A stretch of DNA of 64,000 nucleotides. It comes from a virus. Lineage: Duplodnaviria > Caudoviricetes. The stretch lies in IMG/VR virus record IMGVR_UViG_3300042508_000526. One strand, given 5' to 3'. This document shows, one piece after another, positions 1-64,000 of the stretch. The translations under genes and the position numbers were made by a program. The notes under the pieces were generated by a model that searched no databases, was not told where the DNA came from, and saw nothing but the letters and a program-made list of their open reading frames with translations. How positions within the stretch are numbered: the first letter of the stretch is position 1; every line of letters starts with the position of its first letter.

Positions 1-36
1 TAATCTTTTTTTTCGTCCACTTGTCCCAAAACGACA

Positions 37-369
37 TCACTTACCTTTCAACTGCGCCAGCTTTGACACTGACGAATTAATATCATCTTGCGTCTGCGTG
101 GTTTTGCCAAGCGTGACATCCTGTGTTTTTTGCATGCTGGACGTGTTAATCTCGCCCACGTACTTGCCGGCGTTGATTTCTATTTTAGCTTTTTCAGCCG
201 CAGGATTGTCGCGGAGCGCCGCCCGTAACGTATTGGCCGCGGGCGCCACGTTCTCAGCGCGCTGAACTAGCGTAACGTACAGTAAATTCAGCCGCCCGGT
301 CAGATAGCCCAGCGCAAACCCGGTAAAGAGCAGCACCAATGCGTTGGTATACAGCGAATACAATTCCAT
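37..369 (-). CDS. hypothetical membrane-anchored protein
   Basis: ORF track 37..468; likely start at MELYSL (369); N-terminal hydrophobic helix. Confidence 0.6.
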   Translation of the reverse strand: MELYSLYTNALVLLFTGFALGYLTGRLNLLYVTLVQRAENVAPAANTLRAALRDNPAAEKAKIEINAGKYVGEINTSSMQKTQDVTLGKTTQTQDDINSSVSKLAQLKGK

Positions 370-377
370 GACTTTGC

Positions 378-815
378 TCACTGTGCGTCCTGATCTGCAA
401 ATGTTTTGGGCTGCCACACAGTATACGGGTTTACGGCCTTGGGCGTGAAGATCGGCAGCGTCTCGCACACATCGAACTGGTCTTCGAGTTTTTTAAACAC
501 TTTTGGATCAGTCGCGCCGACGCCCTCTGGCAAATCGTCAATCCAGATGTCTATCTTGTAGCCCAGCTGCTGCGTTTTTTCGCGCTTTGGAGAGTGGTTG
601 CAGAAGATACACGCGCTGAGCAGTTTGTACGTCTCCTCGCCAAAGACCTGCGCCAACTGCAGACGATTAGCCGTCGAGTCCGTGCGGCCAGTCACGCACA
701 ACACACGATGCCCACGGGCTGTAAATAACTTAATCGCCATGCGCCACATATCGACGTCGCTGGTGAACGTGCGATCGAAGTCGATGGCGATTGTGGTCGT
801 GCGGTATGGGTTCAT
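378..815 (-). CDS. HAD-superfamily hydrolase-like protein
   Basis: IAIDFDRTF (DxDxT), VTGR and WIDD motifs. Confidence 0.75.
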
Positions 816-1279
816 GCTGTCTTGAGCACGTGCCACGCGTTGGCCCATTTGCTGGCGCGATCAAACGTGATCCAGTGCCGGCGGAAATCCAACTCAGCCG
901 CGGGCACAATAAAAAACCGCTTGAGCCGCACGTGTACAAAAATAAACACGTCTACGTCAGTGGGCCGATACGCCCGCCGTTTGGTCATAGCCGCTGAACC
1001 ACGCCGCGTCTTGCACGCCTTGCTTTTGCATAGCGAAAACCGTGTGGAATCCGGTCGCGCGGTATTAATCGTCGTGGTCGCTTTAACTTGAATGCGTTTC
1101 ACCACATCGTCATAGCCAGATACGAGATCGTACCCGATGTCGATCAGCGGCACGCACGGCACGATCTTATGCCGTAACAACTTTGCAATCGCCAGCGAAA
1201 CGCCTTCGGCGCCGATGGCAATCGCGTTTGGCCATGTTTCTTCTTGTATTCGCACGGGCAAACAACTCCTTTTGTTCAC
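812..1279 (-). CDS. PD-(D/E)XK endonuclease
   Basis: GAEG...GYDLV...RIQVKAT and DVDVFIFV pattern. Confidence 0.7.
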
Positions 1280-1584
1280 TCGTCAAAAAAGTCATCGGAC
1301 AAGATTTTTCCGCCAGAACCAATCCACGCCAGCGTGACAAGAAAACCGAGCCCCGCCGCGACGGCGCCAGCGATTTTGCCGCAAAGTATCGCGACCGTCA
1401 GAATTGCTTGCCAGTTCTGCTCGTTAGCCGCAAACGGCAAAGCGTGCCAGATTACAACACCGATAAACCAAAACATTAGCGTGCGCAGGAATAAACGTTC
1501 CAAAAAACGCTCTCGCGCCCACTCACGATCGAGCCGCTGTCGTGTTTCTTCGTCAATCGCCACGGCTCGACTCCAGCGCGGCAA
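1276..1584 (-). CDS. hypothetical membrane protein
   Basis: two hydrophobic helices; overlaps neighbours by a few bases in a packed operon. Confidence 0.6.
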   Translation of the reverse strand: MPRWSRAVAIDEETRQRLDREWARERFLERLFLRTLMFWFIGVVIWHALPFAANEQNWQAILTVAILCGKIAGAVAAGLGFLVTLAWIGSGGKILSDDFFDE

Positions 1585-1891
1585 TGCGGTCTTTTAACTT
1601 GTCGTTCTCTGTCCGTAACGCCTGCACGTTTGCAGCCGACGTCACAGTTAAATTCGCGAGCGTGGCTTGCAGCTCTGTAATTTGTGCATCTAGTCCGGGC
1701 GTTGAGACTGGCTGCACCGCAGGAGGCGGCGTAAACCGCGGCGCTGCGTTTGCCAGCATTTGCGTTAAATCAGCCACGTGGAGCACGAGCCGGTCTAACT
1801 CGTCGGCGGCAGCGGTGTTGAGCCGCGCATCGACTAATCCTGTCGCGTCGCGGAGCGCCTGACTGAGGGGATGTAGCATCGGATGTTCCAT
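1553..1891 (-). CDS. hypothetical coiled-coil protein
   Basis: C-terminal heptads (ITELQATLANL...LRTENDKLKDRIAALE); start uncertain. Confidence 0.55.
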   Translation of the reverse strand: MEHPMLHPLSQALRDATGLVDARLNTAAADELDRLVLHVADLTQMLANAAPRFTPPPAVQPVSTPGLDAQITELQATLANLTVTSAANVQALRTENDKLKDRIAALESSRGD

Positions 1892-2151
1892 AAAGTGCGG
1901 GCTGGATACTGGCAACAAAGCCGCTCGTGCTCTGTTTGTGCTCGTATGACGTAGGGGCGAAGGAGGCGCTTGGACACGTTTAAAACCCAGCCACCAGTAT
2001 CCGGCACCACGGCTATCCAAGTGTGGTGCGAACGCTGTTGGGACAGACAACGTTCTGCGGCGTCACTGCCTGACCGGCGCTGTGTAAGTGGGAGTGCCTT
2101 ACACGCGGCCAATATCAAACCACCATGCCGCAACTTTCCCGCACAAGACGT

Positions 2152-2685
2152 TCACCTATCCATAATGTTTAGTTTACGCAGCTGACGTTTGTCAACATCA
2201 GCCAGAATTCTTTGAATGTGTTGCGCGTCTTCATAACTGTCTTGCAGTTGATTTTCGTAAAACACTTCGAGGTACTTGGCGGCCACTTGATCGTCTAGCG
2301 ATCCGGCCTGCTCAATCCGCTTGGCGTAATTAACAACTACTTGGCGCTCCAGCGTATGCGCCTCAATCAGAATGTCTTCCACGCGCGTATAAGTCGCAAA
2401 CGTGTGCCCGCCCGCTGCCGGCAAGACAAAGTTAAAGCCATGCAGGCAGTCGAGAAACTGCTGCACGTGCTCCAGCTCTCCCTTGGCCGCGTCGGTCAGG
2501 AACTCCTTGTATTCCTCGGCGTGCAGGCCTGTGACAGCGCTGGAGTGATACAAGTAAAACGCGAGATGGGTCCACTCGTTCTGCAGGTCCGCGTTCATCA
2601 GGGTTAAGAACTGCGGCAGCGTAAAACGGCCGGGTTCGCCTTCAGGACCGGGCAGCCCCGGATCGTCGATGTGTTCGTTTGTCAT
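2152..2685 (-). CDS. ferritin-like (bacterioferritin/Dps-type) di-iron protein
   Basis: LNADLQNEW, AKGELEH, AHTLERQVVVNY, SYEDAQH four-helix carboxylate/His pattern. Confidence 0.75.
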   Translation of the reverse strand: MTNEHIDDPGLPGPEGEPGRFTLPQFLTLMNADLQNEWTHLAFYLYHSSAVTGLHAEEYKEFLTDAAKGELEHVQQFLDCLHGFNFVLPAAGGHTFATYTRVEDILIEAHTLERQVVVNYAKRIEQAGSLDDQVAAKYLEVFYENQLQDSYEDAQHIQRILADVDKRQLRKLNIMDR

Positions 2686-2686
2686 A

Positions 2687-3316
2687 TCAACTGCTCCTAC
2701 CTTCTGGGAAATGGGTTAACTGCAACGCGTGTAGCTCAGCCGCACTCGCCGGCGGAGCTATTATGTCCTTGACTGCTAAATTCCAGCAATCCTCTTTGAA
2801 ACACCAGCCGTTGTGACTTGTCGGATCAAGCTCGCCCTTTAGATATTTTTGCGCCGAGCTAAAAAACAGTGGCTTGGGCATAAAGCCAAGAATCCACGCT
2901 TTTTCGCACAGGTGATGCACGCGCACGAAACAATACCAGTCGCAATCTTGGTGAATGTTTTTGTCGCACACGGTTACGAAATAGTGTGCCTGCGGCGGCT
3001 TGGGATATGTCTGCGACTTTGTTTTTACGTCAATGCGGCCGTGCGCTGTATTAATCAGCCGCAGATCCCAGTGATAGGGATTGTCGGCCGGCGTGCGCTC
3101 AAACTGCCCCGGATAGTAGTCGTACAGCACCTCTTCGCCGAGCATGCCGATAAAGTCACCGGAGCCGCTCCGAATCGAGTTTTTTAGGTGTGACCGCCCA
3201 CGCCGCTGCAGCATGTGCTTGAACTCATCGTCGCGAGCCAGTGCGCGCTCCAGCTGATCGGAGGTAACAGCCACCTCGATCAGCCCGGTATTGGGCTCGA
3301 CGCCGCAAACGTCCAT
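2687..3316 (-). CDS. putative PD-(D/E)XK-fold nuclease
   Basis: LGEE...WDLRL...RIDVKTK motif spacing. Confidence 0.55.
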   Translation of the reverse strand: MDVCGVEPNTGLIEVAVTSDQLERALARDDEFKHMLQRRGRSHLKNSIRSGSGDFIGMLGEEVLYDYYPGQFERTPADNPYHWDLRLINTAHGRIDVKTKSQTYPKPPQAHYFVTVCDKNIHQDCDWYCFVRVHHLCEKAWILGFMPKPLFFSSAQKYLKGELDPTSHNGWCFKEDCWNLAVKDIIAPPASAAELHALQLTHFPEGRSS

Positions 3317-3331
3317 GTCGCACTCCTGTAA

Positions 3332-4084
3332 TTAAGCCACATACGGTTCTAGGACAGCCGGGTCGAACTCCGCGTCGTAATACCGTTTGTCGTGGTGATC
3401 AAAGGCCGCGTCGCGCATAACACACCACTCCAGCCGGGGCCATGTCAGCTCTGATACTTCTGCCCATTCGCTGTACTGATAGCCGTGCATGAGAAACAAG
3501 CACGTAAGAAACACGTCCGGCGCGTAGTACACGTTGTCGTCGAGAATGTTCAGCAGGCGCATGTCCGTGCCGCGACGACAACAATCCAGAAACAACTCAC
3601 GACTAAAGCAGCCGCCACCACACAGACCGTAGCAGTACTGTTTTGTCGTGCCGTGAATCAAATTGAAATACTTGTTCAACTGCGCGGATACGGGATTTGA
3701 CCGGGCGCCAGCGCATGCGGTCGGCGGAAATTGCAGCGCGCGACGTTTAGTCATCACGTCTTCTTCGAGCAGCACCACCCAGTCGCTTGTGACTGTCTCG
3801 CAGTGGGTCCGCATGCGATTTAGATATGTGTCCGCCGCAGCTTTGCCCGTGAAATAGCCGCCGGGAGCCACCTGCTCAGCAGCATGCGTATAGCGCAGGT
3901 TGAACTTCCGGGCAAAAGCCGAGAAGTCCTGCCCATTGTCTGACACAAAAGAAATGTCAGCCTCGGGGTAATGCGCGCGAAACGAGCTGAGCGCCTCGTA
4001 TACCGCGCGCGGCCGGGCATAACATTGCATGAAAGCCGACAGCGTCATGCCGCAAAGTGTAACCGCGCTTATTATCGCTGGCAA
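3332..4084 (-). CDS. glycosyltransferase (GT-A/GT2-like)
   Basis: FVSDNG and DWVVLLEEDV (DxD-like) motifs. Confidence 0.65.
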   Translation of the reverse strand: MPAIISAVTLCGMTLSAFMQCYARPRAVYEALSSFRAHYPEADISFVSDNGQDFSAFARKFNLRYTHAAEQVAPGGYFTGKAAADTYLNRMRTHCETVTSDWVVLLEEDVMTKRRALQFPPTACAGARSNPVSAQLNKYFNLIHGTTKQYCYGLCGGGCFSRELFLDCCRRGTDMRLLNILDDNVYYAPDVFLTCLFLMHGYQYSEWAEVSELTWPRLEWCVMRDAAFDHHDKRYYDAEFDPAVLEPYVA

Positions 4085-4091
4085 TACACTT

Positions 4092-4796
4092 TTACAGTTT
4101 TTTGAGCACCGCGCTTACGATGGGATGGCGTACAACGTCACTATGGGCAAAATGCACAGTATCAATACCCGCCACACCTTTTAACTTCTGCACAACTTCG
4201 TTTATTGGCGGAGGTGAAAACGGTAAATCACTCTGATGCGGGTCGCCGGTAATAACCATCTGCGTGTTCTGCCCAAAACGCGACAACAACAGTTTGAGCT
4301 GCATATACGTCGCATTCTGGGCTTCGTCAAATACAACGACTGAATCGTTAAACGTACGGCCGCGCATATAACACAGCGGCGCCAACACGATGGCTTTATT
4401 TACAAATTCGCGCTTGGGATTAAATTTGCCCAGCAGCGTGTCCATCGTGTCGTACAGCGGTTGCATGTACGGATTGACTTTTTCGCCAAATGAGCCGGGA
4501 AGATAGCCGAGTTTTTCACCGGCATCAACGATCGGCCGCGTAAGAATGATCTGGCTTTTGCGCTTGGCGAGGATCTCATTGATCGCATACGCCATCGCCA
4601 AAAAAGTCTTGCCAGACCCCGCTGACCCAAGCAGAAATGTGACGTGGTTATCCAGTAACGTTTGCCACGCGCGTTTTTGACTGTCGGTGCGCCATTCGAT
4701 TTCACACGGCGCTAATGCGACTTTTGCCCGCTCCTGTTGATCTTGTTTTTTCTTTGCCTTTTTCTCCGCTCTGTTAGACGAGCGCGATGTAGCCAT
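4092..4796 (-). CDS. phoH: PhoH-family ATPase
   Basis: GSAGSGKT Walker A, LTRP, GYLPG, YMRGRT, DEAQN, GDPHQSD. Confidence 0.95.
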   Translation of the reverse strand: MATSRSSNRAEKKAKKKQDQQERAKVALAPCEIEWRTDSQKRAWQTLLDNHVTFLLGSAGSGKTFLAMAYAINEILAKRKSQIILTRPIVDAGEKLGYLPGSFGEKVNPYMQPLYDTMDTLLGKFNPKREFVNKAIVLAPLCYMRGRTFNDSVVVFDEAQNATYMQLKLLLSRFGQNTQMVITGDPHQSDLPFSPPPINEVVQKLKGVAGIDTVHFAHSDVVRHPIVSAVLKKL

Positions 4797-4820
4797 ACAA
4801 TCCTACCTTCCTTGGTGTGG

Positions 4821-4848
4821 ATCTAGCGGCCGATGTTTTGTTATTTAG
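4821..4848 (-). promoter_or_regulatory. near-match to the phage promoter motif (CTAAAT-N17-TAGAT)
   Basis: 25 nt upstream of phoH; one mismatch in the -10 box. Confidence 0.45.
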
Positions 4849-4854
4849 ACGCGA

Positions 4855-7068
4855 TCAATTCCCCCACTTAATCGGAGACTGAAGTTGGGGCATACCCTTC
4901 GGCATCATGCCGCCCAGCTGCGACGCGCCGTAGATACCAGCTGCCGCCGTCGGAACTGCGGTGTACGGGCTCTTGGCGGCCATGGAGAGCGCTTTGCCAG
5001 CCATGTTGACGCCACTGCCGAGTCCTTGCGCCACGGCACCTGCGCCGCCGACCATACCTTGCGCCAGCGGAGCCACGCCACGGGCAATGTTCATACCAGC
5101 TTGGCCAGCGCTTTGTAATCCGCGGGCAATGTTCTGCCCTGCGCTATAGGCACGCGAAGCGCCTTCCGACACGCCGCCAACAACGCGCTGACCCAACGAC
5201 TGCGGAATATCTGCGCCGCCGCGACCAGCCATGGCGGGGTTATACGGCGCGTTCCAACCCGGCGGATCAGGCAGCGGCGGACGACCAGCCGCACCAGCAG
5301 TCGCAGCGGGACGAGGCGCAGCAGCCGCGGCCGGGCGAGCAGCACCAGCGCCAGCCTGCGCACCACCAGCCGGAGCAGCAGCCGGAGCGACACGATACTG
5401 CCGCGTCATGCCCGGATACTGCACAGTGGCCATACCGTCAGCAACGTTTTGCACCGTGCCCGAGCCGTAACGATTGTGCTGCAACGTCTTCCCAGCCTGA
5501 ATGTTCGACGGCAGCACTGTGCGGCCCTGTGTCATCGGCGCCGCTTTCTGCGCCATCTGCGCCGCGTTATCAGCAGCGCCGGCGACGGCACCCGTAGCTT
5601 TCTGCGCAACGTTATCAGCGGCACCCGCGACAGCACGACCAGCGCCTTGCGCGACACGACCGACAAGCTTGCCCAGAAACGCAGCTTTTTCGGCGCTGCT
5701 CTGTTGCGCGTTAGTCGCATCAGTCGGCACGGGGCAGCATGTTTCACGCTGCTTGTCGTCCACGAGGCGCTGACTTCCGCGGCTAGACGGCGTGTCGTTC
5801 ATCGTGGTCTTGCCCTGTCCCGCCACACCAGCTTTCTTGACTTCTTTCTTTTTCTTCTTGCCCACAGGCCGGCACGAGTCGTTGCTGTAGGGCTTCTTGC
5901 CCGGAACCGGCTCATAGCCTTCCCAGCAGCGCGCCATCTTGTAGGCAAACGCCGCGCCAGCTTTTACAGCCGATGTGCTGTTCGCCTGTAGTTGTGGCAT
6001 CAGTCGTTCGATCGCGTCTTGGTTGTTTGTTAGAAAGTCGTACATGCCGCGTGCCTGTTGTGAACTCATGTTAGGATCACGACCCATCAGCGCCGTAGTA
6101 CCGAACTCCGGGCTCAGGCCGCGCAATGTATTCATCTGCGAGCGAATATCGCCACCACCGCCACCGGCCAGCCCGTAGAGCGCATTCGCACCCTGACCAA
6201 CCAGCCGACGCGGGCCATCGCCAAACATGCCGGCTCCAGCAGCACCTAAGCCAGCCGCGCCGAGACCAAGCGCGCCGAGCGTGCCGCCCAGTGCACCTTG
6301 ACCGCGACCACCCATAAACGCGCCAGCAAGCGCCAGCGGAACACCAGCGCCAATTGCGTACCGAGCTTCAATCGGCAGGCTGTTCCACGCGCCCATCAGA
6401 CCACCACCGCCAGCCGGTTGGCCGCTTTGGGTGTCCATGCTGTGCTGCATACCCGACGCCATCTGCGTCTGCTGATTAATACCAGCCGCCGAGGGTTCGT
6501 CGCCACTGCCGATAAGCCCAGTCGCCCGGGCTCCGCCGTACAGCGTACCGCCGCCAACGGCTAAGTTCAGCGGGTTGAGCTTGTCGCCGACGGGGCTTGT
6601 ACCGAAGGCGCGGCCAGCTTCTGTTTGAATGGGGCGCACTACCTTGTCGCCGAGCTTGTTGCCGGCCGGCGCTGCTTTGCCCGGCCCGCTCATGGCCCAT
6701 CGGCCGGCGTCATCGGCTGTGTTCAGTAGATTACGCGCGGTGTTGGTCGTAAACTGCCCAACGCTACCTACACCCTCGCCGACCGATCGCGCGGCGCCTA
6801 CTACGCGGTCTTTCGCGCCCTGCACAAACTTGTTGCCGCCGACGCGCGACGCCACATCGTCCATCACGCCTTTCGCCTGCGTCGCGTACGGCGTGGCTTT
6901 CTGCACGACGTTATCAACCATGGGCGCGGCTTTTTCGACAGCTTTCGTCGCGGCGCCACGGATCGCCGGGATGGCGCGCGTCGTGGCGTAATTAACAAAC
7001 TTGCCCAGATACGCGTCTTTTTCCATTGCTTCGCGGGCAGCAGCGCCGAATGCTTGTACGTCGTTCAT
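4855..7068 (-). CDS. Gly/Ala-rich putative virion internal/ejection protein with FG...KxA leader
   Basis: MNDVQAFGAAAREAMEKDA leader; internal EKAAFLG, KMARCWEGY; GxxxG hydrophobic segments. Confidence 0.7.
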   Translation of the reverse strand: MNDVQAFGAAAREAMEKDAYLGKFVNYATTRAIPAIRGAATKAVEKAAPMVDNVVQKATPYATQAKGVMDDVASRVGGNKFVQGAKDRVVGAARSVGEGVGSVGQFTTNTARNLLNTADDAGRWAMSGPGKAAPAGNKLGDKVVRPIQTEAGRAFGTSPVGDKLNPLNLAVGGGTLYGGARATGLIGSGDEPSAAGINQQTQMASGMQHSMDTQSGQPAGGGGLMGAWNSLPIEARYAIGAGVPLALAGAFMGGRGQGALGGTLGALGLGAAGLGAAGAGMFGDGPRRLVGQGANALYGLAGGGGGDIRSQMNTLRGLSPEFGTTALMGRDPNMSSQQARGMYDFLTNNQDAIERLMPQLQANSTSAVKAGAAFAYKMARCWEGYEPVPGKKPYSNDSCRPVGKKKKKEVKKAGVAGQGKTTMNDTPSSRGSQRLVDDKQRETCCPVPTDATNAQQSSAEKAAFLGKLVGRVAQGAGRAVAGAADNVAQKATGAVAGAADNAAQMAQKAAPMTQGRTVLPSNIQAGKTLQHNRYGSGTVQNVADGMATVQYPGMTRQYRVAPAAAPAGGAQAGAGAARPAAAAAPRPAATAGAAGRPPLPDPPGWNAPYNPAMAGRGGADIPQSLGQRVVGGVSEGASRAYSAGQNIARGLQSAGQAGMNIARGVAPLAQGMVGGAGAVAQGLGSGVNMAGKALSMAAKSPYTAVPTAAAGIYGASQLGGMMPKGMPQLQSPIKWGN

Positions 7069-7228
7069 GGTTTGTCTTCCGTTTTGTTATCTAGTGGTTT
7101 GGGTTGTGGTTTTGAGTAATCGCAGCGGCCGCCTTCACAGCACGTCTCGATGATGATGTGGCAAAAGGGGCAGACAGCTTTCCCGCGTATCTCCACCGAC
7201 GGGCTTTCGCACACCGGGCAGACACTCA

Positions 7229-7861
7229 TCACCAATTGACCTCAATGGGATTACGCGTCTTGTAGCTGAAGTCCAGATCGACGGGTGAGCGGAGTTTAAC
7301 GTTAGGTAGCGGCAGCTTCGGCGCCACGGCCGCAGTTCCGCCCAGCAAACCAGCTGCTGCCAGCGTCGGCACACCGTACGATGTTTGCGACAGCGCATTA
7401 AGCCCGCGGCCAGCAGCTTGTAAACCTTCGCCGGCCATGTTGGTAGCGTGACCGACGCCACGGACAGCGCTGCCGCTGAGACGCGAGCCGTGGCCAACCA
7501 TGCCATACAGATCTCGCAGCCAACGGGGATTTGTTCCCGGCACAGAATCAATCATCTTCTTGCCGCCCGTCTGCATGCCGCGGCCCAGACCCAAGAACAA
7601 TCCGCCAAGACCTGTTGAGTTGCCAAGGCTTGTACCGGTTGTGGGCGAAAACGATGTGCGGGCTTTCGTGCCGACCATCTTGCCGATACCTTCGGTCAGG
7701 CCGCCAAAACCTTTCACGATGTGCTGCGAGCCGCGATCGAGCGTCTTCGCGCCGGAAGCAACGCCGCGCAACGCATTCATGATGCGCCCACCCACACTGG
7801 TAGGATTAATCGCGGCCTTTTCCATTTCACCGACGGCTAAGCCAAATTCATACGGATTCAT
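7229..7861 (-). CDS. Gly-rich protein with FG...KxA leader
   Basis: MNPYEFGLAVGEMEKAA; GGAG RBS upstream. Confidence 0.75.
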   Translation of the reverse strand: MNPYEFGLAVGEMEKAAINPTSVGGRIMNALRGVASGAKTLDRGSQHIVKGFGGLTEGIGKMVGTKARTSFSPTTGTSLGNSTGLGGLFLGLGRGMQTGGKKMIDSVPGTNPRWLRDLYGMVGHGSRLSGSAVRGVGHATNMAGEGLQAAGRGLNALSQTSYGVPTLAAAGLLGGTAAVAPKLPLPNVKLRSPVDLDFSYKTRNPIEVNW

Positions 7862-7871
7862 GTATCACTCC

Positions 7872-8582
7872 TCAAAAGTTTGCGATCGGTTGCGGCCGGA
7901 ACGCTGTCGGCGCCATCGGCCTGTTTAAGTTTGGCACTTGCGGGGCTGGCGTCGCCGGAAGCGCCTCTGCCGTAGCAGCAGCGGCGTTATGGGGCGCACC
8001 ACCCGAGCCGTTTAATACCATCGGGCCAGCGATCGTGGCCGTCGTGGCCGGATTGCGAATAGCAGCGTCGATTGTTGAACGGACCGGAGCAGCCTTGGTG
8101 ATTGCGCCATATTGCTGCGGCACGATCTTCTGCAGACCCTTGGTGACAGCCTGCTGGCCCTGCGTGGCTGCCCGACCGCCAGCCTGCACGAACTTCTGCG
8201 CGGCCACACCGCCTTGTCGCAACGCTTGGTTGCCGACAGCTTTGCCAGTGGCGCTCAAGCCCTTGCCGATTGTTTTGCCAACCGCGCCACCCACACCGGG
8301 CAAGAAGCTCAGCGCGGTCATGCCCGCAGCGCCAAGCGCGCTTCCAAAACGACCGTTGTACAGATGTCGCGCCATGTCGTTCACACCGGTTGCGACGCCC
8401 GTAAACGGATTCGAGTACAGCGCGATGTCTTGTGCTAAGCCGCGCTGTGTGGGGTCGAGCTGATTCAGGCCGAGCGCCGGCCCGCTGCCTAGCGCGATTT
8501 CGCCCGCAACTTGTCCGACGTCACCCCAGCTGGCGCGCTTTGTGTACGTACCGACGGCGTAACCAAACTCGTACGGCTGCAT
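7872..8582 (-). CDS. Gly/Ala-rich protein with FG...KxA leader
   Basis: likely start MQPYEFGYAVGTYTKRA; glycine-zipper segment GSALGAAGMTALSFLPGVGG. Confidence 0.75.
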   Translation of the reverse strand: MQPYEFGYAVGTYTKRASWGDVGQVAGEIALGSGPALGLNQLDPTQRGLAQDIALYSNPFTGVATGVNDMARHLYNGRFGSALGAAGMTALSFLPGVGGAVGKTIGKGLSATGKAVGNQALRQGGVAAQKFVQAGGRAATQGQQAVTKGLQKIVPQQYGAITKAAPVRSTIDAAIRNPATTATIAGPMVLNGSGGAPHNAAAATAEALPATPAPQVPNLNRPMAPTAFRPQPIANF

Positions 8583-8589
8583 AGTAAGC

Positions 8590-8967
8590 TCACTTTTTGT
8601 ACTGCTGGCATTTACGCACCAGCATCTTTGCGCGGAAGCTTCTGGCCATCTTGCGAACGTCCTTATTGTAACAATGATAACTAAAAAAGTGCCCAAACAT
8701 GAAGTGGCAGGGCGTATCGCAGAGTGTAATCAGGTTATTTTCCGTTAATTCCAGCTCCGGCGCAATGCTCACTGGAAAAATATGGTGCACGATAACATTG
8801 GCCGTGCGCCCGCAGACTTCACAGGCGGGATGCGCTTTTAAATGCGCGGCGCGAACTTTCTTCCACGCCAAAGCACGTTCGCGATACGCCAGAATATGTC
8901 GCGGGCGTAACCATAGAGGAAGCCACGTGATGCAAAACTGCCAGAATCGCGACAAGAAGTTTTGCAT
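8590..8967 (-). CDS. HNH endonuclease
   Basis: CEVCG...VHHIFP...NLITLC...CH. Confidence 0.85.
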   Translation of the reverse strand: MQNFLSRFWQFCITWLPLWLRPRHILAYRERALAWKKVRAAHLKAHPACEVCGRTANVIVHHIFPVSIAPELELTENNLITLCDTPCHFMFGHFFSYHCYNKDVRKMARSFRAKMLVRKCQQYKK

Positions 8968-9086
8968 GAGGCCACCTGCGTACTGCCGGCTGTGTGTCGC
9001 GGCAGATAGGGGCAATTAATACATCGCCGGCCGCAACATTGTTTTCTCGATAACAAAAACTCCCGCGACAGTGGTTCCGGCGTCAT
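8838..9086 (-). CDS. small Cys-rich protein (DUF5522-like)
   Basis: LLSRKQCCGRRCINCPY; the C-terminus overlaps the HNH gene. Confidence 0.45.
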   Translation of the reverse strand: MTPEPLSREFLLSRKQCCGRRCINCPYLPRHTAGSTQVASCKTSCRDSGSFASRGFLYGYARDIFWRIANVLWRGRKFAPRI

Positions 9087-9436
9087 AGCACAGTAGCGTG
9101 CTGCGTAAATAACTTCTCGTACACGACGTAGATTTCAGCATACGCTACACCCCACGCAGCGTCGTGCGCTAACTTATTAAAATCCTCGTCGGTGACCGCG
9201 GCATCGAGGCGATGGTTCCACGCCCTCGCGTGTGCCCACTCATGGAGCAGCACATCCATGGCCCGGGACTCATCCAGACTCTTGTCAATCTGAATGTGAA
9301 AGCGCTTGCCGTGTTTCCAGCAGCGACCCTCTAACTTAGAAAGCTTGACCCGGCGAACTGTCACCGGAAAAGCAGCCGGACTGAGCTTTTTCAGCGTCCG
9401 GAGGAGGGCCTGATAATATTTAAACTGAGCCGCCAT
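9083..9436 (-). CDS. zincin-type metallopeptidase (SprT-like)
   Basis: VLLHEWAHA HExxH; GGAGG RBS before MAAQFK. Confidence 0.7.
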   Translation of the reverse strand: MAAQFKYYQALLRTLKKLSPAAFPVTVRRVKLSKLEGRCWKHGKRFHIQIDKSLDESRAMDVLLHEWAHARAWNHRLDAAVTDEDFNKLAHDAAWGVAYAEIYVVYEKLFTQHATVL

Positions 9437-9513
9437 GCTCCATCCTCCTGAAGGGCGTCCTTGCCACATCAGGCCGATTATACCGGGCGGCGCAACGTTT
9501 GCCTGCACGCTTT

Positions 9514-10956
9514 TTAAGCGTTTTTCTGTAGCTGCGCTAACACGCGGGCAGCGCTCTCTTTAATTTCTTCTTCTTCCTTTTTGTCGTCTTTTTCGTCGTC
9601 TTTTTTCTCGCTCTTTTCGTCGTCCGGCTTTTTCTTCTTGCCGATGCTGGAACCAATATTACCCCCCAGATGAGCGCCTGCCCCGAGCCCCAGCGCGCCG
9701 CCACTTAACAAACCCAGTCCGGCACCCGGAGCGCCGCCGAGCGCACCACCCGTCAGCGCACCCATCAGGCCGCCACCCACGCCGCCGGCCAAACCACCGA
9801 CGCCAGAGCCCAGCACGCCGCCGAGCAGCGACGCCTTCTTGCCTTCCCACGACGGAGCGCCCATCGCAGCATCAGCCATCGAATAGCCGGCGCCACCACC
9901 CAGCGCTGCACCGCCGACGCCGCCTGTAAACAGCGTGTTCATAGCCTGTAAATGCGACGCCGGAGACGAACCGGGACCGCCGGCACGACGAACTAACTGC
10001 CCTCTACGCGCTAGTGATTTGAGGTAATCCCCGAGCTGGCGAGCTGACGGCGCAAAGAACTTTTTCGCCAGTCGCGGATTGGTCGACGCTAAAAGCAGCG
10101 TGCCGAGCGCGCCAATGGGCGCACCTACCATCATGCCGGCGCCAGTTGCTGTGCCCTTGACCGCGCCGCGGCCGACACCTTCCATGCGGTGGCCAGACGG
10201 CGCTGTCGCCGCGCCAAGACCAGCGCCAATACCGGCCGACGGCAGCATCAGCGCCGCCATCTTGTCGCCTGCAGCGGCTGCGGCTTCCTCTGGCGCAGGT
10301 GTCGCGGGCGTCTGCGGATTGCGGAACACGCCATCAGAGCCAATAAGATTGCTGCCGTGACCCTGCGCGGCGAGCATGGGATTGATAACGGCACGCTCCA
10401 ACGGATTCATCGTTTTCTGCCCCTTAGCTTTTAACATTGCGTCGCCAAGCATGCCGCCAACCAGCGCTGATTGCTTCATCTGCTGGCCTGCCATCAAGCC
10501 AGCACCAGCAACACCACCGGTCACCGCAGCCCGAGTCGGCGTACCAAACATTGTCTTGCCCATGCGACCAGCAATGTCAGAGCCCATTTGATTTACCTCT
10601 TTCACAAGCGGTTGCGCCGCATTCTGCAGCCGATTCGTGGCCCGCTGCGCTTGAATTCCGAGTCCGCGCATCTGTGTGGTCGCGGTGTTCGCGACTTGAT
10701 TGGCCGCGTTGCCGAGTTCACTGCCGACTTCATTGACGGCGGCACCTAGCGCACGCTCGCCAGAACGGATACCGGCACCAACGCCGCGCATGCTGTTGCC
10801 GAGACCAGAGACAGCATTGCCGACCATATTGTTACCCAGATTCTTCGCGGCAAAGTTAGCAATACCTTTTCCAGCGGCGTTGACTGCGCGACCCAGAAAC
10901 GCTTGCTTTGTCTGCTGACCAACTTGCATACCAAATTGCTGGGGCGTAACGGCCAT
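9514..10956 (-). CDS. Gly-rich multi-module protein with FG...KxA leader
   Basis: MAVTPQQFGMQVGQQTKQAFLG; internal KQSA, KMAA, KKAS followed by glycine zippers. Confidence 0.75.
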   Translation of the reverse strand: MAVTPQQFGMQVGQQTKQAFLGRAVNAAGKGIANFAAKNLGNNMVGNAVSGLGNSMRGVGAGIRSGERALGAAVNEVGSELGNAANQVANTATTQMRGLGIQAQRATNRLQNAAQPLVKEVNQMGSDIAGRMGKTMFGTPTRAAVTGGVAGAGLMAGQQMKQSALVGGMLGDAMLKAKGQKTMNPLERAVINPMLAAQGHGSNLIGSDGVFRNPQTPATPAPEEAAAAAGDKMAALMLPSAGIGAGLGAATAPSGHRMEGVGRGAVKGTATGAGMMVGAPIGALGTLLLASTNPRLAKKFFAPSARQLGDYLKSLARRGQLVRRAGGPGSSPASHLQAMNTLFTGGVGGAALGGGAGYSMADAAMGAPSWEGKKASLLGGVLGSGVGGLAGGVGGGLMGALTGGALGGAPGAGLGLLSGGALGLGAGAHLGGNIGSSIGKKKKPDDEKSEKKDDEKDDKKEEEEIKESAARVLAQLQKNA

Positions 10957-11050
10957 ACGGTCACCTGTGGCTTGAATAGAGTTTTGGATCTTCTTTTTTG
11001 TAACGTGCTGTGCAATGCGCTCGAACAACTTGCGGCGAGATAGTAATAAC

Positions 11051-13555
11051 TCAGCCGCCCGGGCTCCCGGTTGCGTCGACAGTAAACTCGATATCGGAAA
11101 CGTCGGCATCGCTGGGCCCCAAAATACTTCTAATTACCGGCTTGGTCGCGTTTAACACAGCCTTGTCGGGGAGCTGGTATTTTACAAGCTTGCGGCGCTT
11201 CCGTGAAAGCGGGCGTTTGGCTGTGCGCGTAATGTGCTGCTGGAGCACACGCAGCAGATCATCGCCGGCACCCGTAATTCCAGCTTGTTTGTCACCGGCC
11301 TGCTCTTTGCGGCGGCGCTTTAGATATTTTTGCAGCTCTTGCTCTTGGTATTCCTGCAGCATGGTCTTAACATCGCCGGCCTGAACTTTAGAGACCAGCT
11401 TTTCGGGGTTAATCGCCCAGTGTCTAAGCGCCCAGCCACGACGAGGTGTAGGATTGCTGACAAACGGTCCGCCATGCCGCGCTTTGAAGCTCGCCCAGCG
11501 CTTGATCTGTCGCGTGTCTTCGTCGGGGATTCTCCGCCCAGAGTTATAGTTCTGATACCACTCCAGCCAGCCCTTGGGGTCATGCTCTGTCACCCACTCT
11601 GGCTTCCATTCGCCCAGACTGGCTAACCGCGGCCCGTCTTTCTCGTACAGCGACTTGTACACACCCATGGCATGCAACTGCCCGGGCGTATAGTCAGGCT
11701 GAAAGTCAGGAAGTTCCGCGCCGAGCTTTTCTTGTTGATAGCGCGAGCCCTCTTCTTTCAGGAGCTGCCGGAAGGCTTCGTTGAGCTGCTCTTTCTCAGC
11801 CGTGAGGCGTTCCAGCACTTCGTCGCCCGTGCGTTCGCGCTTGTAGCCCATGAGCTTGCCAACAATGCTGGGCTCTTCGCTGGCGCTTAGATATCTTTTG
11901 ACGGCGACGTTTTTGAGTTCCTCTGGCAAATCCCGGTGCGAGTCAAAACGCAGGCCACGGCCTTTGGCTTGCTGGCTGCGCGATTCATGCCAGTGCGGGT
12001 CGAGCAGCTGAATCAAGCTCGTGCCGCGGGTGGACAAGCCTTCAGCGCCAGCCGGGCCAATGAGCAGCGCCCGCAGCTTGCCTTGGTTGTACGCATCGAC
12101 GGCCGCTTGGCGCGCCTTGGGTGTTACGCCGCCGTGGAAGAACGCATGCGGAACTTTGGCTTTCTCCAGCGCGGACGCATACGGCGCCAAGCCAGAGTCA
12201 ATAAAGTTCGAGTAGATAATCGCCTTCTTGCGCTTGTCTTCCGCCAGCGTCTTCTGCAAGTCTTGAAACGCCTTTTGTAACTTAGCGCTTTGCGAAAACG
12301 CCTTAGACGGATCTTTATCGGCGCGAAACGGCTGCGTCGACAGGCTCACTTGGCGCAGGCCCGTCATAAAGCTATTTAATTTGGCCAGCTCATCGCGGGA
12401 CAATGGAAACTCTTGGTCCAGCTTCCAGAGAAAGCCCGGCGGAATCTTCGTGCGGATGGCGTTCTGAATCTTCTTTTGTTCAGCACTGAGCGGGACTTTG
12501 ACCTGCTCTTCTTGAACGTTCACGCCTTCGGGTGTCTTGCTGGGCTGATAATCGACTTTGCCCTTCAGCAGCTGGCGCAGTTCTTTCTCGTTCTTAACAA
12601 TCGGCTTCACGCCGGGCTTCACCCCACGCAGCCAGCCAAATAAACCCGGCCGCACGGTCTTGTAGCCCACGTAGCGCTTCTCAAACTCTTCGGGCGACAG
12701 CTGCTTGTTGTGCAGCATGGCCAAGAGATTCGCCATGTCGCTGGGCGAGTTGGTAATCGGCGAGCCTGTTAATAACAACAGGCGCTGCGCTTTGGCCGCG
12801 GCTTCAGCAGCGCCGACAGAACTAGCGCTCCCGGGATTACGTAATCTATGCGCCTCGTCCATGATGAGCGTGCTGGGCTGCTGCTGGAACTTCTTGCCCA
12901 ACGCCAAGCCGGTGTAGCTCATGATCTCCGGATTGGAGTTGCGCGTGAACTTCTTGACTTCTTTGTCAAAGTTCCCACGCAAGCTCGCCGGCACAACCAC
13001 GCCATAGTCTTCGCCGGTCTGCTTCTTGGCTTCTTCAGCAGCCGCGAGTGACGACAGCGATTTCCCAGAACCCAGTCCGTGATACACCAGTAGTCTGGGA
13101 TCTTCGCCGGTAATGCGATCGGCAATGCGCTGCTGGTGCTCTTGCAGCTGCAGGTCGGGGATGAGTTCCGCGGTTTTGTCTGCTTCTATCTTTGCCCACG
13201 CATCGTCTTTGCTCATGCCGTTTTCTTGCAGCATCCACGCTTTATGGATTTGATCACGTTTTGCTGTTGGATAAAAGCTTAAATCTGTGTTGTTGCCAGA
13301 AGCGGTTAAAAACCCGCCCGGTCGTTGCTTGAGTTTATAGCCGTGTTTTTGCGCAAGGGTGTGCAAAAGTTTCCGAAAACGTTCTTGCTGCGCGACATCA
13401 TCCGTAAACGCAATGTAATCATAGTCGCGCCCCTGCGGCGCCGGACGGCCGTACATTTTTGCGCGGCCCCGCGAACCCATAAGCTCGGCATCGCGCATAA
13501 AACTCGCTGCCGGCTTCGGTAATGTATCGTCGAGAATGCTGTTAATTTTGCTCAT
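11051..13555 (-). CDS. modular polyprotein-like: nucleotidyltransferase-like + SNF2 helicase + conserved DPxGWxEWY domain
   Basis: GS...DYD motif; HGLGSGKS, MDEAH, TGSP, QAKGRGLR helicase motifs; modules joined by DKTA, EKLG, DKQA. Confidence 0.8.
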   Translation of the reverse strand: MSKINSILDDTLPKPAASFMRDAELMGSRGRAKMYGRPAPQGRDYDYIAFTDDVAQQERFRKLLHTLAQKHGYKLKQRPGGFLTASGNNTDLSFYPTAKRDQIHKAWMLQENGMSKDDAWAKIEADKTAELIPDLQLQEHQQRIADRITGEDPRLLVYHGLGSGKSLSSLAAAEEAKKQTGEDYGVVVPASLRGNFDKEVKKFTRNSNPEIMSYTGLALGKKFQQQPSTLIMDEAHRLRNPGSASSVGAAEAAAKAQRLLLLTGSPITNSPSDMANLLAMLHNKQLSPEEFEKRYVGYKTVRPGLFGWLRGVKPGVKPIVKNEKELRQLLKGKVDYQPSKTPEGVNVQEEQVKVPLSAEQKKIQNAIRTKIPPGFLWKLDQEFPLSRDELAKLNSFMTGLRQVSLSTQPFRADKDPSKAFSQSAKLQKAFQDLQKTLAEDKRKKAIIYSNFIDSGLAPYASALEKAKVPHAFFHGGVTPKARQAAVDAYNQGKLRALLIGPAGAEGLSTRGTSLIQLLDPHWHESRSQQAKGRGLRFDSHRDLPEELKNVAVKRYLSASEEPSIVGKLMGYKRERTGDEVLERLTAEKEQLNEAFRQLLKEEGSRYQQEKLGAELPDFQPDYTPGQLHAMGVYKSLYEKDGPRLASLGEWKPEWVTEHDPKGWLEWYQNYNSGRRIPDEDTRQIKRWASFKARHGGPFVSNPTPRRGWALRHWAINPEKLVSKVQAGDVKTMLQEYQEQELQKYLKRRRKEQAGDKQAGITGAGDDLLRVLQQHITRTAKRPLSRKRRKLVKYQLPDKAVLNATKPVIRSILGPSDADVSDIEFTVDATGSPGG

Positions 13556-13812
13556 CAGCTCACCGTAATGTTGCGAGCTGTTTTATACATTGCCCAGAGG
13601 CCCAAACCAGCTGACACCAAGCCCAGATATTTAAACGACGTGTAGACCGTGACAAAGAAGTAAATCCCCAGCCAGCATGAAAGTGCGCCGATCACCACCG
13701 CCAGCACATGCCAGCGATTGATTGCGCATAGGGCGGCGATCGGCCCGCACAGCAAGACCGCGCACACAATCAGGAATACCATGAAGGCCAAACTTTCCAT
13801 GCCACACCTCAA
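13555..13812 (-). CDS. small membrane protein (three helices)
   Basis: almost entirely hydrophobic 85 aa. Confidence 0.6.
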   Translation of the reverse strand: MRCGMESLAFMVFLIVCAVLLCGPIAALCAINRWHVLAVVIGALSCWLGIYFFVTVYTSFKYLGLVSAGLGLWAMYKTARNITVS

Positions 13813-14144
13813 AACGCGCTACGGCTGACACGTTTGGTCACAGCCGGCATCGTCGGCTTGGGTGCGGCAGGTGCGGCGGGCCTTGTCACCGGCGCGGGCG
13901 CAGCAGGCTTCGCGGCCACTGGCGGAACGCGCGTTCCGGCACCAACGCTCGTCACTTGTCCGCGGGACAGCGTGCCCTGCAGCGGCTGCCCGGCAGGAAT
14001 ACCAGCTTGACGGCCGGCTGCCTGTAGCTGCTGCGCTTTGCCCTCCAGTGCCGCGTCTTCGCGCTCCATGCGCGCCCACTCCGCGTCAAAGTCGCCCATG
14101 GCTAATTTAATACGTTGCCCAAATTCAAACGGCGTCATAGACAT
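13809..14144 (-). CDS. small protein with FG...KxA leader
   Basis: MSMTPFEFGQRIKLA; Pro/Ala-rich tail. Confidence 0.7.
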   Translation of the reverse strand: MSMTPFEFGQRIKLAMGDFDAEWARMEREDAALEGKAQQLQAAGRQAGIPAGQPLQGTLSRGQVTSVGAGTRVPPVAAKPAAPAPVTRPAAPAAPKPTMPAVTKRVSRSAF

Positions 14145-14154
14145 AACTTTCTGT

Positions 14155-15012
14155 TTATTTGTCAGCCGGAAACACCAGATTCAGATCCGATGCGGTGGTG
14201 CCCTTGCCGGCAATGCGCAATTCGTGCGCTGTGATCTGTGATTCTATCCAATCCGCGTACAAACTGATACGGGTGTGCGCTGCTTCGTCGCCATACGAGC
14301 CGTTGGGTTGCTTATCCGCCGCCATGAGAAATGAATTAATTCCCGCCAATTTGTTGCCAATAAACATTCCGCCACCAGAATCGCCCGGCGTAATCAAAAA
14401 TTCGAGCGGATAACGATTTTTTACGTCCGCCCGGCAAATCAACACGCCCCGCTCCGTGCCTTCGACCGCATTGTGCCCGCCCCGACGTTTGTTATCGGCT
14501 GTTTGGGCGCCGGTGTGAAATGTGCCCGCAAAGCCGTAGCCCGCAATGGTCACAGCTTTGCCCAGCTCATCGGTGTCGCGATACAGCTCCGGATAAAACT
14601 CTGCTTCGAAATCTTTGTCCGAATAGCACAGCGCCAGATCCCCGTGCCCAAAACTCTCATCTTTGAAGTCGTGGTGAATGACAAAATACGGCACCGCATG
14701 TTTCTTGTCGTCGGCCAGCATGATCTCCGGCTCGCGCGTGTCATGGAGCACATGCGCCGCCGTAAGCGCCCAGTTCGGCCGGATTAAGACAGCCGAGCCG
14801 TACTGATGCAGCGTAATCTCGACGCCGCTTTTCTTATCTTTAATCGTCGTCAGCGCACGAATGCGCACGACATTGGGAAACTGCTTGCCGAATTCGACGT
14901 ATTTCTCGTCTGGCGTGTTCGGATCACGAGTGCCGGCCAAAGCTACAGACGAGCCGGCTAGGATTAGAACTATGTAGCGAAGCAGGTGGGCAAAGGTTTC
15001 TCGCACGTTCAT
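14155..15012 (-). CDS. secreted trypsin-like serine protease (S1)
   Basis: signal-peptide-like N-terminus; LTAAHV, GDLAL, PGDSGGG triad. Confidence 0.9.
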   Translation of the reverse strand: MNVRETFAHLLRYIVLILAGSSVALAGTRDPNTPDEKYVEFGKQFPNVVRIRALTTIKDKKSGVEITLHQYGSAVLIRPNWALTAAHVLHDTREPEIMLADDKKHAVPYFVIHHDFKDESFGHGDLALCYSDKDFEAEFYPELYRDTDELGKAVTIAGYGFAGTFHTGAQTADNKRRGGHNAVEGTERGVLICRADVKNRYPLEFLITPGDSGGGMFIGNKLAGINSFLMAADKQPNGSYGDEAAHTRISLYADWIESQITAHELRIAGKGTTASDLNLVFPADK

Positions 15013-15053
15013 GGCGCGCCCCCGATCGTATGTTAAATAGTTAGCATCTCATT

Positions 15054-17039
15054 TCACGCAGTGGGTCGTAAAAGTTTCTGAGCCTGTGCAAACATGTGCG
15101 GATCTAACTGTGGCGGCATGGGCTTGGCCGGCGACGCTTTGAGCGCATTGCCGACAGCGCCGAGACCATAACCAGCCGCGCCCATCAGTCCGGCCGCACC
15201 CAGACCGAGGACCGTACGTTTGTTGGCGCTGCGCATCAGGTCTTTCAGGACCTTTGGTTTGTGCGTCACGCCGAGAATCTTTACGCCGTCATCCAGCAAC
15301 GTTGTGCTGGGCAGCGTGTCCGTGTGCGGAATCGGAGCTTTGCGGAGGCCCATGCCCTCCATCACCGCAGATGGCATCGAGCCACAGTGATTGCCCCAGC
15401 ACGTCGAACCGCCGGGTCCACGACCGCCGATGTAGGGCAGCTTTTGCGTCCACGGAAACCACCGCCGCAGCATGTTAATACCAGTGACTTCTTTCCCGCC
15501 GGCGCCTACCGCGTCTGTCGTGGCGTATGACTTGCCGACTTGCGCGCGGAGATTATTTGTTAACTTTTCTGGCGTGGCAGCAATTCCACGGTCATCAGGC
15601 CGGAACCATGTCGTGCCGCGTTCGCCGCCATAGGCGCTGCCGGGCATATCAGCCGGCCGGACACGCGAACCTTCGTTGACCAGATCGTGGTACACCGTGT
15701 CGGTCATGCCGCCATTGAACGTGGGATACAAGAACGAGTTGGGCGCTTTGCTCAGCGAACGCCGATCCGCCGCCATTTGCTTGGCGTTCTCACGCAGATA
15801 CTTGCGCAGCGTGCTCACACTGCTGCCGACGCCACTGCGATACGCTTCTTGCAGCGACTCAGGAAGCTTGGTTGCCATGGCCAGCAAGGGATCACTGGCC
15901 GAGCCCATCGCGCCGCCGTGATGCAACGACGGCACAAAGCGCTCGAACGCTCGCGGTTTAAATATGTTTGACCGCGGCATGGCGCCTGTGCGGGACGGCG
16001 CTTCCCGAGCAATGCGCTTGATCTCTTCCGCCAGCGCCCTAGACTTCGGCCCGCTGCGCTGCGCAAACTGTTCTGAGAGCGCCTGTAGTCTTTTTTGCGC
16101 GGCTAATCCAGCCTGATTGCCGCCTTGTAACTTACGAATCTCATCTAAGTTACTAGCAGTTTGAGCCTGCGGCGTGCCACCAAAGAATTCGCTGATGCCT
16201 TCTGCGCCCAGTAGCTGCTTCAGGTTGGTGACGCCGTCGGTCTTGGCGCGGCGCACACTCTTTAACTCACGCAGACTGGGCCGCTTGCCTTCTGGCTTGG
16301 GCACATCTTTGCCGGCTTGGCGTGCGGCATCATATGTTTCCCACGCTTTGCGGCGCGCGCTTAGCTCTCGGAACTCACGCGAGCGACCGCGAATGTGTTC
16401 CTTCATCAGGCCGTAGTCATAGATCTCGCCCGTGGTGCCCGGCGAGAATTCTCCATAACCCGCCACGAAATCTTTGTAGCCCTTTAGTTCAGCCTTCGTG
16501 GGTTTCTTAACTGTTGGTTTGACAGCCGCTTGGCCTTTGGACTTGGCTGCCTCGTAGTCAGCCCACGCTTTCTGGCGCGCCCGTAAGTCTTGCTGGCCAG
16601 AATACTCAGCCGCGAACTGCGGCCCGAAGGCTTCGCCGCGGCTATTAAATAACAATGGCAGATCGGGCGTTGTAGCTCCGGGCGCCATACGGGCAATGTC
16701 ATGCGGCGTGCGAATATTGGGCCCGACAATCTGGCCGTGCGCACCGGGACCGCCAGACGAGCTAGCCGAGCCCTCGATGAGAAAATCTACAAGAGGATTA
16801 CGCTCCGCACTGCGCTGCAAACCAGCCACGCCTACGTCGCCGGGCCGTAATGTCTTGAGCGCGGTGGCAATATCGACGTCGCCGTTCGCCAGCGTCCAGT
16901 CCGGCGCGTCTTGGATCATCTTTTTGTAGCGCGGCAGCGTACGGAACAGATATTCCAGCAGGCTCGCCGACGGAAGCGCAGCACCGGCAACCGCGCCAAC
17001 AGGACGTAGATCTACGCCATTATTATCGTCTGGGGGCAT
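15054..17039 (-). CDS. large protein with a split permuted papain-like (YaeF/YiiX-type NlpC/P60) domain
   Basis: LRPGDVG...AHGQIVG near the N-terminus; VGKSY...HCGSMPS near the C-terminus. Confidence 0.55.
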   Translation of the reverse strand: MPPDDNNGVDLRPVGAVAGAALPSASLLEYLFRTLPRYKKMIQDAPDWTLANGDVDIATALKTLRPGDVGVAGLQRSAERNPLVDFLIEGSASSSGGPGAHGQIVGPNIRTPHDIARMAPGATTPDLPLLFNSRGEAFGPQFAAEYSGQQDLRARQKAWADYEAAKSKGQAAVKPTVKKPTKAELKGYKDFVAGYGEFSPGTTGEIYDYGLMKEHIRGRSREFRELSARRKAWETYDAARQAGKDVPKPEGKRPSLRELKSVRRAKTDGVTNLKQLLGAEGISEFFGGTPQAQTASNLDEIRKLQGGNQAGLAAQKRLQALSEQFAQRSGPKSRALAEEIKRIAREAPSRTGAMPRSNIFKPRAFERFVPSLHHGGAMGSASDPLLAMATKLPESLQEAYRSGVGSSVSTLRKYLRENAKQMAADRRSLSKAPNSFLYPTFNGGMTDTVYHDLVNEGSRVRPADMPGSAYGGERGTTWFRPDDRGIAATPEKLTNNLRAQVGKSYATTDAVGAGGKEVTGINMLRRWFPWTQKLPYIGGRGPGGSTCWGNHCGSMPSAVMEGMGLRKAPIPHTDTLPSTTLLDDGVKILGVTHKPKVLKDLMRSANKRTVLGLGAAGLMGAAGYGLGAVGNALKASPAKPMPPQLDPHMFAQAQKLLRPTA

Positions 17040-17112
17040 GCGCGGCCTGCTTGTAAATATCTAAAGCGCCCATTGTAGAGAAGTTTATTCTACCCCAAAA
17101 GCGCCAATAGCT

Positions 17113-17161
17113 AAAAAAAAGCGCCGTGCTTGGGGTTACCCCCGAGCCGTGCGCCTTTTTT
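17113..17161. terminator. intrinsic terminator, possibly bidirectional
   Basis: GC-rich imperfect hairpin flanked by an A8 tract on the left and a T tract on the right. Confidence 0.65.
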
Positions 17162-17468
17162 ACTCAAGATCGACGAGCGCTGCCAGATTTTTAATCAGCG
17201 CGCGCAACACTTCGATCATCTTCTCGATCCGGGGCAGTTCGTCAGCGGGCACGAACTTTCGCAGATCTTCCACGGCCTGCAGCTGATTCTCGGTGAACGC
17301 GATTAACTCCTTGTTGGACACGGAGTTAAAGTTCTCACCGAAGATCTGCATATGAATGCTGTCCAGCCGGTCTACGATCGAGTCATACTCGGCCGTGGAC
17401 GCAGCGGGAGCAGCCGCAGGCGTGGGAGCGAAGAAATCACTGTCGAACTCGAAATCGAAGCTGACCAT
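17160..17468 (-). CDS. hypothetical acidic protein
   Basis: GGAGG RBS before MVSFDF; GC3-rich codons. Confidence 0.7.
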   Translation of the reverse strand: MVSFDFEFDSDFFAPTPAAAPAASTAEYDSIVDRLDSIHMQIFGENFNSVSNKELIAFTENQLQAVEDLRKFVPADELPRIEKMIEVLRALIKNLAALVDLE

Positions 17469-17505
17469 GTGGTCCTCCATGAATGCCGTCTCGAAAGGAA
17501 TAGCT

Positions 17506-17538
17506 AAAAAAAGGCGTGCACCCTTTCGGATGCACGCC
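17506..17538 (-). terminator. intrinsic terminator
   Basis: GGCGTGCA/TGCACGCC stem followed by T7 on the minus strand. Confidence 0.8.
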
Positions 17539-17593
17539 CCAAAACCTCACAACAAGTGATGTTTTTACGCCGCCAGAAATGGCGGCGTCAGGA

Positions 17594-18343
17594 TCACGAG
17601 ACGGCGACCGCGTTGACCACGGTGACCGGCTTCGACTGCTGGGTCTCGGCCTCGACCTGCGCTTCCGCCTCCGTCAGGCAGGTGGCGAGCAGCTCACGCC
17701 GCACGCCAGCCTGAAAGAACGCGTACGCCACTTCGGCCACGCAGCCAGCGGTCACGGCGCCGAAGAACACGGCGGTGATCTGCTGGACGAGCGTGCTGCC
17801 GCCGAGGCTGGCCGCGACACCGGCCATCGCACCACCGGAGAGCACACCGGCCACGACCGAGATACCGATCGTAGCGGCGGCCACCATGAGGTTGATGGCG
17901 ACGTTGTTCACGGCCACCCAGTCCACGTTCATGGAGCTGATCAGCTCCTTCACGTAGGACAGGGCCTCGCGGACCTTGCCGACCGCAGCCGTCGCCATCT
18001 GGCCGAGCCAGTTGACGACCGCCCGGACCGCATCAGCCGCGCTGGCGTAGATGCGGCCGAGGAACGTCCAGACACCGGACGCGATCGCCTTGAGGGCGCT
18101 GAACGCCTTCTCGGTGATCGTGTAGATGCCCTCGCCGATCCCACCCAGCACCGCCGCCGTGCCGTCATAGACGCGCACGAGCGGGCTGTTCGAGTGGACC
18201 GTCTCCTCGACGATCTGCTCGATGTCCTCCCGGGTGAGGGGCTTGGACTTGGTGCGCGTGCGAGTGGCCGAGGCCTTCTTCGTGGCCTTGACCCGACGGG
18301 CACCGATCTTCTCACGCATCGACATCTTGACCTTCGTTGTCAT
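17594..18343 (-). CDS. hypothetical membrane protein with basic N-terminus
   Basis: Lys/Arg-rich start, hydrophobic Gly/Ala helices, AGGAG RBS, strongly GC3-biased codons. Confidence 0.75.
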   Translation of the reverse strand: MTTKVKMSMREKIGARRVKATKKASATRTRTKSKPLTREDIEQIVEETVHSNSPLVRVYDGTAAVLGGIGEGIYTITEKAFSALKAIASGVWTFLGRIYASAADAVRAVVNWLGQMATAAVGKVREALSYVKELISSMNVDWVAVNNVAINLMVAAATIGISVVAGVLSGGAMAGVAASLGGSTLVQQITAVFFGAVTAGCVAEVAYAFFQAGVRRELLATCLTEAEAQVEAETQQSKPVTVVNAVAVS

Positions 18344-18435
18344 CTGAGCAACTCCTAGAACGTGGAAAGAAACCTAGTTACGCAGAAACCCATGTAACTC
18401 ATATGGGGACACGAATAACACATTCGCATCACTAG

Positions 18436-18463
18436 ATATACCCGGCTTTTGGCTTTTATTTAG
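18436..18463 (-). promoter_or_regulatory. phage promoter CTAAAT-N17-TATAT
   Basis: one of six exact-spacing copies. Confidence 0.75.
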
Positions 18464-18466
18464 ATA

Positions 18467-19549
18467 TCAGCCGTCATTCCGGGCTTTCACCACCATCTGC
18501 CCCTTCGCAGGCCACAATACCATCTGTTGCATTGTGTCCTCGTCAGTTACATCTTTCAGTAACTGCAGAGCTGTTACTGGACGCTGCGCGATCTCTTCCT
18601 TGCGCTTGTCATTGAGCTTGTCGCGCAGGACGAGCTTCAGCGCGTCATACCGCGGATACGTGTTCCATTCCCAGCCGTCCTCGTTGACCGGGTTGTACTC
18701 AGCGTACTTCCCAGACACGTAATGGTTGGTTTGCGCCATCGCATGTCGCTTGGTGCGAATGGTCGACGTATCCCCGACATGAGTTACAACAGTGTGTTCT
18801 TTGGACTTGGTACCGACCACGTGCGCAAAAAACGGCACCATGGTTTCGTAGTTACGCAAGCCGAGAACTAACCCGTTGTAACTTGGCAGCTGATCACACA
18901 CGGCTCTGACCCGCTGTAAGGCAGGCCATTTGAAGAGCAGTGTGGGAGCTGCCAGCCAACCAGACCAAGTGTTAAGCTTGTTAACAATTGGCGCCTGATT
19001 GACCGTGACTGCCCAGTTGTCAGCCATTGCAGATATCACGCCCACCATGCCAGCAACGCCCACAGATGTGTAGGACTTGTTGCCACGGTGAAAGCGCAAG
19101 ATCTTGGTGTGCCGGCCTGTACTGCGCGGCACCACCCAGTCCATGTTCCGGACCAGCAATGGCGTGTTATCAACCTCGAAGCTGATACTGGAGCACCCAC
19201 AACCGTACATCTCGGCAAGAGATGTAAAGTCGTAGATGAGGTTCCCCAGCATCAACTTACCCACAGGGACATCAGCGTGCTGGGCAATGCACGCCAGTTC
19301 CTGTGTGTACTCTTCACCAAATTGATTGACAACTTGGCGAAGTAACCAGCCGGTGCCGGAAGCCAAAGCATGCAGCGCGGTACAGAGCGTGCTGCCCAGA
19401 TATGGCTCCAGTTCTTCTGAGACGGCGGTTTCCACGTCGTCCAGAAGCTCAGCGATGGCTCCGGCTTCACGCTGCGCGAATGTCGCCCAGCGTGTGTCGG
19501 CCGGCTCGTCGAGGTCGATGTCATGAACCCGCCGAGGACTTGTAAACAT
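18467..19549 (-). CDS. acid ceramidase/NAAA-like Ntn hydrolase
   Basis: IDLDEPADTRW, G-CSSI nucleophile, VRNMDW, QTNHY. Confidence 0.8.
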   Translation of the reverse strand: MFTSPRRVHDIDLDEPADTRWATFAQREAGAIAELLDDVETAVSEELEPYLGSTLCTALHALASGTGWLLRQVVNQFGEEYTQELACIAQHADVPVGKLMLGNLIYDFTSLAEMYGCGCSSISFEVDNTPLLVRNMDWVVPRSTGRHTKILRFHRGNKSYTSVGVAGMVGVISAMADNWAVTVNQAPIVNKLNTWSGWLAAPTLLFKWPALQRVRAVCDQLPSYNGLVLGLRNYETMVPFFAHVVGTKSKEHTVVTHVGDTSTIRTKRHAMAQTNHYVSGKYAEYNPVNEDGWEWNTYPRYDALKLVLRDKLNDKRKEEIAQRPVTALQLLKDVTDEDTMQQMVLWPAKGQMVVKARNDG

Positions 19550-19554
19550 GATGT

Positions 19555-20109
19555 TTAATTCCTCGATGGTGACAAAGAACGGCAGGCATCCAGCCCATCG
19601 AGCAGGGCCTGCAGCTTGGTGTCCCGAACCTTGGCCTGTGCATCTCGCACTCTGTCAGCCGGGGTTTCGGGCAGCACGGGGCCGACGAGGCCACCATGCT
19701 TGTTGAGCACCAGCACCACCACCTCCACGGGCACCCAGCCGAAGACGTCGCCAGTGCCGTCTTCAGTGCCCATGTCGGAGTACGGCGCCAGCAGCGGCTC
19801 AGGCTGCGTGGGGAAACCGATCTCCACTGCGTTCCACGGGCCGGTGTCCCGGCGCGGGGAGCAGTAGTGACTCTGGCTGGCCTGCACCGACATGCTGAAG
19901 CCGTCTCGGCAGAGCATGGGCCGGCGCTGGTACAACCCGGACTCGGGCTTCCAGTACCGGACGTTGTTCATGTCGTTGAGGTACCCGTTCACCAGCGCCA
20001 GCGCGTTTTCGAGCTGCGCGATCTTGGCGAAGTGATACCCCATGACGACCAACATCGCCACGACAGCCGCGACCAGACCGGTGACCACGATGTTAACATC
20101 TGCGAACAT
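19555..20109 (-). CDS. conserved phage hypothetical protein with N-terminal membrane anchor
   Basis: CRDGFSMSVQASQSHYCSPR...VEIGFP...GWVPVEVV block. Confidence 0.7.
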   Translation of the reverse strand: MFADVNIVVTGLVAAVVAMLVVMGYHFAKIAQLENALALVNGYLNDMNNVRYWKPESGLYQRRPMLCRDGFSMSVQASQSHYCSPRRDTGPWNAVEIGFPTQPEPLLAPYSDMGTEDGTGDVFGWVPVEVVVLVLNKHGGLVGPVLPETPADRVRDAQAKVRDTKLQALLDGLDACRSLSPSRN

Positions 20110-20205
20110 ACAGACTCTCCTTCAAGCGCTGCGAGAATGCAGCAGAAGAGCCGCCAAAACCCGGGCAGCCCTACGGGGATGCTGATTACACGTCAGCATC
20201 ACCGT

Positions 20206-20233
20206 ATATGCCCGCTTTTGGTCTTTTATTTAG
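20206..20233 (-). promoter_or_regulatory. phage promoter CTAAAT-N17-CATAT
   Basis: motif copy followed by an 8-bp hairpin. Confidence 0.75.
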
Positions 20234-20236
20234 CTA

Positions 20237-22462
20237 TCAGGAGGCGGCCGCAACTCCAGCCCCTGCGCCACCCACAGCAGCCGCTCCGCCAGCCCCATAG
20301 GCCAAGCGTTTCCCGGCCGGCACCATCGGCGACGCGACCGTCATGCCATACTGGAGCATGGGCTTGTACACATACTTGCCAACCGCGGGCATAACGCCGG
20401 ATTCATGCGGCTTGTACACCATGCTGTGATCCGCGGCCGACAGCCCTTGCAGCCGGCGCGGTGAAAGCTGGAACTCCACGGGTGTCTGGCCCAGCGTGCC
20501 CTTGATGTTCCAGCCGTGATAGCCCGGGCGCTGGAGCATTTGCGATTTACTTATGTTTACGCCGGCCTCTGTCAGCTGCTTCGTTAAGCTATCAATGACA
20601 GGTTGGTCATAACCGCCCTGCGATGTGAGCCGAAAGCCCAGCAGGTCATTGGTTATTGTGTCGCCGTGGCCAGCAATACTTTGCGGTGTCTTTACCCGGC
20701 CGGCATACACTTGGAACCCTTTGGGCTGAAATGACTTCAAGAACTCATTGCCGGCCTGTAACGCCTGCTCACGTTCTTTCTGGAAAACGCCTTGGGGCAC
20801 ATTGTCGCCCAGCGTTGTCATGGGGCCACGAAATGCGCTTCGAGCTGCGCCCACAGCCTTCGAGATACCCTTGAGACCAATGCGCCGGCCGAACTCCATG
20901 AGATTCGCCGACTTTTCTTTTTCGTCGGGCCAGCCGGGTTGCAACTGGTATTCGTACACGGGCTCGCCATGCAGCAGTTGTTTCTTGGCGAGGGCTGGAA
21001 CTTTGCCGACCATAGCGCCGGACGGATCGGGTTGCAGGCGATAGCGTTCCTGCAGCCATTGTTTTTTGTATTCCGGATCTGTTTTGGCCAGCCGCATGAA
21101 CCCCTGTGTCTGCACAAAGTTTTCGATATCTTTGGGCGCAAGGGAAACATTATGTAATCTCTCGGGCGGCACGCTCAGGGGCGTAATCTTGTAGTGTGTG
21201 CCTTCTTCTAACTGGCGCTTGTGTGTCCGCTCCGCCAGATGTTTACGCAGCCGGTCGAGAACTTCCTGCTGTTTCTTCTTGTTCCCGGGAATGATGGCGC
21301 GCGCTTCCCCTGTCCGGGCATTGTTGTAGGCCAGTCCGGGGTGCTGCAGCTCATCAAGAATCTGGTGTAAAGACTTGCGCAGGTTCACGCCCTGCACATT
21401 GCCCTCAAAGCTGTACACGGCAGACTGCTTGCCGAACTCATAGGCGCTGGAGCATTTGCAGTTCCACTTGCGCAGAGATTTGTTAATGCGCGAGTCAGGA
21501 TCTTTGGCCGTGCTGGCGCCAGTGTTAACTCGACGCATGCCGCACATACGGGAGCAGAAAGAATTCTGGCGCTTGGCCCGGTCGCCCTTGGGGTTACTTT
21601 CGGTCACAGGGGCTTTTAAGTTCCCGCCGTGCTCCCGTTCGTAGCTCTTGCGCCCCTTCTCGTTGAGGCCGCCAGCTTCGTTTTTGCCCTCGCTGCGCTG
21701 CCATGCCGGAGTTGACGATATCTTTTCGCTGCTATTGGCGGTCCCAAAAGACGCATTGCCGTTAATATCGCCGCTGGACGAGATAGCCCCATAAGAATTA
21801 ATGGGATTGGCGTTGGGAGAGCTACCGCCGCCTACTGGAGGAAGCTGCCCGGATTGCCCTTGGGCGCTCGCTTGGCCGCCAGCAGGGGCCGCCGGGGCTG
21901 CAGGAGCCTGTGCCATACCCATTGGGGGCGGCGTCGCGGCAGCTGGCATGGCGTATCGTTTAATTCCACTGTTCATCGGCTGTAACTGGGCGTTTCGGGC
22001 CTCCTGTTCAGCCTTTTCATTCTCGATCGCCTGCATAATCGGCTGGGACAAGACGACCGAAAGCTTTTTAAACAAGCTATTTTCCGCTTTTTCCGGCATT
22101 TTTTCGCAGATATGGTTTTCCCCCACGGTTTCTGCCGGCTGGACGGGTTTTTCACCTGCCGCCATGGGTTTATCACTCTGGGGGAGCGTAACTTTAACCG
22201 TTGTAGACTCGGCTTTCTTGCAAATTTGGCTGTAAATACTTACCGCTAATGACTTTGCAGAAAAATCCCAGTTGTTTGGCACCATGGCTGTTTTCTTATT
22301 TGTATCGTCGTCGCTGGACTCTGGCTTTTTGTCTTCTTGAGCCTTGTCAGAGACGTACAGAGGGAGCTTTTTAGGCTTCGGATACTCATGCGCCCAGCGT
22401 TTGGCAATATCTGGGTGCGCAGCCCAGAGAAACCGTCGCTGTTTTTCTGAGCGAAAGGGCAT
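20237..22462 (-). CDS. modular polyprotein-like: MPFxS motif + DUF6321-like + acylphosphatase-like + RelA/SpoT synthetase-like
   Basis: AWQRSEGKNEAGGLN; FEGNVQGVNLR; GRVKTPQSI, DLLGFR, GYHG, VEFQL, DHSMVYKP. Confidence 0.8.
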   Translation of the reverse strand: MPFRSEKQRRFLWAAHPDIAKRWAHEYPKPKKLPLYVSDKAQEDKKPESSDDDTNKKTAMVPNNWDFSAKSLAVSIYSQICKKAESTTVKVTLPQSDKPMAAGEKPVQPAETVGENHICEKMPEKAENSLFKKLSVVLSQPIMQAIENEKAEQEARNAQLQPMNSGIKRYAMPAAATPPPMGMAQAPAAPAAPAGGQASAQGQSGQLPPVGGGSSPNANPINSYGAISSSGDINGNASFGTANSSEKISSTPAWQRSEGKNEAGGLNEKGRKSYEREHGGNLKAPVTESNPKGDRAKRQNSFCSRMCGMRRVNTGASTAKDPDSRINKSLRKWNCKCSSAYEFGKQSAVYSFEGNVQGVNLRKSLHQILDELQHPGLAYNNARTGEARAIIPGNKKKQQEVLDRLRKHLAERTHKRQLEEGTHYKITPLSVPPERLHNVSLAPKDIENFVQTQGFMRLAKTDPEYKKQWLQERYRLQPDPSGAMVGKVPALAKKQLLHGEPVYEYQLQPGWPDEKEKSANLMEFGRRIGLKGISKAVGAARSAFRGPMTTLGDNVPQGVFQKEREQALQAGNEFLKSFQPKGFQVYAGRVKTPQSIAGHGDTITNDLLGFRLTSQGGYDQPVIDSLTKQLTEAGVNISKSQMLQRPGYHGWNIKGTLGQTPVEFQLSPRRLQGLSAADHSMVYKPHESGVMPAVGKYVYKPMLQYGMTVASPMVPAGKRLAYGAGGAAAVGGAGAGVAAAS

Positions 22463-22586
22463 GGCGAAGCTCGTATGTCAGGCGCTGCTGTTTCCCAAGC
22501 TGAATACGCTTATTGTGGCATATGAAACGTGGGAAGAAAAGGGCATGCTATACTGGCGCGCTGGGGAGTTACAAAAGGAGGCCGCC

Positions 22587-22916
22587 ATGCACGCGCTCAA
22601 GACGAGTTTTATTTCGCTGGCGTTGATTCTGTGGGCTGGGGAAGCCTACGCAGAAACCTTAGAGATGTTTTCGGCTGACTGGTGTAAATACTGTCAGCAG
22701 GCGAAAGCAGATTTACTGCCTGAAGATGCGCTGGTGGATAAATACCGGCTGGAAATCATCGACGTGGACCGGGCCAAGGAACTCGCCAAAGATAACAATA
22801 TCAAAACCCTGCCCACGTTTATCCTGCGCGATGACGAGGGGAAAGAAATTGCCCGCCAGACCGGATATCACGGCCTGCGAAAGTTTAAACGCTGGCTAGA
22901 AAATCACACCCGCTAA
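22587..22916 (+). CDS. thioredoxin-like protein with signal peptide
   Basis: AAGGAGG RBS; WCKYC and LPTF (cis-Pro) motifs; the only convincing plus-strand gene. Confidence 0.85.
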   Translation: MHALKTSFISLALILWAGEAYAETLEMFSADWCKYCQQAKADLLPEDALVDKYRLEIIDVDRAKELAKDNNIKTLPTFILRDDEGKEIARQTGYHGLRKFKRWLENHTR

Positions 22917-22976
22917 AATGGCAGGCCGCAAAGCTTTGTGCCAATTAGGCAGTGCTGTCTTGGAGCGCTGATATCT

Positions 22977-23005
22977 AAAAAAAGAGGGTACGGTGTATAC
23001 CCTCT
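22977..23005 (-). terminator. intrinsic terminator
   Basis: AGAGGGTA/TACCCTCT 8-bp stem plus T7. Confidence 0.8.
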
Positions 23006-23581
23006 CCGCGTTAACGTACGCGTTCCACGGGCCTATCTCTGACTCATCGTCAGTTGGGACCACCCATGCGTTTTCTCTAGAGGTTCTGCACCTCTAGCTA
23101 CCGCTTGGACATTACATCCGCGCGCTTCTACCAGTGAGGTTGCCCATACCCAAACCTCACCAGTTCTAGCGGCACAACACGACGTGCATAACACTCGTGC
23201 CACACCCTGTGCTAGATTCGATTGGCCAACGCAAAACCGCATGGCTCTACACCGTAAGAAACGGAACAAGAAAAATTAGAAACCACCTGCTTTAGACTTT
23301 CTTGCGAAAGCTATCACATGGCGTTTCTCCCGATTGGAGCAGCGCGCCAATCACGCGTCACTGTGCGTAGTTGCAGAGTGAAAATAAGTGCGATGTAGAT
23401 TTCTCCGGCATTACGGAGACCGCTACAACACGGCTTGGTACTGCGACCAACTTTACTGCTGCACTGAACAGCGCTGTCTGTATGATTTCCTCGGGGATAT
23501 ACGAGGACCGCATACTCGGCCAAGCACTCCGGCTTGCTTTACCGTGGACAGGCATTGCACGATTGATAGGTATTCCCCATC
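23006..23581 (-). ncRNA. large structured ncRNA candidate 1 (about 575 nt, ROOL-like size)
   Basis: own promoter and terminator, no credible ORF, more than 12 hairpins, repeated internal-loop module, 5'-3' long-range pairings. Confidence 0.7.
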
Positions 23582-23586
23582 ACTAG

Positions 23587-23614
23587 ATATACCCGGTTTT
23601 TGCCCGATATTTAG
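23587..23614 (-). promoter_or_regulatory. phage promoter CTAAAT-N17-TATAT
   Basis: motif copy directly upstream of ncRNA candidate 1. Confidence 0.75.
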
Positions 23615-23679
23615 CTGGGCCCTGATAGCTAAAGAAAGCTTGCGCTTTGCGGAGCCGTCGCCTCCGCTGCCGACATGCT

Positions 23680-24063
23680 TTAGCTCGCCGTGAGCCGCTC
23701 GAAGATCGCGAGGACCTCCGGCATCTTGGTGTTGACGATTTCCTTGATTTCGTCATTCACCGCGACTTGAATCGGACCGGCGTTCTCAACCCACTTCTGC
23801 CCGACACCGGCGGCGAAGAAGTCGGCCAGCGCGGCCATCTCTTCGTCGGTGAAGTTTTCACGCAGGTGGCGCGCCATTACGGGCGCGAACGTGTCGATCG
23901 TGAAGACCTCCAGAAAGGCGGCCTTCATTGACTCGACCATCTGGGCTGGCAACAAGCCATTGCCCATGTTTTCGATCATGTTCTTCACCATCGTGTCGAA
24001 CATGTCACCGGCACTGATCACCGCCAGAAGCCGATCAACCGACGTCGCAGTTTCCATCGTCAT
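23680..24063 (-). CDS. DUF2059-like protein
   Basis: LRENFTDEEMAALADFFAAGVGQKW. Confidence 0.7.
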   Translation of the reverse strand: MTMETATSVDRLLAVISAGDMFDTMVKNMIENMGNGLLPAQMVESMKAAFLEVFTIDTFAPVMARHLRENFTDEEMAALADFFAAGVGQKWVENAGPIQVAVNDEIKEIVNTKMPEVLAIFERLTAS

Positions 24064-24174
24064 TTCTCCGTGAAAGCAGGAGTAACCACAGCTTCAGCAT
24101 GCAACGCGCATGTGAACTCCAACCGGGTTACCGTGAGAGCGCCGCAGGGCAAGCCTACAGCATATCGACATCGC

Positions 24175-24396
24175 TCAGTTCCGGCCGTCCCACTCGAAGG
24201 TAGCTTCGAGCGGATTGGCTGCCGGACGAACCTTCCGCGGTTTGCGCGAAGGCTTGGGGGCTGGCTTGGACGCCGGTGGTGGCGGCGGCTCAGACCAGCG
24301 CTGCGCTAGATCCACATACTCGGAATACTGCTGAGACGCAGCACCAATCCAATAAAGAACCGCGCAGGCAACCACGATCCAGACGAACGCTGACAT
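24175..24396 (-). CDS. small membrane-anchored Pro-rich protein
   Basis: N-terminal helix, PPPPP linker. Confidence 0.6.
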   Translation of the reverse strand: MSAFVWIVVACAVLYWIGAASQQYSEYVDLAQRWSEPPPPPASKPAPKPSRKPRKVRPAANPLEATFEWDGRN

Positions 24397-24476
24397 ATTT
24401 GCACCTTTCTCATGGGGTGTCCTTCATACAGGTTACTGGGGCGTAATATTTATGGCTTACGCCCATCGTTCACCTA

Positions 24477-24504
24477 ATATGCCCGCGTTCTGGCGCAAAT
24501 TTAG
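24477..24504 (-). promoter_or_regulatory. phage promoter CTAAAT-N17-CATAT
   Basis: motif copy followed by the GGGCGTAA/TTACGCCC hairpin. Confidence 0.75.
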
Positions 24505-24617
24505 AGCGTCAAAAAGATGATCAGGTCGAGGTCGTCTTCGTCCTCGTAGTCCCAATCTTCGCTCCCACGAGCGGAACGGGGCGGAATGGCGCAGGGCTGG
24601 CTCGTTGTCGCTGGCAT
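24501..24617 (-). CDS. 38-aa acidic peptide (MPATTSQP...DEDDLDLIIFLTL)
   Basis: translated manually; GGAGG RBS; below the ORF-track cutoff. Confidence 0.55.
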   Translation of the reverse strand: MPATTSQPCAIPPRSARGSEDWDYEDEDDLDLIIFLTL

Positions 24618-24688
24618 GGTCTAGCCTCCGGATTTAGATATTTGGACCGAAGGGCTATTTTACAAACCAGCCTGCTCCAGATTGTTAT

Positions 24689-24716
24689 CTAAATCGGCTA
24701 CAGGCACCGGCGATAT
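24689..24716 (+). promoter_or_regulatory. plus-strand near-match promoter CTAAAT-N17-GATAT
   Basis: same spacing; points into the palindrome pair. Confidence 0.4.
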
Positions 24717-24722
24717 ACGCAA

Positions 24723-24810
24723 TTTGACGTAAGTGTTTGCAACACAAAGACTTACGTCAAAAAGGTATTCCGGTTTGACGTAACATGTTGCGGCACAAGG
24801 ACTTAGCGCT
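24723..24810. repeat. pair of related palindromic elements (TTTGACGTAAGT-N15-ACTTACGTCAAA and a degenerate copy 51 bp downstream)
   Basis: 12-bp inverted repeat plus direct repeat. Confidence 0.7.
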
Positions 24811-24817
24811 AATAGCT

Positions 24818-24843
24818 AAAAAAAGCGGCGCCGAAGCCCGCTC
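24818..24843 (-). terminator. intrinsic terminator
   Basis: GCGG...CTTCGG...CCGC hairpin plus T7. Confidence 0.7.
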
Positions 24844-24844
24844 G

Positions 24845-25605
24845 TGTCCGGTTTCATCACATGGTCGGATTCCACGCCACTGGGACAGACTAATGCGCTA
24901 GCCCGCCCGGTGGTGTTATATGCGCTTAAGGGCAACAGCAAGTAAGTGCGCAGTTACTTGTCGGCAGCAACGATGCGCATACCGCACCGCCTATGCTGTT
25001 GGGTCAGCCACTCACACCCATAGGGTCTTCTATGGGTGGAGCCTTTGAGGCCGCTGACCAGAACCTTCGCATTGCCGAAGCGAACGCGTCTAGGTTGTTA
25101 ACACAAGCAACGCCCACGGAGCAGGTACTACTACCCGCCTTGACCCCGTGATCCGTTTATTAGGCTACGTATACCATTGGGCTCAACTTATTAACGCTGA
25201 TCAGGCGTTAGTTTGTCGGGCTATTGATATACCGCAGGACTTTCACCTGCACCCCCCGCTCTCCTAAGTACTTTTTTATGAGCACAGTCGAGGAAGGAAC
25301 GCTCGTTTGCACACCATAGCACTCGCTTGTATGGCTTAACAGGGCGCTACCCCCGTGCAAACTCCATTGCCTTAACGCCTACCCCCACGAAATTCAACCA
25401 CCAAGGTTGCTCCCCATCCCTTGCGGAATGGGCCTCAGTGTGCGTGCACCCAGAGATTAGTTCATCTCACACGCTTCCGTAGGCGCTGCTTGTGTTAACA
25501 ACGCTAATAAATCCGACGCATTGCCATATTTCCACGTTACGCGTCGGACGTACATGGGGCCGGGCTTCGACCCCAGCGGACTGATGCTCACCCAGTTCGT
25601 GTAAA
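24845..25605 (-). ncRNA. large structured ncRNA candidate 2 (about 760 nt, GOLLD-like size and context)
   Basis: 27-bp long-range helix 25476-25502/25094-25120, multibranch domains, GCAA and TGAAAGT loops, terminator at the 3' end. Confidence 0.72.
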
Positions 25606-25610
25606 ACTCC

Positions 25611-25802
25611 TTAGTTACGATTGACGTGAATGATAAACCCCTCGCCGAACGGTAGACGAAAAGCAGGGTCTGCAATAATCTTGCCATTGACCTCGACTCT
25701 TTCCTCGACGATTAGCCGCCGAGCAATGTGCTCGTCGACAGGCGTTTTGGAAAAAGGACCTACCTCGACCAGATAGTCTACGAGTGTTTGTTCTTTGGCC
25801 AT
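25611..25802 (-). CDS. stand-alone S4 RNA-binding domain protein
   Basis: LVDYLVEVG...IARRLIVEERVEVNGKIIADP. Confidence 0.75.
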   Translation of the reverse strand: MAKEQTLVDYLVEVGPFSKTPVDEHIARRLIVEERVEVNGKIIADPAFRLPFGEGFIIHVNRN

Positions 25803-25851
25803 TTGAAACTCCTTGTGGTTGTTTAACTAACGTCCCAACCGTGCACACAAT

Positions 25852-25879
25852 ATATGCCAGCATTTGACCGGTTATTTAG
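25852..25879 (-). promoter_or_regulatory. phage promoter CTAAAT-N17-CATAT
   Basis: motif copy upstream of the S4 gene and ncRNA candidate 2. Confidence 0.75.
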
Positions 25880-25882
25880 TTA

Positions 25883-26098
25883 TCAAACCAACCGGTCAAT
25901 TGCTGCCACAATTGCGGCCGAATACCGCAACCCGATATCTTCGGCCTCACTGCCCTCGCCGTACGCCTGCTGCAGTTCTTCCTGCATCTTGAGTACGGCG
26001 GCCCTCGTCTCAGCCAGCGTCCGGCGCATGTCCTTGAGCTGGATTTCCGGCGCTGTCTTGTACCGCAACCCCGCCTTCGTCGTCACTTGCGGTTCCAA
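25883..26098 (-). CDS. hypothetical protein
   Basis: AAGGAG RBS before a TTG start; helical; overlaps 26010..26327. Confidence 0.45.
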   Translation of the reverse strand: MEPQVTTKAGLRYKTAPEIQLKDMRRTLAETRAAVLKMQEELQQAYGEGSEAEDIGLRYSAAIVAAIDRLV

Positions 26099-26327
26099 AT
26101 CGCTCTCCTTCTTTCTCACACAGGTCGTCCACCATTGGTTGTTCCAGTTCGTCGCCGCCTGATGCGTTGCCATGTTGCGTCTCTTCGAGGAAATAAAGAA
26201 TGTCGCTGATCGCGCCATCGACAGCACTGACCGCTTGTCGAATCTTGGTCTCAGCGACGCATAGTTCACGTTTTGTTTTAATCATCGTCTTCAGCGTGTC
26301 AACTAAAACTCGCCTTGTCATGTGCAC
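26010..26327 (-). CDS. hypothetical protein
   Basis: ORF track; follows 26334..26618 directly. Confidence 0.5.
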   Translation of the reverse strand: MHMTRRVLVDTLKTMIKTKRELCVAETKIRQAVSAVDGAISDILYFLEETQHGNASGGDELEQPMVDDLCEKEGERFGTASDDEGGVAVQDSAGNPAQGHAPDAG

Positions 26328-26333
26328 TTCTTT

Positions 26334-26618
26334 CTAGCGCAGAGCATCGAACGATTCTTGCAGGCCTACCGCGCGGTCGGCCAGAAACCGAGCCACGCGA
26401 TCCATCACGTCGATGATGCCTTGGTTTTTGTATACCCGCCGGGCCTCCGTCGGCGAGTACGCACCAAAGCACGTGACTTTCAGCAGTATGGGCGAGCCGC
26501 GGTCGGTCACCTCGACCTTTTCGATGTGACACATTTGGTCGCCCACGATGCCATCTTCCAGTGCGCGATTGCATGTATCGCGCAGCGCCTCAATGAACCA
26601 GCGCATGTTGTTGTCCAC
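26334..26618 (-). CDS. hypothetical protein
   Basis: AAGGAG RBS; GC3-rich. Confidence 0.65.
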   Translation of the reverse strand: MDNNMRWFIEALRDTCNRALEDGIVGDQMCHIEKVEVTDRGSPILLKVTCFGAYSPTEARRVYKNQGIIDVMDRVARFLADRAVGLQESFDALR

Positions 26619-26633
26619 TTGCTACTCCTTTGG

Positions 26634-27047
26634 TTATTCGACCACCACGGACTTACCGGCGTACGAGATCTCCGCGAAGGGCGTGATCACAGCCGACAAA
26701 TCCTCGACCACAGCGCCATCCACCGCCACACGGCCCATCACGATCTCCCTGCGCGCGATGCTCGCCGGGATCTGATACGCGCGCGTCAACGCCTCCACGA
26801 GATACACCGCCGGATACGCCTCGGGCGGCTTTCCCAGCTGATCGTCCAAAAGGATCAGCGCCGCCTCGATCGAAAACTCGCCCGACACCGCCGCCTTATC
26901 AGGCGAAACCACACCGTGCAGGCTGCAGGCGTACGACCCGTTCTGCTGCAGAAATCGGATCAGGCTGCGGGCCGTTGTGCTATCAAAAGCCCGGCCCACC
27001 GCCTCGTTGTTGTACGTTCCGCCGATGCCATAGATCATCAGGTTCAT
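26634..27047 (-). CDS. protein with C-terminal S4-like domain
   Basis: SIARREIVMGRVAVDGAVVEDLSAVITP. Confidence 0.65.
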   Translation of the reverse strand: MNLMIYGIGGTYNNEAVGRAFDSTTARSLIRFLQQNGSYACSLHGVVSPDKAAVSGEFSIEAALILLDDQLGKPPEAYPAVYLVEALTRAYQIPASIARREIVMGRVAVDGAVVEDLSAVITPFAEISYAGKSVVVE

Positions 27048-27051
27048 GATA

Positions 27052-27708
27052 TTAATCCCAGAGGCCCTCAAAGTACTTACCAAAGAGCAAGAGTCCACGA
27101 GACTTCCTGCTCTGCCACTCCATGTGGCCGTCCCTGTCGTACCCACCGCGGCGCATCGCGTCCTGAAACGAAAGCCCCGGTTCAGTCCGCGGTTTCGCCG
27201 GGTCCAGATCGTAATGAAACTTGTCTTCGGCGTTCGGGTCGACCATCTGCTCAAACGCCCAGATCATTTCATTCATCACCCAGTCCCACCGCTTGTGGGT
27301 GTTATCATCCGAGTACCCCATGTTCTGCTGTTCGGCAGTCAGGGGCGGCGCATTAACACTCTTCAGCTCGTCTGGTACGTCTTCGTCTTCCACGTGCGGC
27401 GAGCCGTGCTTGGTCTCTTTCAGCTGCTTGAGCATGGGCAGGACAATAAGCGCGAGCGTATCGTCCATGCCCCACGTGTCGTACGCGTCAATGCGAATCT
27501 TGACCTTGCGTGGCCAGCGGTGATTGATCCAGTTCTCCAACCGGTTTAAATAATAAAACCGCTTGAACACCCACGAATCGATCTGCTCCTGCTTGTCGTA
27601 CTCTTCTTCGTTGCGGGCGTTATACACGCCGTACCAGCGCTGGACGGCCCGCTTGAGCCACGTGTACGGCCGAAACCAGTGATCGTACGGGCCGATGTAA
27701 ACCTTCAT
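27052..27708 (-). CDS. conserved myovirus-type hypothetical protein
   Basis: KIRIDAYDTWGMDDTLALIVLPMLKQL...HGSP...WDWVMNEMIWAFE. Confidence 0.75.
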   Translation of the reverse strand: MKVYIGPYDHWFRPYTWLKRAVQRWYGVYNARNEEEYDKQEQIDSWVFKRFYYLNRLENWINHRWPRKVKIRIDAYDTWGMDDTLALIVLPMLKQLKETKHGSPHVEDEDVPDELKSVNAPPLTAEQQNMGYSDDNTHKRWDWVMNEMIWAFEQMVDPNAEDKFHYDLDPAKPRTEPGLSFQDAMRRGGYDRDGHMEWQSRKSRGLLLFGKYFEGLWD

Positions 27709-28013
27709 CGCTTCCTCCGTGAAAGAAACCGGGGCCATTGGTGCCGACAATATGGGCACTGCCAGTAGCTTACGCCGTCGTAATGCTCTGGATGATCATG
27801 CGGCAGCTCAACACCCACGATCCGGCTGAACCGGTATGGCGGGCTGTAATGATCTTCGATGTACTTCTGCAGTTCCTCGTCGGACTTGTCGGCGCACCAA
27901 TCCTGCGTCCGTAACACGTCGAAGATCGCGCCGCCATCCCAGCTGGCATTGCAGCTAGGGCAGCGACCGTGATGATCCAGCTCTATCGGCTTGTCGTCCT
28001 TAGAAACTTTCAT
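27705..28013 (-). CDS. zinc-finger protein
   Basis: CPSC and CPYC pairs. Confidence 0.65.
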   Translation of the reverse strand: MKVSKDDKPIELDHHGRCPSCNASWDGGAIFDVLRTQDWCADKSDEELQKYIEDHYSPPYRFSRIVGVELPHDHPEHYDGVSYWQCPYCRHQWPRFLSRRKR

Positions 28014-28264
28014 ACGGGCAACTCTTCTTTCGCTGGGAGTAAGCAGTACCGATCCTTGTACGGGAACACGCCGAGTGACCTCCCGTTATCCCATCGCACG
28101 CTTATCTGATGCCACTCCGGTGGACCCTCGAAGTTAACGTGCACAATCGTGCCTTCAAGCCCGGCCGGCATATCTTTCTCCACGGGCATCCATGTGGAGC
28201 CGGGATTGACCATCTGAGACAGCAACCGAATCCGCAAACCAACCGCAGGCGCAAGCGACGCCAT
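28010..28264 (-). CDS. DUF4314-like protein
   Basis: GTIVHV...QISVRWDNGRSLGV. Confidence 0.7.
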   Translation of the reverse strand: MASLAPAVGLRIRLLSQMVNPGSTWMPVEKDMPAGLEGTIVHVNFEGPPEWHQISVRWDNGRSLGVFPYKDRYCLLPAKEELPV

Positions 28265-28569
28265 TAGAAACCCTCCGGAAAGACACGAACACTTCCTGCG
28301 TTCTGCCGAAACGCAGCGATCATGGGCTTGTAGACCGACTCGCACAGCCCGTGCTGCGCGCAGAGGTCTTCGGCCCAACCCATCCCCATCCAGACGACAT
28401 CCTCGCTCGCCGTCAGGCTAGCGAGGCCGACGAGCATGCACATCAGCGTTTCAACCACATCATTGCTCACGTAGGATGCGTGCTCGATCCCGGTTGAAGA
28501 GCGGACTGCAGCAACCCGCGCCGAAAGCTGGTTCAATTTCCCAGCCTTTTTGGGATGTAATGTGATCAT
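28264..28569 (-). CDS. hypothetical protein
   Basis: ORF track; start uncertain; overlaps the upstream Cys-rich ORF. Confidence 0.45.
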   Translation of the reverse strand: MITLHPKKAGKLNQLSARVAAVRSSTGIEHASYVSNDVVETLMCMLVGLASLTASEDVVWMGMGWAEDLCAQHGLCESVYKPMIAAFRQNAGSVRVFPEGF

Positions 28570-28747
28570 AGATCCCGCAGAAGTATCGGGGCTGTTTTCC
28601 ATCGTCTTGTTGAACCTCCACAAGATGTTTACACGCTGCATCAGCCGCGCTGACGCTCTCACCAAAGCTGCAAGGCCGCCGCTTGCAGCAAAAACCAGAA
28701 TGCACACACGGCACAGCGCCGGGGTACAGCGGCAAAGGGGCAACCAT
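28460..28747 (-). CDS. Cys-rich putative metal/Fe-S binding protein (YkgJ-like)
   Basis: CVHSGFCC...C...CKHL...CGIY; AAGGAG RBS. Confidence 0.55.
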   Translation of the reverse strand: MVAPLPLYPGAVPCVHSGFCCKRRPCSFGESVSAADAACKHLVEVQQDDGKQPRYFCGIYDHITSQKGWEIEPAFGAGCCSPLFNRDRARILREQ

Positions 28748-28799
28748 CAGATGCTCCTTCGTGGTTAAGAACGCTAATGGCACAGCGCCAATAGCAAAG

Positions 28800-29140
28800 A
28801 AAAACCGGGCGGGTCGATTTACGCGTTCCCAACCCTATAACCCAAGACGAGCTGCAGCTCTTCTTGGAACCCCTCCACGCCGGAGTCGCCGCCACGATAT
28901 TCACCGCAACGGTTCCGGAAGGTAAGGAGTACCCGGTTTACAACGGCGCGCTCAGGTATGCTAGCTGGCGCTGGATACAGGACTTTGGGATCGCGCATAC
29001 CATTCCACCCTAGTTTCCTGCACCCCCGTTGTTGGCTTAGACCCGGCTGTTAATTCAGCGCTCTTACCCGATGAGGGATAAGATACGACCGCCATGTCGT
29101 AGCGTTAATTCGCGCCGCTACCCGATGAAGGATAGCTCCG
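28800..29140 (-). ncRNA. structured ncRNA candidate 3 downstream of tmRNA (pseudoknotted core 28800-29050)
   Basis: nested helices, a 7-bp pseudoknot, G-U pairs favouring the minus strand, U-rich 3' end. Confidence 0.62.
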
Positions 29141-29146
29141 GGCGAG

Positions 29147-29494
29147 TGGAGCCGGCGGGAATCGAACCCGCGTCCAGAGATGTCTCCAATAAAGACGTCT
29201 ACATGCGTAGGTTGTTGCTACTTGCGCTACAACCAAAGCCAGCCGATTATCGGCGTCAGGTGGGTTACCACCATCTTTGCGTGTCTTTCCACGCCGCCTG
29301 CTGTCTTCCCAGCGGCCAACCTGATTGGGCGATGAGGCTCAGGTCGCCTCACCCGATCACTGCGTCAAGCAGCGAGAGCGGGAGCGCTGTTGAGGGCGCC
29401 AACTAACAATGTGGGCGATTTTTAACGTGGCCCTTCGTCCAACCACGGCATGCAGTCTAGATCTTCCTCATCCTGTCGAAACCAGTACGGCCCC
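29147..29494 (-). ncRNA. ssrA: tmRNA, tag peptide (A)GALNSAPALAA
   Basis: 5' GGGGCCGTACTGGTTTCGAC, 3' GGGTTCGATTCCCGCCGGCTCCA; tag ORF 29365-29400 ending LAA-stop. Confidence 0.95.
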
Positions 29495-29500
29495 TAAATT

Positions 29501-29689
29501 TCACGCAACTGCGCTGGGCAGTGGCGTTACTTCGTAGGCGCGGCCATAAAAATAGCCGTGCCAAAAGTCGTCAACGTGTTTGTCTTGCAACAGCGCATTC
29601 TGATCCGCAACTGTTGCAGCCTCTTCCTTGTTTAGTTTCAACACGCGGCAGTTGTTGCCGAGAGTTTCCGCATACACAAGCGGTGTCAT
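29501..29689 (-). CDS. hypothetical protein
   Basis: 62 aa, AAGGGA RBS. Confidence 0.5.
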   Translation of the reverse strand: MTPLVYAETLGNNCRVLKLNKEEAATVADQNALLQDKHVDDFWHGYFYGRAYEVTPLPSAVA

Positions 29690-29775
29690 TTCGTTTCCCT
29701 TTTGTGAAAAATGAAACCAGCACGGCCACAATTGTATTAGAAACTCACCGCAAAACGTTGAGTTTCCAATATGAA

Positions 29776-29849
29776 TAACCCGGGTGGGAGTCGAACCCAC
29801 AACAAGTAGATCCTAAGTCTACCGCCTCTGCCAATTGGGCTACCGAGTC
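29776..29849 (-). tRNA. tRNA-Leu(TAG), short variable loop
   Basis: cloverleaf, anticodon loop CTTAGGA, GGTTCGACTCC T-arm; no encoded CCA. Confidence 0.9.
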
Positions 29850-29922
29850 ATTAAATGTGGCTGGTTGAGAAGGCAACCATTTAACCAAGCCCAACACCTT
29901 GCGAATGCGTTGGCACCACACA

Positions 29923-29994
29923 TGACCCCACGGGGATTCGAACCCCGATTATCGCCGTGAAAGGGCGGTGTCCTAACCATTAGACGATGGGGCC
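29923..29994 (-). tRNA. tRNA-Glu(TTC)
   Basis: canonical cloverleaf, loop CTTTCAC. Confidence 0.95.
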
Positions 29995-29998
29995 GCGG

Positions 29999-30160
29999 TC
30001 AGGCAAGTCCAACATACTCTGCTTTGCGCCAGAAGTACATTGGCATGCCGATTTGCATATGCCCGTCGCGGACGCGTGTATCCAGCGGGGCATTGTTCGA
30101 ATTTGCCCACGCAATGATACTCGTCACCGCATCGTCGCTCTGCACTGTTCTGTAAAGCAT
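29999..30160 (-). CDS. 53-aa hypothetical protein (MLYRTVQSDD...)
   Basis: translated manually; GGAG RBS. Confidence 0.5.
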   Translation of the reverse strand: MLYRTVQSDDAVTSIIAWANSNNAPLDTRVRDGHMQIGMPMYFWRKAEYVGLA

Positions 30161-30196
30161 TGGTACACTCCATTGTTATCAGAACACAAATCACAG

Positions 30197-30267
30197 TAGC
30201 CCGCCGAGGAGTCGAACCCCGCGTTGCGAGTTAATAAGACTCGCTTGCCAACCGGTTTCCGCGGGCC
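30197..30267 (-). tRNA. atypical tRNA or tRNA-like element, anticodon TAT (Ile)
   Basis: acceptor stem and T-arm intact; anticodon loop CTTATTA; non-canonical D region, G8 and U37. Confidence 0.6.
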
Positions 30268-30353
30268 GGAACGAGCGGGTGCCGGAAGCTTGGGCTTCTC
30301 CCGGCACCCGCCCTACCAGACGCGACGCGCTTTAGCGTTTCGCGGCCAGTGTG

Positions 30354-30689
30354 CTATCGGTAGCGCTTGCAGGCGAACCAGCGGCCATTTGAGCCGCGTG
30401 CTACGCCTTGGTCAACTACCCGCATACCAGACCGAGAAAAGCAACAGTTACCCAACGCGGCTTCGGGAGTGCTCCCGCTGCCGACGCCTTCGTAACCGCT
30501 GTTGCCGCCGAAGTGGCGGCACTGCCCGCATCGAGCCTGCATCTCCGCAACGCCCTGCGCAGTCGCGTTGGTAGGCTGATAGTATCGCATCGGTTGATGC
30601 GACGTGTAGCTCTCGATGATGACAGGTCCGTCAGCGCAGGCAATCCCAGCAAGCACTGACAGCACAGAAAAAACACAGACGCGAATCAT
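30354..30689 (-). CDS. secreted Cys-rich protein
   Basis: signal peptide; GYEGVG...ALGNCC...DQGVARGSNGRWFACKRY. Confidence 0.75.
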   Translation of the reverse strand: MIRVCVFSVLSVLAGIACADGPVIIESYTSHQPMRYYQPTNATAQGVAEMQARCGQCRHFGGNSGYEGVGSGSTPEAALGNCCFSRSGMRVVDQGVARGSNGRWFACKRYR

Positions 30690-30760
30690 AGATCCTCCGT
30701 GAAGAGCTGCAGGTGCGCGCAGCCCAAAAAGATCAGCCCCGCACCGGGCTTTCTGACACT

Positions 30761-31213
30761 TCAGCAGCCAGCCGGCTGCAGCACGCGGCCTTTGATGACG
30801 CGGCTGCCCGGTTTCCGGCCGGTGTTACGCACCTTATGCGCAACGCCCATCCGAATCAACCGGTTGGCCCGGGCGGCGGTGAAGATGTAGTTGTTACCGA
30901 TCATCCTGTTGGGGAGGAACGGGTTACGGTCCAGTCCCTTGTTCCCATGGCGACGCGACTCATGCGCCTCCAAGAACTTTTCGGCCGCCGCTGCGCGAAG
31001 CCCGTAAAAACGGTTCATGGTCAAGGGGCGCAAACCCAACAACTCACGACCGAAGTTAATACGAGCCCGAATCTCACGCATTGAGATCGAGCAGCTGCAG
31101 AGCCACGGATCGTTCTTTGCCACGATGGTCTCCTTATCATCCCTGATGTACAGCCGCACAGCGACTGTGTCCACTGAACAGCAAGTTACACCGTGTAACC
31201 TGCTTGCAGCCAA
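30761..31213 (-). CDS. basic hypothetical protein
   Basis: ORF track; start uncertain. Confidence 0.5.
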   Translation of the reverse strand: MAASRLHGVTCCSVDTVAVRLYIRDDKETIVAKNDPWLCSCSISMREIRARINFGRELLGLRPLTMNRFYGLRAAAAEKFLEAHESRRHGNKGLDRNPFLPNRMIGNNYIFTAARANRLIRMGVAHKVRNTGRKPGSRVIKGRVLQPAGC

Positions 31214-31226
31214 ACGCTAGCTGCAA

Positions 31227-31299
31227 TGGCCGCGGGGGGACTCGAACCCCCGCCCTCCTGCGTGTAAAGCAGGCGCTCTACCAACTGAGCTACGCGGCT
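31227..31299 (-). tRNA. tRNA-Val(TAC)
   Basis: canonical arms, loop TTTACAC; A1-C72 mismatch. Confidence 0.92.
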
Positions 31300-31307
31300 A
31301 CCGTACG

Positions 31308-31676
31308 CTATTCAGCGTCGGGTTTGATGGCGTCGAGCATGTCAACGATCTGCCGCATGTACCCACGCGGCGGAAGCGGTACCCAGCTTTTTGCGCGTTC
31401 TGGGTCGTACGGTCGCCAATATGGCGCATCGTCAGCGTCCACCACACCCCAATCGTTGTTAACAAACTTGTTGTGGTTGATGGCGTCGACAAGCCGTTGC
31501 GGCATATCTTCGTACACGAGTTGCCCGTCTGGGCCCTCGTAGCAGCACTGCGTTTGCACCGTGCTGTCGAATTTACCGATGTGGATTCCGATATTCGGAC
31601 CGAAGTAATAAACCATTTGGTTTTCTTCTGGCAGCCGATCGATACACCGAATCCATCCGTCGTTGTCCGCACTCAT
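31308..31676 (-). CDS. DUF551-like phage protein
   Basis: GWIRCIDRLPEENQMV...WRP. Confidence 0.65.
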   Translation of the reverse strand: MSADNDGWIRCIDRLPEENQMVYYFGPNIGIHIGKFDSTVQTQCCYEGPDGQLVYEDMPQRLVDAINHNKFVNNDWGVVDADDAPYWRPYDPERAKSWVPLPPRGYMRQIVDMLDAIKPDAE

Positions 31677-31954
31677 TCGTCTTCTTCCTCGTCGGGCGGG
31701 AACATGGCGTTCCAGCAGGTGTTGCAGATGCCGGACAGAAGAAACTCACGCTCGCTAGCGGGCAAGTACGGGAAACAATCCTGCACGTAATTGCCCGCTT
31801 CGAACCGCGCGTAGTCCTGCGGCTTGACGGTCACAGAGACCACCGTACCGCAGGAATAGCATGGACCCTCAATGAGGATCTGCTGCTCGCCACCATCGGT
31901 TACCTCTTCCGTGGTGCAGTTCCCGCGGAAGACGTACTTTGTTATCAAAGCCAT
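31673..31954 (-). CDS. Zn-ribbon phage protein
   Basis: CYSC...QDCFPYLPASEREFLLSGICNTCW. Confidence 0.7.
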   Translation of the reverse strand: MALITKYVFRGNCTTEEVTDGGEQQILIEGPCYSCGTVVSVTVKPQDYARFEAGNYVQDCFPYLPASEREFLLSGICNTCWNAMFPPDEEEDE

Positions 31955-31984
31955 TGAGCACCTCCCGTGAAAAAAAAAACACAA

Positions 31985-32057
31985 TAGGAGCGGTGGGACT
32001 CGAACCCACACTTGAAGAATTTTAAGTCCTTTGCCTCTGCCTTTGGGCTACACTCCC
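31985..32057 (-). tRNA. tRNA-Leu(TAA), short variable loop
   Basis: cloverleaf, loop CTTAAAA. Confidence 0.9.
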
Positions 32058-32099
32058 ACATCTGTAAGAAAAACGATGCGAATTTCTTACAGAATTAAC

Positions 32100-32375
32100 T
32101 CAGGCGTCGTCGTTGTAGTCTGCCAGCCGACGACCAGCTTTTTCGGCGGAACCGCTGTGCGCTTTCAGAAGCCCGCGCGCATCGACAGCGCGGTCGATGT
32201 AGCGGAAACACGTTTCCAACCGCAAAAACCGCGGGTAGGACTTGCGCTCCGCAAACCGGTCCAGCGCGCCACGCAAATCCTCGATGTACCGGTCAATTGC
32301 GCCGTCGTAGAATTCGGCCAACTTTTCCAGTTCATCCTTTTCGACCTCAGCGGACGACGGGCTGTTGCTCGACAT
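32100..32375 (-). CDS. hypothetical protein
   Basis: ORF track, helical. Confidence 0.55.
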   Translation of the reverse strand: MSSNSPSSAEVEKDELEKLAEFYDGAIDRYIEDLRGALDRFAERKSYPRFLRLETCFRYIDRAVDARGLLKAHSGSAEKAGRRLADYNDDA

Positions 32376-32616
32376 ACGCTAACCTTTCTTGTTGGGCGTT
32401 AGGGGTCCAGATGTAACGCTGCTCACCCACTTGGCACCACCAGCGTTGGCCGTCATGCCAGTAGATAGGCGTTGTTGCCGCGGACGGCGGCTGCAACGCT
32501 GTAGGTGTCGGGTGCGCATGTCGATACTCCGTGTAGCTCTGCCACAGCAGAGCAACCAACATGAACACCGCAGTGAGCAACCCGATGATATTCCCTTTGA
32601 TCTCAATCCCCTTCAT
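32347..32616 (-). CDS. membrane-anchored hypothetical protein
   Basis: N-terminal helix; AGGAGG RBS. Confidence 0.6.
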   Translation of the reverse strand: MKGIEIKGNIIGLLTAVFMLVALLWQSYTEYRHAHPTPTALQPPSAATTPIYWHDGQRWWCQVGEQRYIWTPNAQQERLAYVEQQPVVR

Positions 32617-32660
32617 TTCAAACCTCCTTGTTTAGAAATGAAAATCATTCAATCGACCAG

Positions 32661-32734
32661 TGCCCCCTCTAGGATTCGAACCTAGGACCAACGGATTAAA
32701 AGTCCGATGCTCTAACCAGCTGAGCTAAGGGGGC
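32661..32734 (-). tRNA. tRNA-Lys(TTT)
   Basis: canonical cloverleaf, loop CTTTTAA. Confidence 0.95.
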
Positions 32735-32766
32735 GGGCCAGCGACGCGTCACCGCGCCGCTGTAGA

Positions 32767-33426
32767 CTACTGCTTTACCCGCAGCGCTGCCGGGCGGCAT
32801 TGCCCGTTCGCGCAATCAAACGGTGATCGGCCGCCTGACGAGGATCTCTGGCCAGAGCGCTGTTCCGCTTTTTCGCGTTCAGCCTGCTCTGTCTTGAAGA
32901 AATCCCACGTCGTCGGATTCACATTGCCGTTGATCATGTGGATCTTCCATTTGCCTTTCTCGACATGGCAAATGAGCGTGTAGTAGACCAGATCGGACTC
33001 AGGCAATAGCGCGGAGTTACCGCGATACGCCGTATAGTCCTCGTCGTCTGCGTTGGCCGGCATGGTCTGTTGCGTTACGACAACAGAACAGCGATGCCCG
33101 CCCGGATATGCGCTAGAGGCATTGCTATCGCCGCCCCAGCGCAAATCCACCAAACGCACATACACGTCGAAGTCCTCGAACGCCTGCGCCGTCTCGCGAC
33201 GAAATTCTTCGCGATCAGGGCAGTAGCTCGTGTGGGTGTCCATGAGTTTTTCGATGTCTTCCGTATTGACCGCTTGGAAGTTGGCTTCCACGACGGCCCG
33301 AATTTCAGACATCGCCCACTCCTCGAACGCCGGGTCGCGAACGTCATGATGGCGCGGGAAGCCATCACGGCCGTACGCGGCGACACACAAGCACAGACCG
33401 ACAAGACCAAACACCAGACGCTTCAT
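32767..33426 (-). CDS. secreted NTF2/SnoaL-like protein
   Basis: signal peptide; FQAVNTEDIEKLMDT...GKWKI; C-terminal CANGQC. Confidence 0.65.
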   Translation of the reverse strand: MKRLVFGLVGLCLCVAAYGRDGFPRHHDVRDPAFEEWAMSEIRAVVEANFQAVNTEDIEKLMDTHTSYCPDREEFRRETAQAFEDFDVYVRLVDLRWGGDSNASSAYPGGHRCSVVVTQQTMPANADDEDYTAYRGNSALLPESDLVYYTLICHVEKGKWKIHMINGNVNPTTWDFFKTEQAEREKAEQRSGQRSSSGGRSPFDCANGQCRPAALRVKQ

Positions 33427-33432
33427 GGTGCT

Positions 33433-33603
33433 CTACCTCCGTAAGCAGAGATCAGCAAATGCGCCGCCAGCAGCCATGCCAGCGAACGCAAAAATTGATT
33501 CTGCGGTTGGGTTACCGATGCTTCTGCCGGCAAGATAGCCGATGGCTGTTCCGCCGACGGTGCAGAAGACAATCAGTATTTCTCGAACAATCGGGTAAGG
33601 CAT
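33433..33603 (-). CDS. 56-aa membrane protein (MPYPIVREIL...)
   Basis: translated manually; CACGGAGG RBS. Confidence 0.6.
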   Translation of the reverse strand: MPYPIVREILIVFCTVGGTAIGYLAGRSIGNPTAESIFAFAGMAAGGAFADLCLRR

Positions 33604-33667
33604 GATACCCTCCGTGAAAACCCGAATGCGTCAAAATCTGCGAACACATATTCGCAGTGCGCAAAGA

Positions 33668-33695
33668 ATATGCCACGATATTGCGCGTAATTTAG
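33668..33695 (-). promoter_or_regulatory. phage promoter CTAAAT-N17-CATAT
   Basis: motif copy followed by the CTGCGAA/TTCGCAG hairpin. Confidence 0.75.
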
Positions 33696-33712
33696 CCGTT
33701 TTTGCCGGCTAA

Positions 33713-34834
33713 TTACACCGCAATTTTTTCAGCTTTTTTTCGCCGTTTTTCGGGCAGCGTATACCACCCGCGTTCGTAAAGCTGGGCTATTTTTTGAAAC
33801 GCCTCGTCGTACAGTTTACCGCAGGCTTCTAGGCTGTACTTGGCGCGGGCGTCATTGGCGATAGCGGCCCGATCCAGCGTCGTGACTTGCTCCAGCGCGT
33901 CGAGCCAGTCGGCCAAGGTCTTGCAGCGAAAGCCGTTAAAACCGTGCTGCACTGTTTCGGTGAAGGCGCCGTAATCTGTCGCTACGAGAGGCGTGCCGCA
34001 CAGCAAGCCCTCGACGCCAGACCCGCCAAATGGCTCTATGAACTTAGTCGGCATGAGCGAACAAATAGCGTTGCGCATAAACTCGCTGCGCTGTGCGCCC
34101 GATATCGGCCCGCGGTATTCGATCTTTGGGTGCGCCCATGGCGTATGGTCGCCTTGTCCGCACAGCACAATCTTTGGGCTATCTTCCGGAAGGTTTTGCG
34201 CGATAGACAGCAGCGCGTCGAGCCCTTTGCACGGACTGATGCGCCCGAGAAACGCGTAATACTGCCCTTGCTGGAAACGCGGGCGCCAGTCGTTGATATC
34301 AAAATAATTCGGAATGACCCACTCGTAGTGGTTGCCGTCTGCGTTTGCTTTGCCCGAGTGATAGTGGCGCCACGCGTAACTTTCAAATATCCGAATCGTG
34401 CCTTCAACCAGCGTGTTATAGCCGATACCAGTTTCCACGTGGATATTTGAGGGGAAGTCTTGCAGCAGTCGGGCGTGGGCGTGCCCAAACGGGTGGCAGA
34501 TAATGTCGCGGGTTTTTACGCGCGCCTTCATCGCCGCGACTAGCCGCCGCTCAAACTCTGTGTGGTGTGGTGTCGCGACGGTAGCCAAATTGCTGTAAAA
34601 ATCTTTCTTGTCGCGCTTGCCGGTCATCGAATCAAGCTCTTCCCGCGTGAGCATGACGACCTTCTCAGCGGCTTCGCTTTCGCTGCCCCCGTTAGCGTAC
34701 TCGACGACGTCGTAGCCGTACATCTGCAGCATCTTAGAGAAGCGCAAAGCTTTTCCAGTGAACGCGCAGTGCGAATACTCCTGCGAGTGTACCGTGTGAA
34801 AAATACCGACAAGATGCAACGTGGGCTTAGTCAC
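33713..34834 (-). CDS. glycosyltransferase family 4 (GT-B)
   Basis: FLGRISPCKG, FIEPFGGSGVEGLLCGTPLVATDYGAFTE; likely GTG start. Confidence 0.9.
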   Translation of the reverse strand: MTKPTLHLVGIFHTVHSQEYSHCAFTGKALRFSKMLQMYGYDVVEYANGGSESEAAEKVVMLTREELDSMTGKRDKKDFYSNLATVATPHHTEFERRLVAAMKARVKTRDIICHPFGHAHARLLQDFPSNIHVETGIGYNTLVEGTIRIFESYAWRHYHSGKANADGNHYEWVIPNYFDINDWRPRFQQGQYYAFLGRISPCKGLDALLSIAQNLPEDSPKIVLCGQGDHTPWAHPKIEYRGPISGAQRSEFMRNAICSLMPTKFIEPFGGSGVEGLLCGTPLVATDYGAFTETVQHGFNGFRCKTLADWLDALEQVTTLDRAAIANDARAKYSLEACGKLYDEAFQKIAQLYERGWYTLPEKRRKKAEKIAV

Positions 34835-34856
34835 GGCCAGTCCTTTAGCGAGATAG

Positions 34857-35240
34857 TCAAGCGCAATCAGAGAAGGGCAGCATTTGTTGTGCAGCACAAA
34901 CCATTTTTTTAGCTGTTGCCCGGCGGCGTAACTTCTGCGCAACGTCGGCGAGTTGGTCTGCAAACGCGTCGCACTCGCCGCATGGCACCGGAATATTAAA
35001 CGTGTACGCGTTGTCCGGACCGAATGTCAGTTGCACCGCGGGGCCATCAGCGGTCGCCCGTGGACCTGTTTTTTTATTTACCTTTTCTTGCAGATCTTGA
35101 TTTTCGCGAATAAGCGACTGCAACACGATGAGCAGGTCCGCGGAACTAAAGTTAGTTGGCAGCGCGCTTACACCCGCCGCGACCAAGTCATAGCAGGTGC
35201 CGATAAGCTTTGACGCGAGCCCATATACGGCAGATGGCAT
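34857..35240 (-). CDS. hypothetical protein
   Basis: ORF track. Confidence 0.55.
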   Translation of the reverse strand: MPSAVYGLASKLIGTCYDLVAAGVSALPTNFSSADLLIVLQSLIRENQDLQEKVNKKTGPRATADGPAVQLTFGPDNAYTFNIPVPCGECDAFADQLADVAQKLRRRATAKKMVCAAQQMLPFSDCA

Positions 35241-35293
35241 TTGAATTTGCTCAGCTTTTTTGTGGCACTTGTTGGCGCAAGCCATAACAGCTC

Positions 35294-35488
35294 CTAGTAA
35301 AGTCTTTGTAGACGCCGACCCTGTGGGCCAGCAGCTTCGGCGAACACGGCGGGAGAGACTTGCGGACAGCGAAATTCAGTTTCGTAGGCGCAGCGTTTTT
35401 TCTTTTCGCGCTGACTCCAGCCTTTGCGGATTTCACGCGCGCGCTCTTCTATCTCTTTTGGCGTTGGCGCCGGCACACGAGCAGCCAC
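35294..35488 (-). CDS. small basic protein
   Basis: PTPKEIEERAREIRKGWS; GAGGAG RBS. Confidence 0.65.
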   Translation of the reverse strand: MAARVPAPTPKEIEERAREIRKGWSQREKKKRCAYETEFRCPQVSPAVFAEAAGPQGRRLQRLY

Positions 35489-35499
35489 AAAACGTCTCC

Positions 35500-35874
35500 T
35501 CAGTAAAGTTTGAATAACCGGCGTTGTTTTGGCACAAGATCTTGCTGCACAAACGGCGGCTTTTTTACCGTAAACGATATTGCCCCGGATGTTGCAGCGG
35601 CCTGCCCGCGCGCCATCTCGATTTGCCGTGCCTGCTCAATTAGCGCTTCTGTTCGTCGTCGCGCTGCTTCACGTTCTTGCTCGCGGCGAGCCCGGGACTC
35701 TTTGAGATTGCGTTCCATACGAATTGTGTCCGCTATAGACCACATGACGAGAACGAGCAACAGCGCGGCAGGGATAATAATCGCCAGCGTGCCGGCAATC
35801 TCTGCGCGGTAATCAGCTGAGCTTTCGCCCTTAGCCGGCTGCGCTGTTGTTTCGATTGGCGTGCTGTTCTGCAT
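35500..35874 (-). CDS. membrane-anchored coiled-coil protein
   Basis: one transmembrane helix followed by a charged helix. Confidence 0.55.
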   Translation of the reverse strand: MQNSTPIETTAQPAKGESSADYRAEIAGTLAIIIPAALLLVLVMWSIADTIRMERNLKESRARREQEREAARRRTEALIEQARQIEMARGQAAATSGAISFTVKKPPFVQQDLVPKQRRLFKLY

Positions 35875-36439
35875 AACAAGCAGCGCATGTTGGGAGATAC
35901 TTTTCTTCACAACCCAGTTCGGCTGACGGACCTTCTAGCGTGGCCCGGCCGTTGAGAAGTTTAAGATTGAACACAGCTTTGCGCAAGCAAAACGTGCAAA
36001 TTGTTTTTATCTCTTCAATCGTGTCGGCTAGCTCAAGTAACCGCTGGGCCGCCGGAAATAACCTAGTGCGAAAATCAGTTCGTAGCCCGTAACAAATAAC
36101 GGGGATGCCAGTAGGGCTATTTGGCGCGACGGCAGAATGGGCAATATGGTGCAGCTGTTCTACGGCTTCAGGCGTTAAGAACTGCGCCTCGTCGACGAGG
36201 ACGCAGGCTATGGCGTCAAGCGCCGGTATCACCATGCGGCCGGCTGGCGGGGCCAGCACGTCGGCCTGCATTTCTAGACCAGCCCGGGTTTTGATAACAT
36301 CGCGCCCGAACCGCGTGTCAAACTCCGGCTTGACAAGTAAAACTTCTTTGCCTTGTTGCCGGTAGTTGTGCGCGACGGCCAAGAGATTCAGAGTCTTGGC
36401 GCTACCGACCGTGCCATGCCGAAAGTAAAGCTTAGCCAT
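35831..36439 (-). CDS. tdk: thymidine kinase
   Basis: GTVGSAKT, VDEAQF, YGLRTDF, CTFC...C..CY Zn site. Confidence 0.95.
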   Translation of the reverse strand: MAKLYFRHGTVGSAKTLNLLAVAHNYRQQGKEVLLVKPEFDTRFGRDVIKTRAGLEMQADVLAPPAGRMVIPALDAIACVLVDEAQFLTPEAVEQLHHIAHSAVAPNSPTGIPVICYGLRTDFRTRLFPAAQRLLELADTIEEIKTICTFCLRKAVFNLKLLNGRATLEGPSAELGCEEKYLPTCAACYAEQHANRNNSAAG

Positions 36440-36444
36440 GTGCG

Positions 36445-36990
36445 TTATTCAAGTTCAAACGTTCCATCTTCGTTAATAGTGACTTTACCAACGTTTGTTG
36501 ACGCGCAATTACTTTGCGCGCCGGGATTAATAGTTTTTGTTTTTTTTGTGTCTTCATTTGGCACGTCATAACACTCAACGATAACTTTTGCTGGGCCGCT
36601 GCCGCCGGCCGGTATGTACCACCCGGCAGCCAGATCGATCTCAACACTGCCGCTCCATCTTTCTGCGTCAAGTGCTGCTTTAAAATAAATAAGTACGTAT
36701 TCGCTCGCCGATGCCGATGTGTTGTCGCCACTCCACAAGATATACGCCACAGTACTGCCGTCACCGCATGACCAACCAACTTTTGTGCCCAAAAAAGTAG
36801 TGCCGGTATCCAAGTCGCGCGATGAGCTTTCTGACCAGTCGTAAGTTATTTTTAGCACGGTGCAATCATTACAGCAGCATCCCTCGTACTCATTTGACGG
36901 CGAAAGCCAGTCCGCTTCCACAATGGAGCCAGACTCGCTGCTGCCCCATACTACGCGCAGCTTGCCGTTAATCAAAGTCAACTTTGCCAT
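36445..36990 (-). CDS. putative structural protein
   Basis: ITYDW...DLDT...WSGDNT..SEYV block; lies in the tail region. Confidence 0.6.
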   Translation of the reverse strand: MAKLTLINGKLRVVWGSSESGSIVEADWLSPSNEYEGCCCNDCTVLKITYDWSESSSRDLDTGTTFLGTKVGWSCGDGSTVAYILWSGDNTSASASEYVLIYFKAALDAERWSGSVEIDLAAGWYIPAGGSGPAKVIVECYDVPNEDTKKTKTINPGAQSNCASTNVGKVTINEDGTFELE

Positions 36991-36994
36991 AGCA

Positions 36995-38125
36995 TCAAGA
37001 CGCCGGGTCGACGGATTTCACGCCAAAACTAGCCGCGTTGAAATCAGTGATGGTCCAATTAGCCCCTGTTGCTGGGTTGACTTTTATGATTTGAGAATTG
37101 GGTCCGGCGTAGTTCGTATCTGTCAGCGTTATTTTTGAGCCCAGCTCATACGTTGTTGTACCGTTGTAGTAAAGACATTTGTAGGCAGAGTCAAGGCTGA
37201 CTTTTCGCGCAAATGAGTCGAGCCGGATCGCCGCGATGACGGCCGTGGCAGGATTAACAGGCGTTACATTTTGCGTGTTGTACGTAATGCTTTTGTTGAA
37301 TTGCGCAGTCGTTACGCTAGTTAGGTCGCCGTTGTTGTCGCCCAACAGCGTGTTGCCGTCGTAAGTTGGCGGCGTGTTATAACCACCGTAATAAAATTCA
37401 CGCCAGCCATCAGAATAGCTTGCCCCAGACTGCAATTGAACTTTGTGCACTTGCGTGTTCGTACCTAAATAGCTCGTGGGCGCAGGCGCGATGTTATCAC
37501 TAACGTACAAATCGTCGAAGCCCATTAAGTTGCAGCTACTACCGGTGATATCAAAGCCGGCTATAGACCCCAATGTTGTCGGCAAATTTGTTATTTGGCT
37601 GCTTGAGCTATTAGACAGCGCTGACCCGTTCACGCGCATGGCAACTGTATTTGGGGAAGTTCCAAGATTAAATTCAAACTCTAAAAAGAGCCAGCCGCCA
37701 CCATAATACGAACAACTATTTGCGTTGTAAGAATATGCGCTGTCAGTAAACGTATAGTTTGTCACCGTCGTATTAGACTGCCGCACGACAAAACGCAACT
37801 GATTAGCTGCCACGCTTGCCATGTTGATGGTTAAATTGTTCGTCAGCGAGCTGTTAAAAACGCTTAAAAATGGTAACCCAGTTGCACCCGCAGCGGCGTC
37901 TGTGTACGGATTGTACGCCGCAAAGCCAATGTATACCTTTTTGGCGCTGTGAGTACCAAAATTGCGCAACGAAATCACACCGGGTGGCGTCGCTGCATCA
38001 ATGCGCAAAGATTTTTCGCCGGTTCGCGCGCCGATGTAAAAATTGGAATCAATCTCAGCGTTCGTGCCTGACCAGTATGCGGACGCAAGCGGGTTTTCAA
38101 AACCATCAAAAAAGATAACAGCCAT
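36995..38125 (-). CDS. putative tail/virion protein
   Basis: MAVIFFDGFE start; FDDLYV; NPATGANWT end; beta-rich. Confidence 0.7.
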   Translation of the reverse strand: MAVIFFDGFENPLASAYWSGTNAEIDSNFYIGARTGEKSLRIDAATPPGVISLRNFGTHSAKKVYIGFAAYNPYTDAAAGATGLPFLSVFNSSLTNNLTINMASVAANQLRFVVRQSNTTVTNYTFTDSAYSYNANSCSYYGGGWLFLEFEFNLGTSPNTVAMRVNGSALSNSSSSQITNLPTTLGSIAGFDITGSSCNLMGFDDLYVSDNIAPAPTSYLGTNTQVHKVQLQSGASYSDGWREFYYGGYNTPPTYDGNTLLGDNNGDLTSVTTAQFNKSITYNTQNVTPVNPATAVIAAIRLDSFARKVSLDSAYKCLYYNGTTTYELGSKITLTDTNYAGPNSQIIKVNPATGANWTITDFNAASFGVKSVDPAS

Positions 38126-38133
38126 AGCTTGTC

Positions 38134-38334
38134 CTAGTATGTAAGCACGTCAACTGTTAGTTGCGTAAGGTTGATTTCTGGAGCCTCTGGCGCGTGTGTA
38201 AGCACGGCAACTGTTAGTTGCGTAAGGTTGATTTCTGGAGCCTCTGGCGCGTGTGTAAGCACGTCAACTGTTAGTTGCGTTAAAAGCAATTCGTAGATGC
38301 GTCTGGGTATTCTGTGCCCGATATGTCCGCGCAT
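38134..38334 (-). CDS. small repeat protein (LTQLTVDVLTHAPEAPEIN x2.5)
   Basis: ORF track; encoded by the 57-bp tandem repeat. Confidence 0.55.
   Translation of the reverse strand: MRGHIGHRIPRRIYELLLTQLTVDVLTHAPEAPEINLTQLTVAVLTHAPEAPEINLTQLTVDVLTY
38141..38282. repeat. 57-bp tandem repeat, 2.5 copies
   Basis: units start at 38141, 38198 and 38255; one mismatch. Confidence 0.9.
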
Positions 38335-38336
38335 GA

Positions 38337-41267
<2,931 letters not shown>

Positions 41268-41292
41268 CTACTCTGCCCTATAAAATAGCATA

Positions 41293-41547
41293 TCAGCGGC
41301 TAAACAGCTCATCTTCATTTAGACGGTCGAAAAGACGAAATAACCGAGAATGGCGCCAGCTCCGAATGACCGTTCTATTCGCACGCCCACCCAAATTGCG
41401 CCTACGATAACGAATCGGGCGGCGAGAATAAAGTCGCATGGGTTGTGTGAGGCCCCAGCGCTTTCGGAAAGCTAGCGCCGCGTACCAGCGCTGCACAAAC
41501 CAGCCCAAAACTACGCCGGTACATAATGCCAGAAAAACAGCAATCAT
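41293..41547 (-). CDS. small membrane protein
   Basis: N-terminal helix, Arg-rich tail. Confidence 0.45.
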   Translation of the reverse strand: MIAVFLALCTGVVLGWFVQRWYAALAFRKRWGLTQPMRLYSRRPIRYRRRNLGGRANRTVIRSWRHSRLFRLFDRLNEDELFSR

Positions 41548-41683
41548 TTTGATACCCAGTACATACCTACGTTACTTAGCGCGTATCCAAAAAACGCTAC
41601 GCTCACACCGTAATTGCACTTATAGCACTGCTCTGCGGAAATGTACAGGTAGATTCCTGAGACGAGAAGCAACAAGCTGCCGC

Positions 41684-44600
41684 TCATATTGTTCTACCTA
41701 TAGCTGCTTGAAACGTTTGCATTGCTGTGTAATACGCCGAGACTTCTGCAGCCGTCAAAGCCGTGCCGAAAGAATAGCCGCCGAGTCGGCCATTGTGAAA
41801 AAGCGTCACACCGTTGCCGCCGTAAATAAGCCGCGCAAAAATGGCGATAGGTTCTGGCGAAAATGGATTAGCTTCGATAGTAGAGGTATTCGGCGTGCCG
41901 GCGGTCGTGTTGCGATAGGCCACGATATTGCTGCGCGAGGAACGCACAAATGTTAGCATTTCTGGCGCGGACCCGGCTGGCGCATTTGCAGTAGTACTAA
42001 AAGTGCTGTTTAAATACCCAGCGCGACCTATAGCTTCAATATTTACACTGTTTTGCGCGGACAAGCCAAAGTACGAGCCCTGTTGTGTGCTTTCTTCCAG
42101 CACGACAGCCATACCGTGAAGACTGTTCGCCGGCGTAATCATGTTGCCGCGTAAACCAGTATCTAAATACGGCCCCGTATTTGTACCGCTGGTTCCACGT
42201 AAGCCCGTGCTTTCAGTGTAGTTTGCGGCCACAAAAGCGGAACCGCCGTAATTTAAATTGATGTCAATAGAGTTGCCGTACAGTACGCCGTCGCCGGGGT
42301 GCGTGTAAAGCGGCGTTCGGCATGCAATTAGACCACCGCCGCAAAACAAATTAAGCCGATAAAACTTATTTCGAATGCCGGCGCTGTCTATTGCCTTGCA
42401 AAAATTAGATACGGCGGTCAGCGTCGCGGCACTCGCGTCGCCGCCTGCGTGCACGACGCGTGCATACCAATTTTGCGCTTCTGGATGCGCGGACGCGTAA
42501 GCTGAGTTGCTATCATTGCGGCCTAATTGCAATTGAAAGTTTTGCATGAGCCGGTTATATGCCGCCACTTCTGCTGCTGTTAAACCCAGACCCGCAGAGT
42601 ATGCGCCCATCGGATACGGGAACGCGCCGCCGGTATTAGCGCCGTTAGACCCGCCGACAACAGCCATCAAATACGGCGAAACATAGTTGGCTGTGGTCGT
42701 AGCGTTTGTGCCAGAAGATGCCCCGTCAACATACGCTGTTAGACTTGTAGCAGAAGTTCTGGAAGCAACCACAAAGTGCGCCCCGAGCGGCACGTTTGTG
42801 ACAGAAGCTAGATTTGTACCACTGATTGCGACGTTTAAATTAAATCCAGATGTCGTAGGTGCTTCGACTGACATACGAACTTGCTGGGAGTTTACCGTTT
42901 GTTCCGTGCCCGCAATTAAGCCGCCAATTGCGTATGCGGCACTAGACGGCGTTGTATTTACGCGAAAGAAAGATGCAAAGTGCGCATTTAACAGCGTAGG
43001 CAACTCATTGTAAAAAAAGCCTGTGTAAACCGTACGTGTGTTGCTCGCGCTAGAACCTGTTAGTCCAGTTGTGGTCAGCGCGCCAGACTCGACGTACTCG
43101 TTTGGGCTATTGTAAAACCCACTACCAACAAGTGATGCGCCGCTGGAGTAACTAGCTGTTCTGTCGTACGCGCCGCCGAAATTGCGATCTAGAGGAACAG
43201 GCCCGCAATACAGCGGCGTTAAGCACGCGGCAAGGTTATTACCGCAGAACAAATTCAGCCGATAAAACTTGCTGCGCAAACCCGCGGCGTTGACGCGGCG
43301 GCAAAATTCTGTAACGCAATCTGCCGTGTACTGGGAGATCGCGCCGGAGTTATAGTACGCGCGATCAATCCAATCTTGGACTTCTGGATGCGAAGACGTT
43401 GGTCGTGTCGCTCCCACGCCCCATTTATCGTTTAGATATTTGAAGACACGCATTAACTCAGTTGTCGTCAGCGCGCGATCATAGATAATGCACTCGGCGA
43501 TATCGCCAGTGAACACGCGAGACGGCACACCCGAACCAGTACGCCCGCCAACCTGCACGCGTGTGTGCGAACCTAACGCCACGCCTGTGCCAGTAAAATA
43601 TTCTTCGAGCCCACCGTCGCGATAAATATACGAGTTTTTCGTGTTTGCTTGCGTATAAACCGCCGCTACAGTCGTGAATACAGCGACGTGATTTGTGGTC
43701 GCGGTATTTGAAGAGGTCGTGGTATTCCCACCCGGGCCGTCAGCGATATATTGCGCGGCGTTAGAGTAAATACCCGGACCGCCTTCGCCGCCGGTCGAGT
43801 TACCGGTCGTGAGCACGCCGGCCACTGTTGAGATAGTCCCGCGATCGCGGCACGCAACAATAACTGTGGCGGGCGCCGTGGTTGTTCTGTCGGCTGCTGA
43901 CAATAAAGAGTCACCGCCGTCAAATGAAAGAACCGGCTTGCCGTTTTGGCGATTTAACACATAGGTCGGGCAGACGGAACTACCGCCGGCGTTAATTACG
44001 TGCTGATTCGCGCCGCTTTTATCCGCCCAGTACGCGACTGTTTGCCCGCTAGCTGTTACGGCAGTTGTTCCAGCGCTGTCTTGCTTTAACGAAGAAATAT
44101 CACTCGCATCTACCCAAAACGAACAGTTACTGATATCAGTAGGCGCTGTAATAGGCGCTACGGTCGTGGGCAGCGGGATGCCCCACTTGCGCGCCAAGTA
44201 GTCTTCGATATCTGTGACGGTTTTAGCCGGCAACGTGTCATTGAAAACCAAGATCTCAGCGACGTGCCCGGTGAAAAAATTTGAGTAATACCCGCCAGAG
44301 ATTACGCCGTTTCGCGCGCCGACACACTGCCCCTGCTGAGAACCGTCCAGCAGGCCACCGGCGCCAGACAATACAGTTGCGCGATTCGCCGCGGCTTTTA
44401 AGTTAAACGTGAAAAAATTCGTAACGGTAAACGTCGTGTCGTCGTATGTCACGCGCATAATAGCCGCGTTGTTTAAACCAGCGCCCGGCACAGAATTGTT
44501 AACCGCGCCTGAACTGGTTGCGCGTTTGAAATAAGAAAAATTACCTGCTGGCGTATAGCCAAACTCGACAGTCGGCACCCACGATATGCTACCAGTCGCC

Positions 44601-44968
44601 ATCGGGTAGTAATCAAAGAAGATGGATGTCGATCCGGGCGTAGCTGTCGGCACAATCACAAAGAACATCGTCCGCTTACCAAGTCCCGGTATCGTGGCGT
44701 TGCGCAGCACTGTATTTGTGCCGTTGAACGACAACACGGTGCGCCCGTTGTACGTCGCCAGCGCGGGTCCGTTACGCGGGCCGTCGAATGAGCCGGTACC
44801 GCGTGTAAACGCAAGTGCATTGCTGCTCTTGTCGAGCCACTGCGTAACCTGCCCCGACGACGTAGTAATCGTGCTGGGGTCATCAGCGTCCAGCCAAAGA
44901 GCAAGGCTAGAGAACATACGCGGGTCAAACGTGCCGCGCGTAATAGCTGGCAAAGCATTATTCGCCAC
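41684..44968 (-). CDS. tail/adhesin protein with two LamG-like domains and two HPExQxW...FYRLNLFCG modules
   Basis: WLDADD...WLDKS and GHVAEILVF motifs; repeated modules. Confidence 0.8.
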   Translation of the reverse strand: MANNALPAITRGTFDPRMFSSLALWLDADDPSTITTSSGQVTQWLDKSSNALAFTRGTGSFDGPRNGPALATYNGRTVLSFNGTNTVLRNATIPGLGKRTMFFVIVPTATPGSTSIFFDYYPMATGSISWVPTVEFGYTPAGNFSYFKRATSSGAVNNSVPGAGLNNAAIMRVTYDDTTFTVTNFFTFNLKAAANRATVLSGAGGLLDGSQQGQCVGARNGVISGGYYSNFFTGHVAEILVFNDTLPAKTVTDIEDYLARKWGIPLPTTVAPITAPTDISNCSFWVDASDISSLKQDSAGTTAVTASGQTVAYWADKSGANQHVINAGGSSVCPTYVLNRQNGKPVLSFDGGDSLLSAADRTTTAPATVIVACRDRGTISTVAGVLTTGNSTGGEGGPGIYSNAAQYIADGPGGNTTTSSNTATTNHVAVFTTVAAVYTQANTKNSYIYRDGGLEEYFTGTGVALGSHTRVQVGGRTGSGVPSRVFTGDIAECIIYDRALTTTELMRVFKYLNDKWGVGATRPTSSHPEVQDWIDRAYYNSGAISQYTADCVTEFCRRVNAAGLRSKFYRLNLFCGNNLAACLTPLYCGPVPLDRNFGGAYDRTASYSSGASLVGSGFYNSPNEYVESGALTTTGLTGSSASNTRTVYTGFFYNELPTLLNAHFASFFRVNTTPSSAAYAIGGLIAGTEQTVNSQQVRMSVEAPTTSGFNLNVAISGTNLASVTNVPLGAHFVVASRTSATSLTAYVDGASSGTNATTTANYVSPYLMAVVGGSNGANTGGAFPYPMGAYSAGLGLTAAEVAAYNRLMQNFQLQLGRNDSNSAYASAHPEAQNWYARVVHAGGDASAATLTAVSNFCKAIDSAGIRNKFYRLNLFCGGGLIACRTPLYTHPGDGVLYGNSIDINLNYGGSAFVAANYTESTGLRGTSGTNTGPYLDTGLRGNMITPANSLHGMAVVLEESTQQGSYFGLSAQNSVNIEAIGRAGYLNSTFSTTANAPAGSAPEMLTFVRSSRSNIVAYRNTTAGTPNTSTIEANPFSPEPIAIFARLIYGGNGVTLFHNGRLGGYSFGTALTAAEVSAYYTAMQTFQAAIGRTI

Positions 44969-44977
44969 AACGCCACC

Positions 44978-45427
44978 TCAAAGTTGTACAGCGTCGCGGA
45001 AAGCCTGATCAATTTGCTCCGCGGTAAAACCTAACGCCGCACCCAATGTAGCAATCATCGGGTGTTTGCGCTCTACGTATGGCGCATATTCCCACTCGAC
45101 ACGAACGACATCGCGCTCCAGCGGGTCGGCAATGTTATCAATAACTGTTTCAACCGCGGCCAAAGAAATGCCGTGTGTAACAAGCCACATGCGAATTTGC
45201 CGCGCGCTAATCTGCTGCGGAACAGGGCCGAGTTCTGGCGGCGCCCACTCCCACCCGGCGGGCAGGTCTGTATCGGCCACAAGCGTAAGCCCTTCGCCCG
45301 GCTCCCAGCCGTCGGGATAGTCTCCGCGCACGAACGTTACAACTTTGCCGTCACTTGCACGCACTACAGCGTAAGAAGTCGGCTGCGGAGCCGGCTCTGG
45401 CACAACTTCGTTTGCTTCTTCGCTCAT
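44978..45427 (-). CDS. putative tail fibre accessory protein
   Basis: ISARQIRMWL...WEYA...IDQAFRDA. Confidence 0.65.
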   Translation of the reverse strand: MSEEANEVVPEPAPQPTSYAVVRASDGKVVTFVRGDYPDGWEPGEGLTLVADTDLPAGWEWAPPELGPVPQQISARQIRMWLVTHGISLAAVETVIDNIADPLERDVVRVEWEYAPYVERKHPMIATLGAALGFTAEQIDQAFRDAVQL

Positions 45428-45437
45428 TGTTGCCCTT

Positions 45438-46694
45438 TCAATACCAAACTGTAATACGCACGAAACCGTTTCCGCCATTGCCGCCGGCGCCACTGGCATT
45501 GCCGTTTAAACAGCCGCCGCCACCGCCACCGCCGCCACCCGGAAAACCGCCAGTACCGCCGAATCCGCCCGGGCCGGCATTATTGCCGCCGCCGCCGGAG
45601 CCGCCAGAGCACCAACGACCGAAATAGGTAACGCCCGCGGAGCCGTTGCCGCCGCCGGCTGATCCGCCGGTAGGGCCGGCGTTAGCGCCCAGCATAATCG
45701 GGATAGTGCCGGCATTGCCGCCAGCGTAGTGATTATTAGACGCGTCTGCGCCCCCACCGCCGCCGCCATTACCGTTGCCGGCTGTGGCGTATGACCCAAA
45801 TGCTCCGGCGGCATTAGAAGCGCCCGTTAAAGACGAACCCGCTACCAAATTTTGAAACTGGGACGCCCACGCATTGTCTCCCCCGCTTACTGTTGCAGCG
45901 GTCGTACCGCCGGTACCGCCGGTGCAGTGCCAACCAAGTGCTACATATACGCCGTTAATACTTACAAAAGAGCCGCCAGAGCTGCCCCCGGCGTTGCCGT
46001 TTGTATCGTCTGTCGTTACAGAGGCTCCGCCAGCACCGCCGGCGCCAACAGTCACACTGCACACAAGCGTAGGCAAGTCACTCGCGCGATAAGTCAATTC
46101 TGTCCAACCACCAGCGTGACCAGCTCCGCCGCCACAACGCGCAGTTCCAGCCGCGCCACGACGGCCAGAACCGCCGCCACTACCGCCGCCATGCGCAAGA
46201 AAAGTTACATAGCGGGCGGCCGACGGGATAGACCACGTGTACGCGCCGTTACTTCCCGATGCGTCAGCCGGAGCACTTGTACGCGTAAAGTCATATATCA
46301 CGGCTTGCGAGCCCGCAATTTTAACGACACCGCCAGTACGCCAACGGGAACTTGTGCCGTCATAAATCAGCGAAAGGCTGTCATTCGGCGCAAGAGTAAC
46401 GTCAGAACCAGTGGCGCTCGTTACACGATTCGCTGTGGTGCTGCTTAGAGACTCGTGGGCGATGCGGATATCAAAAACGCCTACGTTGCAGATAGTTGCC
46501 ACAGCGCCATCAATACCCGCAACAAAACCCGTAATAGTGCGCGTCGAATCTGACGAGAGCCGGACGACGTCTGTGCTCGCCGGTAAGGCGTAATTGTTCT
46601 GGTCCGCCACAATTTGTGCCGGAGAACTAATTGCTGCCCGCGTGTTGACTAAAGCTTTGCCGCCAAAATCAACGGTGCCGTATACGCTAGACAT
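45438..46694 (-). CDS. glycine-rich tail protein
   Basis: GGGGGG tracts; GGNGGNGFVRITVWY end. Confidence 0.8.
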   Translation of the reverse strand: MSSVYGTVDFGGKALVNTRAAISSPAQIVADQNNYALPASTDVVRLSSDSTRTITGFVAGIDGAVATICNVGVFDIRIAHESLSSTTANRVTSATGSDVTLAPNDSLSLIYDGTSSRWRTGGVVKIAGSQAVIYDFTRTSAPADASGSNGAYTWSIPSAARYVTFLAHGGGSGGGSGRRGAAGTARCGGGAGHAGGWTELTYRASDLPTLVCSVTVGAGGAGGASVTTDDTNGNAGGSSGGSFVSINGVYVALGWHCTGGTGGTTAATVSGGDNAWASQFQNLVAGSSLTGASNAAGAFGSYATAGNGNGGGGGGADASNNHYAGGNAGTIPIMLGANAGPTGGSAGGGNGSAGVTYFGRWCSGGSGGGGNNAGPGGFGGTGGFPGGGGGGGGGCLNGNASGAGGNGGNGFVRITVWY

Positions 46695-46701
46695 TATTTA
46701 A

Positions 46702-47040
46702 TCACTCCGCGGGCGTTTCGGGTTCCGGCGGCGGCGCGTACACGACGCCTTGCTGCTGCCCGACTTTCATAACATAAGACAACAAACCAACGACGACAGC
46801 ACCTAGTTCAGGATCTGTTTGCGCTGCGCTAAGGAGTCCGGGAACGTCGAGTGTTTGGGTTTCACCCGACAACTCCGCATTGCCATTTTCATCTGTGCGA
46901 AATTTGCCAAGCACTACGTGCGCATTTGCGTCGCCGTTCGGACTGGGTGCCTGAATGAGAATCGTCTGCACCCACCATTTATCAAACACTTTAGCGGGCA
47001 CTTCTGTGGGCTGCGCGGCGACAAGAACGGGAATAGACAT
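46702..47040 (-). CDS. hypothetical protein
   Basis: AGGAG RBS. Confidence 0.65.
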   Translation of the reverse strand: MSIPVLVAAQPTEVPAKVFDKWWVQTILIQAPSPNGDANAHVVLGKFRTDENGNAELSGETQTLDVPGLLSAAQTDPELGAVVVGLLSYVMKVGQQQGVVYAPPPEPETPAE

Positions 47041-47088
47041 ATTAAACTCCTACAGGTAGGTATATCTTACACAATTTTGCGAGAGGCA

Positions 47089-50085
47089 CTAGACGCGTCC
47101 GATAGCCATTCTGAAATTTTGAAAAGCCGTCGCGAGAGCCGCCGCTTGTGTGTCGTCTAGCCCCAGCCCGACAGAATAATCTGCAATCCGGCCGGGCCAC
47201 GATTCGTACGGGCTAGATTCAACACCGGTGCCGTCGGTTGTGTCGTAAAAGCTCGTGCCAGAAGCTAACCGCGTTTTGGTATTTAAATACGTCGTCGTAT
47301 TAATTAGCGACTGCGCGCCATATACACCGTTTACATATCCGCGAACACTCGTGTTGCTTGTGCGCGAAATGACGTAATTACGGAACACGTTATCAAACGC
47401 CATAGTGGTAAAACTTACGCCGCTGCTGACGGTGCCTGTCACCTGCCCGCTAGCGGCAACAGAAAAACCGTACGTGCCACCAGTGCCGTTAACGTTTTGA
47501 AACGTGGCTAGCGTGCGCCGATTGCCCGTCCACGTAGCGTTCGCCGCAATCGTCGTTGCCATGTGAACGTTTGTCAGATCAGACAAGACGTTTTTAATCG
47601 GCTTGTTTGACAGCACTAGATGCTTTGTGCCGGAAGTCGTGTTGGCGTTGAAGCCGCCATTTAGCGTGTAGTCAGCGGTTGTGTAGCCAGTATTGACATC
47701 AAGCAAGCCGCCGTGGGCATGCGGCGCGTACGCAGTTAAAGAACCAACTTCCAGCTGCGCGCCCCAAAAATACGTACCCGCGCCAACAACGCCGGGATGA
47801 GACGATTCGGTCGGCAGCGTCGTGCCGACAATGTACATCGGCCGGTCGTTTGTGGCTGTAGTGTTCGTTGCTGTAATCGAGCACCGCCACCAGCCGTTGC
47901 CCGCAGCAGTAATCGTCGGGGAAGGGGCGGGCCCGAATGTGCCTGAGACGGCTCCCGTGTCCAAATCGAAGTACGCGCCGGTGTTTTGCCCCACATAAAG
48001 ATTGAGCTGCGCGTAACGCAGATCTTTTTTCTTGATGTAGCAGCTCAGCGTATACGTTGTACTCGCGGCAAGATCGACGTTTTGCCGCACGCCATAGTTG
48101 TTCGTCACCGTGTTGTTTTCAATAAACAGGTCGGCCGTCAGCGTGCCGTTCGGAGCCGCGATCGCATTTTGCGTAACCGTGCCGTTGACGATTAACCAAC
48201 GCGAGAAGTTTTCATTCAAACCGAGAATGTTTTTTGTCGCCCAACCGTTTACAGGGCCGGCATACAGCGGCACAACGGCGGCATTGATATTAGCACCCGC
48301 GCATAAATTCAATCTGTAAATCTTGTCGCGCAGATCGGCGGCGTCGATTTCTCTACAAAAATTAGCTACAGCGCTAAGCGTGGTTTCGTCCGCCGCGCCA
48401 CCATTTGCAACCACGCGCTGATACCAACTTTGCGCGTCAGCGTGTAAGTCAAGGCGGCTATCAAACGACCGTCCAAGCGCCCGCTGAAAAGTTTGCATAA
48501 TCGTGCTGTAGGTTGCGGCTTCAGCCGCTGTAAAATTTGTCCCAACAGAATACGCACGTAAACAGCTGCTGGGGTTTTGCGCCGATGCCGCGGCGTTTAC
48601 GGCATACACAATAATGTTTGACGCATTTGTAGCCTGCGGCGACAAGTTATTAGTGGCGCTCGCGGCAACTGCGCCATTTTTGTACAGCGCTGCTTGCGTA
48701 GCGTTGTTTGAGCCGATCCAAAACGCCTCACTGGTATTATTTACCGGATCTGTTACATACGACACGGACGCACCCAACCCAGAATACCGAACAGTGGTTG
48801 GAGGACTGCCGTAGGCTATAAACCAGTCAGTGGTGACGCCGGACGTGACAGATGAGATGAGCGTAGCGTAAGAGTTTGTCGGTAGCGGCGGCGCTTCATA
48901 AACAGCCAAGTGCCGGTCATTTGTCGCGGCTGTGTTTTGCGGTAATCCGGTATTGATATAAGCGCTGTTCAATACGCCTAACAAACCGCCAGCCACGCCC
49001 GAGCTTTGATAATTTGTCGTCGGGAAATTTGTTGCCGCGTCAATTTCACTGCCGTACTGTGTTTCCGCTAATGATTGTCCGCGATACAAGGGCACAAGCG
49101 CGGCGTTCAAACTATCGCCGCACATAAGATTCAGGCGATAAAACTTTGTTCGCAAACTCGCGGCCTCAATCGCGGAACAGAACGTAGAAACAGCTGTGGC
49201 GGTTTGCGGAGAAACCGTACTACCGTTAACGTATGCGCGATTGATCCAGTTTTGCGCTTCTGCATTAGTGACCTGCGGCGCCATTTGTACATTATGTTTG
49301 CTGGTTAAGTAATTCCGAACAGCAGTGATTTGCGCAGTTGTTAACGCGGAAGAAAACAACAGCACTTCTTTATACTCACCGTCGCCGGGATAGTTGTAGA
49401 TGCCCGCTGTTGTTAGATGGCCGCCAATTCCCGGTACAACAGTAGCGTTTTGCTGCGCGATACTAGACGCAGTCGCAGAATATGTAGGCGCGCCGTTTAA
49501 AAAATACGACTCTACGTTGTTTATCGTGCGTTGATTGTGCGCTTCGTGCAAAGTTAAGTCTGTTCTATGTTGAACGCCGACTATAGACAGCCGCCCGCTC
49601 CGCGCAAATGACGTGAAGTACGTGTTAGTCGTCCACGGATGATGATTAGGAAAAGCGCCGGTGTCGCCGACAAAACTGTGGAGCGCACCGAAAGGGGTCG
49701 CGTCTGTTCGGCGCGCGACGATGAATAAAGACGCGCCGGAACTATTCAGCGTAATTTGCGGCGCAACTAAAAAATCTGACGAAAAAACAGTTGCGGTGCC
49801 AGCTGCAGCCGCGGTGTTATAAGTTGGTTTGCGCGCGTTGTCTGTTTGCGTCAAATGTTTGCTGTTACCGCTACGATCTTGCACAAAACCAACAGCAGAC
49901 CCGTTTACAACAGCCCCGGTGCCGTCGTTGTTTTGTTTTAAGTAATCGCTATTCGAAAAGTCCCACCAGCCGGCCAAACCCGGAATCTCAGCGGGGCTGA
50001 ACGTTTTAGATATCTTTGAGCGGGCGCCGCTTAAAGCAGTCGTTTGCCCGCCCGAAATAACGTTGTTGATTTTTATGATGCCCAT
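47089..50085 (-). CDS. tail/adhesin protein with LamG-like and FYRLNL modules
   Basis: WWDFSN...DRSGNSKH; two YRLNL.C modules as in 41684..44968. Confidence 0.8.
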   Translation of the reverse strand: MGIIKINNVISGGQTTALSGARSKISKTFSPAEIPGLAGWWDFSNSDYLKQNNDGTGAVVNGSAVGFVQDRSGNSKHLTQTDNARKPTYNTAAAAGTATVFSSDFLVAPQITLNSSGASLFIVARRTDATPFGALHSFVGDTGAFPNHHPWTTNTYFTSFARSGRLSIVGVQHRTDLTLHEAHNQRTINNVESYFLNGAPTYSATASSIAQQNATVVPGIGGHLTTAGIYNYPGDGEYKEVLLFSSALTTAQITAVRNYLTSKHNVQMAPQVTNAEAQNWINRAYVNGSTVSPQTATAVSTFCSAIEAASLRTKFYRLNLMCGDSLNAALVPLYRGQSLAETQYGSEIDAATNFPTTNYQSSGVAGGLLGVLNSAYINTGLPQNTAATNDRHLAVYEAPPLPTNSYATLISSVTSGVTTDWFIAYGSPPTTVRYSGLGASVSYVTDPVNNTSEAFWIGSNNATQAALYKNGAVAASATNNLSPQATNASNIIVYAVNAAASAQNPSSCLRAYSVGTNFTAAEAATYSTIMQTFQRALGRSFDSRLDLHADAQSWYQRVVANGGAADETTLSAVANFCREIDAADLRDKIYRLNLCAGANINAAVVPLYAGPVNGWATKNILGLNENFSRWLIVNGTVTQNAIAAPNGTLTADLFIENNTVTNNYGVRQNVDLAASTTYTLSCYIKKKDLRYAQLNLYVGQNTGAYFDLDTGAVSGTFGPAPSPTITAAGNGWWRCSITATNTTATNDRPMYIVGTTLPTESSHPGVVGAGTYFWGAQLEVGSLTAYAPHAHGGLLDVNTGYTTADYTLNGGFNANTTSGTKHLVLSNKPIKNVLSDLTNVHMATTIAANATWTGNRRTLATFQNVNGTGGTYGFSVAASGQVTGTVSSGVSFTTMAFDNVFRNYVISRTSNTSVRGYVNGVYGAQSLINTTTYLNTKTRLASGTSFYDTTDGTGVESSPYESWPGRIADYSVGLGLDDTQAAALATAFQNFRMAIGRV

Positions 50086-50086
50086 A

Positions 50087-51559
50087 TTACACCAACGTAA
50101 TCTTCCATTTGTTGGCCAGATAACGCTCAACTATACGGCACTCGTTACTGCTGAGTACGCGGCTAAAAGCCAACAACTCAAATGGACGGCCAACCAAAAA
50201 CTGTTCGTTTGCCAGCGGTACAGTCCCGACTGCAAACGTGTCAGAAGTATAGGCCACCAGTGCCGGTGTTGGCGTCGTAGATACAGACTGCGCGCCATTT
50301 AAACGTATTGTTACGTTATTTGTGCTGGGATTGATTGCCCATGTCGTGATGCCTGTTCTGTTTTGCGCGGAAACACCAGTGGAGACAGCGGCAGTATAAA
50401 CGTCTAAACCAATTTGAGTGCTGCCAGAACCCATTACCCAACGTTTTCCAGCCGCACTGTCACCGACAGCGAATAACGAAGAAAAATTTACGCCCCCCGA
50501 GAAATATGCTGCGCACAACGTCATACCGTTTTTAAACACTTGCGCGCCCGTACCAGACAACCACTGATTTGTGCCGTTGAGCGATATGGTCGCGCCGCCG
50601 GGCTGATAGTTAGACAGCAGAGGTTTAGACGCCGCGGTTGCTTGTGTAGCGTGCCTAGAATTACCAGATTTATCGCCCCAGTAGCCCACTGCCGTCCCGG
50701 GGTACGCGCTGTCGGCACTTGGGACGTTCCACTTGGCACTCAGGTACTTTTCAATCCGGCGTCGCTCCGCATCTGTGACCGCGCGGTTATACAAAATGAC
50801 CTCATGGATTTTGCCGCTGCCGTGCGTGCCCCCCGTGACCAGCACGCCAAAACCCGCTGTGGTCGAATACAGGTCGTCAGGGTCAAACGTCGCCGATAAT
50901 AGCCCGTTGCCGTACGTGCTAACAGAACTCGTGCTCGCAAAAATAAGCGAGCTTAAAAAGCGCCCGGTCTTTGCGTTAGCTGCCGTATTGACATTGTTTA
51001 CAGTACCAGCCTGCGTCGCGAAGTATTGCGTAGTCGGATTAACGTTTTGCCCGGCTACATAAACTGCTGCATTTGTTGTACGCCCGCAAACCCTGCCGTT
51101 GGTAACCTCGCCAAACTCGCTATGCACGATAAACCAAGATTGCGCCGTAGTAGCCGGCACGCTGGCGTTGTGCAACCACTTAGCTTGTGCGCTTTGCGTA
51201 ATGAAATAATCGCTGTACACACTGCGCACGGGCTGATTGTTGTCTGTCTTGACCGCTAACTCTGGTCGGCTTGCCGTATTTGTCGCCACCATGTGATAGC
51301 CGTTGCCAGACTTATCAGCCCAGTAGCCGATCTTGTTGCCGGTAACGAAAACGTTACCAGTGCCGCCGGTATTCTGCTTTAGCGTGCTTAAATCGTTGGC
51401 GTCGTACCACGCTAAACAACCAGATATATCTGTCGGCGCGGCGACTGCTGTCACACGCCCGGCAGGATCTTGACTGAGCGTGCTCAAATCGGCGGCGTCG
51501 AGCCACAGCGCCAGATTAGAGATGTTCCGCGGGTCAAACGGCGCCGAAAGAAAAGACAT
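50087..51559 (-). CDS. LamG-like domain protein
   Basis: WLDAAD, WYDAND, WADKSGN, EVILYNRA. Confidence 0.8.
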   Translation of the reverse strand: MSFLSAPFDPRNISNLALWLDAADLSTLSQDPAGRVTAVAAPTDISGCLAWYDANDLSTLKQNTGGTGNVFVTGNKIGYWADKSGNGYHMVATNTASRPELAVKTDNNQPVRSVYSDYFITQSAQAKWLHNASVPATTAQSWFIVHSEFGEVTNGRVCGRTTNAAVYVAGQNVNPTTQYFATQAGTVNNVNTAANAKTGRFLSSLIFASTSSVSTYGNGLLSATFDPDDLYSTTAGFGVLVTGGTHGSGKIHEVILYNRAVTDAERRRIEKYLSAKWNVPSADSAYPGTAVGYWGDKSGNSRHATQATAASKPLLSNYQPGGATISLNGTNQWLSGTGAQVFKNGMTLCAAYFSGGVNFSSLFAVGDSAAGKRWVMGSGSTQIGLDVYTAAVSTGVSAQNRTGITTWAINPSTNNVTIRLNGAQSVSTTPTPALVAYTSDTFAVGTVPLANEQFLVGRPFELLAFSRVLSSNECRIVERYLANKWKITLV

Positions 51560-51574
51560 GTGTGTGCCGCCTCG

Positions 51575-53473
51575 TTATGCTGGCGTACCGAACGACACTT
51601 CACTCGTCACGACAGCCGCATGCCAACGAAGCGTGGCGTTACTTAAACCCGTAACTGTGATAATTAAAGCCTCGTTCGTGTCATCAGCGGTCAGCGCTAC
51701 CGCAGCATTATCCATACCCGTGTCATACCAGCGCTCAGACGTGACTGTCCCCATAAGCGCAGTATTGTTTGAGTTGTCGCGCCTGATAGCGCCGCGCAGT
51801 GTCCACGCAGCCGCTTTGTTATTTGTAGAGTCGTATGCTACTACTTTAGCTTCAAACTGCAATACTGTTTGAGCGACCAGCGTTAGCCGTTCGTTTGCGA
51901 CTGTTGGGCCTAGAAAAATCTCGGCGGGCGTGCTTGAGGCCGTGGCGCCGCGATAGTTGTAAATCACGGCGCGGGCATCGCCGCGGTTGGCAAACTGGCC
52001 GGCGCCGGTTACGTGCAGACCCTGCATCGTAACACGAGCCCGTTCAGTGCCGGAGGAGCCAAGCGTAAAGCGGACAAAATTGCTCGCGACCGTGTTGCTC
52101 CACACCGAACCAATATCAACGCTTTGCGACGAGCTGCGCAGTACTATGTCGCCGTTTTGTCCGCGACATTGAATTGTCGCGCTGCCGCTTTGAAAAGTTA
52201 AATGGCCGGAAGTGTCTGTTGTAATGTACGCGTATGTGTCTCCTTGCGGGGACGCAAAATACGCGCGACCAAACGTCGAGGTCGTATTGCGAAAATACGC
52301 GTAACCGTTTACGTCAAGCACGTCGACTGGCGTAAGTGTGTTTACACCAAGCCGCCCGCCCATTACGGCCATAACGTTGTTTTGCGCCAGCGTGCGGGCA
52401 GTGGCGTCAAGGCTGACGCCAATGCTACGCTGCCCCGAAACGGCCATCGCAGCGTCGCCAATTTCGATGTTTCCAGTGCCCGCCCAGTTAACAAAAACAC
52501 TGCCATTAGAGTTTGTCGGGTTTATCGTGTTGCCGTCAAACCGCAGATTGTCGATGTTGATTTGACCGGTGACGTTCAGCGCTGACCCGTCAAACGTAAA
52601 ATTGCTACTACCAGCTAGCACGCCAGAAGAGTTGTACTGCACTTGCCCGCTAGAGCCGGCTGGAAACGCGCTGACTGTAATCGTGCCCGTCGTGCCGTCA
52701 GCCACCACAGAAATGTTCGTGCCGCCGACGAGGTCATAGCTTGTGCCGGGCGTTATCGTGCCGCTTACCTTTAAATCGCCCACTACGTCTAGAGGCGCTG
52801 TGGGCGCAGCCGTGCCGACACCCACATAACCGTCATCTCGCACAGTGAGCAAAGGCGCTAAAGACGAATTGACAACAGTAAGAGCCGTCGACGCGGAAGT
52901 TGCGCCACTGCCGAAAATGTGCAACCGGGAACTCGGTGTTCCTCCGATTCCGATACCATTTAAATAACCGTAAACAGTCAGCAAATTGTTGTAAAAAGCT
53001 GCCGAGCCAGAGTTAACAGTCAAAGCCGAGACAGTGGCATCAATAACTGAAAATGCGCCATTTACGTCGAACGAATTGTTTACCGAAGTATGCGTGTGCG
53101 CTGCCGGTGTAAACTCTGTCGGCTTGTTTGCAATTGCGTCCCACTCTGGCGTGACATCTGCTATTTCGACATAACTCGCCGCTAACGTTTTGTCGCCTGC
53201 GCCTGTGTACACCCATCTCCGCCCGTCAGTAGTTGTGACAAGCGAACCTTTTTCGATATCCGCCTGTTGGCCGACCGTTAAAGCCGCAATTCCGCCGGTA
53301 GAAAAAAGTTGATTAGATGCCGCCGACGCGTACGCTAGCGCATTCCACGCAGTTACCCCGTCGCCAAATTTGAATTTGCGGGTATCGCTTTCAAGGCACA
53401 GTTCTCCAGCCGCGAGCGTTGGATTTACCAACGCCAGATCTGCTGCCGTACCGCGTTTTAATTGAATGTCCAT
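51575..53473 (-). CDS. tail fibre with Mtd-N-like N-terminal domain
   Basis: IQLKRGTAA...NPTLAAGELCLESDTRKFKFGDG..AWNAL.Y. Confidence 0.8.
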   Translation of the reverse strand: MDIQLKRGTAADLALVNPTLAAGELCLESDTRKFKFGDGVTAWNALAYASAASNQLFSTGGIAALTVGQQADIEKGSLVTTTDGRRWVYTGAGDKTLAASYVEIADVTPEWDAIANKPTEFTPAAHTHTSVNNSFDVNGAFSVIDATVSALTVNSGSAAFYNNLLTVYGYLNGIGIGGTPSSRLHIFGSGATSASTALTVVNSSLAPLLTVRDDGYVGVGTAAPTAPLDVVGDLKVSGTITPGTSYDLVGGTNISVVADGTTGTITVSAFPAGSSGQVQYNSSGVLAGSSNFTFDGSALNVTGQINIDNLRFDGNTINPTNSNGSVFVNWAGTGNIEIGDAAMAVSGQRSIGVSLDATARTLAQNNVMAVMGGRLGVNTLTPVDVLDVNGYAYFRNTTSTFGRAYFASPQGDTYAYITTDTSGHLTFQSGSATIQCRGQNGDIVLRSSSQSVDIGSVWSNTVASNFVRFTLGSSGTERARVTMQGLHVTGAGQFANRGDARAVIYNYRGATASSTPAEIFLGPTVANERLTLVAQTVLQFEAKVVAYDSTNNKAAAWTLRGAIRRDNSNNTALMGTVTSERWYDTGMDNAAVALTADDTNEALIITVTGLSNATLRWHAAVVTSEVSFGTPA

Positions 53474-53480
53474 AGCGTTA

Positions 53481-55781
53481 TTAATTACTAAGCTTCTTTA
53501 GCGCAAACGTACCAACGACCGTAGGATACACTGCAGTCCATGTCGTGTCAGATCCGATTTGCGTCCATGTCGTCAGATTTACGTTGTCGCCTGTGCCTAA
53601 ATTTTTATTTGTATTTGTACCGACCACGTATAACCGACCCGCGCGAATAGCGCAAGCGCTCGAATAGCCCGCCGAAGCAAAAGTCCAATCAGTGTCTGTG
53701 CCTACTTGCGTTGGCGTGCTGGTGTTAGAGGGCAACGCGCCCAGCGTGCCCGCACTTGCGCCAAACGCGTACAGCCCGCCGTTACGAATACCAACTACCA
53801 GCCCGCGACCACCGCTGATACTAGTCCAGCCAGAACCACTACCGGCTACCTGCGTGATTACGGCGTCATAAGAAATTGAATACAGCAGCCCGTTGCGAAT
53901 GCCGTAGATAGTAGCCGGATTAATAATGTCTACCGCAAGATGCGTCCAGCCGCCGCTATCGCCAGATTGAACGGGCGTCCAACGAACTGTCGCAAAGCTA
54001 AGGCCCCACAAATACAAGTCGCCGTTTCGAATGCCGGCGACCATGTATATGTGCCCCGTTACCGCCGTCCAACCGGTTAGATTTCCTACCTGCGTCGGCG
54101 TCGCCGCATTAAGTGCGCTTTCGCCGAGGCCGAGTTGCGCAAACCCGTTATCACCCCAGCTGTACAAGTACCCAGAACGAATAGCAAACTTTGCGGCGTA
54201 CGTGCCGTCTGAGGTAAGGCCGACGTACGTCCAGTCGTCTAAATAGCCGATTTGTGTCGGCGCAAATCGCCGCTGATTTTGCCCGTCGCCTAAGTTGTTC
54301 CATGTGGGCTGCCCCCACGCATACAATTTGCCGCCAGCTACGCCGATAACATAAGTATCGGCGATAGTGTTTGTTTGCGGAATTGCGAGCATTGACCAGT
54401 TATAAGAAACTGGCATGAGCGTAAACGTTGCGTATTCAGTTACAAAATTTTGCCCGGCTTGACCGTTTGTATTTTCTCCTGTGCCGTAAAGTTTGCCCGC
54501 GCGCAAAGCTAGTAAATGCGCGGCACCAGTCGTCGAGGTGGCCCCGCTAGCAGATATGGCAGTCCAATCTGCGTCTGCGCCAATTTGAGTCATAACGCGG
54601 CGGTCAACTACGTCACCAAGACCGAGTTGCCCCTGCCGGTTTGAGCCTATACCGTAAAGACGGCCCGCGGCTATTCCGACAGCGTACGCGTTACCGGCAG
54701 CAATGTGCGTCCACGTCGTCATCAGACCTATTTGAATAGGCGTAGTCGAGACGATGTTTGTGCCGTTGCTGAGCTGATAGTTAGTGTTAGAGCCCCAGCC
54801 GTACAACGATCCACCCGCAATGCCGTAACCGGTCGCATAGCCGGCGGCGACGCTCGTCCAATTAGATAGCAGACCCACGCGTGTGGGCGAGTTTACTTGA
54901 CCGGACGCGCTGCCATTTCCAAGCCGGCCGGACGTGGCTAACCCCCAAGAATAAAGTTGGCCGTTTTTAATTGCCAAAATATAGCGATCGCCAACCGACA
55001 CAGCCGACCAATCTGTGTCTGTGCCAACCTGTGTTGGCGTAGTGATTGTGGTGGTCGTCGTGCCGTCACCTTTCTGCCCGTTAGTGCCGGCACCCCACAC
55101 ATAAAGCCTGCCGCCGCGAATAGCCGCAGAGTTTGAACCGCCGGCGGCCACGTGAGTCCAGTCTGTAAAAGACCCAATCTGCACAGGCGACAGAACGTCA
55201 GTCGAGTTGGCAACACCGTTGCCGATTGTCCCGCTGACGTTATCGCCCCACGCAAAAAGCGCGCCGTTTTTAATCGCCAGCGTATGGTTTAAACCCGCAC
55301 TAACAGCTGTCCAGTCACTGTCGGTGCCCAGTCGCGTCGGGCTGTTTATTGCAGTTGTAGTGCCTTGCCCGTGGCGCCCGTCAGAGCCAGTGCCCCACGT
55401 ATAGAGCGCGCCATTAAGAATAACGCACGACCACGTGTTACCAGCCGCAATAGCCGTAAAAGTAATGCTGTCAGCAAACGTCGTAGTTTTTGAAAGTTGC
55501 GTAACTTGCGTGACACGACCATCCGCTGAAATACCGCTATTATTAGACCCGGCGTAAAACAAGTTGTTTGTAGTTTGCACTACGCCGCCGTCAATGCTGC
55601 CGACAATAGAGTCGCCCGGAATCTTTATGTGCGGCAAATTCTGATAAGGCGTAACGCCGTCTCCAATCTTTAATAGATTGGTGTCTGTCTCGTAGCAAAA
55701 TTCGCCGGCGGCTAAAACAGGATTTAACGTTTCCAAACTCGTGGAGTAGCCGCGCCGCGTTTTTATTGTTGTAGTAGCCAT
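53481..55781 (-). CDS. Mtd-N + RCC1/BLIP-II beta-propeller tail protein
   Basis: NPVLAAGEFCYETDT...GDG; repeated GxLYxWGxN..GQLG..PTQIG..xDW. Confidence 0.85.
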   Translation of the reverse strand: MATTTIKTRRGYSTSLETLNPVLAAGEFCYETDTNLLKIGDGVTPYQNLPHIKIPGDSIVGSIDGGVVQTTNNLFYAGSNNSGISADGRVTQVTQLSKTTTFADSITFTAIAAGNTWSCVILNGALYTWGTGSDGRHGQGTTTAINSPTRLGTDSDWTAVSAGLNHTLAIKNGALFAWGDNVSGTIGNGVANSTDVLSPVQIGSFTDWTHVAAGGSNSAAIRGGRLYVWGAGTNGQKGDGTTTTTITTPTQVGTDTDWSAVSVGDRYILAIKNGQLYSWGLATSGRLGNGSASGQVNSPTRVGLLSNWTSVAAGYATGYGIAGGSLYGWGSNTNYQLSNGTNIVSTTPIQIGLMTTWTHIAAGNAYAVGIAAGRLYGIGSNRQGQLGLGDVVDRRVMTQIGADADWTAISASGATSTTGAAHLLALRAGKLYGTGENTNGQAGQNFVTEYATFTLMPVSYNWSMLAIPQTNTIADTYVIGVAGGKLYAWGQPTWNNLGDGQNQRRFAPTQIGYLDDWTYVGLTSDGTYAAKFAIRSGYLYSWGDNGFAQLGLGESALNAATPTQVGNLTGWTAVTGHIYMVAGIRNGDLYLWGLSFATVRWTPVQSGDSGGWTHLAVDIINPATIYGIRNGLLYSISYDAVITQVAGSGSGWTSISGGRGLVVGIRNGGLYAFGASAGTLGALPSNTSTPTQVGTDTDWTFASAGYSSACAIRAGRLYVVGTNTNKNLGTGDNVNLTTWTQIGSDTTWTAVYPTVVGTFALKKLSN

Positions 55782-55783
55782 AT

Positions 55784-57103
55784 TTAGTATGACGGGAAGC
55801 TGCTGAGACTAATTTGTGTTAACTGGTATCCGCCGCCAAGCTGCGTCATCATATCGTTTATAGCGATTTTTTGCTGGACAATGCTCGTGCCGCTTCCCGC
55901 GCCACCAAAGGTCCAAACACACAACAGCACCAACTGCCCGCTAAGAATTAAAAAAGCGGGGTTACCGGAATCGCCGACAACGATGTTTTCAAAAAAAGCG
56001 AAACGAGACGATGTCGTGTTTGGCGCGGAAAATGATGCGCGATTAGCTGTTATAGCACTTAACTCTGATACCAAAGCGTTTTCTTCTTGATCAAAACATA
56101 GCGCCGGGATTCGGGCCGACAACGAAATATTTGGCAACTTGGTCGCCCAATCATCCGGTAAAATTCGCGCGAAAGAAATACCGACAGGTACATCAGAATC
56201 GAGCACGCCGATTGCGATGTCGTTTGCGTAGCCGTCAGACGCGCCGACGTATAATGGGTGCTGCCTAACAGCAGTAACAGTTCTCGTAACAACGGTGTTG
56301 TCGCTCTGCACGAAGCGGATAGTAGCGCCGGCCGAAATCTGATAGTGCGCGGCAAACAAAATGTGCCGAGGACTTATAAGTGTGCCGGCACGCGTATTCG
56401 CGCCCGTACTATTCCAAGGCGACACACAGGTTAAATCCAGATCTGCGGCCCAACAATTTGTATTCCGCGTGTACGTACCAGCAGTGTGATCTTGTACAGT
56501 AAAAATTGGTTTAACTTTATTTGCAACAGCGATGCGACTGTCTACTGCCGTAGTCGCGTTTTCAGCTGTTGAGCCTGTAACCCAGCTGACAAAGGTTTGC
56601 GCCGCCGTACCATTTAAAAGAGACACAACAACAGTCTCTTCGTAAAACTCGCCAGAGCCGTCGGTCGCGTCCGCGCGCAGCACTGTTGTTAGTGCGCCTG
56701 CGCTGCTCGCCAAAACATTGTTTACAATTGTCGTGGCTGGATTTGTCGTGGACAACGTTGTTGGAACAAACACGTTGGGCACGTGCTGCCGCATAGCAAT
56801 CGCGTAGTCGTATATTAACGTGGGGCCTACGGACTCCAGCAAGTTAAGATCGCGGTCAACTTTATTGCTCGTGCTGCTTGGCGCAAACGTACGCTCAACC
56901 GGCGTAAGCGTGAAAGAAAAACGCGGAACTACGCCGCCGTCTACAATTTCAGGCGTTGTAAGGTCAGTTACAACGCCGCTATCTTTTTTTGCAAACAACT
57001 TGCCGTCAGCTGTGTTGACAGCAAGCTCGCCAGCGGCTAATTGCGCAGCCGTTGGAATAGCGCCAGAAACAGCGCTCCGCTTATGCGTGATAGTGTTCGG
57101 CAT
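55784..57103 (-). CDS. tail fibre with C-terminal trypsin-like protease domain
   Basis: GELAVNTADGKLF N-terminus; AAHY, NDIAI, GDSGNP triad. Confidence 0.75.
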   Translation of the reverse strand: MPNTITHKRSAVSGAIPTAAQLAAGELAVNTADGKLFAKKDSGVVTDLTTPEIVDGGVVPRFSFTLTPVERTFAPSSTSNKVDRDLNLLESVGPTLIYDYAIAMRQHVPNVFVPTTLSTTNPATTIVNNVLASSAGALTTVLRADATDGSGEFYEETVVVSLLNGTAAQTFVSWVTGSTAENATTAVDSRIAVANKVKPIFTVQDHTAGTYTRNTNCWAADLDLTCVSPWNSTGANTRAGTLISPRHILFAAHYQISAGATIRFVQSDNTVVTRTVTAVRQHPLYVGASDGYANDIAIGVLDSDVPVGISFARILPDDWATKLPNISLSARIPALCFDQEENALVSELSAITANRASFSAPNTTSSRFAFFENIVVGDSGNPAFLILSGQLVLLCVWTFGGAGSGTSIVQQKIAINDMMTQLGGGYQLTQISLSSFPSY

Positions 57104-57127
57104 ACGGCCCCCAATAACGAAAAGCTA

Positions 57128-58513
57128 TCAGTAAGAGCCGCCATCAAGCGTAGACTCACTGCTAAGGAGCGTGCAAGAAGAAATACCTGAACCGTGATCC
57201 GGCAGCGAGTAAGTGCGGCTAGCGGTTAAAACAGCTGTATCTAGTGTTGCGCTAAAGCTGCCGGTTCCGCCGGCACGGCCACGAACAATAATAGCGTCAT
57301 TAGTAGCCGCCTGCCGAAAAGTCTGACCACTTGCGTTCGTGAACGTATTAGCGCCAGTGAACGCATTGTTAATGCTCAGACCGGCAACAGTCGTGCTGCT
57401 CGCCGGAAACGTCATCGTTGTTGAGTCGGTGCCGGCGAAGGTCAGTGTGTTATTGACCGTGATAACCTTGGACGCCGCCACTACGAGCGGGCTATCGGCC
57501 GACGTAACGCGACCATACGTGTCGACGTTTACGCGCGTATAAGCAGTGCCGGCAGTCACGCCAGATGTTGCGAGGTCAATGTCGTTGGCATTGACGACGA
57601 TGCGAGTCGCGCTGGCTGTGCCAACATTCAGCACGTTGCCAGACTGGGCTAAACCAGCGCCGGCCATGATATTGCCGGCAAAAGAAAACAGCGCAAACGT
57701 AAGCGCCGTCGAACCTAGCGTGATCGCTCCGCTATTTGACAGCACCCAGCCGCTCGCCGCGTTCGTAGTGCCTTCTTCGACGAACGTGAACATGCCCGGC
57801 GTGACTTCAGTGTTGCTGTCAGCGTCGGTGGCCCTCGTCGGGGCAGCAGCGGCGTTGACCACATAAATACCGTTCTCAGCCCCATTAGTTTGATTTTTGA
57901 TTAAAATACGGTCGCCGGTTGCCAGCGTTATACCATCTACCGTCTGGCCGGCAGTAAAAGTTCCGAGCGTTCCGGCTGCAGTAGTCGCAACGCGAACACT
58001 CGCTTTGACGTCTAACCCAGACCGCGCCGCATCGACATATGCTTTTGTGGCAGCGTCTTGCGCGCTTGTCGGATCGGCTACATTTTGAATCCGCTGATTG
58101 TTCAGCAGCGCGCCACCCGAGAGCGTTGTTGCGCCGGTGACACCAAGTGTGCCGCCAATCGTGGCGTTATTGGTAACGGCCAAACCGGTGCCAGACGCCG
58201 TCAGATCAAGCTTGCCCGCAATCGAATGCGTGCCAGTACCGGTAACGCTGAGTGTGCCGCTTACCGAGACGGTATTGCTAAACGTATACGCGCCGGCGGC
58301 AGTCTGCGTGGCGCCGCTCGCAATCGCGAGGAAGGCACCGTCACCACCGATAGCAATGGCGTTGATCGGCGAGGTTCCCGCGGTCGACTCGCCGATATAG
58401 AGAACGTTATTGACCTCGTTAAAGGCCAGCTCCGACATAACGAGACCAGACGGCGCGCCGGATAGATTACCACCAGCGTTTGTCCGGCGCTTGATTTGAA
58501 TCGTATTGGGCAT
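57128..58513 (-). CDS. tail fibre protein
   Basis: IQIKRR start; DAATKAYVD; DRILIKNQ...ENGIY; LDGGSY end. Confidence 0.8.
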   Translation of the reverse strand: MPNTIQIKRRTNAGGNLSGAPSGLVMSELAFNEVNNVLYIGESTAGTSPINAIAIGGDGAFLAIASGATQTAAGAYTFSNTVSVSGTLSVTGTGTHSIAGKLDLTASGTGLAVTNNATIGGTLGVTGATTLSGGALLNNQRIQNVADPTSAQDAATKAYVDAARSGLDVKASVRVATTAAGTLGTFTAGQTVDGITLATGDRILIKNQTNGAENGIYVVNAAAAPTRATDADSNTEVTPGMFTFVEEGTTNAASGWVLSNSGAITLGSTALTFALFSFAGNIMAGAGLAQSGNVLNVGTASATRIVVNANDIDLATSGVTAGTAYTRVNVDTYGRVTSADSPLVVAASKVITVNNTLTFAGTDSTTMTFPASSTTVAGLSINNAFTGANTFTNASGQTFRQAATNDAIIVRGRAGGTGSFSATLDTAVLTASRTYSLPDHGSGISSCTLLSSESTLDGGSY

Positions 58514-58524
58514 GAGTCACTCCG

Positions 58525-58959
58525 TTAAAAACTGCCGCCGTCTAAGGCATTTGTAGAGGGGATTCCTGACGCCAAAAGCTCAACCCAGTTACCGACTATC
58601 GTAGCTGGCGCAGCTGCAAGTATAAAGCTTTTACTTAGATCTGCGCGCACCGCCACGTCGCCTACTTCTGCGGTTAAAGCTACCATTTCAGCCTGCGAGT
58701 TTACCACAAAAGTATCATTAATCGCAATTGCGGGAATTTGCACGGCGGGGATCTTACCTGTGCCCGCTTCAAGTGTGGCAACGCCGCCAGCTATACCTTT
58801 TTCGGCTTGAGTTACAGCGTTTAGGGTAGACAACATTGCCGCAACAGTTGTACGTTTTGTAGCTAAATTATTAGGGTTATCGGCGTCTACAATTGGCAAT
58901 ATATCGGACGACGCCGGAATGGTTTTAATCGGCAGTGCAGAGATTTTTTTGTTAGACAT
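58525..58959 (-). CDS. small structural protein
   Basis: KKISALP start; GVATL..GKIP; GDVAVRAD; LDGGSF end. Confidence 0.75.
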   Translation of the reverse strand: MSNKKISALPIKTIPASSDILPIVDADNPNNLATKRTTVAAMLSTLNAVTQAEKGIAGGVATLEAGTGKIPAVQIPAIAINDTFVVNSQAEMVALTAEVGDVAVRADLSKSFILAAAPATIVGNWVELLASGIPSTNALDGGSF

Positions 58960-58970
58960 GGCGCGACCTG

Positions 58971-59276
58971 TTAATAAATGTTGTTATCCTCGTCGTCGCG
59001 CTCATAATGCGGCTTGCGCTTTTTTGCGGTTTTATTGCCGTCGAGTTCATCGGCTGCTCGCGTAAGCCATTTAGCGAGCTTCCGGGCGTCGTTCGGCGAT
59101 AGTAACGGAAGCTGGGCCCCATAAGCGTCTACGACGATACCCGATTCTGTATAGCCACCCGCGTCCCAGTCACCGGCCTGAAAACTGACCGTCGGCGTAT
59201 CGTCTGCCGGTATGCTGGCTGGGGTCGCGTTCTTAAATTCTATGTGATCGGGTTTGTTAACAACAACTGTGGCCAC
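58971..59276 (-). CDS. hypothetical protein
   Basis: ORF track; GGAG RBS. Confidence 0.65.
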   Translation of the reverse strand: MATVVVNKPDHIEFKNATPASIPADDTPTVSFQAGDWDAGGYTESGIVVDAYGAQLPLLSPNDARKLAKWLTRAADELDGNKTAKKRKPHYERDDEDNNIY

Positions 59277-59281
59277 GTAAT

Positions 59282-59548
59282 TTACTCCTGCCGCATATCG
59301 TCAAAAATAACCGGCGTGTTTTCGCCGGCACGTAGAGCAAAAAATTTGCACGCGTAGTACTCGTTAGCGTCTTCGGTCGAAAAACCGTCGGCTAACAGTT
59401 TTTCATATATTTTGGCCCGACTGTACACGGGCACTGGATCTGCGCCGCCAACATAGCCAAGACCAACAATGGCCTCGTTCATGTTGTCAAAAAATACAGC
59501 CTCCGGATTTAAGTCCGACAGCTCGTTAATGAAGTGTTGTGGTGTCAT
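59282..59548 (-). CDS. conserved phage hypothetical protein
   Basis: FDNMNEAIVG...VYSRAKI...EDANEY. Confidence 0.7.
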   Translation of the reverse strand: MTPQHFINELSDLNPEAVFFDNMNEAIVGLGYVGGADPVPVYSRAKIYEKLLADGFSTEDANEYYACKFFALRAGENTPVIFDDMRQE

Positions 59549-60045
59549 TGCAGAACTCCGTTTTGGATATCATTTAAAAACAGCACAGCAATCTCGCTGG
59601 CTCTACGGTAACCTTCACGCACGCCGCTCTGAAATTGCAGCTCCCCGGCCGGCGCACTTTTCGTCGGCAGGTCGGCAATAGTCGCGAGCGCCGCAATAAA
59701 CTTGTTACGCAATTTTCGATATTCCGCAGAATTTACTATAGCGCCGCGCTCTATGCTGTTTGTTGGCGCTACGATGTTTGACGCTAAGGGTGCAGCCGCG
59801 CATAAACGTTTAAGTGATTTTGTAATACACGTCAGCGAGTTGAAGTCTACAAAAGTCTGCGGCGTATTTGGCACGTACCGCTGCGCTAACTCATGTAAAA
59901 GTATACATAATTCACGCAACTCTTCTTTAATGCCCGCGTCCCCCGAAAGCTCAGCTTCTTTTCTCTCGGCGCGATGTTTTACGGCCTGAACAAAACCTTG
60001 ACGATTCTTTTGCCGTGCAAGCATTTCGGGCGATAGCGATATCAC
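59545..60045 (-). CDS. hypothetical protein
   Basis: ORF track; ATGA overlaps with neighbours. Confidence 0.65.
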   Translation of the reverse strand: MISLSPEMLARQKNRQGFVQAVKHRAERKEAELSGDAGIKEELRELCILLHELAQRYVPNTPQTFVDFNSLTCITKSLKRLCAAAPLASNIVAPTNSIERGAIVNSAEYRKLRNKFIAALATIADLPTKSAPAGELQFQSGVREGYRRASEIAVLFLNDIQNGVLQ

Positions 60046-60665
60046 TGAGGAATCCTTTCCTGTTGGGACCGAAGACTAGAGAACAACTCGTACACCTCGC
60101 TGTGTGTCATTTCCACGGGTTGTAGCGCGTTGATCACGTGCAGACGGGCGGCGGCTAGCTCGTGCCCGGAGAAGCGCATATAGGCCGCGCGCATCCGTTT
60201 ACGGTCTTCTAGGCTGCGGCGCTCATATCGGTCTCGCGGCTGGCCGACCCGCGTGGCAGCGGTTTCAGGATCTAAATCCAACAGCACGCACAGATCCGGC
60301 GAAACATTGGACGTACCTTTAAATATCTGAAGAATCAGGTCTGGATCAACGCCATTGATCTCGCCCTGATAAACCAGCGTCGACAGCAGCCAGCGATCGC
60401 AAATAATGACTTTACCGGCAGCCTGCTGCTCCAAAATGTACGCTGCCAACTCGGCTCTAGCAGCAGAAAAAAGAAGCATCTGCGCCATAACAGAGATAGG
60501 CGCGTCGTTATGCAGCAAGATTTGACGAATAGCCGTCCCGATTTTTGTCGTCCCGGGATCGGCTACTAGTTCTACGGCAACGTTTTCTTTTTGAAGACGT
60601 TGCGCGAGCATACGAGCCTGCGTTGTTTTGCCGGCGCCGTCAATGCCCTCGAAACAAACAAACAC
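60042..60665 (-). CDS. tmk: thymidylate kinase
   Basis: FEGIDGAGKTTQ, LFSAAR, CDRW..ST..YQG. Confidence 0.95.
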   Translation of the reverse strand: MFVCFEGIDGAGKTTQARMLAQRLQKENVAVELVADPGTTKIGTAIRQILLHNDAPISVMAQMLLFSAARAELAAYILEQQAAGKVIICDRWLLSTLVYQGEINGVDPDLILQIFKGTSNVSPDLCVLLDLDPETAATRVGQPRDRYERRSLEDRKRMRAAYMRFSGHELAAARLHVINALQPVEMTHSEVYELFSSLRSQQERIPQ

Positions 60666-60674
60666 GAAAAGCTC

Positions 60675-60989
60675 CTATACCCGGCCAGTAATAGCAACGC
60701 TTGGAGAATCACCGACGATGGGCTTACTGATTTTATTAGCCGTACCTGTGATCGGCATTTCTCCTGCAACCGACACAGCGCCCGCATCAGGCGTTAGCAG
60801 TAACAGCTCCTGCCCGTCAGCAAATCGAAGCGCGATGCCGTTTGTGGTGTGCCCGATGCCCACCAGCCCGCGGGATGATAACCACGTCGTAGCGTAATCG
60901 CAAAACGTTTTTACCGAGCCGGTTTCCATGTCAGGGTTGCCGGCGGTAAAGTCTTCAAGAATTTTGGTCAACACTTCGCTTGCGGGCAT
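60675..60989 (-). CDS. hypothetical protein
   Basis: likely start MPASEV. Confidence 0.6.
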   Translation of the reverse strand: MPASEVLTKILEDFTAGNPDMETGSVKTFCDYATTWLSSRGLVGIGHTTNGIALRFADGQELLLLTPDAGAVSVAGEMPITGTANKISKPIVGDSPSVAITGRV

Positions 60990-61710
60990 AACGCACTTCT
61001 TTCTTCTTTTTGGGTTGAACCTTTTCTTCTTCCGCGGCTTTTGCGCGTATACCGGTTGTATTCTGCGCCACGATTTTGTCAAGTTTCGCCTTTTGTCGAC
61101 ACGCTTTTATCGCCTGACTTATGTCCGTTAATTTGTTGCGTGCGGCGTGCACATACAGCCGCAACATGTAGTAGCGGCTGGCTGCATGAATAGCAAGCAA
61201 ATCACCATCAAGCTGCGTTAGTAATTTCTTCGCGCGCGGAATGGCTGGCATGCCGTATTTGGCTATCGCCTTGAGCGTGTCTTGCGCTGTGCAGATAATA
61301 TCCGCAACCACGATGATTTGAGCGCCAACCGGACTTTGACTTAACCGCCCGCGGAACTCCATATCACGTTTAGTCTCTACAAGCCTGAAGTCGCGACTAA
61401 TGTCTGCGACCATAGCGGCAATCTGTACGGTTGCTATCTCGGCGATATTTTCAAAAGCACACGCGCGCACATTTAATACGTCGTGGAGCAGGGCGCCCTG
61501 TGCAATGGCGTCAATATGCTCTTTTGCGTCATCCGGCAAAATATCAACGCGCATGTCCTGATAAAGCTTTTGCGCGATCAGCTCAGCCTGCGCTGAAACT
61601 AGTTTTGCGTGAGTCAACAAATTTACGCCAAAGTTTGTAACCTGATCTGCGTAATGTTGCGTGGCAAACTCTAGTGTTTTTTGATATGAAAGCTCGTCTG
61701 CTTTTTTCAT
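60955..61710 (-). CDS. HD-domain protein, divergent SpoT/Mesh1 (small alarmone hydrolase)-like
   Basis: LEFATQHY..Q, THAKLV, ALLHDV, IVVADII; the usual EDT is replaced by NVR. Confidence 0.65.
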   Translation of the reverse strand: MKKADELSYQKTLEFATQHYADQVTNFGVNLLTHAKLVSAQAELIAQKLYQDMRVDILPDDAKEHIDAIAQGALLHDVLNVRACAFENIAEIATVQIAAMVADISRDFRLVETKRDMEFRGRLSQSPVGAQIIVVADIICTAQDTLKAIAKYGMPAIPRAKKLLTQLDGDLLAIHAASRYYMLRLYVHAARNKLTDISQAIKACRQKAKLDKIVAQNTTGIRAKAAEEEKVQPKKKKEVRYARKRSVDQNS

Positions 61711-61728
61711 GGCATCTCCATATGCCCA

Positions 61729-62772
61729 TCAAACAAGCTTCAACAACGTTTGCCAGCCAAGATCGAAAGACTTTCGACGCGCGGCCAAGTTGTAGTTCAC
61801 TCGTTTATTTAGGTTGTCAATGTGAATGGGTTCAGCAATCATTGTCTGCAATACAGTCATTAAACGTTCGTAGTCCGGCGCCGCGTGGGGCACGCCGTTT
61901 TCGTCGTAATCTACCCGCGTTTTAACAAGTACGCCATTGGCGTCCTGATAAATAAAGTCAACTTGCGGCGACAGCGCAAACGACAGAACAGGCGTGCCGC
62001 AAGTAATTGACGTCAACCCGCACAAACCGTAGTTGTCGCACTCGGCCGGGAGCAGCGTGATATCGTGCGCTGTGTACATCGCAGGCCGCTTGCTTAACGG
62101 CGTATTACGGATCAGCTTCACGCGGCCGTTCGTTCTGCGGCTGAGCCGTTGGAAAAATTTGGCGACGGACGGCGCGAATCGGCTAGACGTAATCGCAACA
62201 GTGAGCTGCGCTTCCGGCATACGTTCAAATATGTAACTAACGAACGCTAGAAACTGACTATTAGCGCAGCGCGCATTACGGTCAAACCACGGCAAAAAAA
62301 CTTTGATCTGCTTGTGGTTTACTGATTTTGTTTTTTTTACAACCGGCAATCCGGTATCGAACGGAATCATCGTAACGTGTTTGATCTTGTAAATCTTGCC
62401 AAACAGCTCGCGGGCTTCGGCTGTCATGGCAATCACGTGATCAACACGCTGCATAACCTTGCGAAAAGGTCGTACAAGATCTTGCCACATAGGCACGATG
62501 ATCGTGCGAATGCCGAGGCGCTTCGTGTAATTCAGCGTGTCCATTTTGGGCGGATGCGTCCAGATAATCGTCGTGTAGTCTTTGGCCCACGATGAGTATC
62601 GCCGCTTTTTCTTGTGGCACACTACACCATCATGCGCCACGCGTAGCTTTGCCGGATCGGTATCGGAATAGATGCCATACTCTACGCCTGACGCGCGTAA
62701 AAAATCGGCTAGCCTAATAGTAAAATACGCCTCATCGCAGTGGGCGTAATGTGTGTATATGCCAATTCGCAT
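61729..62772 (-). CDS. glycosyltransferase (GT-B)
   Basis: ECDNYGLCGLTSITCGTPVLSF resembles the GT4 EX7E region. Confidence 0.75.
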   Translation of the reverse strand: MRIGIYTHYAHCDEAYFTIRLADFLRASGVEYGIYSDTDPAKLRVAHDGVVCHKKKRRYSSWAKDYTTIIWTHPPKMDTLNYTKRLGIRTIIVPMWQDLVRPFRKVMQRVDHVIAMTAEARELFGKIYKIKHVTMIPFDTGLPVVKKTKSVNHKQIKVFLPWFDRNARCANSQFLAFVSYIFERMPEAQLTVAITSSRFAPSVAKFFQRLSRRTNGRVKLIRNTPLSKRPAMYTAHDITLLPAECDNYGLCGLTSITCGTPVLSFALSPQVDFIYQDANGVLVKTRVDYDENGVPHAAPDYERLMTVLQTMIAEPIHIDNLNKRVNYNLAARRKSFDLGWQTLLKLV

Positions 62773-62778
62773 TGACTA

Positions 62779-64000
62779 TTAAGCCGGCGGCTGCCCCTGT
62801 CCATACTGCTGCGCCATAACCATAGCGCCGCCCTGCGACCGGGCCTGTTGTCGAATATCATCAATAATGCTTGTAACGAGCGCGTGCATCGTCGAGTCAG
62901 CGCGCTTCAGTTTGATTAGCTCGCCGTCCTTGATCGACTCCGGCATGCTGAGCAGCTGGTTCGCGATAAGCTGTGCTTGCTGCTGCAGATCTTCCGGCGT
63001 GCGCGGTACGTTTGGTGAGTTTTGCCGCTGGGACAGGAACTGATCGACTGGGCTTGGCTGCTGACCCGGCATACCGCCAGCCGGTGGCGCGGCAGGCGCA
63101 GCGCCGCCTTGCGCCGGCGGCTGACCTGTAGCGCTTGCACCGGGATCGCCGGCACCCATCATCATGTCCGGCGACTGGCTCAACGACTTCATCGTCTGCG
63201 CCTGCTGCATTTCAAGCTGCATGCGCTCTTGCTCTTCCGCGTAAATCTTTTCCTCTTCGAGCATCTGCTTGACTTCGTCTTGGTAGTCGAGGCCGACGCT
63301 CTTGAGACCCGTACGCTTGCTGATCTGCTGCCCCTGCATGAGCTGAAGCTTAGCCATCTGCCGGTTAAGGTCGTCCGCGTGCGTGACCCGGATAAGCTTC
63401 GCGCTCACAGGCTGCCACGACATCACACGAGAAAGCTGCCCAACCAGCTCGTTTAAAAATATGTTTAGGTTGTGCGGCAAATGACTCCAGTTTGCTTCAA
63501 ATAAGCGCAAAGCCGCAGGCGCCGCTTGGAACGACAATGTGCCGCTGAACAGTTCTACAGGCATGCCAATACATTTCAGCAGCGTATCTAGCCCTTGCTC
63601 GATGAGATCGCGCGGGGCCAACTGCGACGCGTCGCCGCCTAGTGCCTGATAGTTAACCGGAAACGGCAAGACGTTCCAGCGCGCCGGATCTGTGCGGCGC
63701 GCACGAATCATCGCATTGACGCGAGACGTAAAGCTAGACAGGTTGATCGTGTGTACCGGGTCTGACGACTGGCCGTCACCGCCGCGCGGCATGGGAGTTA
63801 CAACACGGAAAGGAATGATGTAGTCCAGCGCAATCGCCTCGTTGTAGCGCTGCATGATCTGGTAGTACCATGCCTGCCTAAAGTTAGACAGCACGCGAGA
63901 GATACCCCAGCCGCGGTTACGCATGCCAGAGAGCGCGTCTTCTTTCAAGTGAAAGACAACACCCTTATCAAACATCAGATTCTGGCCGTTCTTGACCGCT
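62779..64000 (-). CDS. portal-like protein (5' end outside the window)
   Basis: frame open to the window edge; YNEAIALDYIIPFRV...GMPVEL..G.LS; Gln/Pro-rich tail. Confidence 0.55.
   Translation of the reverse strand, partial: AVKNGQNLMFDKGVVFHLKEDALSGMRNRGWGISRVLSNFRQAWYYQIMQRYNEAIALDYIIPFRVVTPMPRGGDGQSSDPVHTINLSSFTSRVNAMIRARRTDPARWNVLPFPVNYQALGGDASQLAPRDLIEQGLDTLLKCIGMPVELFSGTLSFQAAPAALRLFEANWSHLPHNLNIFLNELVGQLSRVMSWQPVSAKLIRVTHADDLNRQMAKLQLMQGQQISKRTGLKSVGLDYQDEVKQMLEEEKIYAEEQERMQLEMQQAQTMKSLSQSPDMMMGAGDPGASATGQPPAQGGAAPAAPPAGGMPGQQPSPVDQFLSQRQNSPNVPRTPEDLQQQAQLIANQLLSMPESIKDGELIKLKRADSTMHALVTSIIDDIRQQARSQGGAMVMAQQYGQGQPPA

Follow-up and report, generated by a model that had tools for sequence, protein, structure and literature searches.

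Our analysis showed that a fast-evolving block of modular proteins in an uncultured 203-kb lake jumbo phage carries a two-part peptide code, [P/A]-[Y/F]-[E/Q]-F-G followed after 0–9 residues by [E]-K-x-[A/S/G], and that the K-x-A part recurs at conserved positions in head proteins of the same phage. Most likely, Y-E-F-G...K-x-A is a new "load into head, then cut" code, by which the marked proteins would be packaged and then cleaved. The window analysed is a 64,000-nt part of this genome, which encodes its own multisubunit RNA polymerase (RNAP). The block lies between tail-fibre genes and the polymerase and head genes; besides glycine-zipper proteins, which are probably membrane-active, it encodes an SNF2 helicase and modules of the DUF6321 and RelA/SpoT-like types. 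For comparison we used about 20 related contigs of lake phages.

A first-pass annotation had described five genes sharing an N-terminal leader, and all the peptides it quoted are present, on the minus strand. Four of the starts stood (7068, 7861, 8582 and 14144; consensus M-x-[P/A]-[Y/F]-[E/Q]-F-G...[E]-K-x-A), one of them in degenerate form. The copy at 10956 (MAVTPQQFG..KQA) is probably internal, at residue 52 of a 531-aa ORF (9514–11109, minus strand), because the 51-aa N-extension of this ORF is conserved in all relatives, with changes mostly at third codon positions. The degenerate leader (MNDVQAFG) forms residues 1–19 (nt 7012–7068) of p737, a 737-aa modular Gly-zipper protein (4855–7068, minus strand). 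In p210 (7229–7861, minus strand), whose Gly-rich body leads to a hydrophobic segment at the C-terminus, the leader is MNPYEFGLAVGEMEKAA (residues 1–17, nt 7811–7861), with an in-frame stop two codons upstream of the start. The leader of p236 (7872–8582, minus strand), MQPYEFGYAVGTYTKRA (residues 1–17, nt 8532–8582), precedes a hypervariable, indel-rich segment, and p111 (13809–14144, minus strand) has a Pro/Ala-rich body behind a leader with short spacing, MSMTPFEFGQRIKLA (residues 1–15, nt 14100–14144). The 531-aa ORF continues from its conserved N-segment into the leader MAVTPQQFGMQVGQQTKQA (residues 52–70, nt 10900–10956) and then three modules. As the annotation had also noted, the motif recurs inside the gene at 20237–22462 (minus strand). 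Its product, p741, consists of an N-module, DUF6321 (residues 259–333), the internal leader AYEFGKQSA (residues 340–348, nt 21419–21445), an acylphosphatase-like module, a second internal leader, EKSANLMEFGRRIGLKG (residues 516–532, as EKSA|NLMEFGRRIGLKG, nt 20867–20917), a RelA/SpoT-like module (residues about 557–716) and a Gly-zipper tail. Several cluster proteins, such as p661, an Ntn-hydrolase-like protein and a trypsin-like protease, lack the leader, which counts against reading it as a cargo code.

Once the leaders are trimmed, pairwise comparison of these proteins gives no significant similarity (best E 0.008), in agreement with the view that the genes are otherwise unrelated. Could the leaders then carry no peptide signal and arise from composition by chance, or from conservation of the DNA itself, as ribosome-binding or regulatory RNA or as recombination joints? 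All copies do occur within a single operon-like block, at gene starts or close to them, but several results make this a very improbable explanation. Of 236 ORFs, 4 match a regular expression for the N-terminal leader, where shuffling predicts 0.06; three belong to the cluster and the fourth is an unrelated ORF beyond the window. The expression misses the AFG leader of p737 and the internal 10956 copy. A leader HMM trained on relatives' leaders only and run on the six-frame 203-kb genome recovers the copies at 7861, 8582 and 10947 at E 1e-8 to 1e-7 (1.3e-8 for p210, 1.5e-8 for p236) and the p111 copy at 14138 at E 0.003; it does not find the p737 leader, and beyond the cluster copies its next genome match has E 1.3. 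The regular expression counts and the specificity of the HMM together exclude a chance origin, and this genome-wide motif search, which the annotation had proposed, found the leader to be specific to the cluster. Moreover, the copies use different synonymous codons (TAT/TAC, GAA/GAG, TTT/TTC, GGC/GGT/GGG) and the DNA upstream of them is unrelated, showing that selection acts on the leader peptide; internal and C-terminal copies exist as well. The motif is kept as a peptide in about 20 relatives, with the leader of p210 more conserved than its body in six orthologues, and that of p236 scoring 0.74 against 0.48 for the next 43 residues. When 2.9 million IMG/VR contigs were scanned for P-Y-E-F-G-x-x-V-G, copies starting with Met and followed by K-x-A appeared only in this clade of ~200-kb genomes.

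The second part of the code was examined at module boundaries, where the first-pass annotation had placed it. By comparison with relatives, in which modules are swapped between proteins while K-x-[A/S/G] is kept at each junction, every site it named does mark a boundary: in the SNF2 gene these are DKTA, EKLG and DKQA, the 531-aa gene has KMAA and KKAS, and p737 has EKAA. For example, the SNF2-family helicase polyprotein (11051–13555, minus strand; Pfam SNF2-rel_dom and Helicase_C) runs from an N-module through ADKTA (nt 13169–13183), the helicase core, QEKLG (nt 11720–11734), a KRW...FKARHGGPF module and GDKQA (nt 11282–11296) to a C-tail. K-x-A stands immediately before the core in 14 of the 14 relatives compared, whose N-modules are unrelated or absent, and K-x-[AGS] follows it in 12 of 13. 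The separators of the 531-aa ORF are GDKMAA (nt 10252–10269) and EGKKAS (nt 9829–9846); in relatives, the leader is joined straight to module B, and K-x-[AS] always precedes modules B and C. Junction sites in p737 (minus strand) are AAFAYKMA|RCW (nt 5932–5955), EVKKAG (nt 5827–5844) and SSAEKAA|FLGK (nt 5680–5700). The RCWxGYEPVPGK (CW) module of this protein has K-x-[AS] directly before it in 11 of 11 relatives, often with a preceding [LR]EFG, and the C-terminal Gly-rich module of p737 relatives is preceded by [E]K-x-[AS]. Stand-alone DUF6321 proteins of one pelagiphage and one cyanophage terminate at WNC*; seven of nine relatives continue after the WNCKCSS of DUF6321 with A[YMA][EQT]FG and K-x-A or a near variant of it, and one further relative reaches K-x-A without the FG element. 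Across 79 sites compiled into a logo, E occupies K-1 in 49% and Q occupies K+1 in 35%, while K+2 is A in 81%, S in 14% and G in 5%. The statistical side of the boundary claim is less firm: in a crude BLAST end-point test, 7 of 29 boundaries had a K-x-[AGS] no more than 6 aa away where 3.5 were expected, a borderline result (p about 0.05). Over the whole genome, K-x-A shows no enrichment (272 observed, 294 expected). Some strongly supported boundaries, such as p236 residue 185 and p737 residue 404, have no K-x-A nearby, which counts against reading it as a cut code.

The prohead protease that the annotation had proposed to look for was located outside the window, at 85751–87202 of the genome, adjoining the scaffold and capsid genes. 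The best 30 VIA-align rows for its predicted structure (pLDDT 84) are herpesvirus assemblins (Z 9.6 and 9.3) and T4 gp21 (Z 8.9); the protein has no Pfam S77 match, and its likeness to gp21 is at the level of the fold only. H103 and S164 are invariant in its homologues, inteins in homologues begin directly after either residue, and Rhodococcus phage E3 and Gordonia phage Stormageddon have homologues annotated as prohead or capsid maturation proteases. An N-terminal assemblin-fold domain is followed by a helical, scaffold-like C-terminal half. Five of the eight invariant lysines of the protein have an invariant Ala at +2 (0.2 expected, p 3e-6), with every other invariant residue pair counted at most twice, and one of the five, K246-A248, marks the end of the protease domain. 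EK.A exceeds shuffles in the protease (5 versus 0.28), in a 128-aa head protein (3 versus 0.12) and in p737 (3 versus 0.10). The K-x-A sites of the scaffold-like proteins are conserved, but K-x-A is short and Ala-rich charged helices (EAAAK-like) can inflate counts beyond what a composition shuffle corrects, which weakens the scaffold counts. K-x-A was also sought, and found, in the N-terminal region of the capsid protein (MCP), where K30-x-A32 is invariant in three deeply divergent phages (23–32% identity) and the segment following it is not conserved.

In the mechanism we propose, K-x-A would be the cut site of the prohead protease, which would cut after the small residue, with Lys at P3 and Ala at P1, much as assemblin does at x-Q-A|S/T. 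Besides itself and the scaffold-like proteins, the same enzyme would trim the capsid protein, removing about 32 residues from its N-terminus. Y-E-F-G may act as a clade-specific tag that draws cargo into the assembling prohead in the way of the T4 capsid-targeting sequence (CTS), to be split from the mature protein by the K-x-A cut, and the freed modules would stay inside the head until they pass into the host together with the DNA. We infer cleavage, scissile bond, packaging and ejection from these comparisons, and the targeting role by analogy. Taken as a whole, with the prohead protease cutting K-x-A, Y-E-F-G tagging cargo and modules being packaged and injected, the proposal seems to us reasonably probable. 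The annotation's idea of a Lys-x-Ala head protease that frees injected proteins is borne out in part: all in-silico checks were favourable to it, and its targeting step stands by analogy with T4.

It is possible, if unlikely, that nothing is cut and that Y-E-F-G...K-x-A is a retained linear interaction or linker motif marking module starts, for instance for docking to scaffold, portal or chaperone. Such a motif could well occur N-terminally, internally and near C-termini, as this one does, and several of the invariant K-x-A in the C-half of the protease fall within predicted helices. In three relatives the DUF6321 protein stops 4–6 residues past the motif, where a cut would remove almost nothing, suggesting that the tag may act without cleavage. 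On the other hand, docking leaves unexplained the K-x-A that stand without Y-E-F-G at many junctions of unrelated modules, the K-x-A of the MCP N-terminus before a non-conserved segment, and the placing of K246-A248 where the protease domain ends, like the assemblin release site. We consider it quite improbable that the code, though real, is recognised in the infected cell or envelope by a peptidase of the cluster itself, yielding membrane or periplasmic products (lysis, superinfection exclusion, envelope remodelling) and not capsid cargo. The cluster encodes two rival candidates for such processing, both conserved in every relative: a trypsin-like S1 serine protease with an N-terminal hydrophobic anchor (14155–15012, minus strand; Pfam Trypsin E 2.4e-12), and a small SprT-like HExxH protein between leader-bearing genes (9083–9508, minus strand; E 7e-4, 19.8 bits, under the Pfam cut-off of 25.6; 72–85% identity in relatives). 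Many putative substrates are glycine-zipper, membrane-like proteins, and the conserved Lys suits a trypsin-type enzyme. However, the residue that we take to be the S1 specificity position of the trypsin-like protein, counted from GDSGG, is Leu, not Asp, and the small residue kept at +2 is more easily reconciled with an assemblin-type P1 Ala than with cleavage after Lys. Moreover, K-x-A is invariant in the prohead protease, scaffold-like proteins and MCP N-terminus, which would not be expected to meet an anchored or envelope protease, and Salmonella phage Arash retains the pattern around its protease and MCP genes.

Among known systems, the annotation had pointed to T4 and phiKZ. The code would represent the T4 CTS principle in a new form; the Glu-specific proteases are a poorer enzymatic match than herpesvirus assemblin, which cuts after Ala in x-Q-A. 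Like the leader here, the T4 CTS (on IPI, IPII, IPIII and Alt; removed by gp21) is a 10–19 aa N-terminal peptide common to unrelated, fast-evolving proteins. It has a targeting part and a processing part, the processing motif occurs also in head and scaffold proteins, as K-x-A does here, and the CTS-bearing cargo is ejected together with the DNA (PMC9026906). The T4 cut follows Glu in L/I-x-E, in contrast to the [E]-K-x-[A/S/G] of our phage; the T4 tag is MKTYQEFIAE, not Y-E-F-G; and, unlike in T4, the tag here is also found inside proteins and close to C-termini, marking off the modules of polyprotein-like genes of up to 834 aa. In PrV, assemblin is a fusion with its scaffold and cleaves after Ala, at YLQA|T and VQA|S (PMC4498786). 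Herpesvirus assemblin (pUL26), the best structural match of the protease domain, shares with the phage protein an N-terminal protease and a scaffold-like C-terminal half. The sites of both have a small putative P1 and frequent Q at P2 (consensus E-K-Q-A here), and K246-A-A248 is placed like the assemblin R site. They differ at P3, which is Lys here and Val or Leu in assemblin, and in the bacterial host and the spread of the code to many tagged cargo proteins.

phiKZ (gp175) and SPN3US (gp245) are jumbo phages too; they carry a virion RNA polymerase and package many ejection proteins, and their proteases remove N-terminal propeptides of 20–254 aa and the protease's own C-terminal propeptide at a tripeptide motif (PMC10052503). 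That motif is A/S/G-x-E, with Glu at P1, in place of K-x-A; shared short leaders or internal tags are not described for these phages, and they have no sequence relationship to this phage beyond the protease fold. In MuF-type polymorphic toxins, the phage minor head protein F is fused to C-terminal effector domains, including RelA_SpoT. p741 resembles them in bearing an enzyme-like effector module on a phage protein, which in the toxins is head-associated, and Atlas structural neighbours of the p741 C-module include RelA_SpoT clusters and one Phage_Mu_F cluster. A Pfam search found no Phage_Mu_F domain in p741, whose effector module is delimited by the leader and K-x-A code, unlike that of the toxins, which is fused to MuF.

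The closest cultured relative found for this head module is Arash (OQ632216), an 'orphan' 181-kb myovirus. Its gp222 has 35–38% identity to the protease protein, and the two phages share the synteny of RNAP, helicase, protease, scaffold-like proteins and MCP. In Arash, [EDTQ]K.A is concentrated in gp220, gp222, gp223 and gp242, and the MCP keeps K-x-A as here; a Y-E-F-G-type leader was not found in the 123 kb scanned, which counts against the cargo-code reading. The Arash helicase, gp217, is a bare core that matches residues 132–603 of the SNF2 protein and lacks its flanking modules. By LC-MS, gp217 and RNAP subunits are abundant in Arash virions (PMC10585845), in a list of 116 proteins that probably includes contaminants. 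A distant clade has the same architecture and the same K-x-A with a changed tag, M-R-P-Y-D-L-F...K-x-A, carried by five genes, including its SNF2 helicase, and by one internal copy.

The peptides quoted in the first-pass annotation are all present in the sequence, and four minus-strand genes do begin with the Y-E-F-G...K-x-A leader, namely those of p737 (4855..7068, start at 7068), p210 (7229..7861, start at 7861), p236 (7872..8582, start at 8582) and p111 (13809..14144, start at 14144), the proteins being named by their length in residues. The fifth copy, which had been taken for another gene start at 10956, is most likely internal, at residue 52 of a 531-aa minus-strand ORF (9514-11109): all relatives open about 50 codons farther upstream, and within this upstream extension the differences among relatives number 14-20 at third codon positions vs 3-11 at positions 1 and 2. 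The same ORF overlaps the 3' end of the SNF2 helicase gene (11051-13555, minus strand) by 59 nt, and a conserved 51-aa N-terminal segment (LLSRRKLFExIxxHV...QATGDR) precedes its leader; AGGTGA lies 4 nt ahead of the internal ATG, where a second start could be used.

A comparison of 34 distinct leaders from relatives gave the consensus M-x-[P/A]-[Y/F]-[E/Q]-F-G-x-x-[V/I]-G-x(3-4)-[E]-K-x-[A/S]. When a leader HMM trained on relatives alone, with this genome left out, was searched against the six-frame translation of the whole genome, it matched at 7861, 8582 and 10947 (E 1e-8 to 1e-7) and at 14138 (E 0.003), with the next match at E 1.3; the p737 leader (MNDVQAFG) was missed, being too degenerate. 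That the leaders resemble one another by conservation at the DNA level or by chance can be excluded, considering this specificity, the four matches to an N-terminal leader regular expression (three in the cluster) vs 0.06 expected from shuffles, and the differences between copies in codon choice and in upstream DNA, which indicate that the conserved object is the peptide. Once the leader is stripped, the cluster proteins show no significant similarity to one another.

The source contig is a single piece of 203,206 bp (the window spans its bases 112270-176269) that carries nearly all genes on the minus strand and includes multisubunit RNA polymerase beta/beta' genes. By megablast the region had no match and no close relative among 50,697 phage records, and tblastn of p210 against the same deposited records gave none either. 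In IMG/VR, about 20 contigs of 190-205 kb are related to this one. DNA of the window was found in metagenomes of lake water sampled by more than 20 studies, and the sequencing runs listed as containing it included no RNA. When IMG/VR was scanned for P-Y-E-F-G-x-x-V-G, this clade alone yielded copies that begin at a Met and lead on to K-x-A. Pfam and PHROG scans assigned no families to the leader-bearing proteins or to most head proteins. Among relatives, leader-bearing proteins are 28-62% identical vs 70-86% for the helicase core, the putative prohead protease and the major capsid protein (MCP), and such faster evolution than that of their neighbours is as expected for injected, host-facing proteins. 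A tag-like peptide, D-E-K-Y-V-E-F-G-K-Q-F, without A/S/G at K+2, also occurs right after the N-terminal hydrophobic anchor of a trypsin-like protease (14880-14913) and is kept in distant relatives.

K-x-A is not enriched genome-wide (272 observed vs 294 expected), yet its positions are far from random. The earlier proposal that it marks domain boundaries holds for motif-anchored junctions in the SNF2, p737, 531-aa and DUF6321 proteins, while a test on BLAST end points was borderline. Directly upstream of the SNF2 core (E/D-L-x-P-x-x-x-L-Q-x-H-Q-Q-R-I), K-x-A is found in 14/14 distinct relatives, preceded in turn by either an unrelated module of 35-340 residues or a short leader; at the C-terminal end of the core, K-x-[A/G/S] comes next in 12 of 13 relatives, and the modules beyond it differ, two of them beginning A-F-G...K-x-A. 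Similarly, in p737 and its relatives K-x-[A/S] precedes the RCWxGYEPVPGKxPYSxDSCRP module in all 11 cases, often with [L/R]-E-F-G just ahead, and in the 531-aa protein K-x-[A/S] always precedes modules B and C, whether a leader or another module lies upstream. The DUF6321 module of p741 (20237..22462, minus strand) ends at WNC, which is the stop point of stand-alone DUF6321 proteins of a pelagiphage and a cyanophage and also the end of eight PHROG profiles. In most relatives of this clade it is followed by A-[Y/M]-[E/Q]-F-G-x-K-x-A, and in three of them the protein stops 4-6 residues past that motif. A literature search on DUF6321 found no paper.

A logo of 79 junction sites, in which A/S/G at K+2 is 100% by construction, has the consensus E-K-Q-A, with Ala at K+2 in 81% and, past K+2, only a tendency to Leu at K+4. 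We built the junction claim on motif-anchored comparisons because BLAST ends are fuzzy in low-complexity proteins. In a crude unbiased test, 7 of 29 BLAST end points fell within 6 residues of K-x-[AGS] vs 3.5 expected (p about 0.05), which supports K-x-A boundaries only weakly, and some homology breaks had no K-x-A site. Two Cys-containing modules, RCWxGYEPVPGKxPYSxDSCRP (5830-5930, p737 residues 380-402) and MPFRSEKQRRFLWA (22380-22462, p741 residues 1-28), have counterparts in proteins of marine cyanophages, S-B64 among them; in one relative, contig L019, both are fused with DUF6321 in one protein.

The first-pass annotation had called for a prohead protease to be identified, and a candidate with a putative assemblin fold was found beside the scaffold-like and MCP genes, in a head module (genome 81883-87202) lying 25-30 kb outside the window. 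The protein (genome 85751-87202) has 483 aa and is 64-85% identical among relatives. It is followed by an acidic 449-aa scaffold-like protein, proteins of 140 and 195 aa, and the 313-aa MCP, which Atlas groups with major capsid protein clusters at 0.98; the small proteins are Ala-rich. The same protease-scaffold-MCP order is seen in G001, a contig of a distant sister clade, and in the cultured Salmonella phage Arash. The protease family comprises 2,621 clusters at 50% identity (E <0.001), and hundreds of close homologues of the lake phage group's protease occur in public data. Homologues in Rhodococcus phage E3 and in Gordonia phage Stormageddon bear the annotation prohead or capsid maturation protease.

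Neither Peptidase_S77 nor S80, nor any other Pfam family, was hit by the protease, and searches of PDB sequences with the protease and the MCP, by single sequence and by profile, gave nothing meaningful. A full-length AF2 model from a shallow alignment (pLDDT 59) was left out of the fold search; modelling only residues 1-250, from an alignment of 44 sequences, raised the pLDDT to 84. Foldseek returned weak, one-sided matches for this N-terminal domain (E 0.03-0.3), and herpesvirus assemblins and T4 gp21 filled the top 30 rows from VIA-align (Z 9.6-5.1, 103-131 residues aligned, rmsd 2.7-4.0), the best three having Z of 9.6, 9.3 and 8.9 over 115-128 residues at rmsd 2.7-3.6. These structural matches of the model indicate that the predicted protease domain has the assemblin fold. 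Among the Atlas feature neighbours of the protease are clusters of S77, S78 and S80, at 0.90-0.91. The candidate catalytic residues H103 and S164 do not vary across 44 diverse sequences, and many homologues carry inteins (Hint plus LAGLIDADG) right after H103, at about residue 72, or right after S164 (proteins P0121, P0129, P0131 and P0134). Inteins are typically inserted at active-site motifs. A complex prediction for the protease domain with residues 1-40 of p210 scored 0.00; run without controls, it weighs neither for nor against binding.

The motif at the leader end recurs in the head proteins themselves. When the protease was aligned with 18 close relatives and a further one of 31% identity, five of the eight invariant Lys (K39, K246, K352, K404 and K455) had an invariant Ala at +2 vs 0.2 expected (Poisson p 3e-6); at spacings 1-4, every other pair of residues was found at most twice. 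K246-A-A248 is the exact end of the modelled protease domain, a position that, on the model, matches the assemblin release site. Compared with composition shuffles, E-K-x-A was observed 5 times vs 0.28 in the protease, 3 vs 0.12 in a 128-aa head protein and 3 vs 0.10 in p737. Nearly all K-x-A sites of the scaffold-like proteins are conserved at 60-80% overall identity, although Ala-rich helices may inflate such counts. The MCP N-terminal region, where the motif had been proposed as worth looking for, does contain K30-Q-A32, conserved in a three-way alignment: both K30 and A32 belong to only 37 columns invariant among the MCPs of this phage, G001 and Arash (23-32% identity), and they come after a non-conserved N-terminal stretch.

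In G001 (208,264 bp; protease 31% and helicase 30% identical), five genes start M-[R/S]-[P/A]-[Y/F/C]-D-[L/Q]-F (tags M-R-P-Y-D-L-F or M-S-A-F-D-x-F) followed by K-x-A or K-x-G, among them the SNF2 helicase itself, and one of the proteins has a second, internal copy; the pattern has 5 matches on the coding strand and 0 both on the other strand and in a reversed control. Thus the tag changed and K-x-A stayed, which is the outcome expected of a tag that co-evolves with a receptor while K-x-A co-evolves with an active site that is conserved. In Arash (181 kb) the gene order is RNAP, helicase, protease homologue gp222, scaffold-like proteins, MCP. Its gp217 helicase (L112:3489-4907), which is abundant in virions, matches the SNF2 protein of the window at 33% identity over residues 132-603, a stretch that coincides exactly with the core enclosed by the two K-x-A junctions. 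In this phage, sites of the form [E/D/T/Q]-K-x-A cluster in gp220, gp222, gp223 and gp242, and a scan of 123 kb of Arash found no convincing shared aromatic N-terminal leader. Virion LC-MS of Arash detected RNAP beta (3,516 spectra) and beta' (1,210), gp217 (38 peptides, 1,148 spectra), gp222 and gp223, in a list of 116 proteins that probably includes contaminants (PMC10585845). Because Arash shares the K-x-A pattern and has such data, the central claim can be tested quickly.

By analogy, we propose that the assemblin-fold prohead protease cuts at K-x-[A/S/G], probably after the small residue, since assemblin sites are YLQA/T and VQA/S, cut at the slash (PMC4498786), and that Y-E-F-G would be a targeting tag resembling the N-terminal part of the T4 capsid-targeting sequence, in which a targeting part is followed by a processing motif (PMC9026906). 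Cleavage and its scissile bond, like targeting, packaging and ejection, are inferred. The processing enzyme could instead be the cluster-encoded trypsin-like protease or an HExxH protein, which would leave the K-x-A sites in the capsid, scaffold and protease proteins unexplained. It is also possible that Y-E-F-G...K-x-A is a docking motif that stays uncleaved, especially where a copy lies near the C-terminus. RiPP or double-glycine bacteriocin leaders were rejected, considering bodies of 111-741 aa, no GG at leader ends, and no C39 peptidase-transporter or modification enzymes in the cluster. A MuF polymorphic toxin was likewise set aside: there is no N-terminal Phage_Mu_F (PF04233), and a Pfam scan of p741 gave DUF6321 and a weak Acylphosphatase only. 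The conserved positions do not fit Prp/L27-type (QFF/A), prepilin (G/F) or signal-peptidase (A-x-A) motifs.

Under the proposed protease-and-tag mechanism, the cargo would include glycine-zipper proteins, the SNF2 helicase, DUF6321, an acylphosphatase-like module of p741 (Pfam E 6e-4), and the p741 C-terminal module (20237-20800, residues about 557-716), which comes after the second internal leader and is RelA/SpoT small alarmone synthetase-like by Atlas structural comparison of a predicted structure (TM 0.56-0.62). It is possible, if somewhat doubtful, that a very large, so far undescribed branch of assemblin-fold prohead proteases, with 2,621 clusters at 50% identity and members reaching to Arash and to homologues in large actinophages (Mycobacterium, Gordonia, Rhodococcus), shares K-x-A as its specificity throughout, and that lake jumbo phages evolved a position-independent tag, Y-E-F-G or Y-D-L-F plus K-x-A. 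Arbitrary modules (membrane-active proteins, an SNF2 helicase travelling with the virion RNA polymerase, a RelA/SpoT-like enzyme) would then be recombined into polyproteins that are packed into the head, are cleaved into their parts inside it and are injected.

Systems that pair a leader with cleavage are already known in phiKZ/SPN3US (PMC10052503) and T4 (PMC9026906). As in the T4-type capsid-targeting sequence and gp21, a short leader sits on otherwise unrelated proteins (four N-terminal copies and one at residue 52), and its terminal motif recurs in the protease, the scaffold-like proteins and the MCP N-terminus. Unlike T4, which cuts after Glu in (L/I)-x-E, the motif here is [E]-K-x-[A/S/G], with no L/I-x-E conserved at leader ends; unlike phiKZ/SPN3US, whose Peptidase_S80 cuts after Glu in A/S/G-x-E, there is no S80 Pfam hit and the motif differs. 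The new elements are the motif itself, the putative Lys/Ala specificity, the use of an internal, position-independent tag by polyprotein-like genes with shuffled modules, and how large the protease family is. We know of no description of T4 or phiKZ-like phages in which capsid cargo consists of polyproteins that are shuffled and internally tagged. If the proposal is true, capsid cargo would be organised in this way, sequence alone would suffice to predict the injected protein set of a widespread lake jumbo phage group, the few known prohead-protease codes would gain a third specificity class (P3 Lys, P1 Ala), and the phage enzymes would be tied closer to herpesvirus assemblin. A tag that is short and portable and has a defined cut site would moreover be useful for loading foreign proteins into capsids.

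Two small proteins encoded beside the RNA polymerase genes (genome 101888-102244 and 95469-96197, outside the window) start with MDVTEKEA, followed by FRLGF, and with MFTVNPELIALAKARFEKAA, followed by FVPG; these starts are possible short propeptides ending in E-K-x-A. In this phage as in its relatives, the SNF2 proteins carry a second short motif, [S/P]-S-I-L-[D/G]-D, at both of their very ends (MSKINSILDD..., ...KSILDDDDAAD); in the window protein (gene 11051-13555) it occupies residues 6-10 and 810-813. The motif, which is found again close to the N-terminus of a 273-aa protein encoded outside the window (genome 61803-62624), may be another sorting signal.

Follow-up and report, generated by a model that had tools for sequence, protein, structure and literature searches.

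A promoter-to-terminator cassette of a freshwater jumbo phage as a candidate source of a large, orphan non-coding RNA

The ROOL RNAs (rumen-originating, ornate, large) constitute a widespread family, whose conserved secondary structure with multiple pseudoknots has covariation support. The structures of both ROOL and GOLLD RNAs have been solved, their function is to our knowledge unknown, and every class of this kind that we know of was found by covariation across many homologs. ROOL RNAs measure about 600 nt and GOLLD RNAs more than 800 nt; they occur in phages and prophages, often near tRNA islands, and both form RNA-only nanocages by means of kissing loops and A-minor contacts (bioRxiv 10.1101/2024.12.08.627333). 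Here we describe an interval of a phage genome which resembles these RNAs in kind only, that is in size, phage origin, lake habitat and a loose proximity to tRNA genes, and which we regard as a credible candidate for a new and large non-coding RNA of phages, albeit an orphan one.

In detail, the candidate shares with ROOL a length of ~580–600 nt, the character of a stand-alone transcript of a phage or prophage, tRNA genes nearby, hairpins and GNRA-type loops. The size, phage origin and tRNA island typical of ROOL are thus found here as well (~604 nt), but these features are non-specific; no sequence is shared with ROOL, and the candidate has so far been found in a single phage species. Like GOLLD it is phage-borne, stems from lake metagenomes and lies near a tRNA island, whereas GOLLD members are often longer than 800 nt and have a conserved 3' domain, and the candidate gives no match to the GOLLD model of Rfam. 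As a purely functional analogy, RNAs that sequester or scaffold proteins by repeated binding hairpins may be named, such as the CsrB/RsmZ type, 6S and OLE, which are likewise stand-alone terminated transcripts whose repeated modules show identical unpaired sequence. Compared with the CsrB/RsmZ type, however, the candidate has just two repeats, and these are internal loops and not GGA hairpin loops.

The source is a freshwater jumbo phage of a clade with genomes of ~200 kb. The record that holds the candidate is a virus genome of 203,206 bp with direct terminal repeats which is rated 100% complete, and the sequence of this phage recurs in ~20 lake-water metagenome runs from 2020–2025. The window, by which we mean the whole stretch of 64,000 nucleotides that was analysed, corresponds to bases 112270–176269 of this record. 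It contains tail and virion genes, a tmRNA and five tRNAs, and nearly all of its genes are borne by the minus strand. The features of the locus are collected in Table 1.

An earlier note, made from the sequence alone, had read the minus strand of the interval as an autonomous gene for a structured non-coding RNA, and this core reading held in every test that could be run. Indeed, the interval is framed by a promoter and a terminator of its own and most likely yields a highly folded non-coding RNA of ~600 nt. The proposed promoter (23587–23614, minus strand) proved to be a recurrent element, which is found in 5–7 copies in the genome and on the minus strand exclusively, against ~0.06 copies per genome that we would expect by chance. 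The further copies, at 18463, 20233, 24504 and other positions, each precede a gene or an ORF-free stretch, and the motif is kept in at least nine related phages of ~200 kb (relatives L003–L022), where it lies ahead of small cassettes. Since a generic sigma-70 scan found no promoter at the upstream edge of the candidate, where the conserved CTAAAT motif is located, the latter is assigned to a phage-specific promoter class. The transcript probably starts 7–10 nt past the promoter, near 23580. At the other end, the suspected terminator was confirmed as a GC-rich stem followed by a U7 tract.

One ORF of the genome is multisubunit RNA polymerase beta-like; outside the window, a 1487-aa ORF (G000:C1:97879–98928) matches RNA polymerase Rpb2 domain 6 with an E-value of 6e-55. 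No convincing match to sigma-70 region 2 or 4 was found in the phage genome. Judged from these sequence comparisons, the phage's own polymerase may read its CTAAAT-N14-GGGYATAT promoters. On the downstream side of the locus, a thioredoxin gene (22461–22916, plus strand, JGI call) and a 741-aa gene (22462–20237, minus strand) lie back to back with an overlapping CATG start; as the two starts overlap (22460–22463), the promoter of each must sit within the other gene.

Table 1. Features of the candidate RNA locus and its surroundings (positions in the window unless preceded by the name of another contig)
Feature	Position	Strand	Basis or remark
Promoter CTAAAT-N14-GGGTATAT	23614-23587	minus	Motif recurrence in genome and relatives
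Predicted non-coding transcript, ~604 nt	23580-22975	minus	No coding signal; folding
Intrinsic terminator	23007-22974	minus	9-11-bp GC-rich stem (23007-22981) and U7
Twin hairpin 1: outer stem GUAUG/CAUAC, internal loop CGGU/AAAU, inner stem CCUCG/CGAGG, 8-nt loop	23515-23480	minus	Probability 0.99
Twin hairpin 2: outer stem UGUAG/CUACA, internal loop CGGU/AAAU, inner stem CUCCG/CGGAG, 6-nt loop	23427-23394	minus	
Arm with CUUUC-GCAA-GAAAG cap (GNRA tetraloop 23305-23302)	23328-23278	minus	Pair probability 0.83-1.00
22-bp irregular G-U-rich hairpin, this strand only	23216-23165	minus	Probability 0.90-0.95
11-bp hairpin GUGAGGU/ACCUCAC, 13-nt loop	23164-23130	minus	Probability 0.96
8-bp hairpin CUAGAGGU/ACCUCUAG, GCAGA GNRA-like pentaloop (23089-23085)	23097-23077	minus	Probability 1.00
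ORFs of 65-78 aa	23358-23555, 23314-23523, 23033-23269	minus	ORF listing
Upstream boundary: DUF2059 terminator ending TTTAGCTATCAG	23669-23622	minus	8 nt ahead of RNA promoter
Downstream junction motif TTTAGATATCAGCGCT	22979-22964	minus	Repeats motif at 23633-23622
Copies of 48-nt terminator/junction element	23622-23669; L114:3005-3052; L115:381-428; L116:1970-2021; L117:827-878		
tmRNA and five tRNAs	29144-32734		6-9 kb from RNA candidate; Rfam, ARAGORN

The strongest internal evidence for a structured RNA is a pair of twin hairpins, which are present exactly as they had been written down from the sequence. The twin loops are maintained: all eight of the eight internal-loop bases are identical, as are the closing pairs adjoining the loop, while the stems and terminal loops differ. 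In an alignment of the two hairpins based on a covariance model, the outer stems differ by one base pair that is lost on both strands (a paired 1-bp indel); in the inner stems two pairs are swapped with compensation, and no pair is broken. As these differences amount to two double substitutions and one paired indel, there are fewer independent compensations than a naive count of columns would give. A covariance model of hairpin 1 alone recovers hairpin 2 with a score of 18.8 bits and an E-value of 0.018 over the 64-kb window. A descriptor scan for an identical loop occurring twice within 200 nt found one place only in the 203-kb genome and none in 20 Markov-shuffled strand-genomes, and no comparable 4x4 twin was found in ~1 Mb of other phage loci. 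The conserved part of the twins is asymmetric and not a palindromic half-site, which argues for selection on an RNA fold and not for a protein site in duplex DNA. Nevertheless, the twins could stem from a recent local duplication instead of representing two selected sites. The CGGU/AAAU loop matches no motif that we can name; K-turn, sarcin-ricin/loop E, 11-nt tetraloop receptor and UAA/GAN identities were considered and rejected, by inspection only.

The interval as a whole folds better than chance and in a strand-specific manner, without being the most extreme of its genome. Folding of the minus strand gives a minimum free energy (MFE) between -234 and -238 kcal/mol and, relative to dinucleotide shuffles, a z value of -5.9 to -6.2; the plus strand reaches -202 kcal/mol and a z value of -4.1. 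As controls, 11 coding windows of equal length were folded, and their z values, from +1.2 to -5.0, were all less extreme than that of the candidate, the lowest being that of a collagen-repeat gene. In a GC-corrected regression over all 600-nt windows of the genome, the candidate lies ~2 sd below expectation and ranks ~15th of ~317, and some coding regions outscore it. The MFE structure contains 24 G-U pairs, with five of them in one 12-bp helix; as helices that depend on G-U pairs are impossible on the opposite strand, this favours an RNA with the sequence of the minus strand.

According to the partition function, ~13 local helices have pair probabilities above 0.9. Among the local elements that had been noticed beforehand, the GCAA hairpin and two 8-bp stems are present (8–11 bp) with pair probabilities of at least 0.96. 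The predicted long-range pairs are poorly determined. A long-range CCAUGCG/CGCAUGG helix had also been proposed; its sequences are there, and forcing it costs +5.5 kcal/mol relative to the MFE structure, so that this part of the earlier note was not borne out. Of the proposed pseudoknot, the CCUAUC/GAUAGG helix is included in the MFE structure; the crossing UCCACGG/CCGUGGA helix, when forced, lies +3.9 kcal/mol above it. Crossed perfect end helices of 7 and 6 bp occur in ~2% of shuffles, a suggestive figure from a test that was made post hoc; beyond such weak statistics, pseudoknot and long-range helix find no support. The "ornate" multi-branch architecture is as yet an unverified prediction from a single sequence.

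As regards expression, a search of metatranscriptomes had been suggested as a check. In the freshwater metatranscriptome X20 a single adapter-flanked insert of 139 nt was found inside the RNA (23017–23155, depth 3.4), which is the sole fragment from 22000–25000. This data set is kept as contigs, which are strandless and compatible with DNA carry-over and whose gaps in coverage do not mean silence; the fragment therefore lends weak support to transcription of the candidate.

The locus is part of an array of similar units, in each of which the promoter comes first, the terminator is followed by TTTAGCTATCAG(CGCT), and the next promoter begins a few bases on. The junction repeated in this clade consists of a terminator U-tract plus AGCTATCAGCGC with a CTAAAT promoter shortly after (22964–22979, 23622–23633, L111:1130–1600 and L011:4860–5470). 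The 48-nt terminator/junction element is 94–98% identical where the flanking genes are 72–77% identical, and thus outranks the surrounding coding sequence in conservation. In the contigs L111 and L113 and in run X19, an extra promoter, small gene and terminator are found exactly after the downstream junction motif, the RNA being at least 99.3% identical to that of the window despite the additional cassette. Gain and loss of cassettes at this sequence motif suggest a recombination-driven shuffling.

The slot of the RNA is itself variable. In L011 the RNA is missing, and the DUF2059 terminator lies directly next to the convergent thioredoxin gene; in L114–L117 a 109-aa gene fills the slot, and in L006, L016, L004, L007 and L009 it is taken by other small genes. 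As the RNA is absent or replaced between the same flanks and the units vary among strains, the cassette is moron-like, that is accessory, self-expressed and exchangeable. As in phage morons, it has a promoter and a terminator of its own and is inserted between genes that are adjacent in relatives. In contrast to classical morons, which encode proteins, its cargo appears to be RNA, and the cassettes of this array are joined by a conserved terminator-promoter junction.

Other stretches of these genomes deserve mention in their own right. In two relatives, ORF-free and strongly folding stretches extend from a small Cys-rich ORF to a terminator (L004:4336–4852 and L016:4178–4542, z -3.8 and -6.5, respectively); they are unrelated in sequence to the candidate, and this phage clade may carry large structured RNAs repeatedly. 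The longest stretch of the genome without an ORF of at least 90 aa (24064–25853, 1.79 kb) includes a small S4-domain gene at 25611–25802; some of its windows surpass the candidate in folding, with GC-corrected z values of -2.1 to -3.4, and it is another candidate for a large RNA. The best-folding minus-strand windows of the 64 kb are found at 17000–19800 (GC-corrected z to -4.5) despite ORFs of 360 and 249 aa, the former of which is called in a relative, too.

The collection of homologs, which had been proposed as a further check, was carried out and returned none outside the same phage species. A blastn search with settings for distant matches against 50,697 GenBank phages found no homolog of the RNA. 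With nhmmer (including --max, E<=50), only the promoter was matched in 80 IMG/VR loci around the 741-aa gene. By BLAST the RNA is absent from five complete relatives of ~200 kb (for G004/L011 by BLAST alone), and a covariance model of the twin hairpins gave nothing credible in four complete relatives and 42 loci. A pattern scan of IMG/VR for the core of the twin hairpins yielded 16 matches, which is about the number expected by chance, and none of the 16 showed outer-stem pairing. In summary, no relatives of the RNA beyond its own phage species were found in GenBank phages, IMG/VR, JGI metagenome contigs or GTDB genomes, and no RNA of such kind in jumbo phages was found described in the literature.

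Within the species, strain contigs were reached by way of the flanking DUF2059 and thioredoxin proteins. These are at least 99.3% identical within the RNA, and therefore no covariation can be obtained from them. Over the 604 nt the strains show two SNPs, namely U>C at position 19 and C>U at position 493, both of which are unpaired in the MFE structure, position 493 (23088) belonging to the GCAGA loop; the DNA metagenome runs show one SNP inside the RNA. For the neighbours the counts are five SNPs within the DUF2059 gene (384 nt) and 17 over 685 nt towards thioredoxin. The low count in the RNA is consistent with constraint, the difference from the neighbours being statistically not significant. 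Contig L108 was rejected as a 90% relative, as its divergence is mainly one 33-nt deletion and it spans just the first ~40 nt of the RNA.

We consider it probable, on balance of these observations, that the interval encodes a genuine functional structured RNA. The alternative that survives best is that it is a non-functional filler, namely a decayed or recently acquired cassette which is perhaps transcribed and whose fold and twins are by-products of base composition and duplication. The orphan status, a location in a hot spot of cassette turnover and a distance of only ~2 sd from the genomic fold background would all agree with this. On the other hand, compensated stems surround an invariant 8-nt loop, the z value against shuffles is about -6, promoter and terminator are both strong and intact, and the SNP density is not above that of the neighbouring genes. 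Moreover, neither remnants of an earlier reading frame nor any similarity to cassette proteins were seen. Taken together, we regard such a filler as an unlikely explanation, if one to be taken seriously.

A much lower probability is given to an element acting at the DNA level, be it an origin, a recombination site, a packaging site or an insulator before the convergent thioredoxin gene. The position between convergent genes, the recombination-active junction repeats and the abundance of inverted repeats would suit an element of this type, but the twins conserve an asymmetric loop and not palindromic half-sites, the strand-specific G-U helices are RNA-like, and there is a dedicated promoter. 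Moreover, in relatives an 80-nt terminator alone insulates the same junction, so that 600 nt would be unneeded.

The interval is non-coding by all available measures, and the statement of the earlier note that it has no credible ORF is upheld. The longest minus-strand ORFs comprise 65, 69 and 78 aa, those of the plus strand 71 and 101 aa, and their translations are Cys/Arg-rich and of low complexity. Codon log-odds, for which 75 ORFs of at least 300 aa served as the training set, are 0.24+-0.10 per codon for real genes and 0.32–0.44 for the two flanking genes, compared with -0.38 to +0.01 for the minus-strand ORFs within the transcript and -0.52 to +0.13 for all ORFs overlapping the interval. 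None of the interval ORFs is preceded by an AAGGAG-type Shine-Dalgarno sequence as found on the cassette genes of relatives, and on L109, L111 and L112, which are the three strain contigs extending across the interval, the JGI gene callers placed no gene in it. Six-frame peptides of the interval showed no similarity to ~1 Mb of related loci, and when IMG/VR, JGI metagenome contigs and GTDB genome contigs were searched with degenerate probes for the two longest ORFs, no relative appeared. A conserved protein-coding frame, which had been named as the observation that would speak against the RNA, is thus not indicated by a coding signal or by relatives of the ORFs. At 23317–23334 (minus strand), inside the RNA, a GGGAG with a 7-nt spacer is followed by AUG and then UGA; this start-stop mini-ORF with its Shine-Dalgarno-like site is probably due to chance. 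A coding function for one or more small proteins of 65–78 aa could be argued from the mere presence of ORFs on the minus strand and from the small proteins encoded by the neighbouring cassettes of relatives, but with codon scores (-0.25 to 0.01) below those of real genes, no fitting ribosome-binding site, an odd amino acid composition, no relatives in three collections and no call by the JGI pipelines, it is very improbable, and we regard a protein-coding explanation of the interval as close to excluded.

Known RNA families were searched with the 4227 models of Rfam 15, using the whole window at gathering score and, in addition, 22700–23900 on both strands at E<=10 with permissive filters. With cmscan no match to ROOL, GOLLD, OLE or any other family was obtained at gathering score, and the best matches at E<=10 (NrrF with 13.6 bits and E 8.9, sR47 and SOX2OT) are noise. 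The membership in ROOL hinted at in the earlier note thus found no support, as no ROOL match appeared at either threshold. ARAGORN and Rfam detected no tRNA or tmRNA within 22977–23590. That the candidate is a diverged member of ROOL, GOLLD or a similar family of large phage RNAs which the Rfam models missed would agree with its length of ~600 nt, with its occurrence in a phage of lake water and with a tRNA/tmRNA island 6–9 kb away, but in view of the empty search of the 1.2-kb region on both strands it is the least probable of all the explanations considered.

The best explanation, which we favour by a small degree, is an autonomous accessory cassette, an "RNA moron", of a freshwater jumbo phage that makes a folded non-coding RNA. 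In this model, a phage-specific promoter would drive a transcript of ~600 nt that stops at a strong intrinsic terminator, stays untranslated and works as a folded RNA. The two identical CGGU/AAAU loops might then serve as paired docking sites. They could receive two copies or a dimer of an RNA-binding protein of host or phage, which would be sequestered or scaffolded by the RNA. Alternatively, they could receive the RNA's own GCAA and GCAGA loops, leading to compaction or multimerisation; this self-docking would explain why two identical receptors are found alongside two similar GCA(N)A loops. The specific docking mechanism is put forward tentatively. The longest complementarity of the candidate to transcripts of the phage in antisense is 12–14 nt in the 203-kb genome, which is the level of chance; since no extended complementarity exists, the candidate is unlikely to regulate phage genes by classical base pairing. 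The accessory and strain-variable nature of the cassette makes a role in host takeover or counter-defence more likely than one in core replication.

A bolder view, which we consider rather doubtful in its entirety, is that the clade trades cassettes at a conserved junction, some of them with RNA as cargo, and that the candidate represents a new class of self-organising RNA. Its twin loops would act as receptors that take up either its two GCA(N)A loops or a dimeric protein, and it would form a particle, compact or multimeric, similar in kind to those of ROOL and GOLLD while being evolutionarily unrelated to them.

If the proposed reading is true, large structured RNAs would also exist as strain-specific orphans that are invisible to covariation pipelines, and they would be mobile, moving in promoter-to-terminator cassettes through the accessory regions of jumbo phage genomes. 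RNA would thereby join the cargo that is used for host takeover or counter-defence, and the natural strains with and without neighbouring cassettes would offer a genetic handle on it. The twin-loop module would provide a small and directly mutable feature by which binding or assembly can be addressed.

What the first reader, a model, noticed from the sequence alone, without database searches (positions are those of the whole stretch)
24845..25605. About 760-nt giant structured ncRNA candidate co-transcribed behind an S4-domain gene
A 27-bp helix links 25476-25502 with 25094-25120, and its G-U pairs favour the minus strand. Other elements: CCCATTCC-GCAA-GGGATGGG, a GTTTGCAC/GTGCAAAC three-way junction, a GCAGG-TGAAAGT-CCTGC T-loop-like hairpin, GGTCAGC/GCTGACC and CAACAGCA/TGCTGTTG multibranch domains, and a UUCG-type terminator at the end. 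Length and proximity to tRNA genes resemble GOLLD RNA. The only upstream gene in the transcription unit encodes an RNA-binding S4 domain, suggesting a ribonucleoprotein.
Basis: partly seen in the sequence, partly recalled or inferred. Interest (0 to 1): 0.85.

Follow-up and report, generated by a model that had tools for sequence, protein, structure and literature searches.

The report
New structured RNA of lake jumbo phages

Summary
There is a real structured non-coding RNA here, on the minus strand. The conserved unit is the ~405-nt domain closed by the long helix (window 25094-25502), not a 760-nt transcript.

- **Family:** I found 12 distinct full-length relatives plus one truncated copy, nearly all on phage contigs, several of 194-205 kb. 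They fall into two subfamilies.
- **Covariation:** 96% of cells pair and 44 of 102 consensus pairs show compensatory changes, against at most 17 in 500 random control sets. G·U pairs fix the strand.
- **Expression:** In four lake metatranscriptomes from three studies, RNA contigs cover only 25113-25479 of an 8-kb stretch.
- **Known families:** Rfam 15 gives no match (GOLLD, ROOL, OLE, RNase P and others).
- **Flanks:** The 5' 108 nt is a gene remnant plus a leader hairpin. The 3' 250 nt has no relative and folds weakly.
- **S4 gene:** It is a neighbour only in this phage. Relatives carry the RNA without S4 next to it, or S4 without the RNA.

Best reading: a new class of stable phage RNA, probably cut out of a longer transcript at the helix. 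Its function is unknown. It resembles ROOL/GOLLD in kind, not in membership. The scan had flagged this same stretch in an overlapping window, not on other DNA.

The parts
25094..25502 (-). Conserved RNA unit: the long closing helix P1 plus the multi-helix core (409 nt in this phage; about 350 nt in subfamily B).
   Evidence: nhmmer and CM matches in relatives cover only this span. RNAalifold gives 102 pairs, 43 of them with compensatory changes. Fold z = -8.5.
25113..25479 (-). The part found as RNA in lake metatranscriptomes, taken here as the approximate mature RNA (~367 nt).
   Evidence: Contigs from 4 RNA runs of 3 studies cover only this span of 22000-30000. Their outermost ends are 25477-25479 and 25113-25115. 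These are assembled contigs, so the ends are a weak hint.
25476..25502 (-). 5' arm of helix P1.
   Evidence: 27 bp with 2 G·U pairs. 25 bp are kept in all 12 sequences, and 17 of those pairs show both-side changes.
25094..25120 (-). 3' arm of helix P1.
   Evidence: Same evidence as for the 5' arm.
25442..25474 (-). P2 (GCGUGU/GCACGC) enclosing a small hairpin with an invariant UCUC loop.
   Evidence: The duplex is kept in all 12 sequences, with G-C to A-U and G·U changes.
25402..25440 (-). P3 hairpin, capped by a GCAA tetraloop in subfamily A and shorter in subfamily B.
   Evidence: The third pair of the tip stem is C-G, G-C or A-U in the window, L174 and L170 respectively.
25385..25392 (-). 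5' strand of a long-range helix that pairs with 25144-25151.
   Evidence: UUUCGUGG/UCACGGGG in subfamily A against UUUUGCAG/CUGCAGGG in subfamily B (read). Metatranscriptome variants change U·G to C-G here.
25305..25362 (-). Variable branched domain closed by GUUUGCAC/GUGCAAAC.
   Evidence: The closing helix is rewritten compensatorily in L174 and L170. An RNA contig variant shows the same change.
25252..25295 (-). P7, an irregular helix with conserved CUCGACU and GGAGAGCGGG strands.
   Evidence: 12 pairs, with covariation at two of them.
25234..25250 (-). Invariant 5-bp hairpin with a 7-nt loop UGAAAGN, resembling a tRNA T arm.
   Evidence: The stem is invariant apart from one G·U. The family CM picks up tRNA T arms through it.
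25190..25212 (-). P10 hairpin. Its 7-nt loop CUGAUCA (25198-25204) has a self-complementary core.
   Evidence: The stem covaries strongly. The loop is CUGAUCA in subfamily A and CCGUACA in subfamily B, and both cores are palindromic.
25121..25138 (-). P12 hairpin, with loop GUAG in subfamily A and GUGA in subfamily B.
   Evidence: An RNA contig variant has a fully rewritten stem with the same loop (table 7).
25503..25610 (-). 5' leader, not part of the family. It holds a gene remnant (25544-25597) and a hairpin (25511-25549) shared with L170.
   Evidence: tblastn of the L174 95-aa ORF matches residues 2-19 at 78% identity, E = 9e-7, and the start codon reads ACG. nhmmer matches to L174 and L170 are.
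24843..25093 (-). Lineage-specific 3' tail, not part of the family.
   Evidence: No relative in any locus, z = -2.5, and no RNA contig.
24815..24842 (-). Terminator-like GC-rich hairpin followed by U7.
   Evidence: Read. The scan did not list it.
25611..25802 (-). 63-aa S4-domain gene, the upstream neighbour in this phage only.
   Evidence: Pfam S4, E = 1.8e-6.
25852..25879 (-). Phage promoter motif CTAAATA-N16-CATAT, the probable start of the transcription unit.
   Evidence: 2 matches in the window against 0 expected. The same motif lies directly upstream of the RNA in L174 and L170.

Best explanation
This is a member of a previously undescribed family of structured non-coding RNAs carried by a clade of freshwater jumbo phages.

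**Shown**
- The conserved gene is a ~350-405-nt domain whose two ends are joined by a 25-27-bp helix.
- The fold is kept by compensatory changes.
- The RNA is on the minus strand.
- In lake RNA samples the domain inside the helix is present, while the neighbouring genes, the leader and the 3' tail are not.

**Inferred**
- In this phage the RNA is transcribed from the promoter upstream of the S4 gene, as part of a longer transcript.
- The long helix is cut by a double-strand-specific nuclease, most likely host RNase III.
- This releases a stable ~367-nt RNA that acts in trans.
- A T-arm-like loop, GNRA-type tetraloops and a four-way core suggest a compact tertiary fold.

**Guess**
- Like ROOL and GOLLD, it acts as an RNA-only or RNA-scaffold particle.
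- It may pair with itself through the palindromic loop of P10.
- It may serve the phage's tRNA/tmRNA translation module.
For: - **Relatives:** 12 distinct sequences in two subfamilies (54-58% identity between them), on phage contigs of which several are 194-205 kb, plus metagenome contigs.
- **Covariation:** RNAalifold gives 102 pairs, 43 with both-side changes.
- **Controls:** 96% of cells pair and 44 pairs are compensatory. Slid partners give 6-13, and 500 random pair sets give a mean of 8.8 and a maximum of 17.
- **Strand:** 124 G·U cells would be C·A on the other strand.
- **Not coding:** stops occur in all six frames of every member.
- **RNA cover:** contigs from 4 metatranscriptomes of 3 studies cover only 25113-25479 of 8 kb. 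Variant contigs from relatives carry compensatory changes.
- **Own promoter elsewhere:** the RNA has its own promoter motif in L174 and L170.
- **Synteny:** tRNA genes, tmRNA, the phrog_11543 gene and the RNA keep their order.
- **Rfam:** no match.
Against: - The ends come from assembled contigs at depth 2-7, which cannot fix termini. They imply a 4-nt 3' overhang, not the 2 nt that RNase III leaves.
- The phage has no RNase III gene by Pfam, and the host is unknown.
- Many compensatory changes separate only two clades, so independent events are fewer than the counts suggest.
- Nothing bears directly on function.
- A complete related genome lacks the RNA, so it is dispensable for this kind of phage.
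- The self-pairing loop rests on a single AU-to-UA swap.
Confidence: 0.62

Rival explanations
1. One reading: one ~760-nt giant RNA that forms a ribonucleoprotein with the S4-domain protein encoded just upstream.
For: - The S4 domain is real.
- The S4 gene and the RNA probably share a promoter and a terminator in this phage.
- A second S4-like gene lies 1 kb upstream.
Against: - Homology and RNA cover end at the long helix.
- The 5' 108 nt contains a gene remnant.
- Nine subfamily-B members, and L174 and L170, have no S4 gene next to the RNA.
- L006 has S4 followed by a terminator within about 90 nt. L004 has S4 followed by protein genes.
Confidence: 0.06
2. A highly diverged member of GOLLD, ROOL or another described large RNA class.
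For: It is phage-borne, lies in a tRNA/tmRNA neighbourhood, is ornate and comes from lakes. This matches the habitat and context reported for GOLLD and ROOL (PMC12286853, read).
Against: - No match to any of 4227 Rfam models at E <= 10, for the window RNA or for L110.
- No match at gathering score in seven relatives' loci.
- The size is about half that of ROOL or GOLLD.
Confidence: 0.04
3. A cis-acting processing and stability element: a long RNase III site with a structured insert that sets the fate of the flanking mRNAs, with no function of its own in trans.
For: - In subfamily B the RNA begins 20-30 nt after the stop codon of the upstream gene.
- A long, perfectly paired helix is the most conserved structural feature.
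Against: - About 350 nt of internal structure is conserved with invariant loops, far more than a cleavage site needs.
- The inner domain, not the mRNAs, is what accumulates.
- L174 and L170 give the RNA its own promoter.
Confidence: 0.12
4. A tRNA-related decoy or a ribozyme. Either it is an RNA that mimics part of a tRNA to occupy host tRNA-targeting nucleases or tRNA-binding factors, or it is a new catalytic RNA acting on the phage's tRNA or tmRNA transcripts.
For: - The invariant T-arm-like hairpin is picked up as a tRNA T arm by the family CM.
- Synteny with five tRNA genes and a tmRNA is conserved.
Against: - No acceptor-like or anticodon-like arm was recognised. ARAGORN and the Rfam tRNA, tmRNA and RNase P models do not match the core.
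- The hairpin stem never varies, so even its pairing is unproven.
Confidence: 0.1

Closest known systems
ROOL and GOLLD RNAs (large ornate phage and prophage RNAs)
   Same: - Encoded by phages, near tRNA genes.
- Many covarying helices.
- Abundant relative to the neighbouring mRNAs.
- Function unknown.
- A loop that could pair between copies, as in their kissing-loop bridges (PMC12286853).
   Different: - No sequence or covariance-model match.
- About 350-405 nt, against roughly 580-660 and more than 800 nt.
- The ends are clamped by a conserved 25-bp helix.
- Oligomerisation is untested.
RNase III processing stalks of ribosomal RNA operons and phage early transcripts
   Same: A long, almost perfect helix formed by the sequences flanking a stable RNA. 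The RNA found in samples ends inside that helix.
   Different: - The enclosed RNA is not an rRNA.
- Cleavage was not shown.
- The contig ends suggest a 4-nt rather than a 2-nt overhang.
- No phage RNase III gene was found.
Stable small RNAs of the phage T4 tRNA gene cluster (species 1 and 2). This comparison is from my own knowledge, not from a tool.
   Same: Phage-encoded stable RNAs of unknown function that are co-located with the phage's tRNA genes.
   Different: Those are about 140 nt and lie inside the tRNA cluster. This RNA is 370-405 nt and lies 3.6-4.3 kb from the cluster.
tRNA T arm / T-loop motif
   Same: A 5-bp stem with a 7-nt loop in which U at position 1 and A at position 5 fit the T-loop pattern. 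The family CM aligns it to real tRNA T arms.
   Different: It is one hairpin within a much larger fold. No acceptor stem or other tRNA arm was found.

Membership tests
GOLLD RNA | Match to the curated Rfam covariance model. | tested here: not met
   No hit at gathering score or at E <= 10, on the window RNA, on L110 or on seven relatives' loci.
GOLLD RNA | Length typically above 800 nt, with a conserved 3' half and a variable 5' half. | tested here: not met
   The conserved unit is 350-405 nt. The flanks are not conserved.
GOLLD / ROOL (shared context) | Phage or prophage encoded, often near tRNA genes. | tested here: met
   The record is a 203-kb phage with terminal repeats. Five tRNA genes and a tmRNA lie 3.6-7 kb upstream, and the synteny is kept in relatives.
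ROOL RNA | Match to the curated Rfam covariance model. | tested here: not met
   No hit.
ROOL / GOLLD | Homo-oligomeric cage held by kissing loops and A-minor contacts. | not testable with these tools
   The only lead is a palindromic P10 loop, GAUC in subfamily A and GUAC in subfamily B.
OLE RNA | Match to the Rfam model. | tested here: not met
   No hit.
Bacterial RNase P RNA | Match to the Rfam RNase P models, which encode the conserved core regions. | tested here: not met
   No hit at E <= 10. The GUGAAAGUCC string sits in a local hairpin.
   Among the 12 family members, an S4 gene lies directly upstream of the RNA only in the window. S4 occurs without the RNA in L004 and L006.
RNase III substrate | A double-stranded helix of about 20 bp or more. 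| tested here: met
   25-27 bp, with covariation at 17 pairs.
RNase III substrate | Staggered cleavage in the helix leaving 2-nt 3' overhangs. | tested here: inconclusive
   RNA contig ends at 25479 and 25113 lie inside the helix, but they are only contig ends and imply a 4-nt overhang.

The most novel reading that the evidence does not exclude
This is the founding member of a third, independent class of self-assembling phage RNAs. After excision at the long helix, the ~370-nt RNA would dimerise or form a larger RNA-only particle through the palindromic P10 loop. That loop has core GAUC in one subfamily and GUAC in the other, a swap that keeps self-complementarity. The particle would act on the translation machinery alongside the phage's tRNAs and tmRNA.
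Probability: 0.2. Interest if true: 0.88.

Novelty: new variant of a known kind. Interest (0 to 1): 0.72.

Why it matters
- **Rarity:** large structured RNAs with strong covariation and no known family are rare. Each one found so far (OLE, GOLLD, ROOL, raiA) has opened a structural or functional question.\n- **What this one offers:** a compact size suited to cryo-EM, natural expression evidence from lakes, a clear processing signal, and two subfamilies for covariation analysis.\n- **Context:** it sits in a translation-related RNA island of jumbo phages.\n- **A concrete test:** it would show whether phage 'ornate' RNAs share a way of working (excision, compact fold, self-assembly) despite unrelated sequences.\n- **If ordinary:** it still corrects the annotation of these phage genomes, where gene callers place small ORFs over it.

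Tried and rejected
**Searches that found no relatives**\n- blastn against 50,697 phage records found nothing.\n- Protein-seeded searches with the S4 protein and the DUF2059 protein in IMG/VR found nothing.\n- The first DNA patterns failed. The 17-mer hairpin gave 57 unrelated, mostly terminator-like hairpins. With contigs this is not proof of silence.\n- The Atlas search on the 128-aa upstream protein gave only helical look-alikes.\n- The PDB search with the S4 protein gave only weak uS4 matches.\n- Earlier scan notes held no relatives on other DNA.\n- The 2023 catalogue of candidate structured RNAs from IMG/VR (PMC10690425) lists short motifs averaging 67 nt. I could not check whether a fragment of this RNA is among them.\n\n**Readings considered and dropped**\n- MITE or transposon ends: only a single copy in the genome.\n- Recoded protein gene: stops in all frames in all members.\n- Cobalamin riboswitch, group I or II intron, SRP RNA and RNase P RNA: no Rfam match.

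Full report
**Setting.** The window lies in a 203,206-bp virus record with direct terminal repeats. The record is found in lake-water metagenomes. Genes around the finding run on the minus strand. Five tRNA genes (29775-32734) and a tmRNA (29144-29494) lie upstream.

**The observation.**
- The stretch 24815-25610 has no ORF longer than 76 aa.
- As RNA, the minus strand folds at -341 kcal/mol against -287 ± 6 for shuffles (z = -9.0). The plus strand gives z = -4.25.
- The 27-bp helix is real. Its two non-Watson-Crick pairs are G·U on the minus strand (read).
- The upstream 63-aa ORF has an S4 domain.
- Rfam 15 gives no match in the region, even at E <= 10.

**Expression.**
- I laid contigs of four lake metatranscriptomes from three studies on 22000-30000.
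- Apart from short matches to the universally conserved ends of the tmRNA and a tRNA, the only part covered is 25113-25479. That is the domain enclosed by the long helix.
- The perfect-match contigs are 25113-25389, 25391-25478, 25161-25459 and 25229-25473.
- The S4 gene, the leader, the outer parts of the helix, the 3' 250 nt and all neighbouring genes are bare. This argues against DNA carry-over.
- Several contigs differ at 8-13 positions. Placed on the predicted fold, these changes include compensatory pairs (U-A to C-G, G-C to A-U, C-G to G-C) and many wobble-compatible changes.
- Contigs cannot fix RNA ends, so the termini are only a hint.

**Relatives.**
- The contigs encoding the identical S4 protein are the same phage at 99.97-100% identity.
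- A profile of the nearby phrog_11543 protein brought in 80 syntenic loci. nhmmer found the RNA in two of them, L110 and L118.
- Patterns taken from the invariant blocks then found more members in IMG/VR, JGI metagenomes and one MAG contig.
- In all there are 12 distinct full-length sequences and one truncated copy.
- Subfamily A is the window, L174 (88% identical) and L170 (80%).
- Subfamily B has nine members at 54-58% identity to the window.
- Every match ends at the long helix. The window's 3' tail has no relative, and its leader matches only a gene start in L174 and a hairpin in L170.

**Structure.**
- RNAalifold on the 12 sequences predicts 102 pairs, 43 with both-side changes. 17 of the 25 pairs of the closing helix are among them.
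- In my own control, 96% of cells pair and 44 pairs are compensatory. Slid partners give 37-44% paired and 6-13 compensatory. 500 random pair sets give a mean of 8.8 and a maximum of 17.
- The same pairs read on the opposite strand drop to 87% paired, because 124 G·U cells become C·A.
- Two more helices that the consensus missed are kept in all sequences. One is P2. The other is a long-range helix, 25385-25392 with 25144-25151 (read).
- Invariant features include a UCUC loop, the strand CCUAAYAAACGG that links two helices, and a 5-bp hairpin with loop UGAAAGN.
- That hairpin is close enough to a tRNA T arm that a family model scores real tRNAs through it.
- All six reading frames carry stops in every member.
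- Many compensatory changes separate just two clades, so independent events are fewer than the raw counts. Changes also occur within each subfamily (L118 and L176 against the rest; the window against L174 and L170).

**What the flanks are.**
- Window 25597-25544 matches residues 2-19 of a 95-aa ORF that is intact in L174, L170 and L004 (78% identity, E = 9e-7). Its start codon reads ACG here.
- The first ~65 nt of the proposed giant RNA are therefore a gene remnant.
- The 3' tail folds weakly (z = -2.5). In L170 it is replaced by a 65-nt spacer before the next gene, and in L110 by about 90 nt with a clean terminator.

**Context and the S4 question.**
- The order tRNA genes, tmRNA, phrog_11543 gene, RNA is kept across relatives.
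- In all nine subfamily-B loci, P1 starts 20-30 nt after the stop codon of the homologue of window ORF 25883..26269.
- In L174 and L170 the RNA follows the 95-110-aa ORF. The phage promoter motif CTAAATA-N16-CATAT lies between that ORF and the RNA.
- In the window that motif occurs only at 25852-25879, upstream of S4, and at 20206-20233.
- S4 homologues in L004, L006, L118 and L176 sit directly after the phrog_11543 gene.
- L006 has a terminator about 90 nt after S4. L004 has two protein genes there.
- A complete 198-kb relative lacks the RNA. The same model scores the window, L110 and L118 strongly.
- The S4 gene is therefore a neighbour by recent rearrangement, not a conserved partner, and the RNA is an accessory gene.

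**How it most likely works.**
- *Shown:* a conserved fold and strand, and accumulation of the inner domain.
- *Inferred:* transcription from the S4 promoter in this phage, followed by excision at the long helix by a double-strand-specific nuclease. The phage has no RNase III gene by Pfam, so a host enzyme is assumed.
- *Guess:* a trans-acting compact RNA of the ROOL/GOLLD kind. Those RNAs are phage-borne, lie near tRNA genes, have unknown function and self-assemble through kissing loops (PMC12286853).
- One lead for self-pairing is the P10 loop. It reads CUGAUCA in subfamily A and CCGUACA in subfamily B, so the central AU-to-UA swap keeps the core palindromic. This is a single event and was noticed after the fact.

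**Novelty.**
- No Rfam family matches any member.
- Literature searches found no description of this RNA.
- A catalogue of short candidate motifs from IMG/VR could hold fragments of it.
- I file it as a new class within the known kind 'large structured phage RNAs of unknown function'.

Noticed in passing
window 28780-29143 (minus strand, directly 3' of the tmRNA gene): About 350 nt just downstream of the tmRNA are strongly conserved in the related phages (nhmmer E down to 3.7e-69; for example L110 4375-4752, right after its tmRNA). Only short ORFs lie there. It could be a second conserved RNA or a small gene.
   Followed up: partly
window 22960-23640: This is the 575-nt ncRNA candidate noted by the first stage. 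No RNA contig covers it. Only its first ~80 nt recur in relatives, at several places per locus, which fits a repeated promoter/terminator cassette rather than a conserved RNA.
   Followed up: partly
IMG/VR loci L016-L072: The exact hairpin GCAGG-UGAAAGU-CCUGC occurs in 57 unrelated viral contigs. Many copies are followed by a T run, like a terminator, and several sit in recurring sequence contexts.
   Followed up: no
window 24400-24814: The spacer downstream of the terminator holds a 38-aa ORF and repeated TTACGTCAAA-like words. It is conserved in subfamily-B phages about 1 kb beyond their RNA (E down to 6e-15).
   Followed up: no
window 26634-27254 and relatives L004, L006, L118, L176: A second, weaker S4-like segment ends the 206-aa ORF that overlaps the phrog_11543 gene. 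In relatives a small S4 gene always sits directly after the phrog_11543 gene. This suggests the S4 gene moved or was duplicated in this phage.
   Followed up: partly
L110, L118, L178, L157, L171 and the window: The same set and order of tRNA genes (Lys, Leu, Val, Glu, Leu) followed by a tmRNA is kept across these phages. L118 has an extra tRNA-Met.
   Followed up: no
L162 (MAG contig RGVZ01000266.1, 5161 bp): A contig binned into a bacterial MAG carries the phage RNA and the phage's neighbouring genes. Its RNA matches the family profile with the same score as viral contigs L153 and L154, and its aligned sequence is the same. It is probably a phage contig placed in the wrong bin.
   Followed up: partly
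L007-L013 gene calls over window 24845-25610: Public gene callers place small ORFs of 38-39 aa, in different positions, on or beside the RNA in the near-identical contigs. These calls are probably spurious.
   Followed up: no

What the first reader, a model, noticed from the sequence alone, without database searches (positions are those of the whole stretch)
28800..29050. Pseudoknotted RNA of about 250 nt downstream of tmRNA
Helix A is 28940-28946/29026-29032 and helix B is 28974-28981/29017-29024 (two G-U pairs on the minus strand). A 7-bp GGTATGC/GCATACC pairing (28995-29001 with 28955-28961) crosses helix B. Further hairpins (CCAAGA..GAGC-TGCA-GCTC..TCTTGG) follow, and a CCGGG/CCCGG closure precedes a U tract. 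It lacks RNase P and SRP consensus and could be an unknown ribozyme or regulatory RNA.
Basis: partly seen in the sequence, partly recalled or inferred. Interest (0 to 1): 0.72.

Follow-up and report, generated by a model that had tools for sequence, protein, structure and literature searches.

The report
New folded RNA behind phage tmRNA
Just after the tmRNA gene of a 203-kb lake phage lies a real, conserved, pseudoknotted non-coding RNA of about 235 bases. It belongs to an undescribed RNA family that, in every related phage stretch examined, sits downstream of a tmRNA or a tmRNA-like RNA; its function is still unknown.

Summary
The stretch is non-coding, folds better than shuffles (z -2.9) and matches no Rfam 15 family.

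Relatives from viral and metagenome contigs show two separable RNA modules between the tmRNA (29144-29494, minus strand) and a U tract at 28804-28800:
- **D1 (29143-29040)** is a five-hairpin module.

One close relative has tmRNA followed directly by M with no D1. Another locus has D1 with no M.

M has 5 close and 51 more distant distinct versions of 93-265 nt. The shared features are a closing helix, helix A, the junction GGUUAUAG and a hairpin with loop GGNNCGUAAA. Compensatory changes support the helices, including helix A and the "pseudoknot", which is a kissing loop between two hairpins. Helix B is only partly conserved.

All 43 M copies with enough upstream sequence follow a tmRNA or a tmRNA-like unit.

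My best reading is a stable RNA co-transcribed with the tmRNA and cut out of the same precursor, acting with or beside it. That function is inferred, not shown. Ribozyme, terminator and leader readings are less likely.

An earlier first-stage note flagged this same stretch in an overlapping window of this genome. The scan's notes returned no look-alike in any other genome.

The parts
29144..29494 (-). tmRNA gene (context). It is full length, with G3:U70 in the acceptor stem, the tag reading ...GALNSAPALAA*, and no CCA encoded after discriminator A29147.
   Evidence: Rfam RF00023, 130 bits, model positions 1-374. Tag translated. Acceptor stem read from the sequence.
29040..29143 (-). Module D1. 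Stem P1 (29142-29138 with 29046-29042) closes five hairpins: H1 29135-29118, H2 29113-29102, H3 29101-29084, H4 29082-29063, H5 29058-29047. H1 resembles H4 (loop YUCAUC) and H2 resembles H5 (loop AAUUAA). D1 is optional in relatives.
   Evidence: 29 sequences: 96.9% of cells paired, 9 of 30 pairs with compensatory change, slid controls 34-48%. Covariance model R1 scores 109.6 bits, a single copy in the genome. Absent from close relative L197. Present without M in L075.
28800..29036 (-).
   Evidence: Fold z = -2.87. Conserved at about 75% identity in L019, L041 and L028 from 28796 onwards. Structure counts. A distant family of 51 distinct versions.
28940..29032 (-). Helix A (29032-29026 with 28946-28940), which encloses the variable domain.
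   Evidence: 7 bp. L028 keeps the helix through a G-C to U-A change. Distant relatives have AACCG/CGGUU in the equivalent position.
28974..29024 (-). Helix B (29024-29017 with 28981-28974), enclosing the hairpin GGG/CCC (29010-29008 with 28989-28987).
   Evidence: 8 bp with two G-U pairs in the window. Only 4 outer pairs are kept in relatives, which carry a hairpin insertion.
28955..29001 (-). Kissing-loop pseudoknot: GGUAUGC (29001-28995, in the loop of the GGG/CCC hairpin) pairs with GCAUACC (28961-28955, in the loop of hairpin C).
   Evidence: L028 has CACGCA/UGCGUG instead, which gives two U-A to C-G double changes in register (helix 4).
28948..28971 (-). Hairpin C (GCGCCAG...CUGAGCGC), which presents the 3' partner of the kissing loop.
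   Evidence: Three compensatory pairs in L028, which has GUGACGG...CCG-UCAC (helix 5).
28803..28938 (-). Closing helix P2' (AACCGGGU 28938-28931 with GCCCGGUU 28810-28803) around the 3' domain.
   Evidence: Invariant 8 bp in the four close sequences. Its homologue AAYCAGU/GCUGRUU in distant relatives shows a C-G to U-A change in L045.
28841..28930 (-). Variable arms P5a (28930-28869) and P5b (28868-28841; the hairpin CCAAGA..GAGCUGCAGCUC..UCUUGG).
   Evidence: One compensatory pair in each arm. L197 turns several G-U pairs of P5a into Watson-Crick pairs. These arms are replaced or missing in distant relatives such as L020 and L216.
28811..28842 (-). Family signature: junction GGUUAUAG, then hairpin P6 (28835-28829 with 28817-28811, loop GAACGCGUAAA).
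   Evidence: The P6 stem covaries widely (GAAUC/GAUUC, GGAUC/GAUCC, GAACC/GGUUC, GGGAU/GUCCU, GGGUCG/CGACCC) while the loop GGNNCGUAAAW is kept. 3 of 5 pairs are compensatory.
28800..28804 (-). U5 run directly after the closing helix: the probable transcript end.
   Evidence: Read from the sequence. Kept in all close relatives. Similar U runs followed by a new promoter occur in at least 10 distant loci.

Best explanation
The stretch 29036-28800 (minus strand) encodes a genuine non-coding structured RNA, module M, of a family not in Rfam.

**Anatomy (shown)**
- Helix A encloses a variable domain. Here that domain is two hairpins joined by a 6-7-bp kissing loop.
- A closing helix follows, around variable arms, the invariant junction GGUUAUAG and a hairpin with the loop GGNNCGUAAA.
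- A second, separable five-hairpin module, D1 (29143-29040), lies between the tmRNA and M.

**How it most likely works (inferred)**
- tmRNA, D1 and M are made as one transcript that ends at the closing helix plus U5.
- The ordinary enzymes that trim tRNA-type 3' ends cut after the tmRNA discriminator (A29147, no CCA encoded). This frees the downstream RNA.
- M then persists as a stable, compact RNA that acts in trans with or beside the tmRNA-like RNA. It would use its invariant junction and loop nucleotides to bind a protein, the ribosome or further RNA copies.
- The basis for linking it to tmRNA is that every M copy examined lies downstream of a tmRNA or of a roughly 135-nt tmRNA-like unit, whatever else is inserted between them.
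For: **Strand and fold**
- Minus strand z = -2.87 for M and -2.48 for D1 plus M, against -0.74 for the plus strand.
- Many G-U pairs would be A-C mismatches on the other strand.

**Non-coding**
- Every frame has at least 2 stops in all four close sequences, and indels are 1, 2, 11 and 36 nt long.

**No known family**
- No Rfam 15 hit beyond the tmRNA at gathering score or at E <= 10.

**Conservation**
- About 75% identity from 28796 to the tmRNA 5' end in L019, L041 and L028. Conservation stops at the U tract, and the next gene (28264-28605) is not shared.

**Covariation**
- Close set: 98.6% of cells paired, 8 compensatory pair columns.
- Distant set: 98.1% paired, 7 of 25 pairs compensatory.
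- D1: 96.9% paired, 9 of 30 pairs compensatory.
- Slid controls pair at 23-48% in all three sets.

**Modularity**
- L197 has tmRNA (127.7 bits) followed directly by M.
- L075 has D1 but no M.
- L216 has two M copies in tandem; the shorter is 93 nt.

**Link to tmRNA**
- All 43 M copies with at least 450 nt of upstream sequence have a unit with a T arm and acceptor stem within about 250 nt upstream. A pattern found 28 of these; I read the other 15 by eye from the printed sequences.
- The window's tmRNA is complete and carries an ALAA-ended tag.
Against: - No expression data exist for M. The two freshwater RNA runs cover only part of the tmRNA, so co-transcription, processing and stability are inferred.
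- All carriers found belong to one broad group of related large phages; two small proteins are shared across the loci. The constant order "tmRNA-like unit, then M" could therefore be inherited gene order rather than a functional link.
- The close and distant forms differ in where the 5' strand of the closing helix sits relative to helix A. A single common three-dimensional core is therefore not proven.
- The variable domain with the kissing loop rests on only three or four independent sequences.
- No partner protein is indicated. The neighbouring genes have no informative Pfam match, and the phage has no SmpB gene.
Confidence: 0.6

Rival explanations
1. M is a new self-cleaving or otherwise catalytic RNA that processes the precursor, for example by releasing the tmRNA 3' end. 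HDV-like theta ribozymes do this next to phage tRNAs.
For: - M begins 1-2 nt after the tmRNA discriminator in L197, and directly after the tmRNA-like unit in 7 distant loci.
- The tmRNA lacks an encoded CCA, so its 3' end must be cut.
- Pistol ribozymes lie in the same tRNA arrays of related phages.
- Theta ribozymes next to phage tRNAs are a published precedent (PMC10879173).
- M has a compact junction with invariant nucleotides and a pseudoknot.
Against: - In about two thirds of the copies with a measured spacing (21 of 28), D1 or another module separates M from the tmRNA-like unit. M therefore cannot define that 3' end in cis.
- M matches none of the ribozyme models in Rfam 15, even at E <= 10.
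- The helices are nested apart from one kissing loop, which is not the double pseudoknot of HDV-like ribozymes.
- In the distant phages the same AAUACAA linker separates many kinds of module, which points to a general nuclease acting on all of them.
Confidence: 0.1
2. M is mainly a cis-acting 3' end of the RNA operon: an elaborate intrinsic terminator and exonuclease block that stabilises the tmRNA precursor.
For: - The closing helix is followed directly by U5 in all close relatives.
- It is followed by U4-U6 and then a TTGACA-type promoter in at least 10 distant loci.
- Sequence conservation ends at the U tract.
Against: - Many copies have no U run. They are followed instead by a further RNA module and a tRNA, or by a ribosome-binding site and start codon.
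- L216 has two copies in tandem.
- Invariant junction and loop sequences, a kissing loop and 93-265 nt of covarying structure go far beyond what termination needs.
Confidence: 0.15
3. M, D1 or both are self-assembling RNA-only particles of the ROOL/GOLLD kind, in which the kissing loop and A-rich loops act between molecules.
For: - Like ROOL and GOLLD, it lies in a phage, in a tRNA/tmRNA island, with a conserved part and a variable part (PMC12286853).
- The conserved loops are A-rich (AAUUAA, CGUAAA) and there is a covarying kissing loop.
- The same phage carries other unassigned large RNAs (notes e1-5409705 and e1-5409704).
Against: - M is much smaller (93-265 nt) than ROOL or GOLLD and matches neither model.
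- The kissing-loop domain is absent from the distant relatives.
- Nothing here tests oligomerisation.
Confidence: 0.12
4. M is a riboswitch-like leader that controls the gene downstream of it.
For: In several distant loci a ribosome-binding site and ATG follow 15-25 nt after M.
Against: - The downstream genes are unrelated to one another.
- In the window and its close relatives M ends in a terminator, and the next gene (28264-28605) is not conserved.
- Other copies are followed by promoters or by tRNAs.
Confidence: 0.03

Closest known systems
ROOL and GOLLD RNAs (large ornate RNAs of phages and prophages; Rfam families; PMC12286853)
   Same: Encoded by phages, typically in or beside tRNA islands. 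Multi-domain, with one conserved part and one variable part. Kissing loops and A-rich loops are present. No known protein partner or function.
   Different: No match to either covariance model. M is 93-265 nt, against roughly 580 nt for ROOL (figure from my own knowledge) and more than 800 nt for GOLLD. M is tied specifically to tmRNA-like units. Multimer formation was not tested.
HDV-like theta ribozymes next to phage tRNAs (PMC10879173)
   Same: A structured RNA placed immediately 3' of a tRNA-type acceptor end in a phage. It could in principle free that 3' end.
   Different: M does not have the nested double-pseudoknot topology and gives no Rfam HDV-type hit. M is often separated from the tmRNA-like unit by other modules.
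Stable RNAs "species 1" and "species 2" (rnaC, rnaD) of the phage T4 tRNA gene cluster (from my own knowledge, not checked here)
   Same: Small stable RNAs of unknown function, co-transcribed with phage tRNAs and released by the tRNA-processing enzymes. This is what I propose for M and D1.
   Different: No sequence or structure comparison was made. T4 has no tmRNA, and those RNAs are about 120-140 nt.
tmRNA 3' trailers and two-piece (permuted) tmRNA
   Same: M lies in the 3' trailer of a tmRNA gene. In two-piece tmRNAs a second functional RNA piece also lies after the acceptor piece.
   Different: The window's tmRNA is a complete one-piece molecule with its own ALAA-ended tag. M contains no conserved reading frame. 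The permuted-tmRNA model scores only 24 bits, on the tmRNA's own 3' end and the start of D1 (29092-29179), and does not reach M.

Membership tests
Any Rfam 15 family (including RNase P, SRP, T-box, HDV-like, pistol, hatchet, twister-sister, ROOL, GOLLD, 6S) | Match to the family covariance model at gathering score, or at least a suggestive E-value | tested here: not met
   Over 28500-29200 at E <= 10, only the tmRNA 3' end and chance-level hits were found. Nothing else reached gathering score in the whole window. Distant relative L004:6700-8000 at E <= 1 gave only a tRNA.
ROOL / GOLLD kind | Phage-borne, beside tRNA genes | tested here: met
   The record is a 203-kb virus genome with direct terminal repeats. 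tmRNA and 5 tRNAs lie within 4 kb. Relatives sit in tRNA arrays.
ROOL / GOLLD kind | Homo-oligomeric RNA-only cage | not testable with these tools
   This needs biophysics or cryo-EM.
HDV-like (theta) ribozyme | Nested double pseudoknot whose P1 starts at the cleavage site, directly after the tRNA | tested here: not met
   The consensus structures are nested junctions plus one loop-loop contact. The spacing to the upstream unit is 1 nt, 112 nt or other values.
Intrinsic terminator | G+C-rich stem immediately followed by a U run | tested here: inconclusive
   An 8-bp closing helix (5 G-C pairs) is followed by U5 and is kept in the close relatives. The helix closes a 120-nt multi-branch domain, so the consensus scan does not call it. 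Many distant copies lack the U run.
tmRNA (as an extension of it) | Lies within the tmRNA model, or is needed to complete it | tested here: not met
   The tmRNA model is matched end to end (positions 1-374) at 29144-29494 without M or D1. The same holds in L197.
Protein-coding gene | Open frame kept in relatives, with indels in multiples of three | tested here: not met
   Every frame has at least 2 stops in each of four sequences. Indels are 1, 2, 11 and 36 nt long.

The most novel reading that the evidence does not exclude
M is a dedicated partner RNA of phage tmRNA-like molecules. In phages whose "tmRNA" is reduced to a roughly 135-nt tRNA-like unit with no recognisable tag frame, M (with or without D1) would supply a missing function in trans. 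That would make a two-RNA system for ribosome rescue or ribosome capture. Alternatively, M is a new class of catalytic RNA that matures these RNA arrays.
Probability: 0.15. Interest if true: 0.85.

Novelty: new variant of a known kind. Interest (0 to 1): 0.62.

Why it matters
Large phages carry tmRNA and tRNA sets that are thought to help them take over host translation (PMC7162821), but RNAs that accompany a phage tmRNA have not been described.

In this work a covarying RNA family follows a tmRNA or a miniature tmRNA-like RNA in every locus examined. It forms part of promoter-to-terminator arrays made almost entirely of structured RNA modules.

If the link is functional, it points to unknown RNA players in ribosome rescue or host takeover. 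If it is not, the result still adds two well-supported new RNA structure families (M and D1). It also adds a set of tmRNA-like mini-RNAs that current annotation tools miss. All three are ready for probing, cryo-EM and cleavage assays.

Tried and rejected
**Expression data.** The only RNA runs on offer were two freshwater metatranscriptomes from one sample, held as contigs. Laid on 28300-29800, they cover only the conserved tmRNA T arm (other organisms' tmRNAs) plus one exact 151-nt contig at 29167-29316. Nothing lies on M or D1, so this says nothing about expression or RNA ends.

**Searches that found nothing useful**
- The neighbouring protein 28264-28605 has no relatives in viral contigs. 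It is not shared even by the close relatives.
- BLAST of 28600-29500 against deposited phage genomes gave no match.
- A pattern scan of the species-representative bacterial and archaeal genomes gave 29 hits, none of which is a D1 by model R1. M itself was not searched there.

**Resemblances seen by eye and dropped**
- T-box: UAGGGUGG at 29005-29012 (minus strand) matches the T-box core by eye, but L028 has UGGGGCAA there and the Rfam T-box model does not hit.
- RNase P: the motifs GGAAAC and AAAGUCC resemble it by eye, but no RNase P model hits.
- HDV-like topology: rejected on helix order.
- M as the \"coding piece\" of a split tmRNA: rejected because the window's tmRNA has its own ALAA-ended tag, and the UAA inside the CGUAAA loop is preceded by varying codons.

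**Other checks**
- Small ORFs 28819-28998, 28961-29095 and 28659-28904 (minus strand) and 28683-28925 (plus strand): not conserved.
- Pfam on ten neighbouring proteins found only DUF4314 and DUF551; the phage has no SmpB.
- My first pattern for the tmRNA-like units was mis-specified and was replaced.
- The AAUACAA linker is not a feature of this window. It occurs 13 times against 6.2 expected, with only one copy in the RNA island.

Full report
**Setting**

The window is part of a 203,206-bp virus record with direct terminal repeats. Tail-fibre, virion and helicase families mark it as a tailed phage.

Rfam finds a full-length tmRNA at 29144-29494 on the minus strand (130 bits, model positions 1-374). 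Five tRNAs follow at 29775-32734 on the same strand.

The tmRNA looks functional:
- Its acceptor stem has G3:U70 (read).
- Its tag frame reads ...GALNSAPALAA and then a stop.
- No CCA is encoded after discriminator A29147.
- The phage has no SmpB gene.

The finding lies in the 537 nt between the tmRNA and the next plausible gene (28264-28605, with a GGAGG ribosome-binding site). That gene has no relatives in viral contigs.

**The observation**

- helix A, 7 bp;
- helix B, 8 bp, with two pairs that work only as G-U on the minus strand;
- the crossing 7-bp GGUAUGC/GCAUACC pairing;
- the CCAAGA...UCUUGG hairpin;
- the CCGGG/CCCGG closure before a U5 run.

The minus strand folds far better than the plus strand. 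Over 28795-29143 it gives -144.2 against -116.5 kcal/mol, z = -2.48 against -0.74. The stretch 28800-29036 alone gives z = -2.87.

No Rfam 15 family matches it, even at E <= 10.

**Relatives**

BLAST against deposited phage genomes found nothing. I therefore scanned the public collections with short conserved motifs:
- A hairpin motif repeated at 29065-29080 and 29119-29134 found 14 viral contigs, most of 150-240 kb.
- A relaxed version found 39 loci in viral and metagenome contigs together.
- Three contigs (L019, L041, L028) are about 75% identical to the window from 28796 to the 5' end of the tmRNA. Conservation stops at the U tract.
- The other loci share only parts of the element.

**Two modules, not one RNA**

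D1 is the part nearest the tmRNA (29143-29040). One stem closes five hairpins, arranged as two near-identical hairpin pairs around a variable middle hairpin.
- Across 29 sequences, 96.9% of cells pair.
- 9 of 30 pairs show compensatory change; slid controls pair at 34-48%.
- Two members extend H1 or H4 by insertions in place of the loop.
- A covariance model of D1 finds one copy in this genome. It finds none among the 29 pattern hits in bacterial and archaeal genomes.

A scan with M's own signature found loci that carry M without D1:
- L197 is a 194-kb contig close to this phage. It has a complete tmRNA (127.7 bits) followed directly by M, and D1 is cleanly absent.
- L075 has D1 followed directly by an ORF, with no M.
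- L216 has two M copies in tandem, one of only 93 nt.

I hold 5 close versions of M and 51 distinct distant versions of 93-265 nt. About half of the distant ones are preceded by D1.

**Structure of M**

Close set. RNAalifold on the window, L019, L041 and L028 recovers these helices:
- helix A;
- a shortened helix B;
- the GGG/CCC hairpin;
- hairpin C;
- the closing helix;
- two variable arms;
- hairpin P6.

With the crossing helix added, 98.6% of cells pair and 8 pair columns carry compensatory changes. They fall as 1 in helix A, 2 in the crossing helix, 3 in hairpin C and 1 in each arm. Slid controls pair at 35-45%.

The crossing helix joins the loop of the GGG/CCC hairpin to the loop of hairpin C, so it is a kissing loop. 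L028 replaces GGUAUGC/GCAUACC with CACGCA/UGCGUG, in register. Helix B keeps only its four outer pairs, because the relatives carry a hairpin insertion there.

Distant set. The consensus is a junction of these elements:
- a closing helix, AAYCAGU/GCUGRUU;
- helix A, AACCG/CGGUU, around a variable domain;
- an optional arm;
- the junction GGUUAUAG;
- hairpin P6.

Here 98.1% of cells pair and 7 of 25 pairs are compensatory; slid controls pair at 23-46%. The P6 stem covaries freely while its loop GGNNCGUAAAW is kept.

The two forms differ in one respect. In the close form the 5' strand of the closing helix lies after helix A; in the distant form it lies before it. The 3' 45 nt are clearly homologous between the two.

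**Not coding**

Every frame of the element has at least two stops in each of the four close sequences. Their indels are 1, 2, 11 and 36 nt long.

**Context**

- In the distant phages the region upstream of M is an array of structured RNA modules. It starts behind a TTGACA...TAGAAT promoter, and the modules are separated by an AAUACAA linker.
- The array always includes one or two units of about 135 nt with an acceptor stem, a tmRNA-like 5' part (GGACUAGAUUGGGAUA) and 3' part (UAGUAGUACC...T arm...CCACGACCA). Neither Rfam nor ARAGORN calls these units.
- All 43 M copies with at least 450 nt of upstream sequence have such a unit, or a true tmRNA, within about 250 nt. A pattern found 28; I read the other 15 by eye.
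- M lies directly adjacent to that unit, or 112 nt away with D1 between them, or further away with other modules between them.
- What follows M varies. It can be a U run and a new promoter, a ribosome-binding site and start codon of unrelated genes, or another RNA module and a tRNA.
- Only two small proteins are shared between the close and distant loci: one DUF551 protein and one protein with no family match.

**Interpretation**

The following are shown:
- M is a conserved, covarying, non-coding RNA structure.
- M is separable from D1.
- M always lies behind a tmRNA-type unit.

The following are inferred:
- tmRNA, D1 and M are co-transcribed.
- M is released by tRNA-type 3' processing.
- M acts in trans as a stable RNA, with or beside the tmRNA-like RNA.

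I rate three other readings as less likely:
- Cis ribozyme for the tmRNA 3' end: other modules often lie between the tmRNA-like unit and M, and no ribozyme model matches.
- Plain terminator: many copies lack a U run, and the structure is far more elaborate than termination needs.
- Leader of a downstream gene: the downstream genes differ.

An RNA-only assembly of the ROOL/GOLLD kind remains open. The published precedent for ribozymes next to phage tRNAs is the theta ribozymes.

The RNA runs on offer gave no cover on M.

The carriers are all related large phages, so shared ancestry may explain part of the constant gene order.

**Earlier notes of this scan**

- Notes e1-5409697 and e1-5409707 had flagged the same stretch and the D1 hairpin pairs.
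- Follow-up reports describe other unassigned RNAs in this phage (e1-5409705, e1-5409704).
- No look-alike in another genome was on record.

**Verdict**

This is a real feature. It is new as a family and belongs to the known kind of phage-borne structured RNAs in tRNA islands. What sets it apart is its constant position behind tmRNA-like RNAs. Its function is open.

Noticed in passing
window 29040-29143 (-): Module D1: five hairpins closed by one stem, built as two near-identical hairpin pairs (loops YUCAUC and AAUUAA/AAAUAA) with an invariant U-G pair in H1. It is an optional insertion between the tmRNA-like unit and M: absent from L197, and present without M in L075.
   Followed up: yes
L004:7340-7640 (-); also L017, L020, L035 and others, upstream of D1 or M: Tandem units of about 135 nt with an acceptor stem, a tmRNA-like 5' part (GGACUAGAUUGGGAUA), a GUAGUACC motif and a T arm, but no recognisable tag frame and no G3:U70. 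Neither Rfam (E <= 1) nor ARAGORN calls them. They may be miniature tmRNA-like RNAs.
   Followed up: partly
L004, L005, L010, L017, L024 and others (sequences printed): In the distant phages whole transcription units consist of different structured RNA modules strung together. They are separated by a conserved (C)AAUACAA linker and sit behind TTGACA-N17-TAGAAT promoters. The linker may be a common processing site.
   Followed up: partly
L004:6969-7060 (-) and the tRNA at L004:6894-6968 (-): A further conserved module (ACAAACAGGGGUCGGAUAGAAACC...GGUUAAUGCGUGAUACCGGACAUUA) follows M in about a dozen loci. It leads directly into a tRNA. ARAGORN reads that tRNA with a four-base anticodon (gaga) in L004 and as Phe (aaa) in L017.
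   Followed up: no
L004:3618-3680, L005:5432-5494, L020:3889-3951, L030:1320-1382: Pistol ribozymes (53-56 bits, above the gathering score) lie inside the tRNA arrays of the related phages.
   Followed up: no
L088 and L072, between D1 and M; L149, L017 and L063, between the tmRNA-like unit and the next module: Other inserted RNA-like modules, for example CACGUUGGAAACC...GCCGCACGAGACGUGUGA and UUUAUGGGUGACGGUUUACCGUAUGACGAGGCAAAGCAC...CCCAUAAA. They are of unknown nature and recur in several loci.
   Followed up: no
window 29501-29690 (-): A small ORF of about 60 codons ends 6 nt before the tmRNA 5' end and starts behind tRNA-Leu. tRNAs, the ORF, the tmRNA and the two RNA modules may therefore share one transcript. 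One AAUACAA motif lies at 29732-29738.
   Followed up: no
window 28606-28795 (-): About 190 nt lie between the U tract and the next gene. They contain an AAGGAG ribosome-binding site and an ATG at 28747, in a frame that overlaps the start of gene 28264-28605. Neither the ORF nor the gene is conserved in the close relatives.
   Followed up: partly
L041:4241-4341 (-), L197:8884-8984 (-): tRNA model matches that span 101 nt. These may be tRNAs with an insertion or an intron.
   Followed up: no
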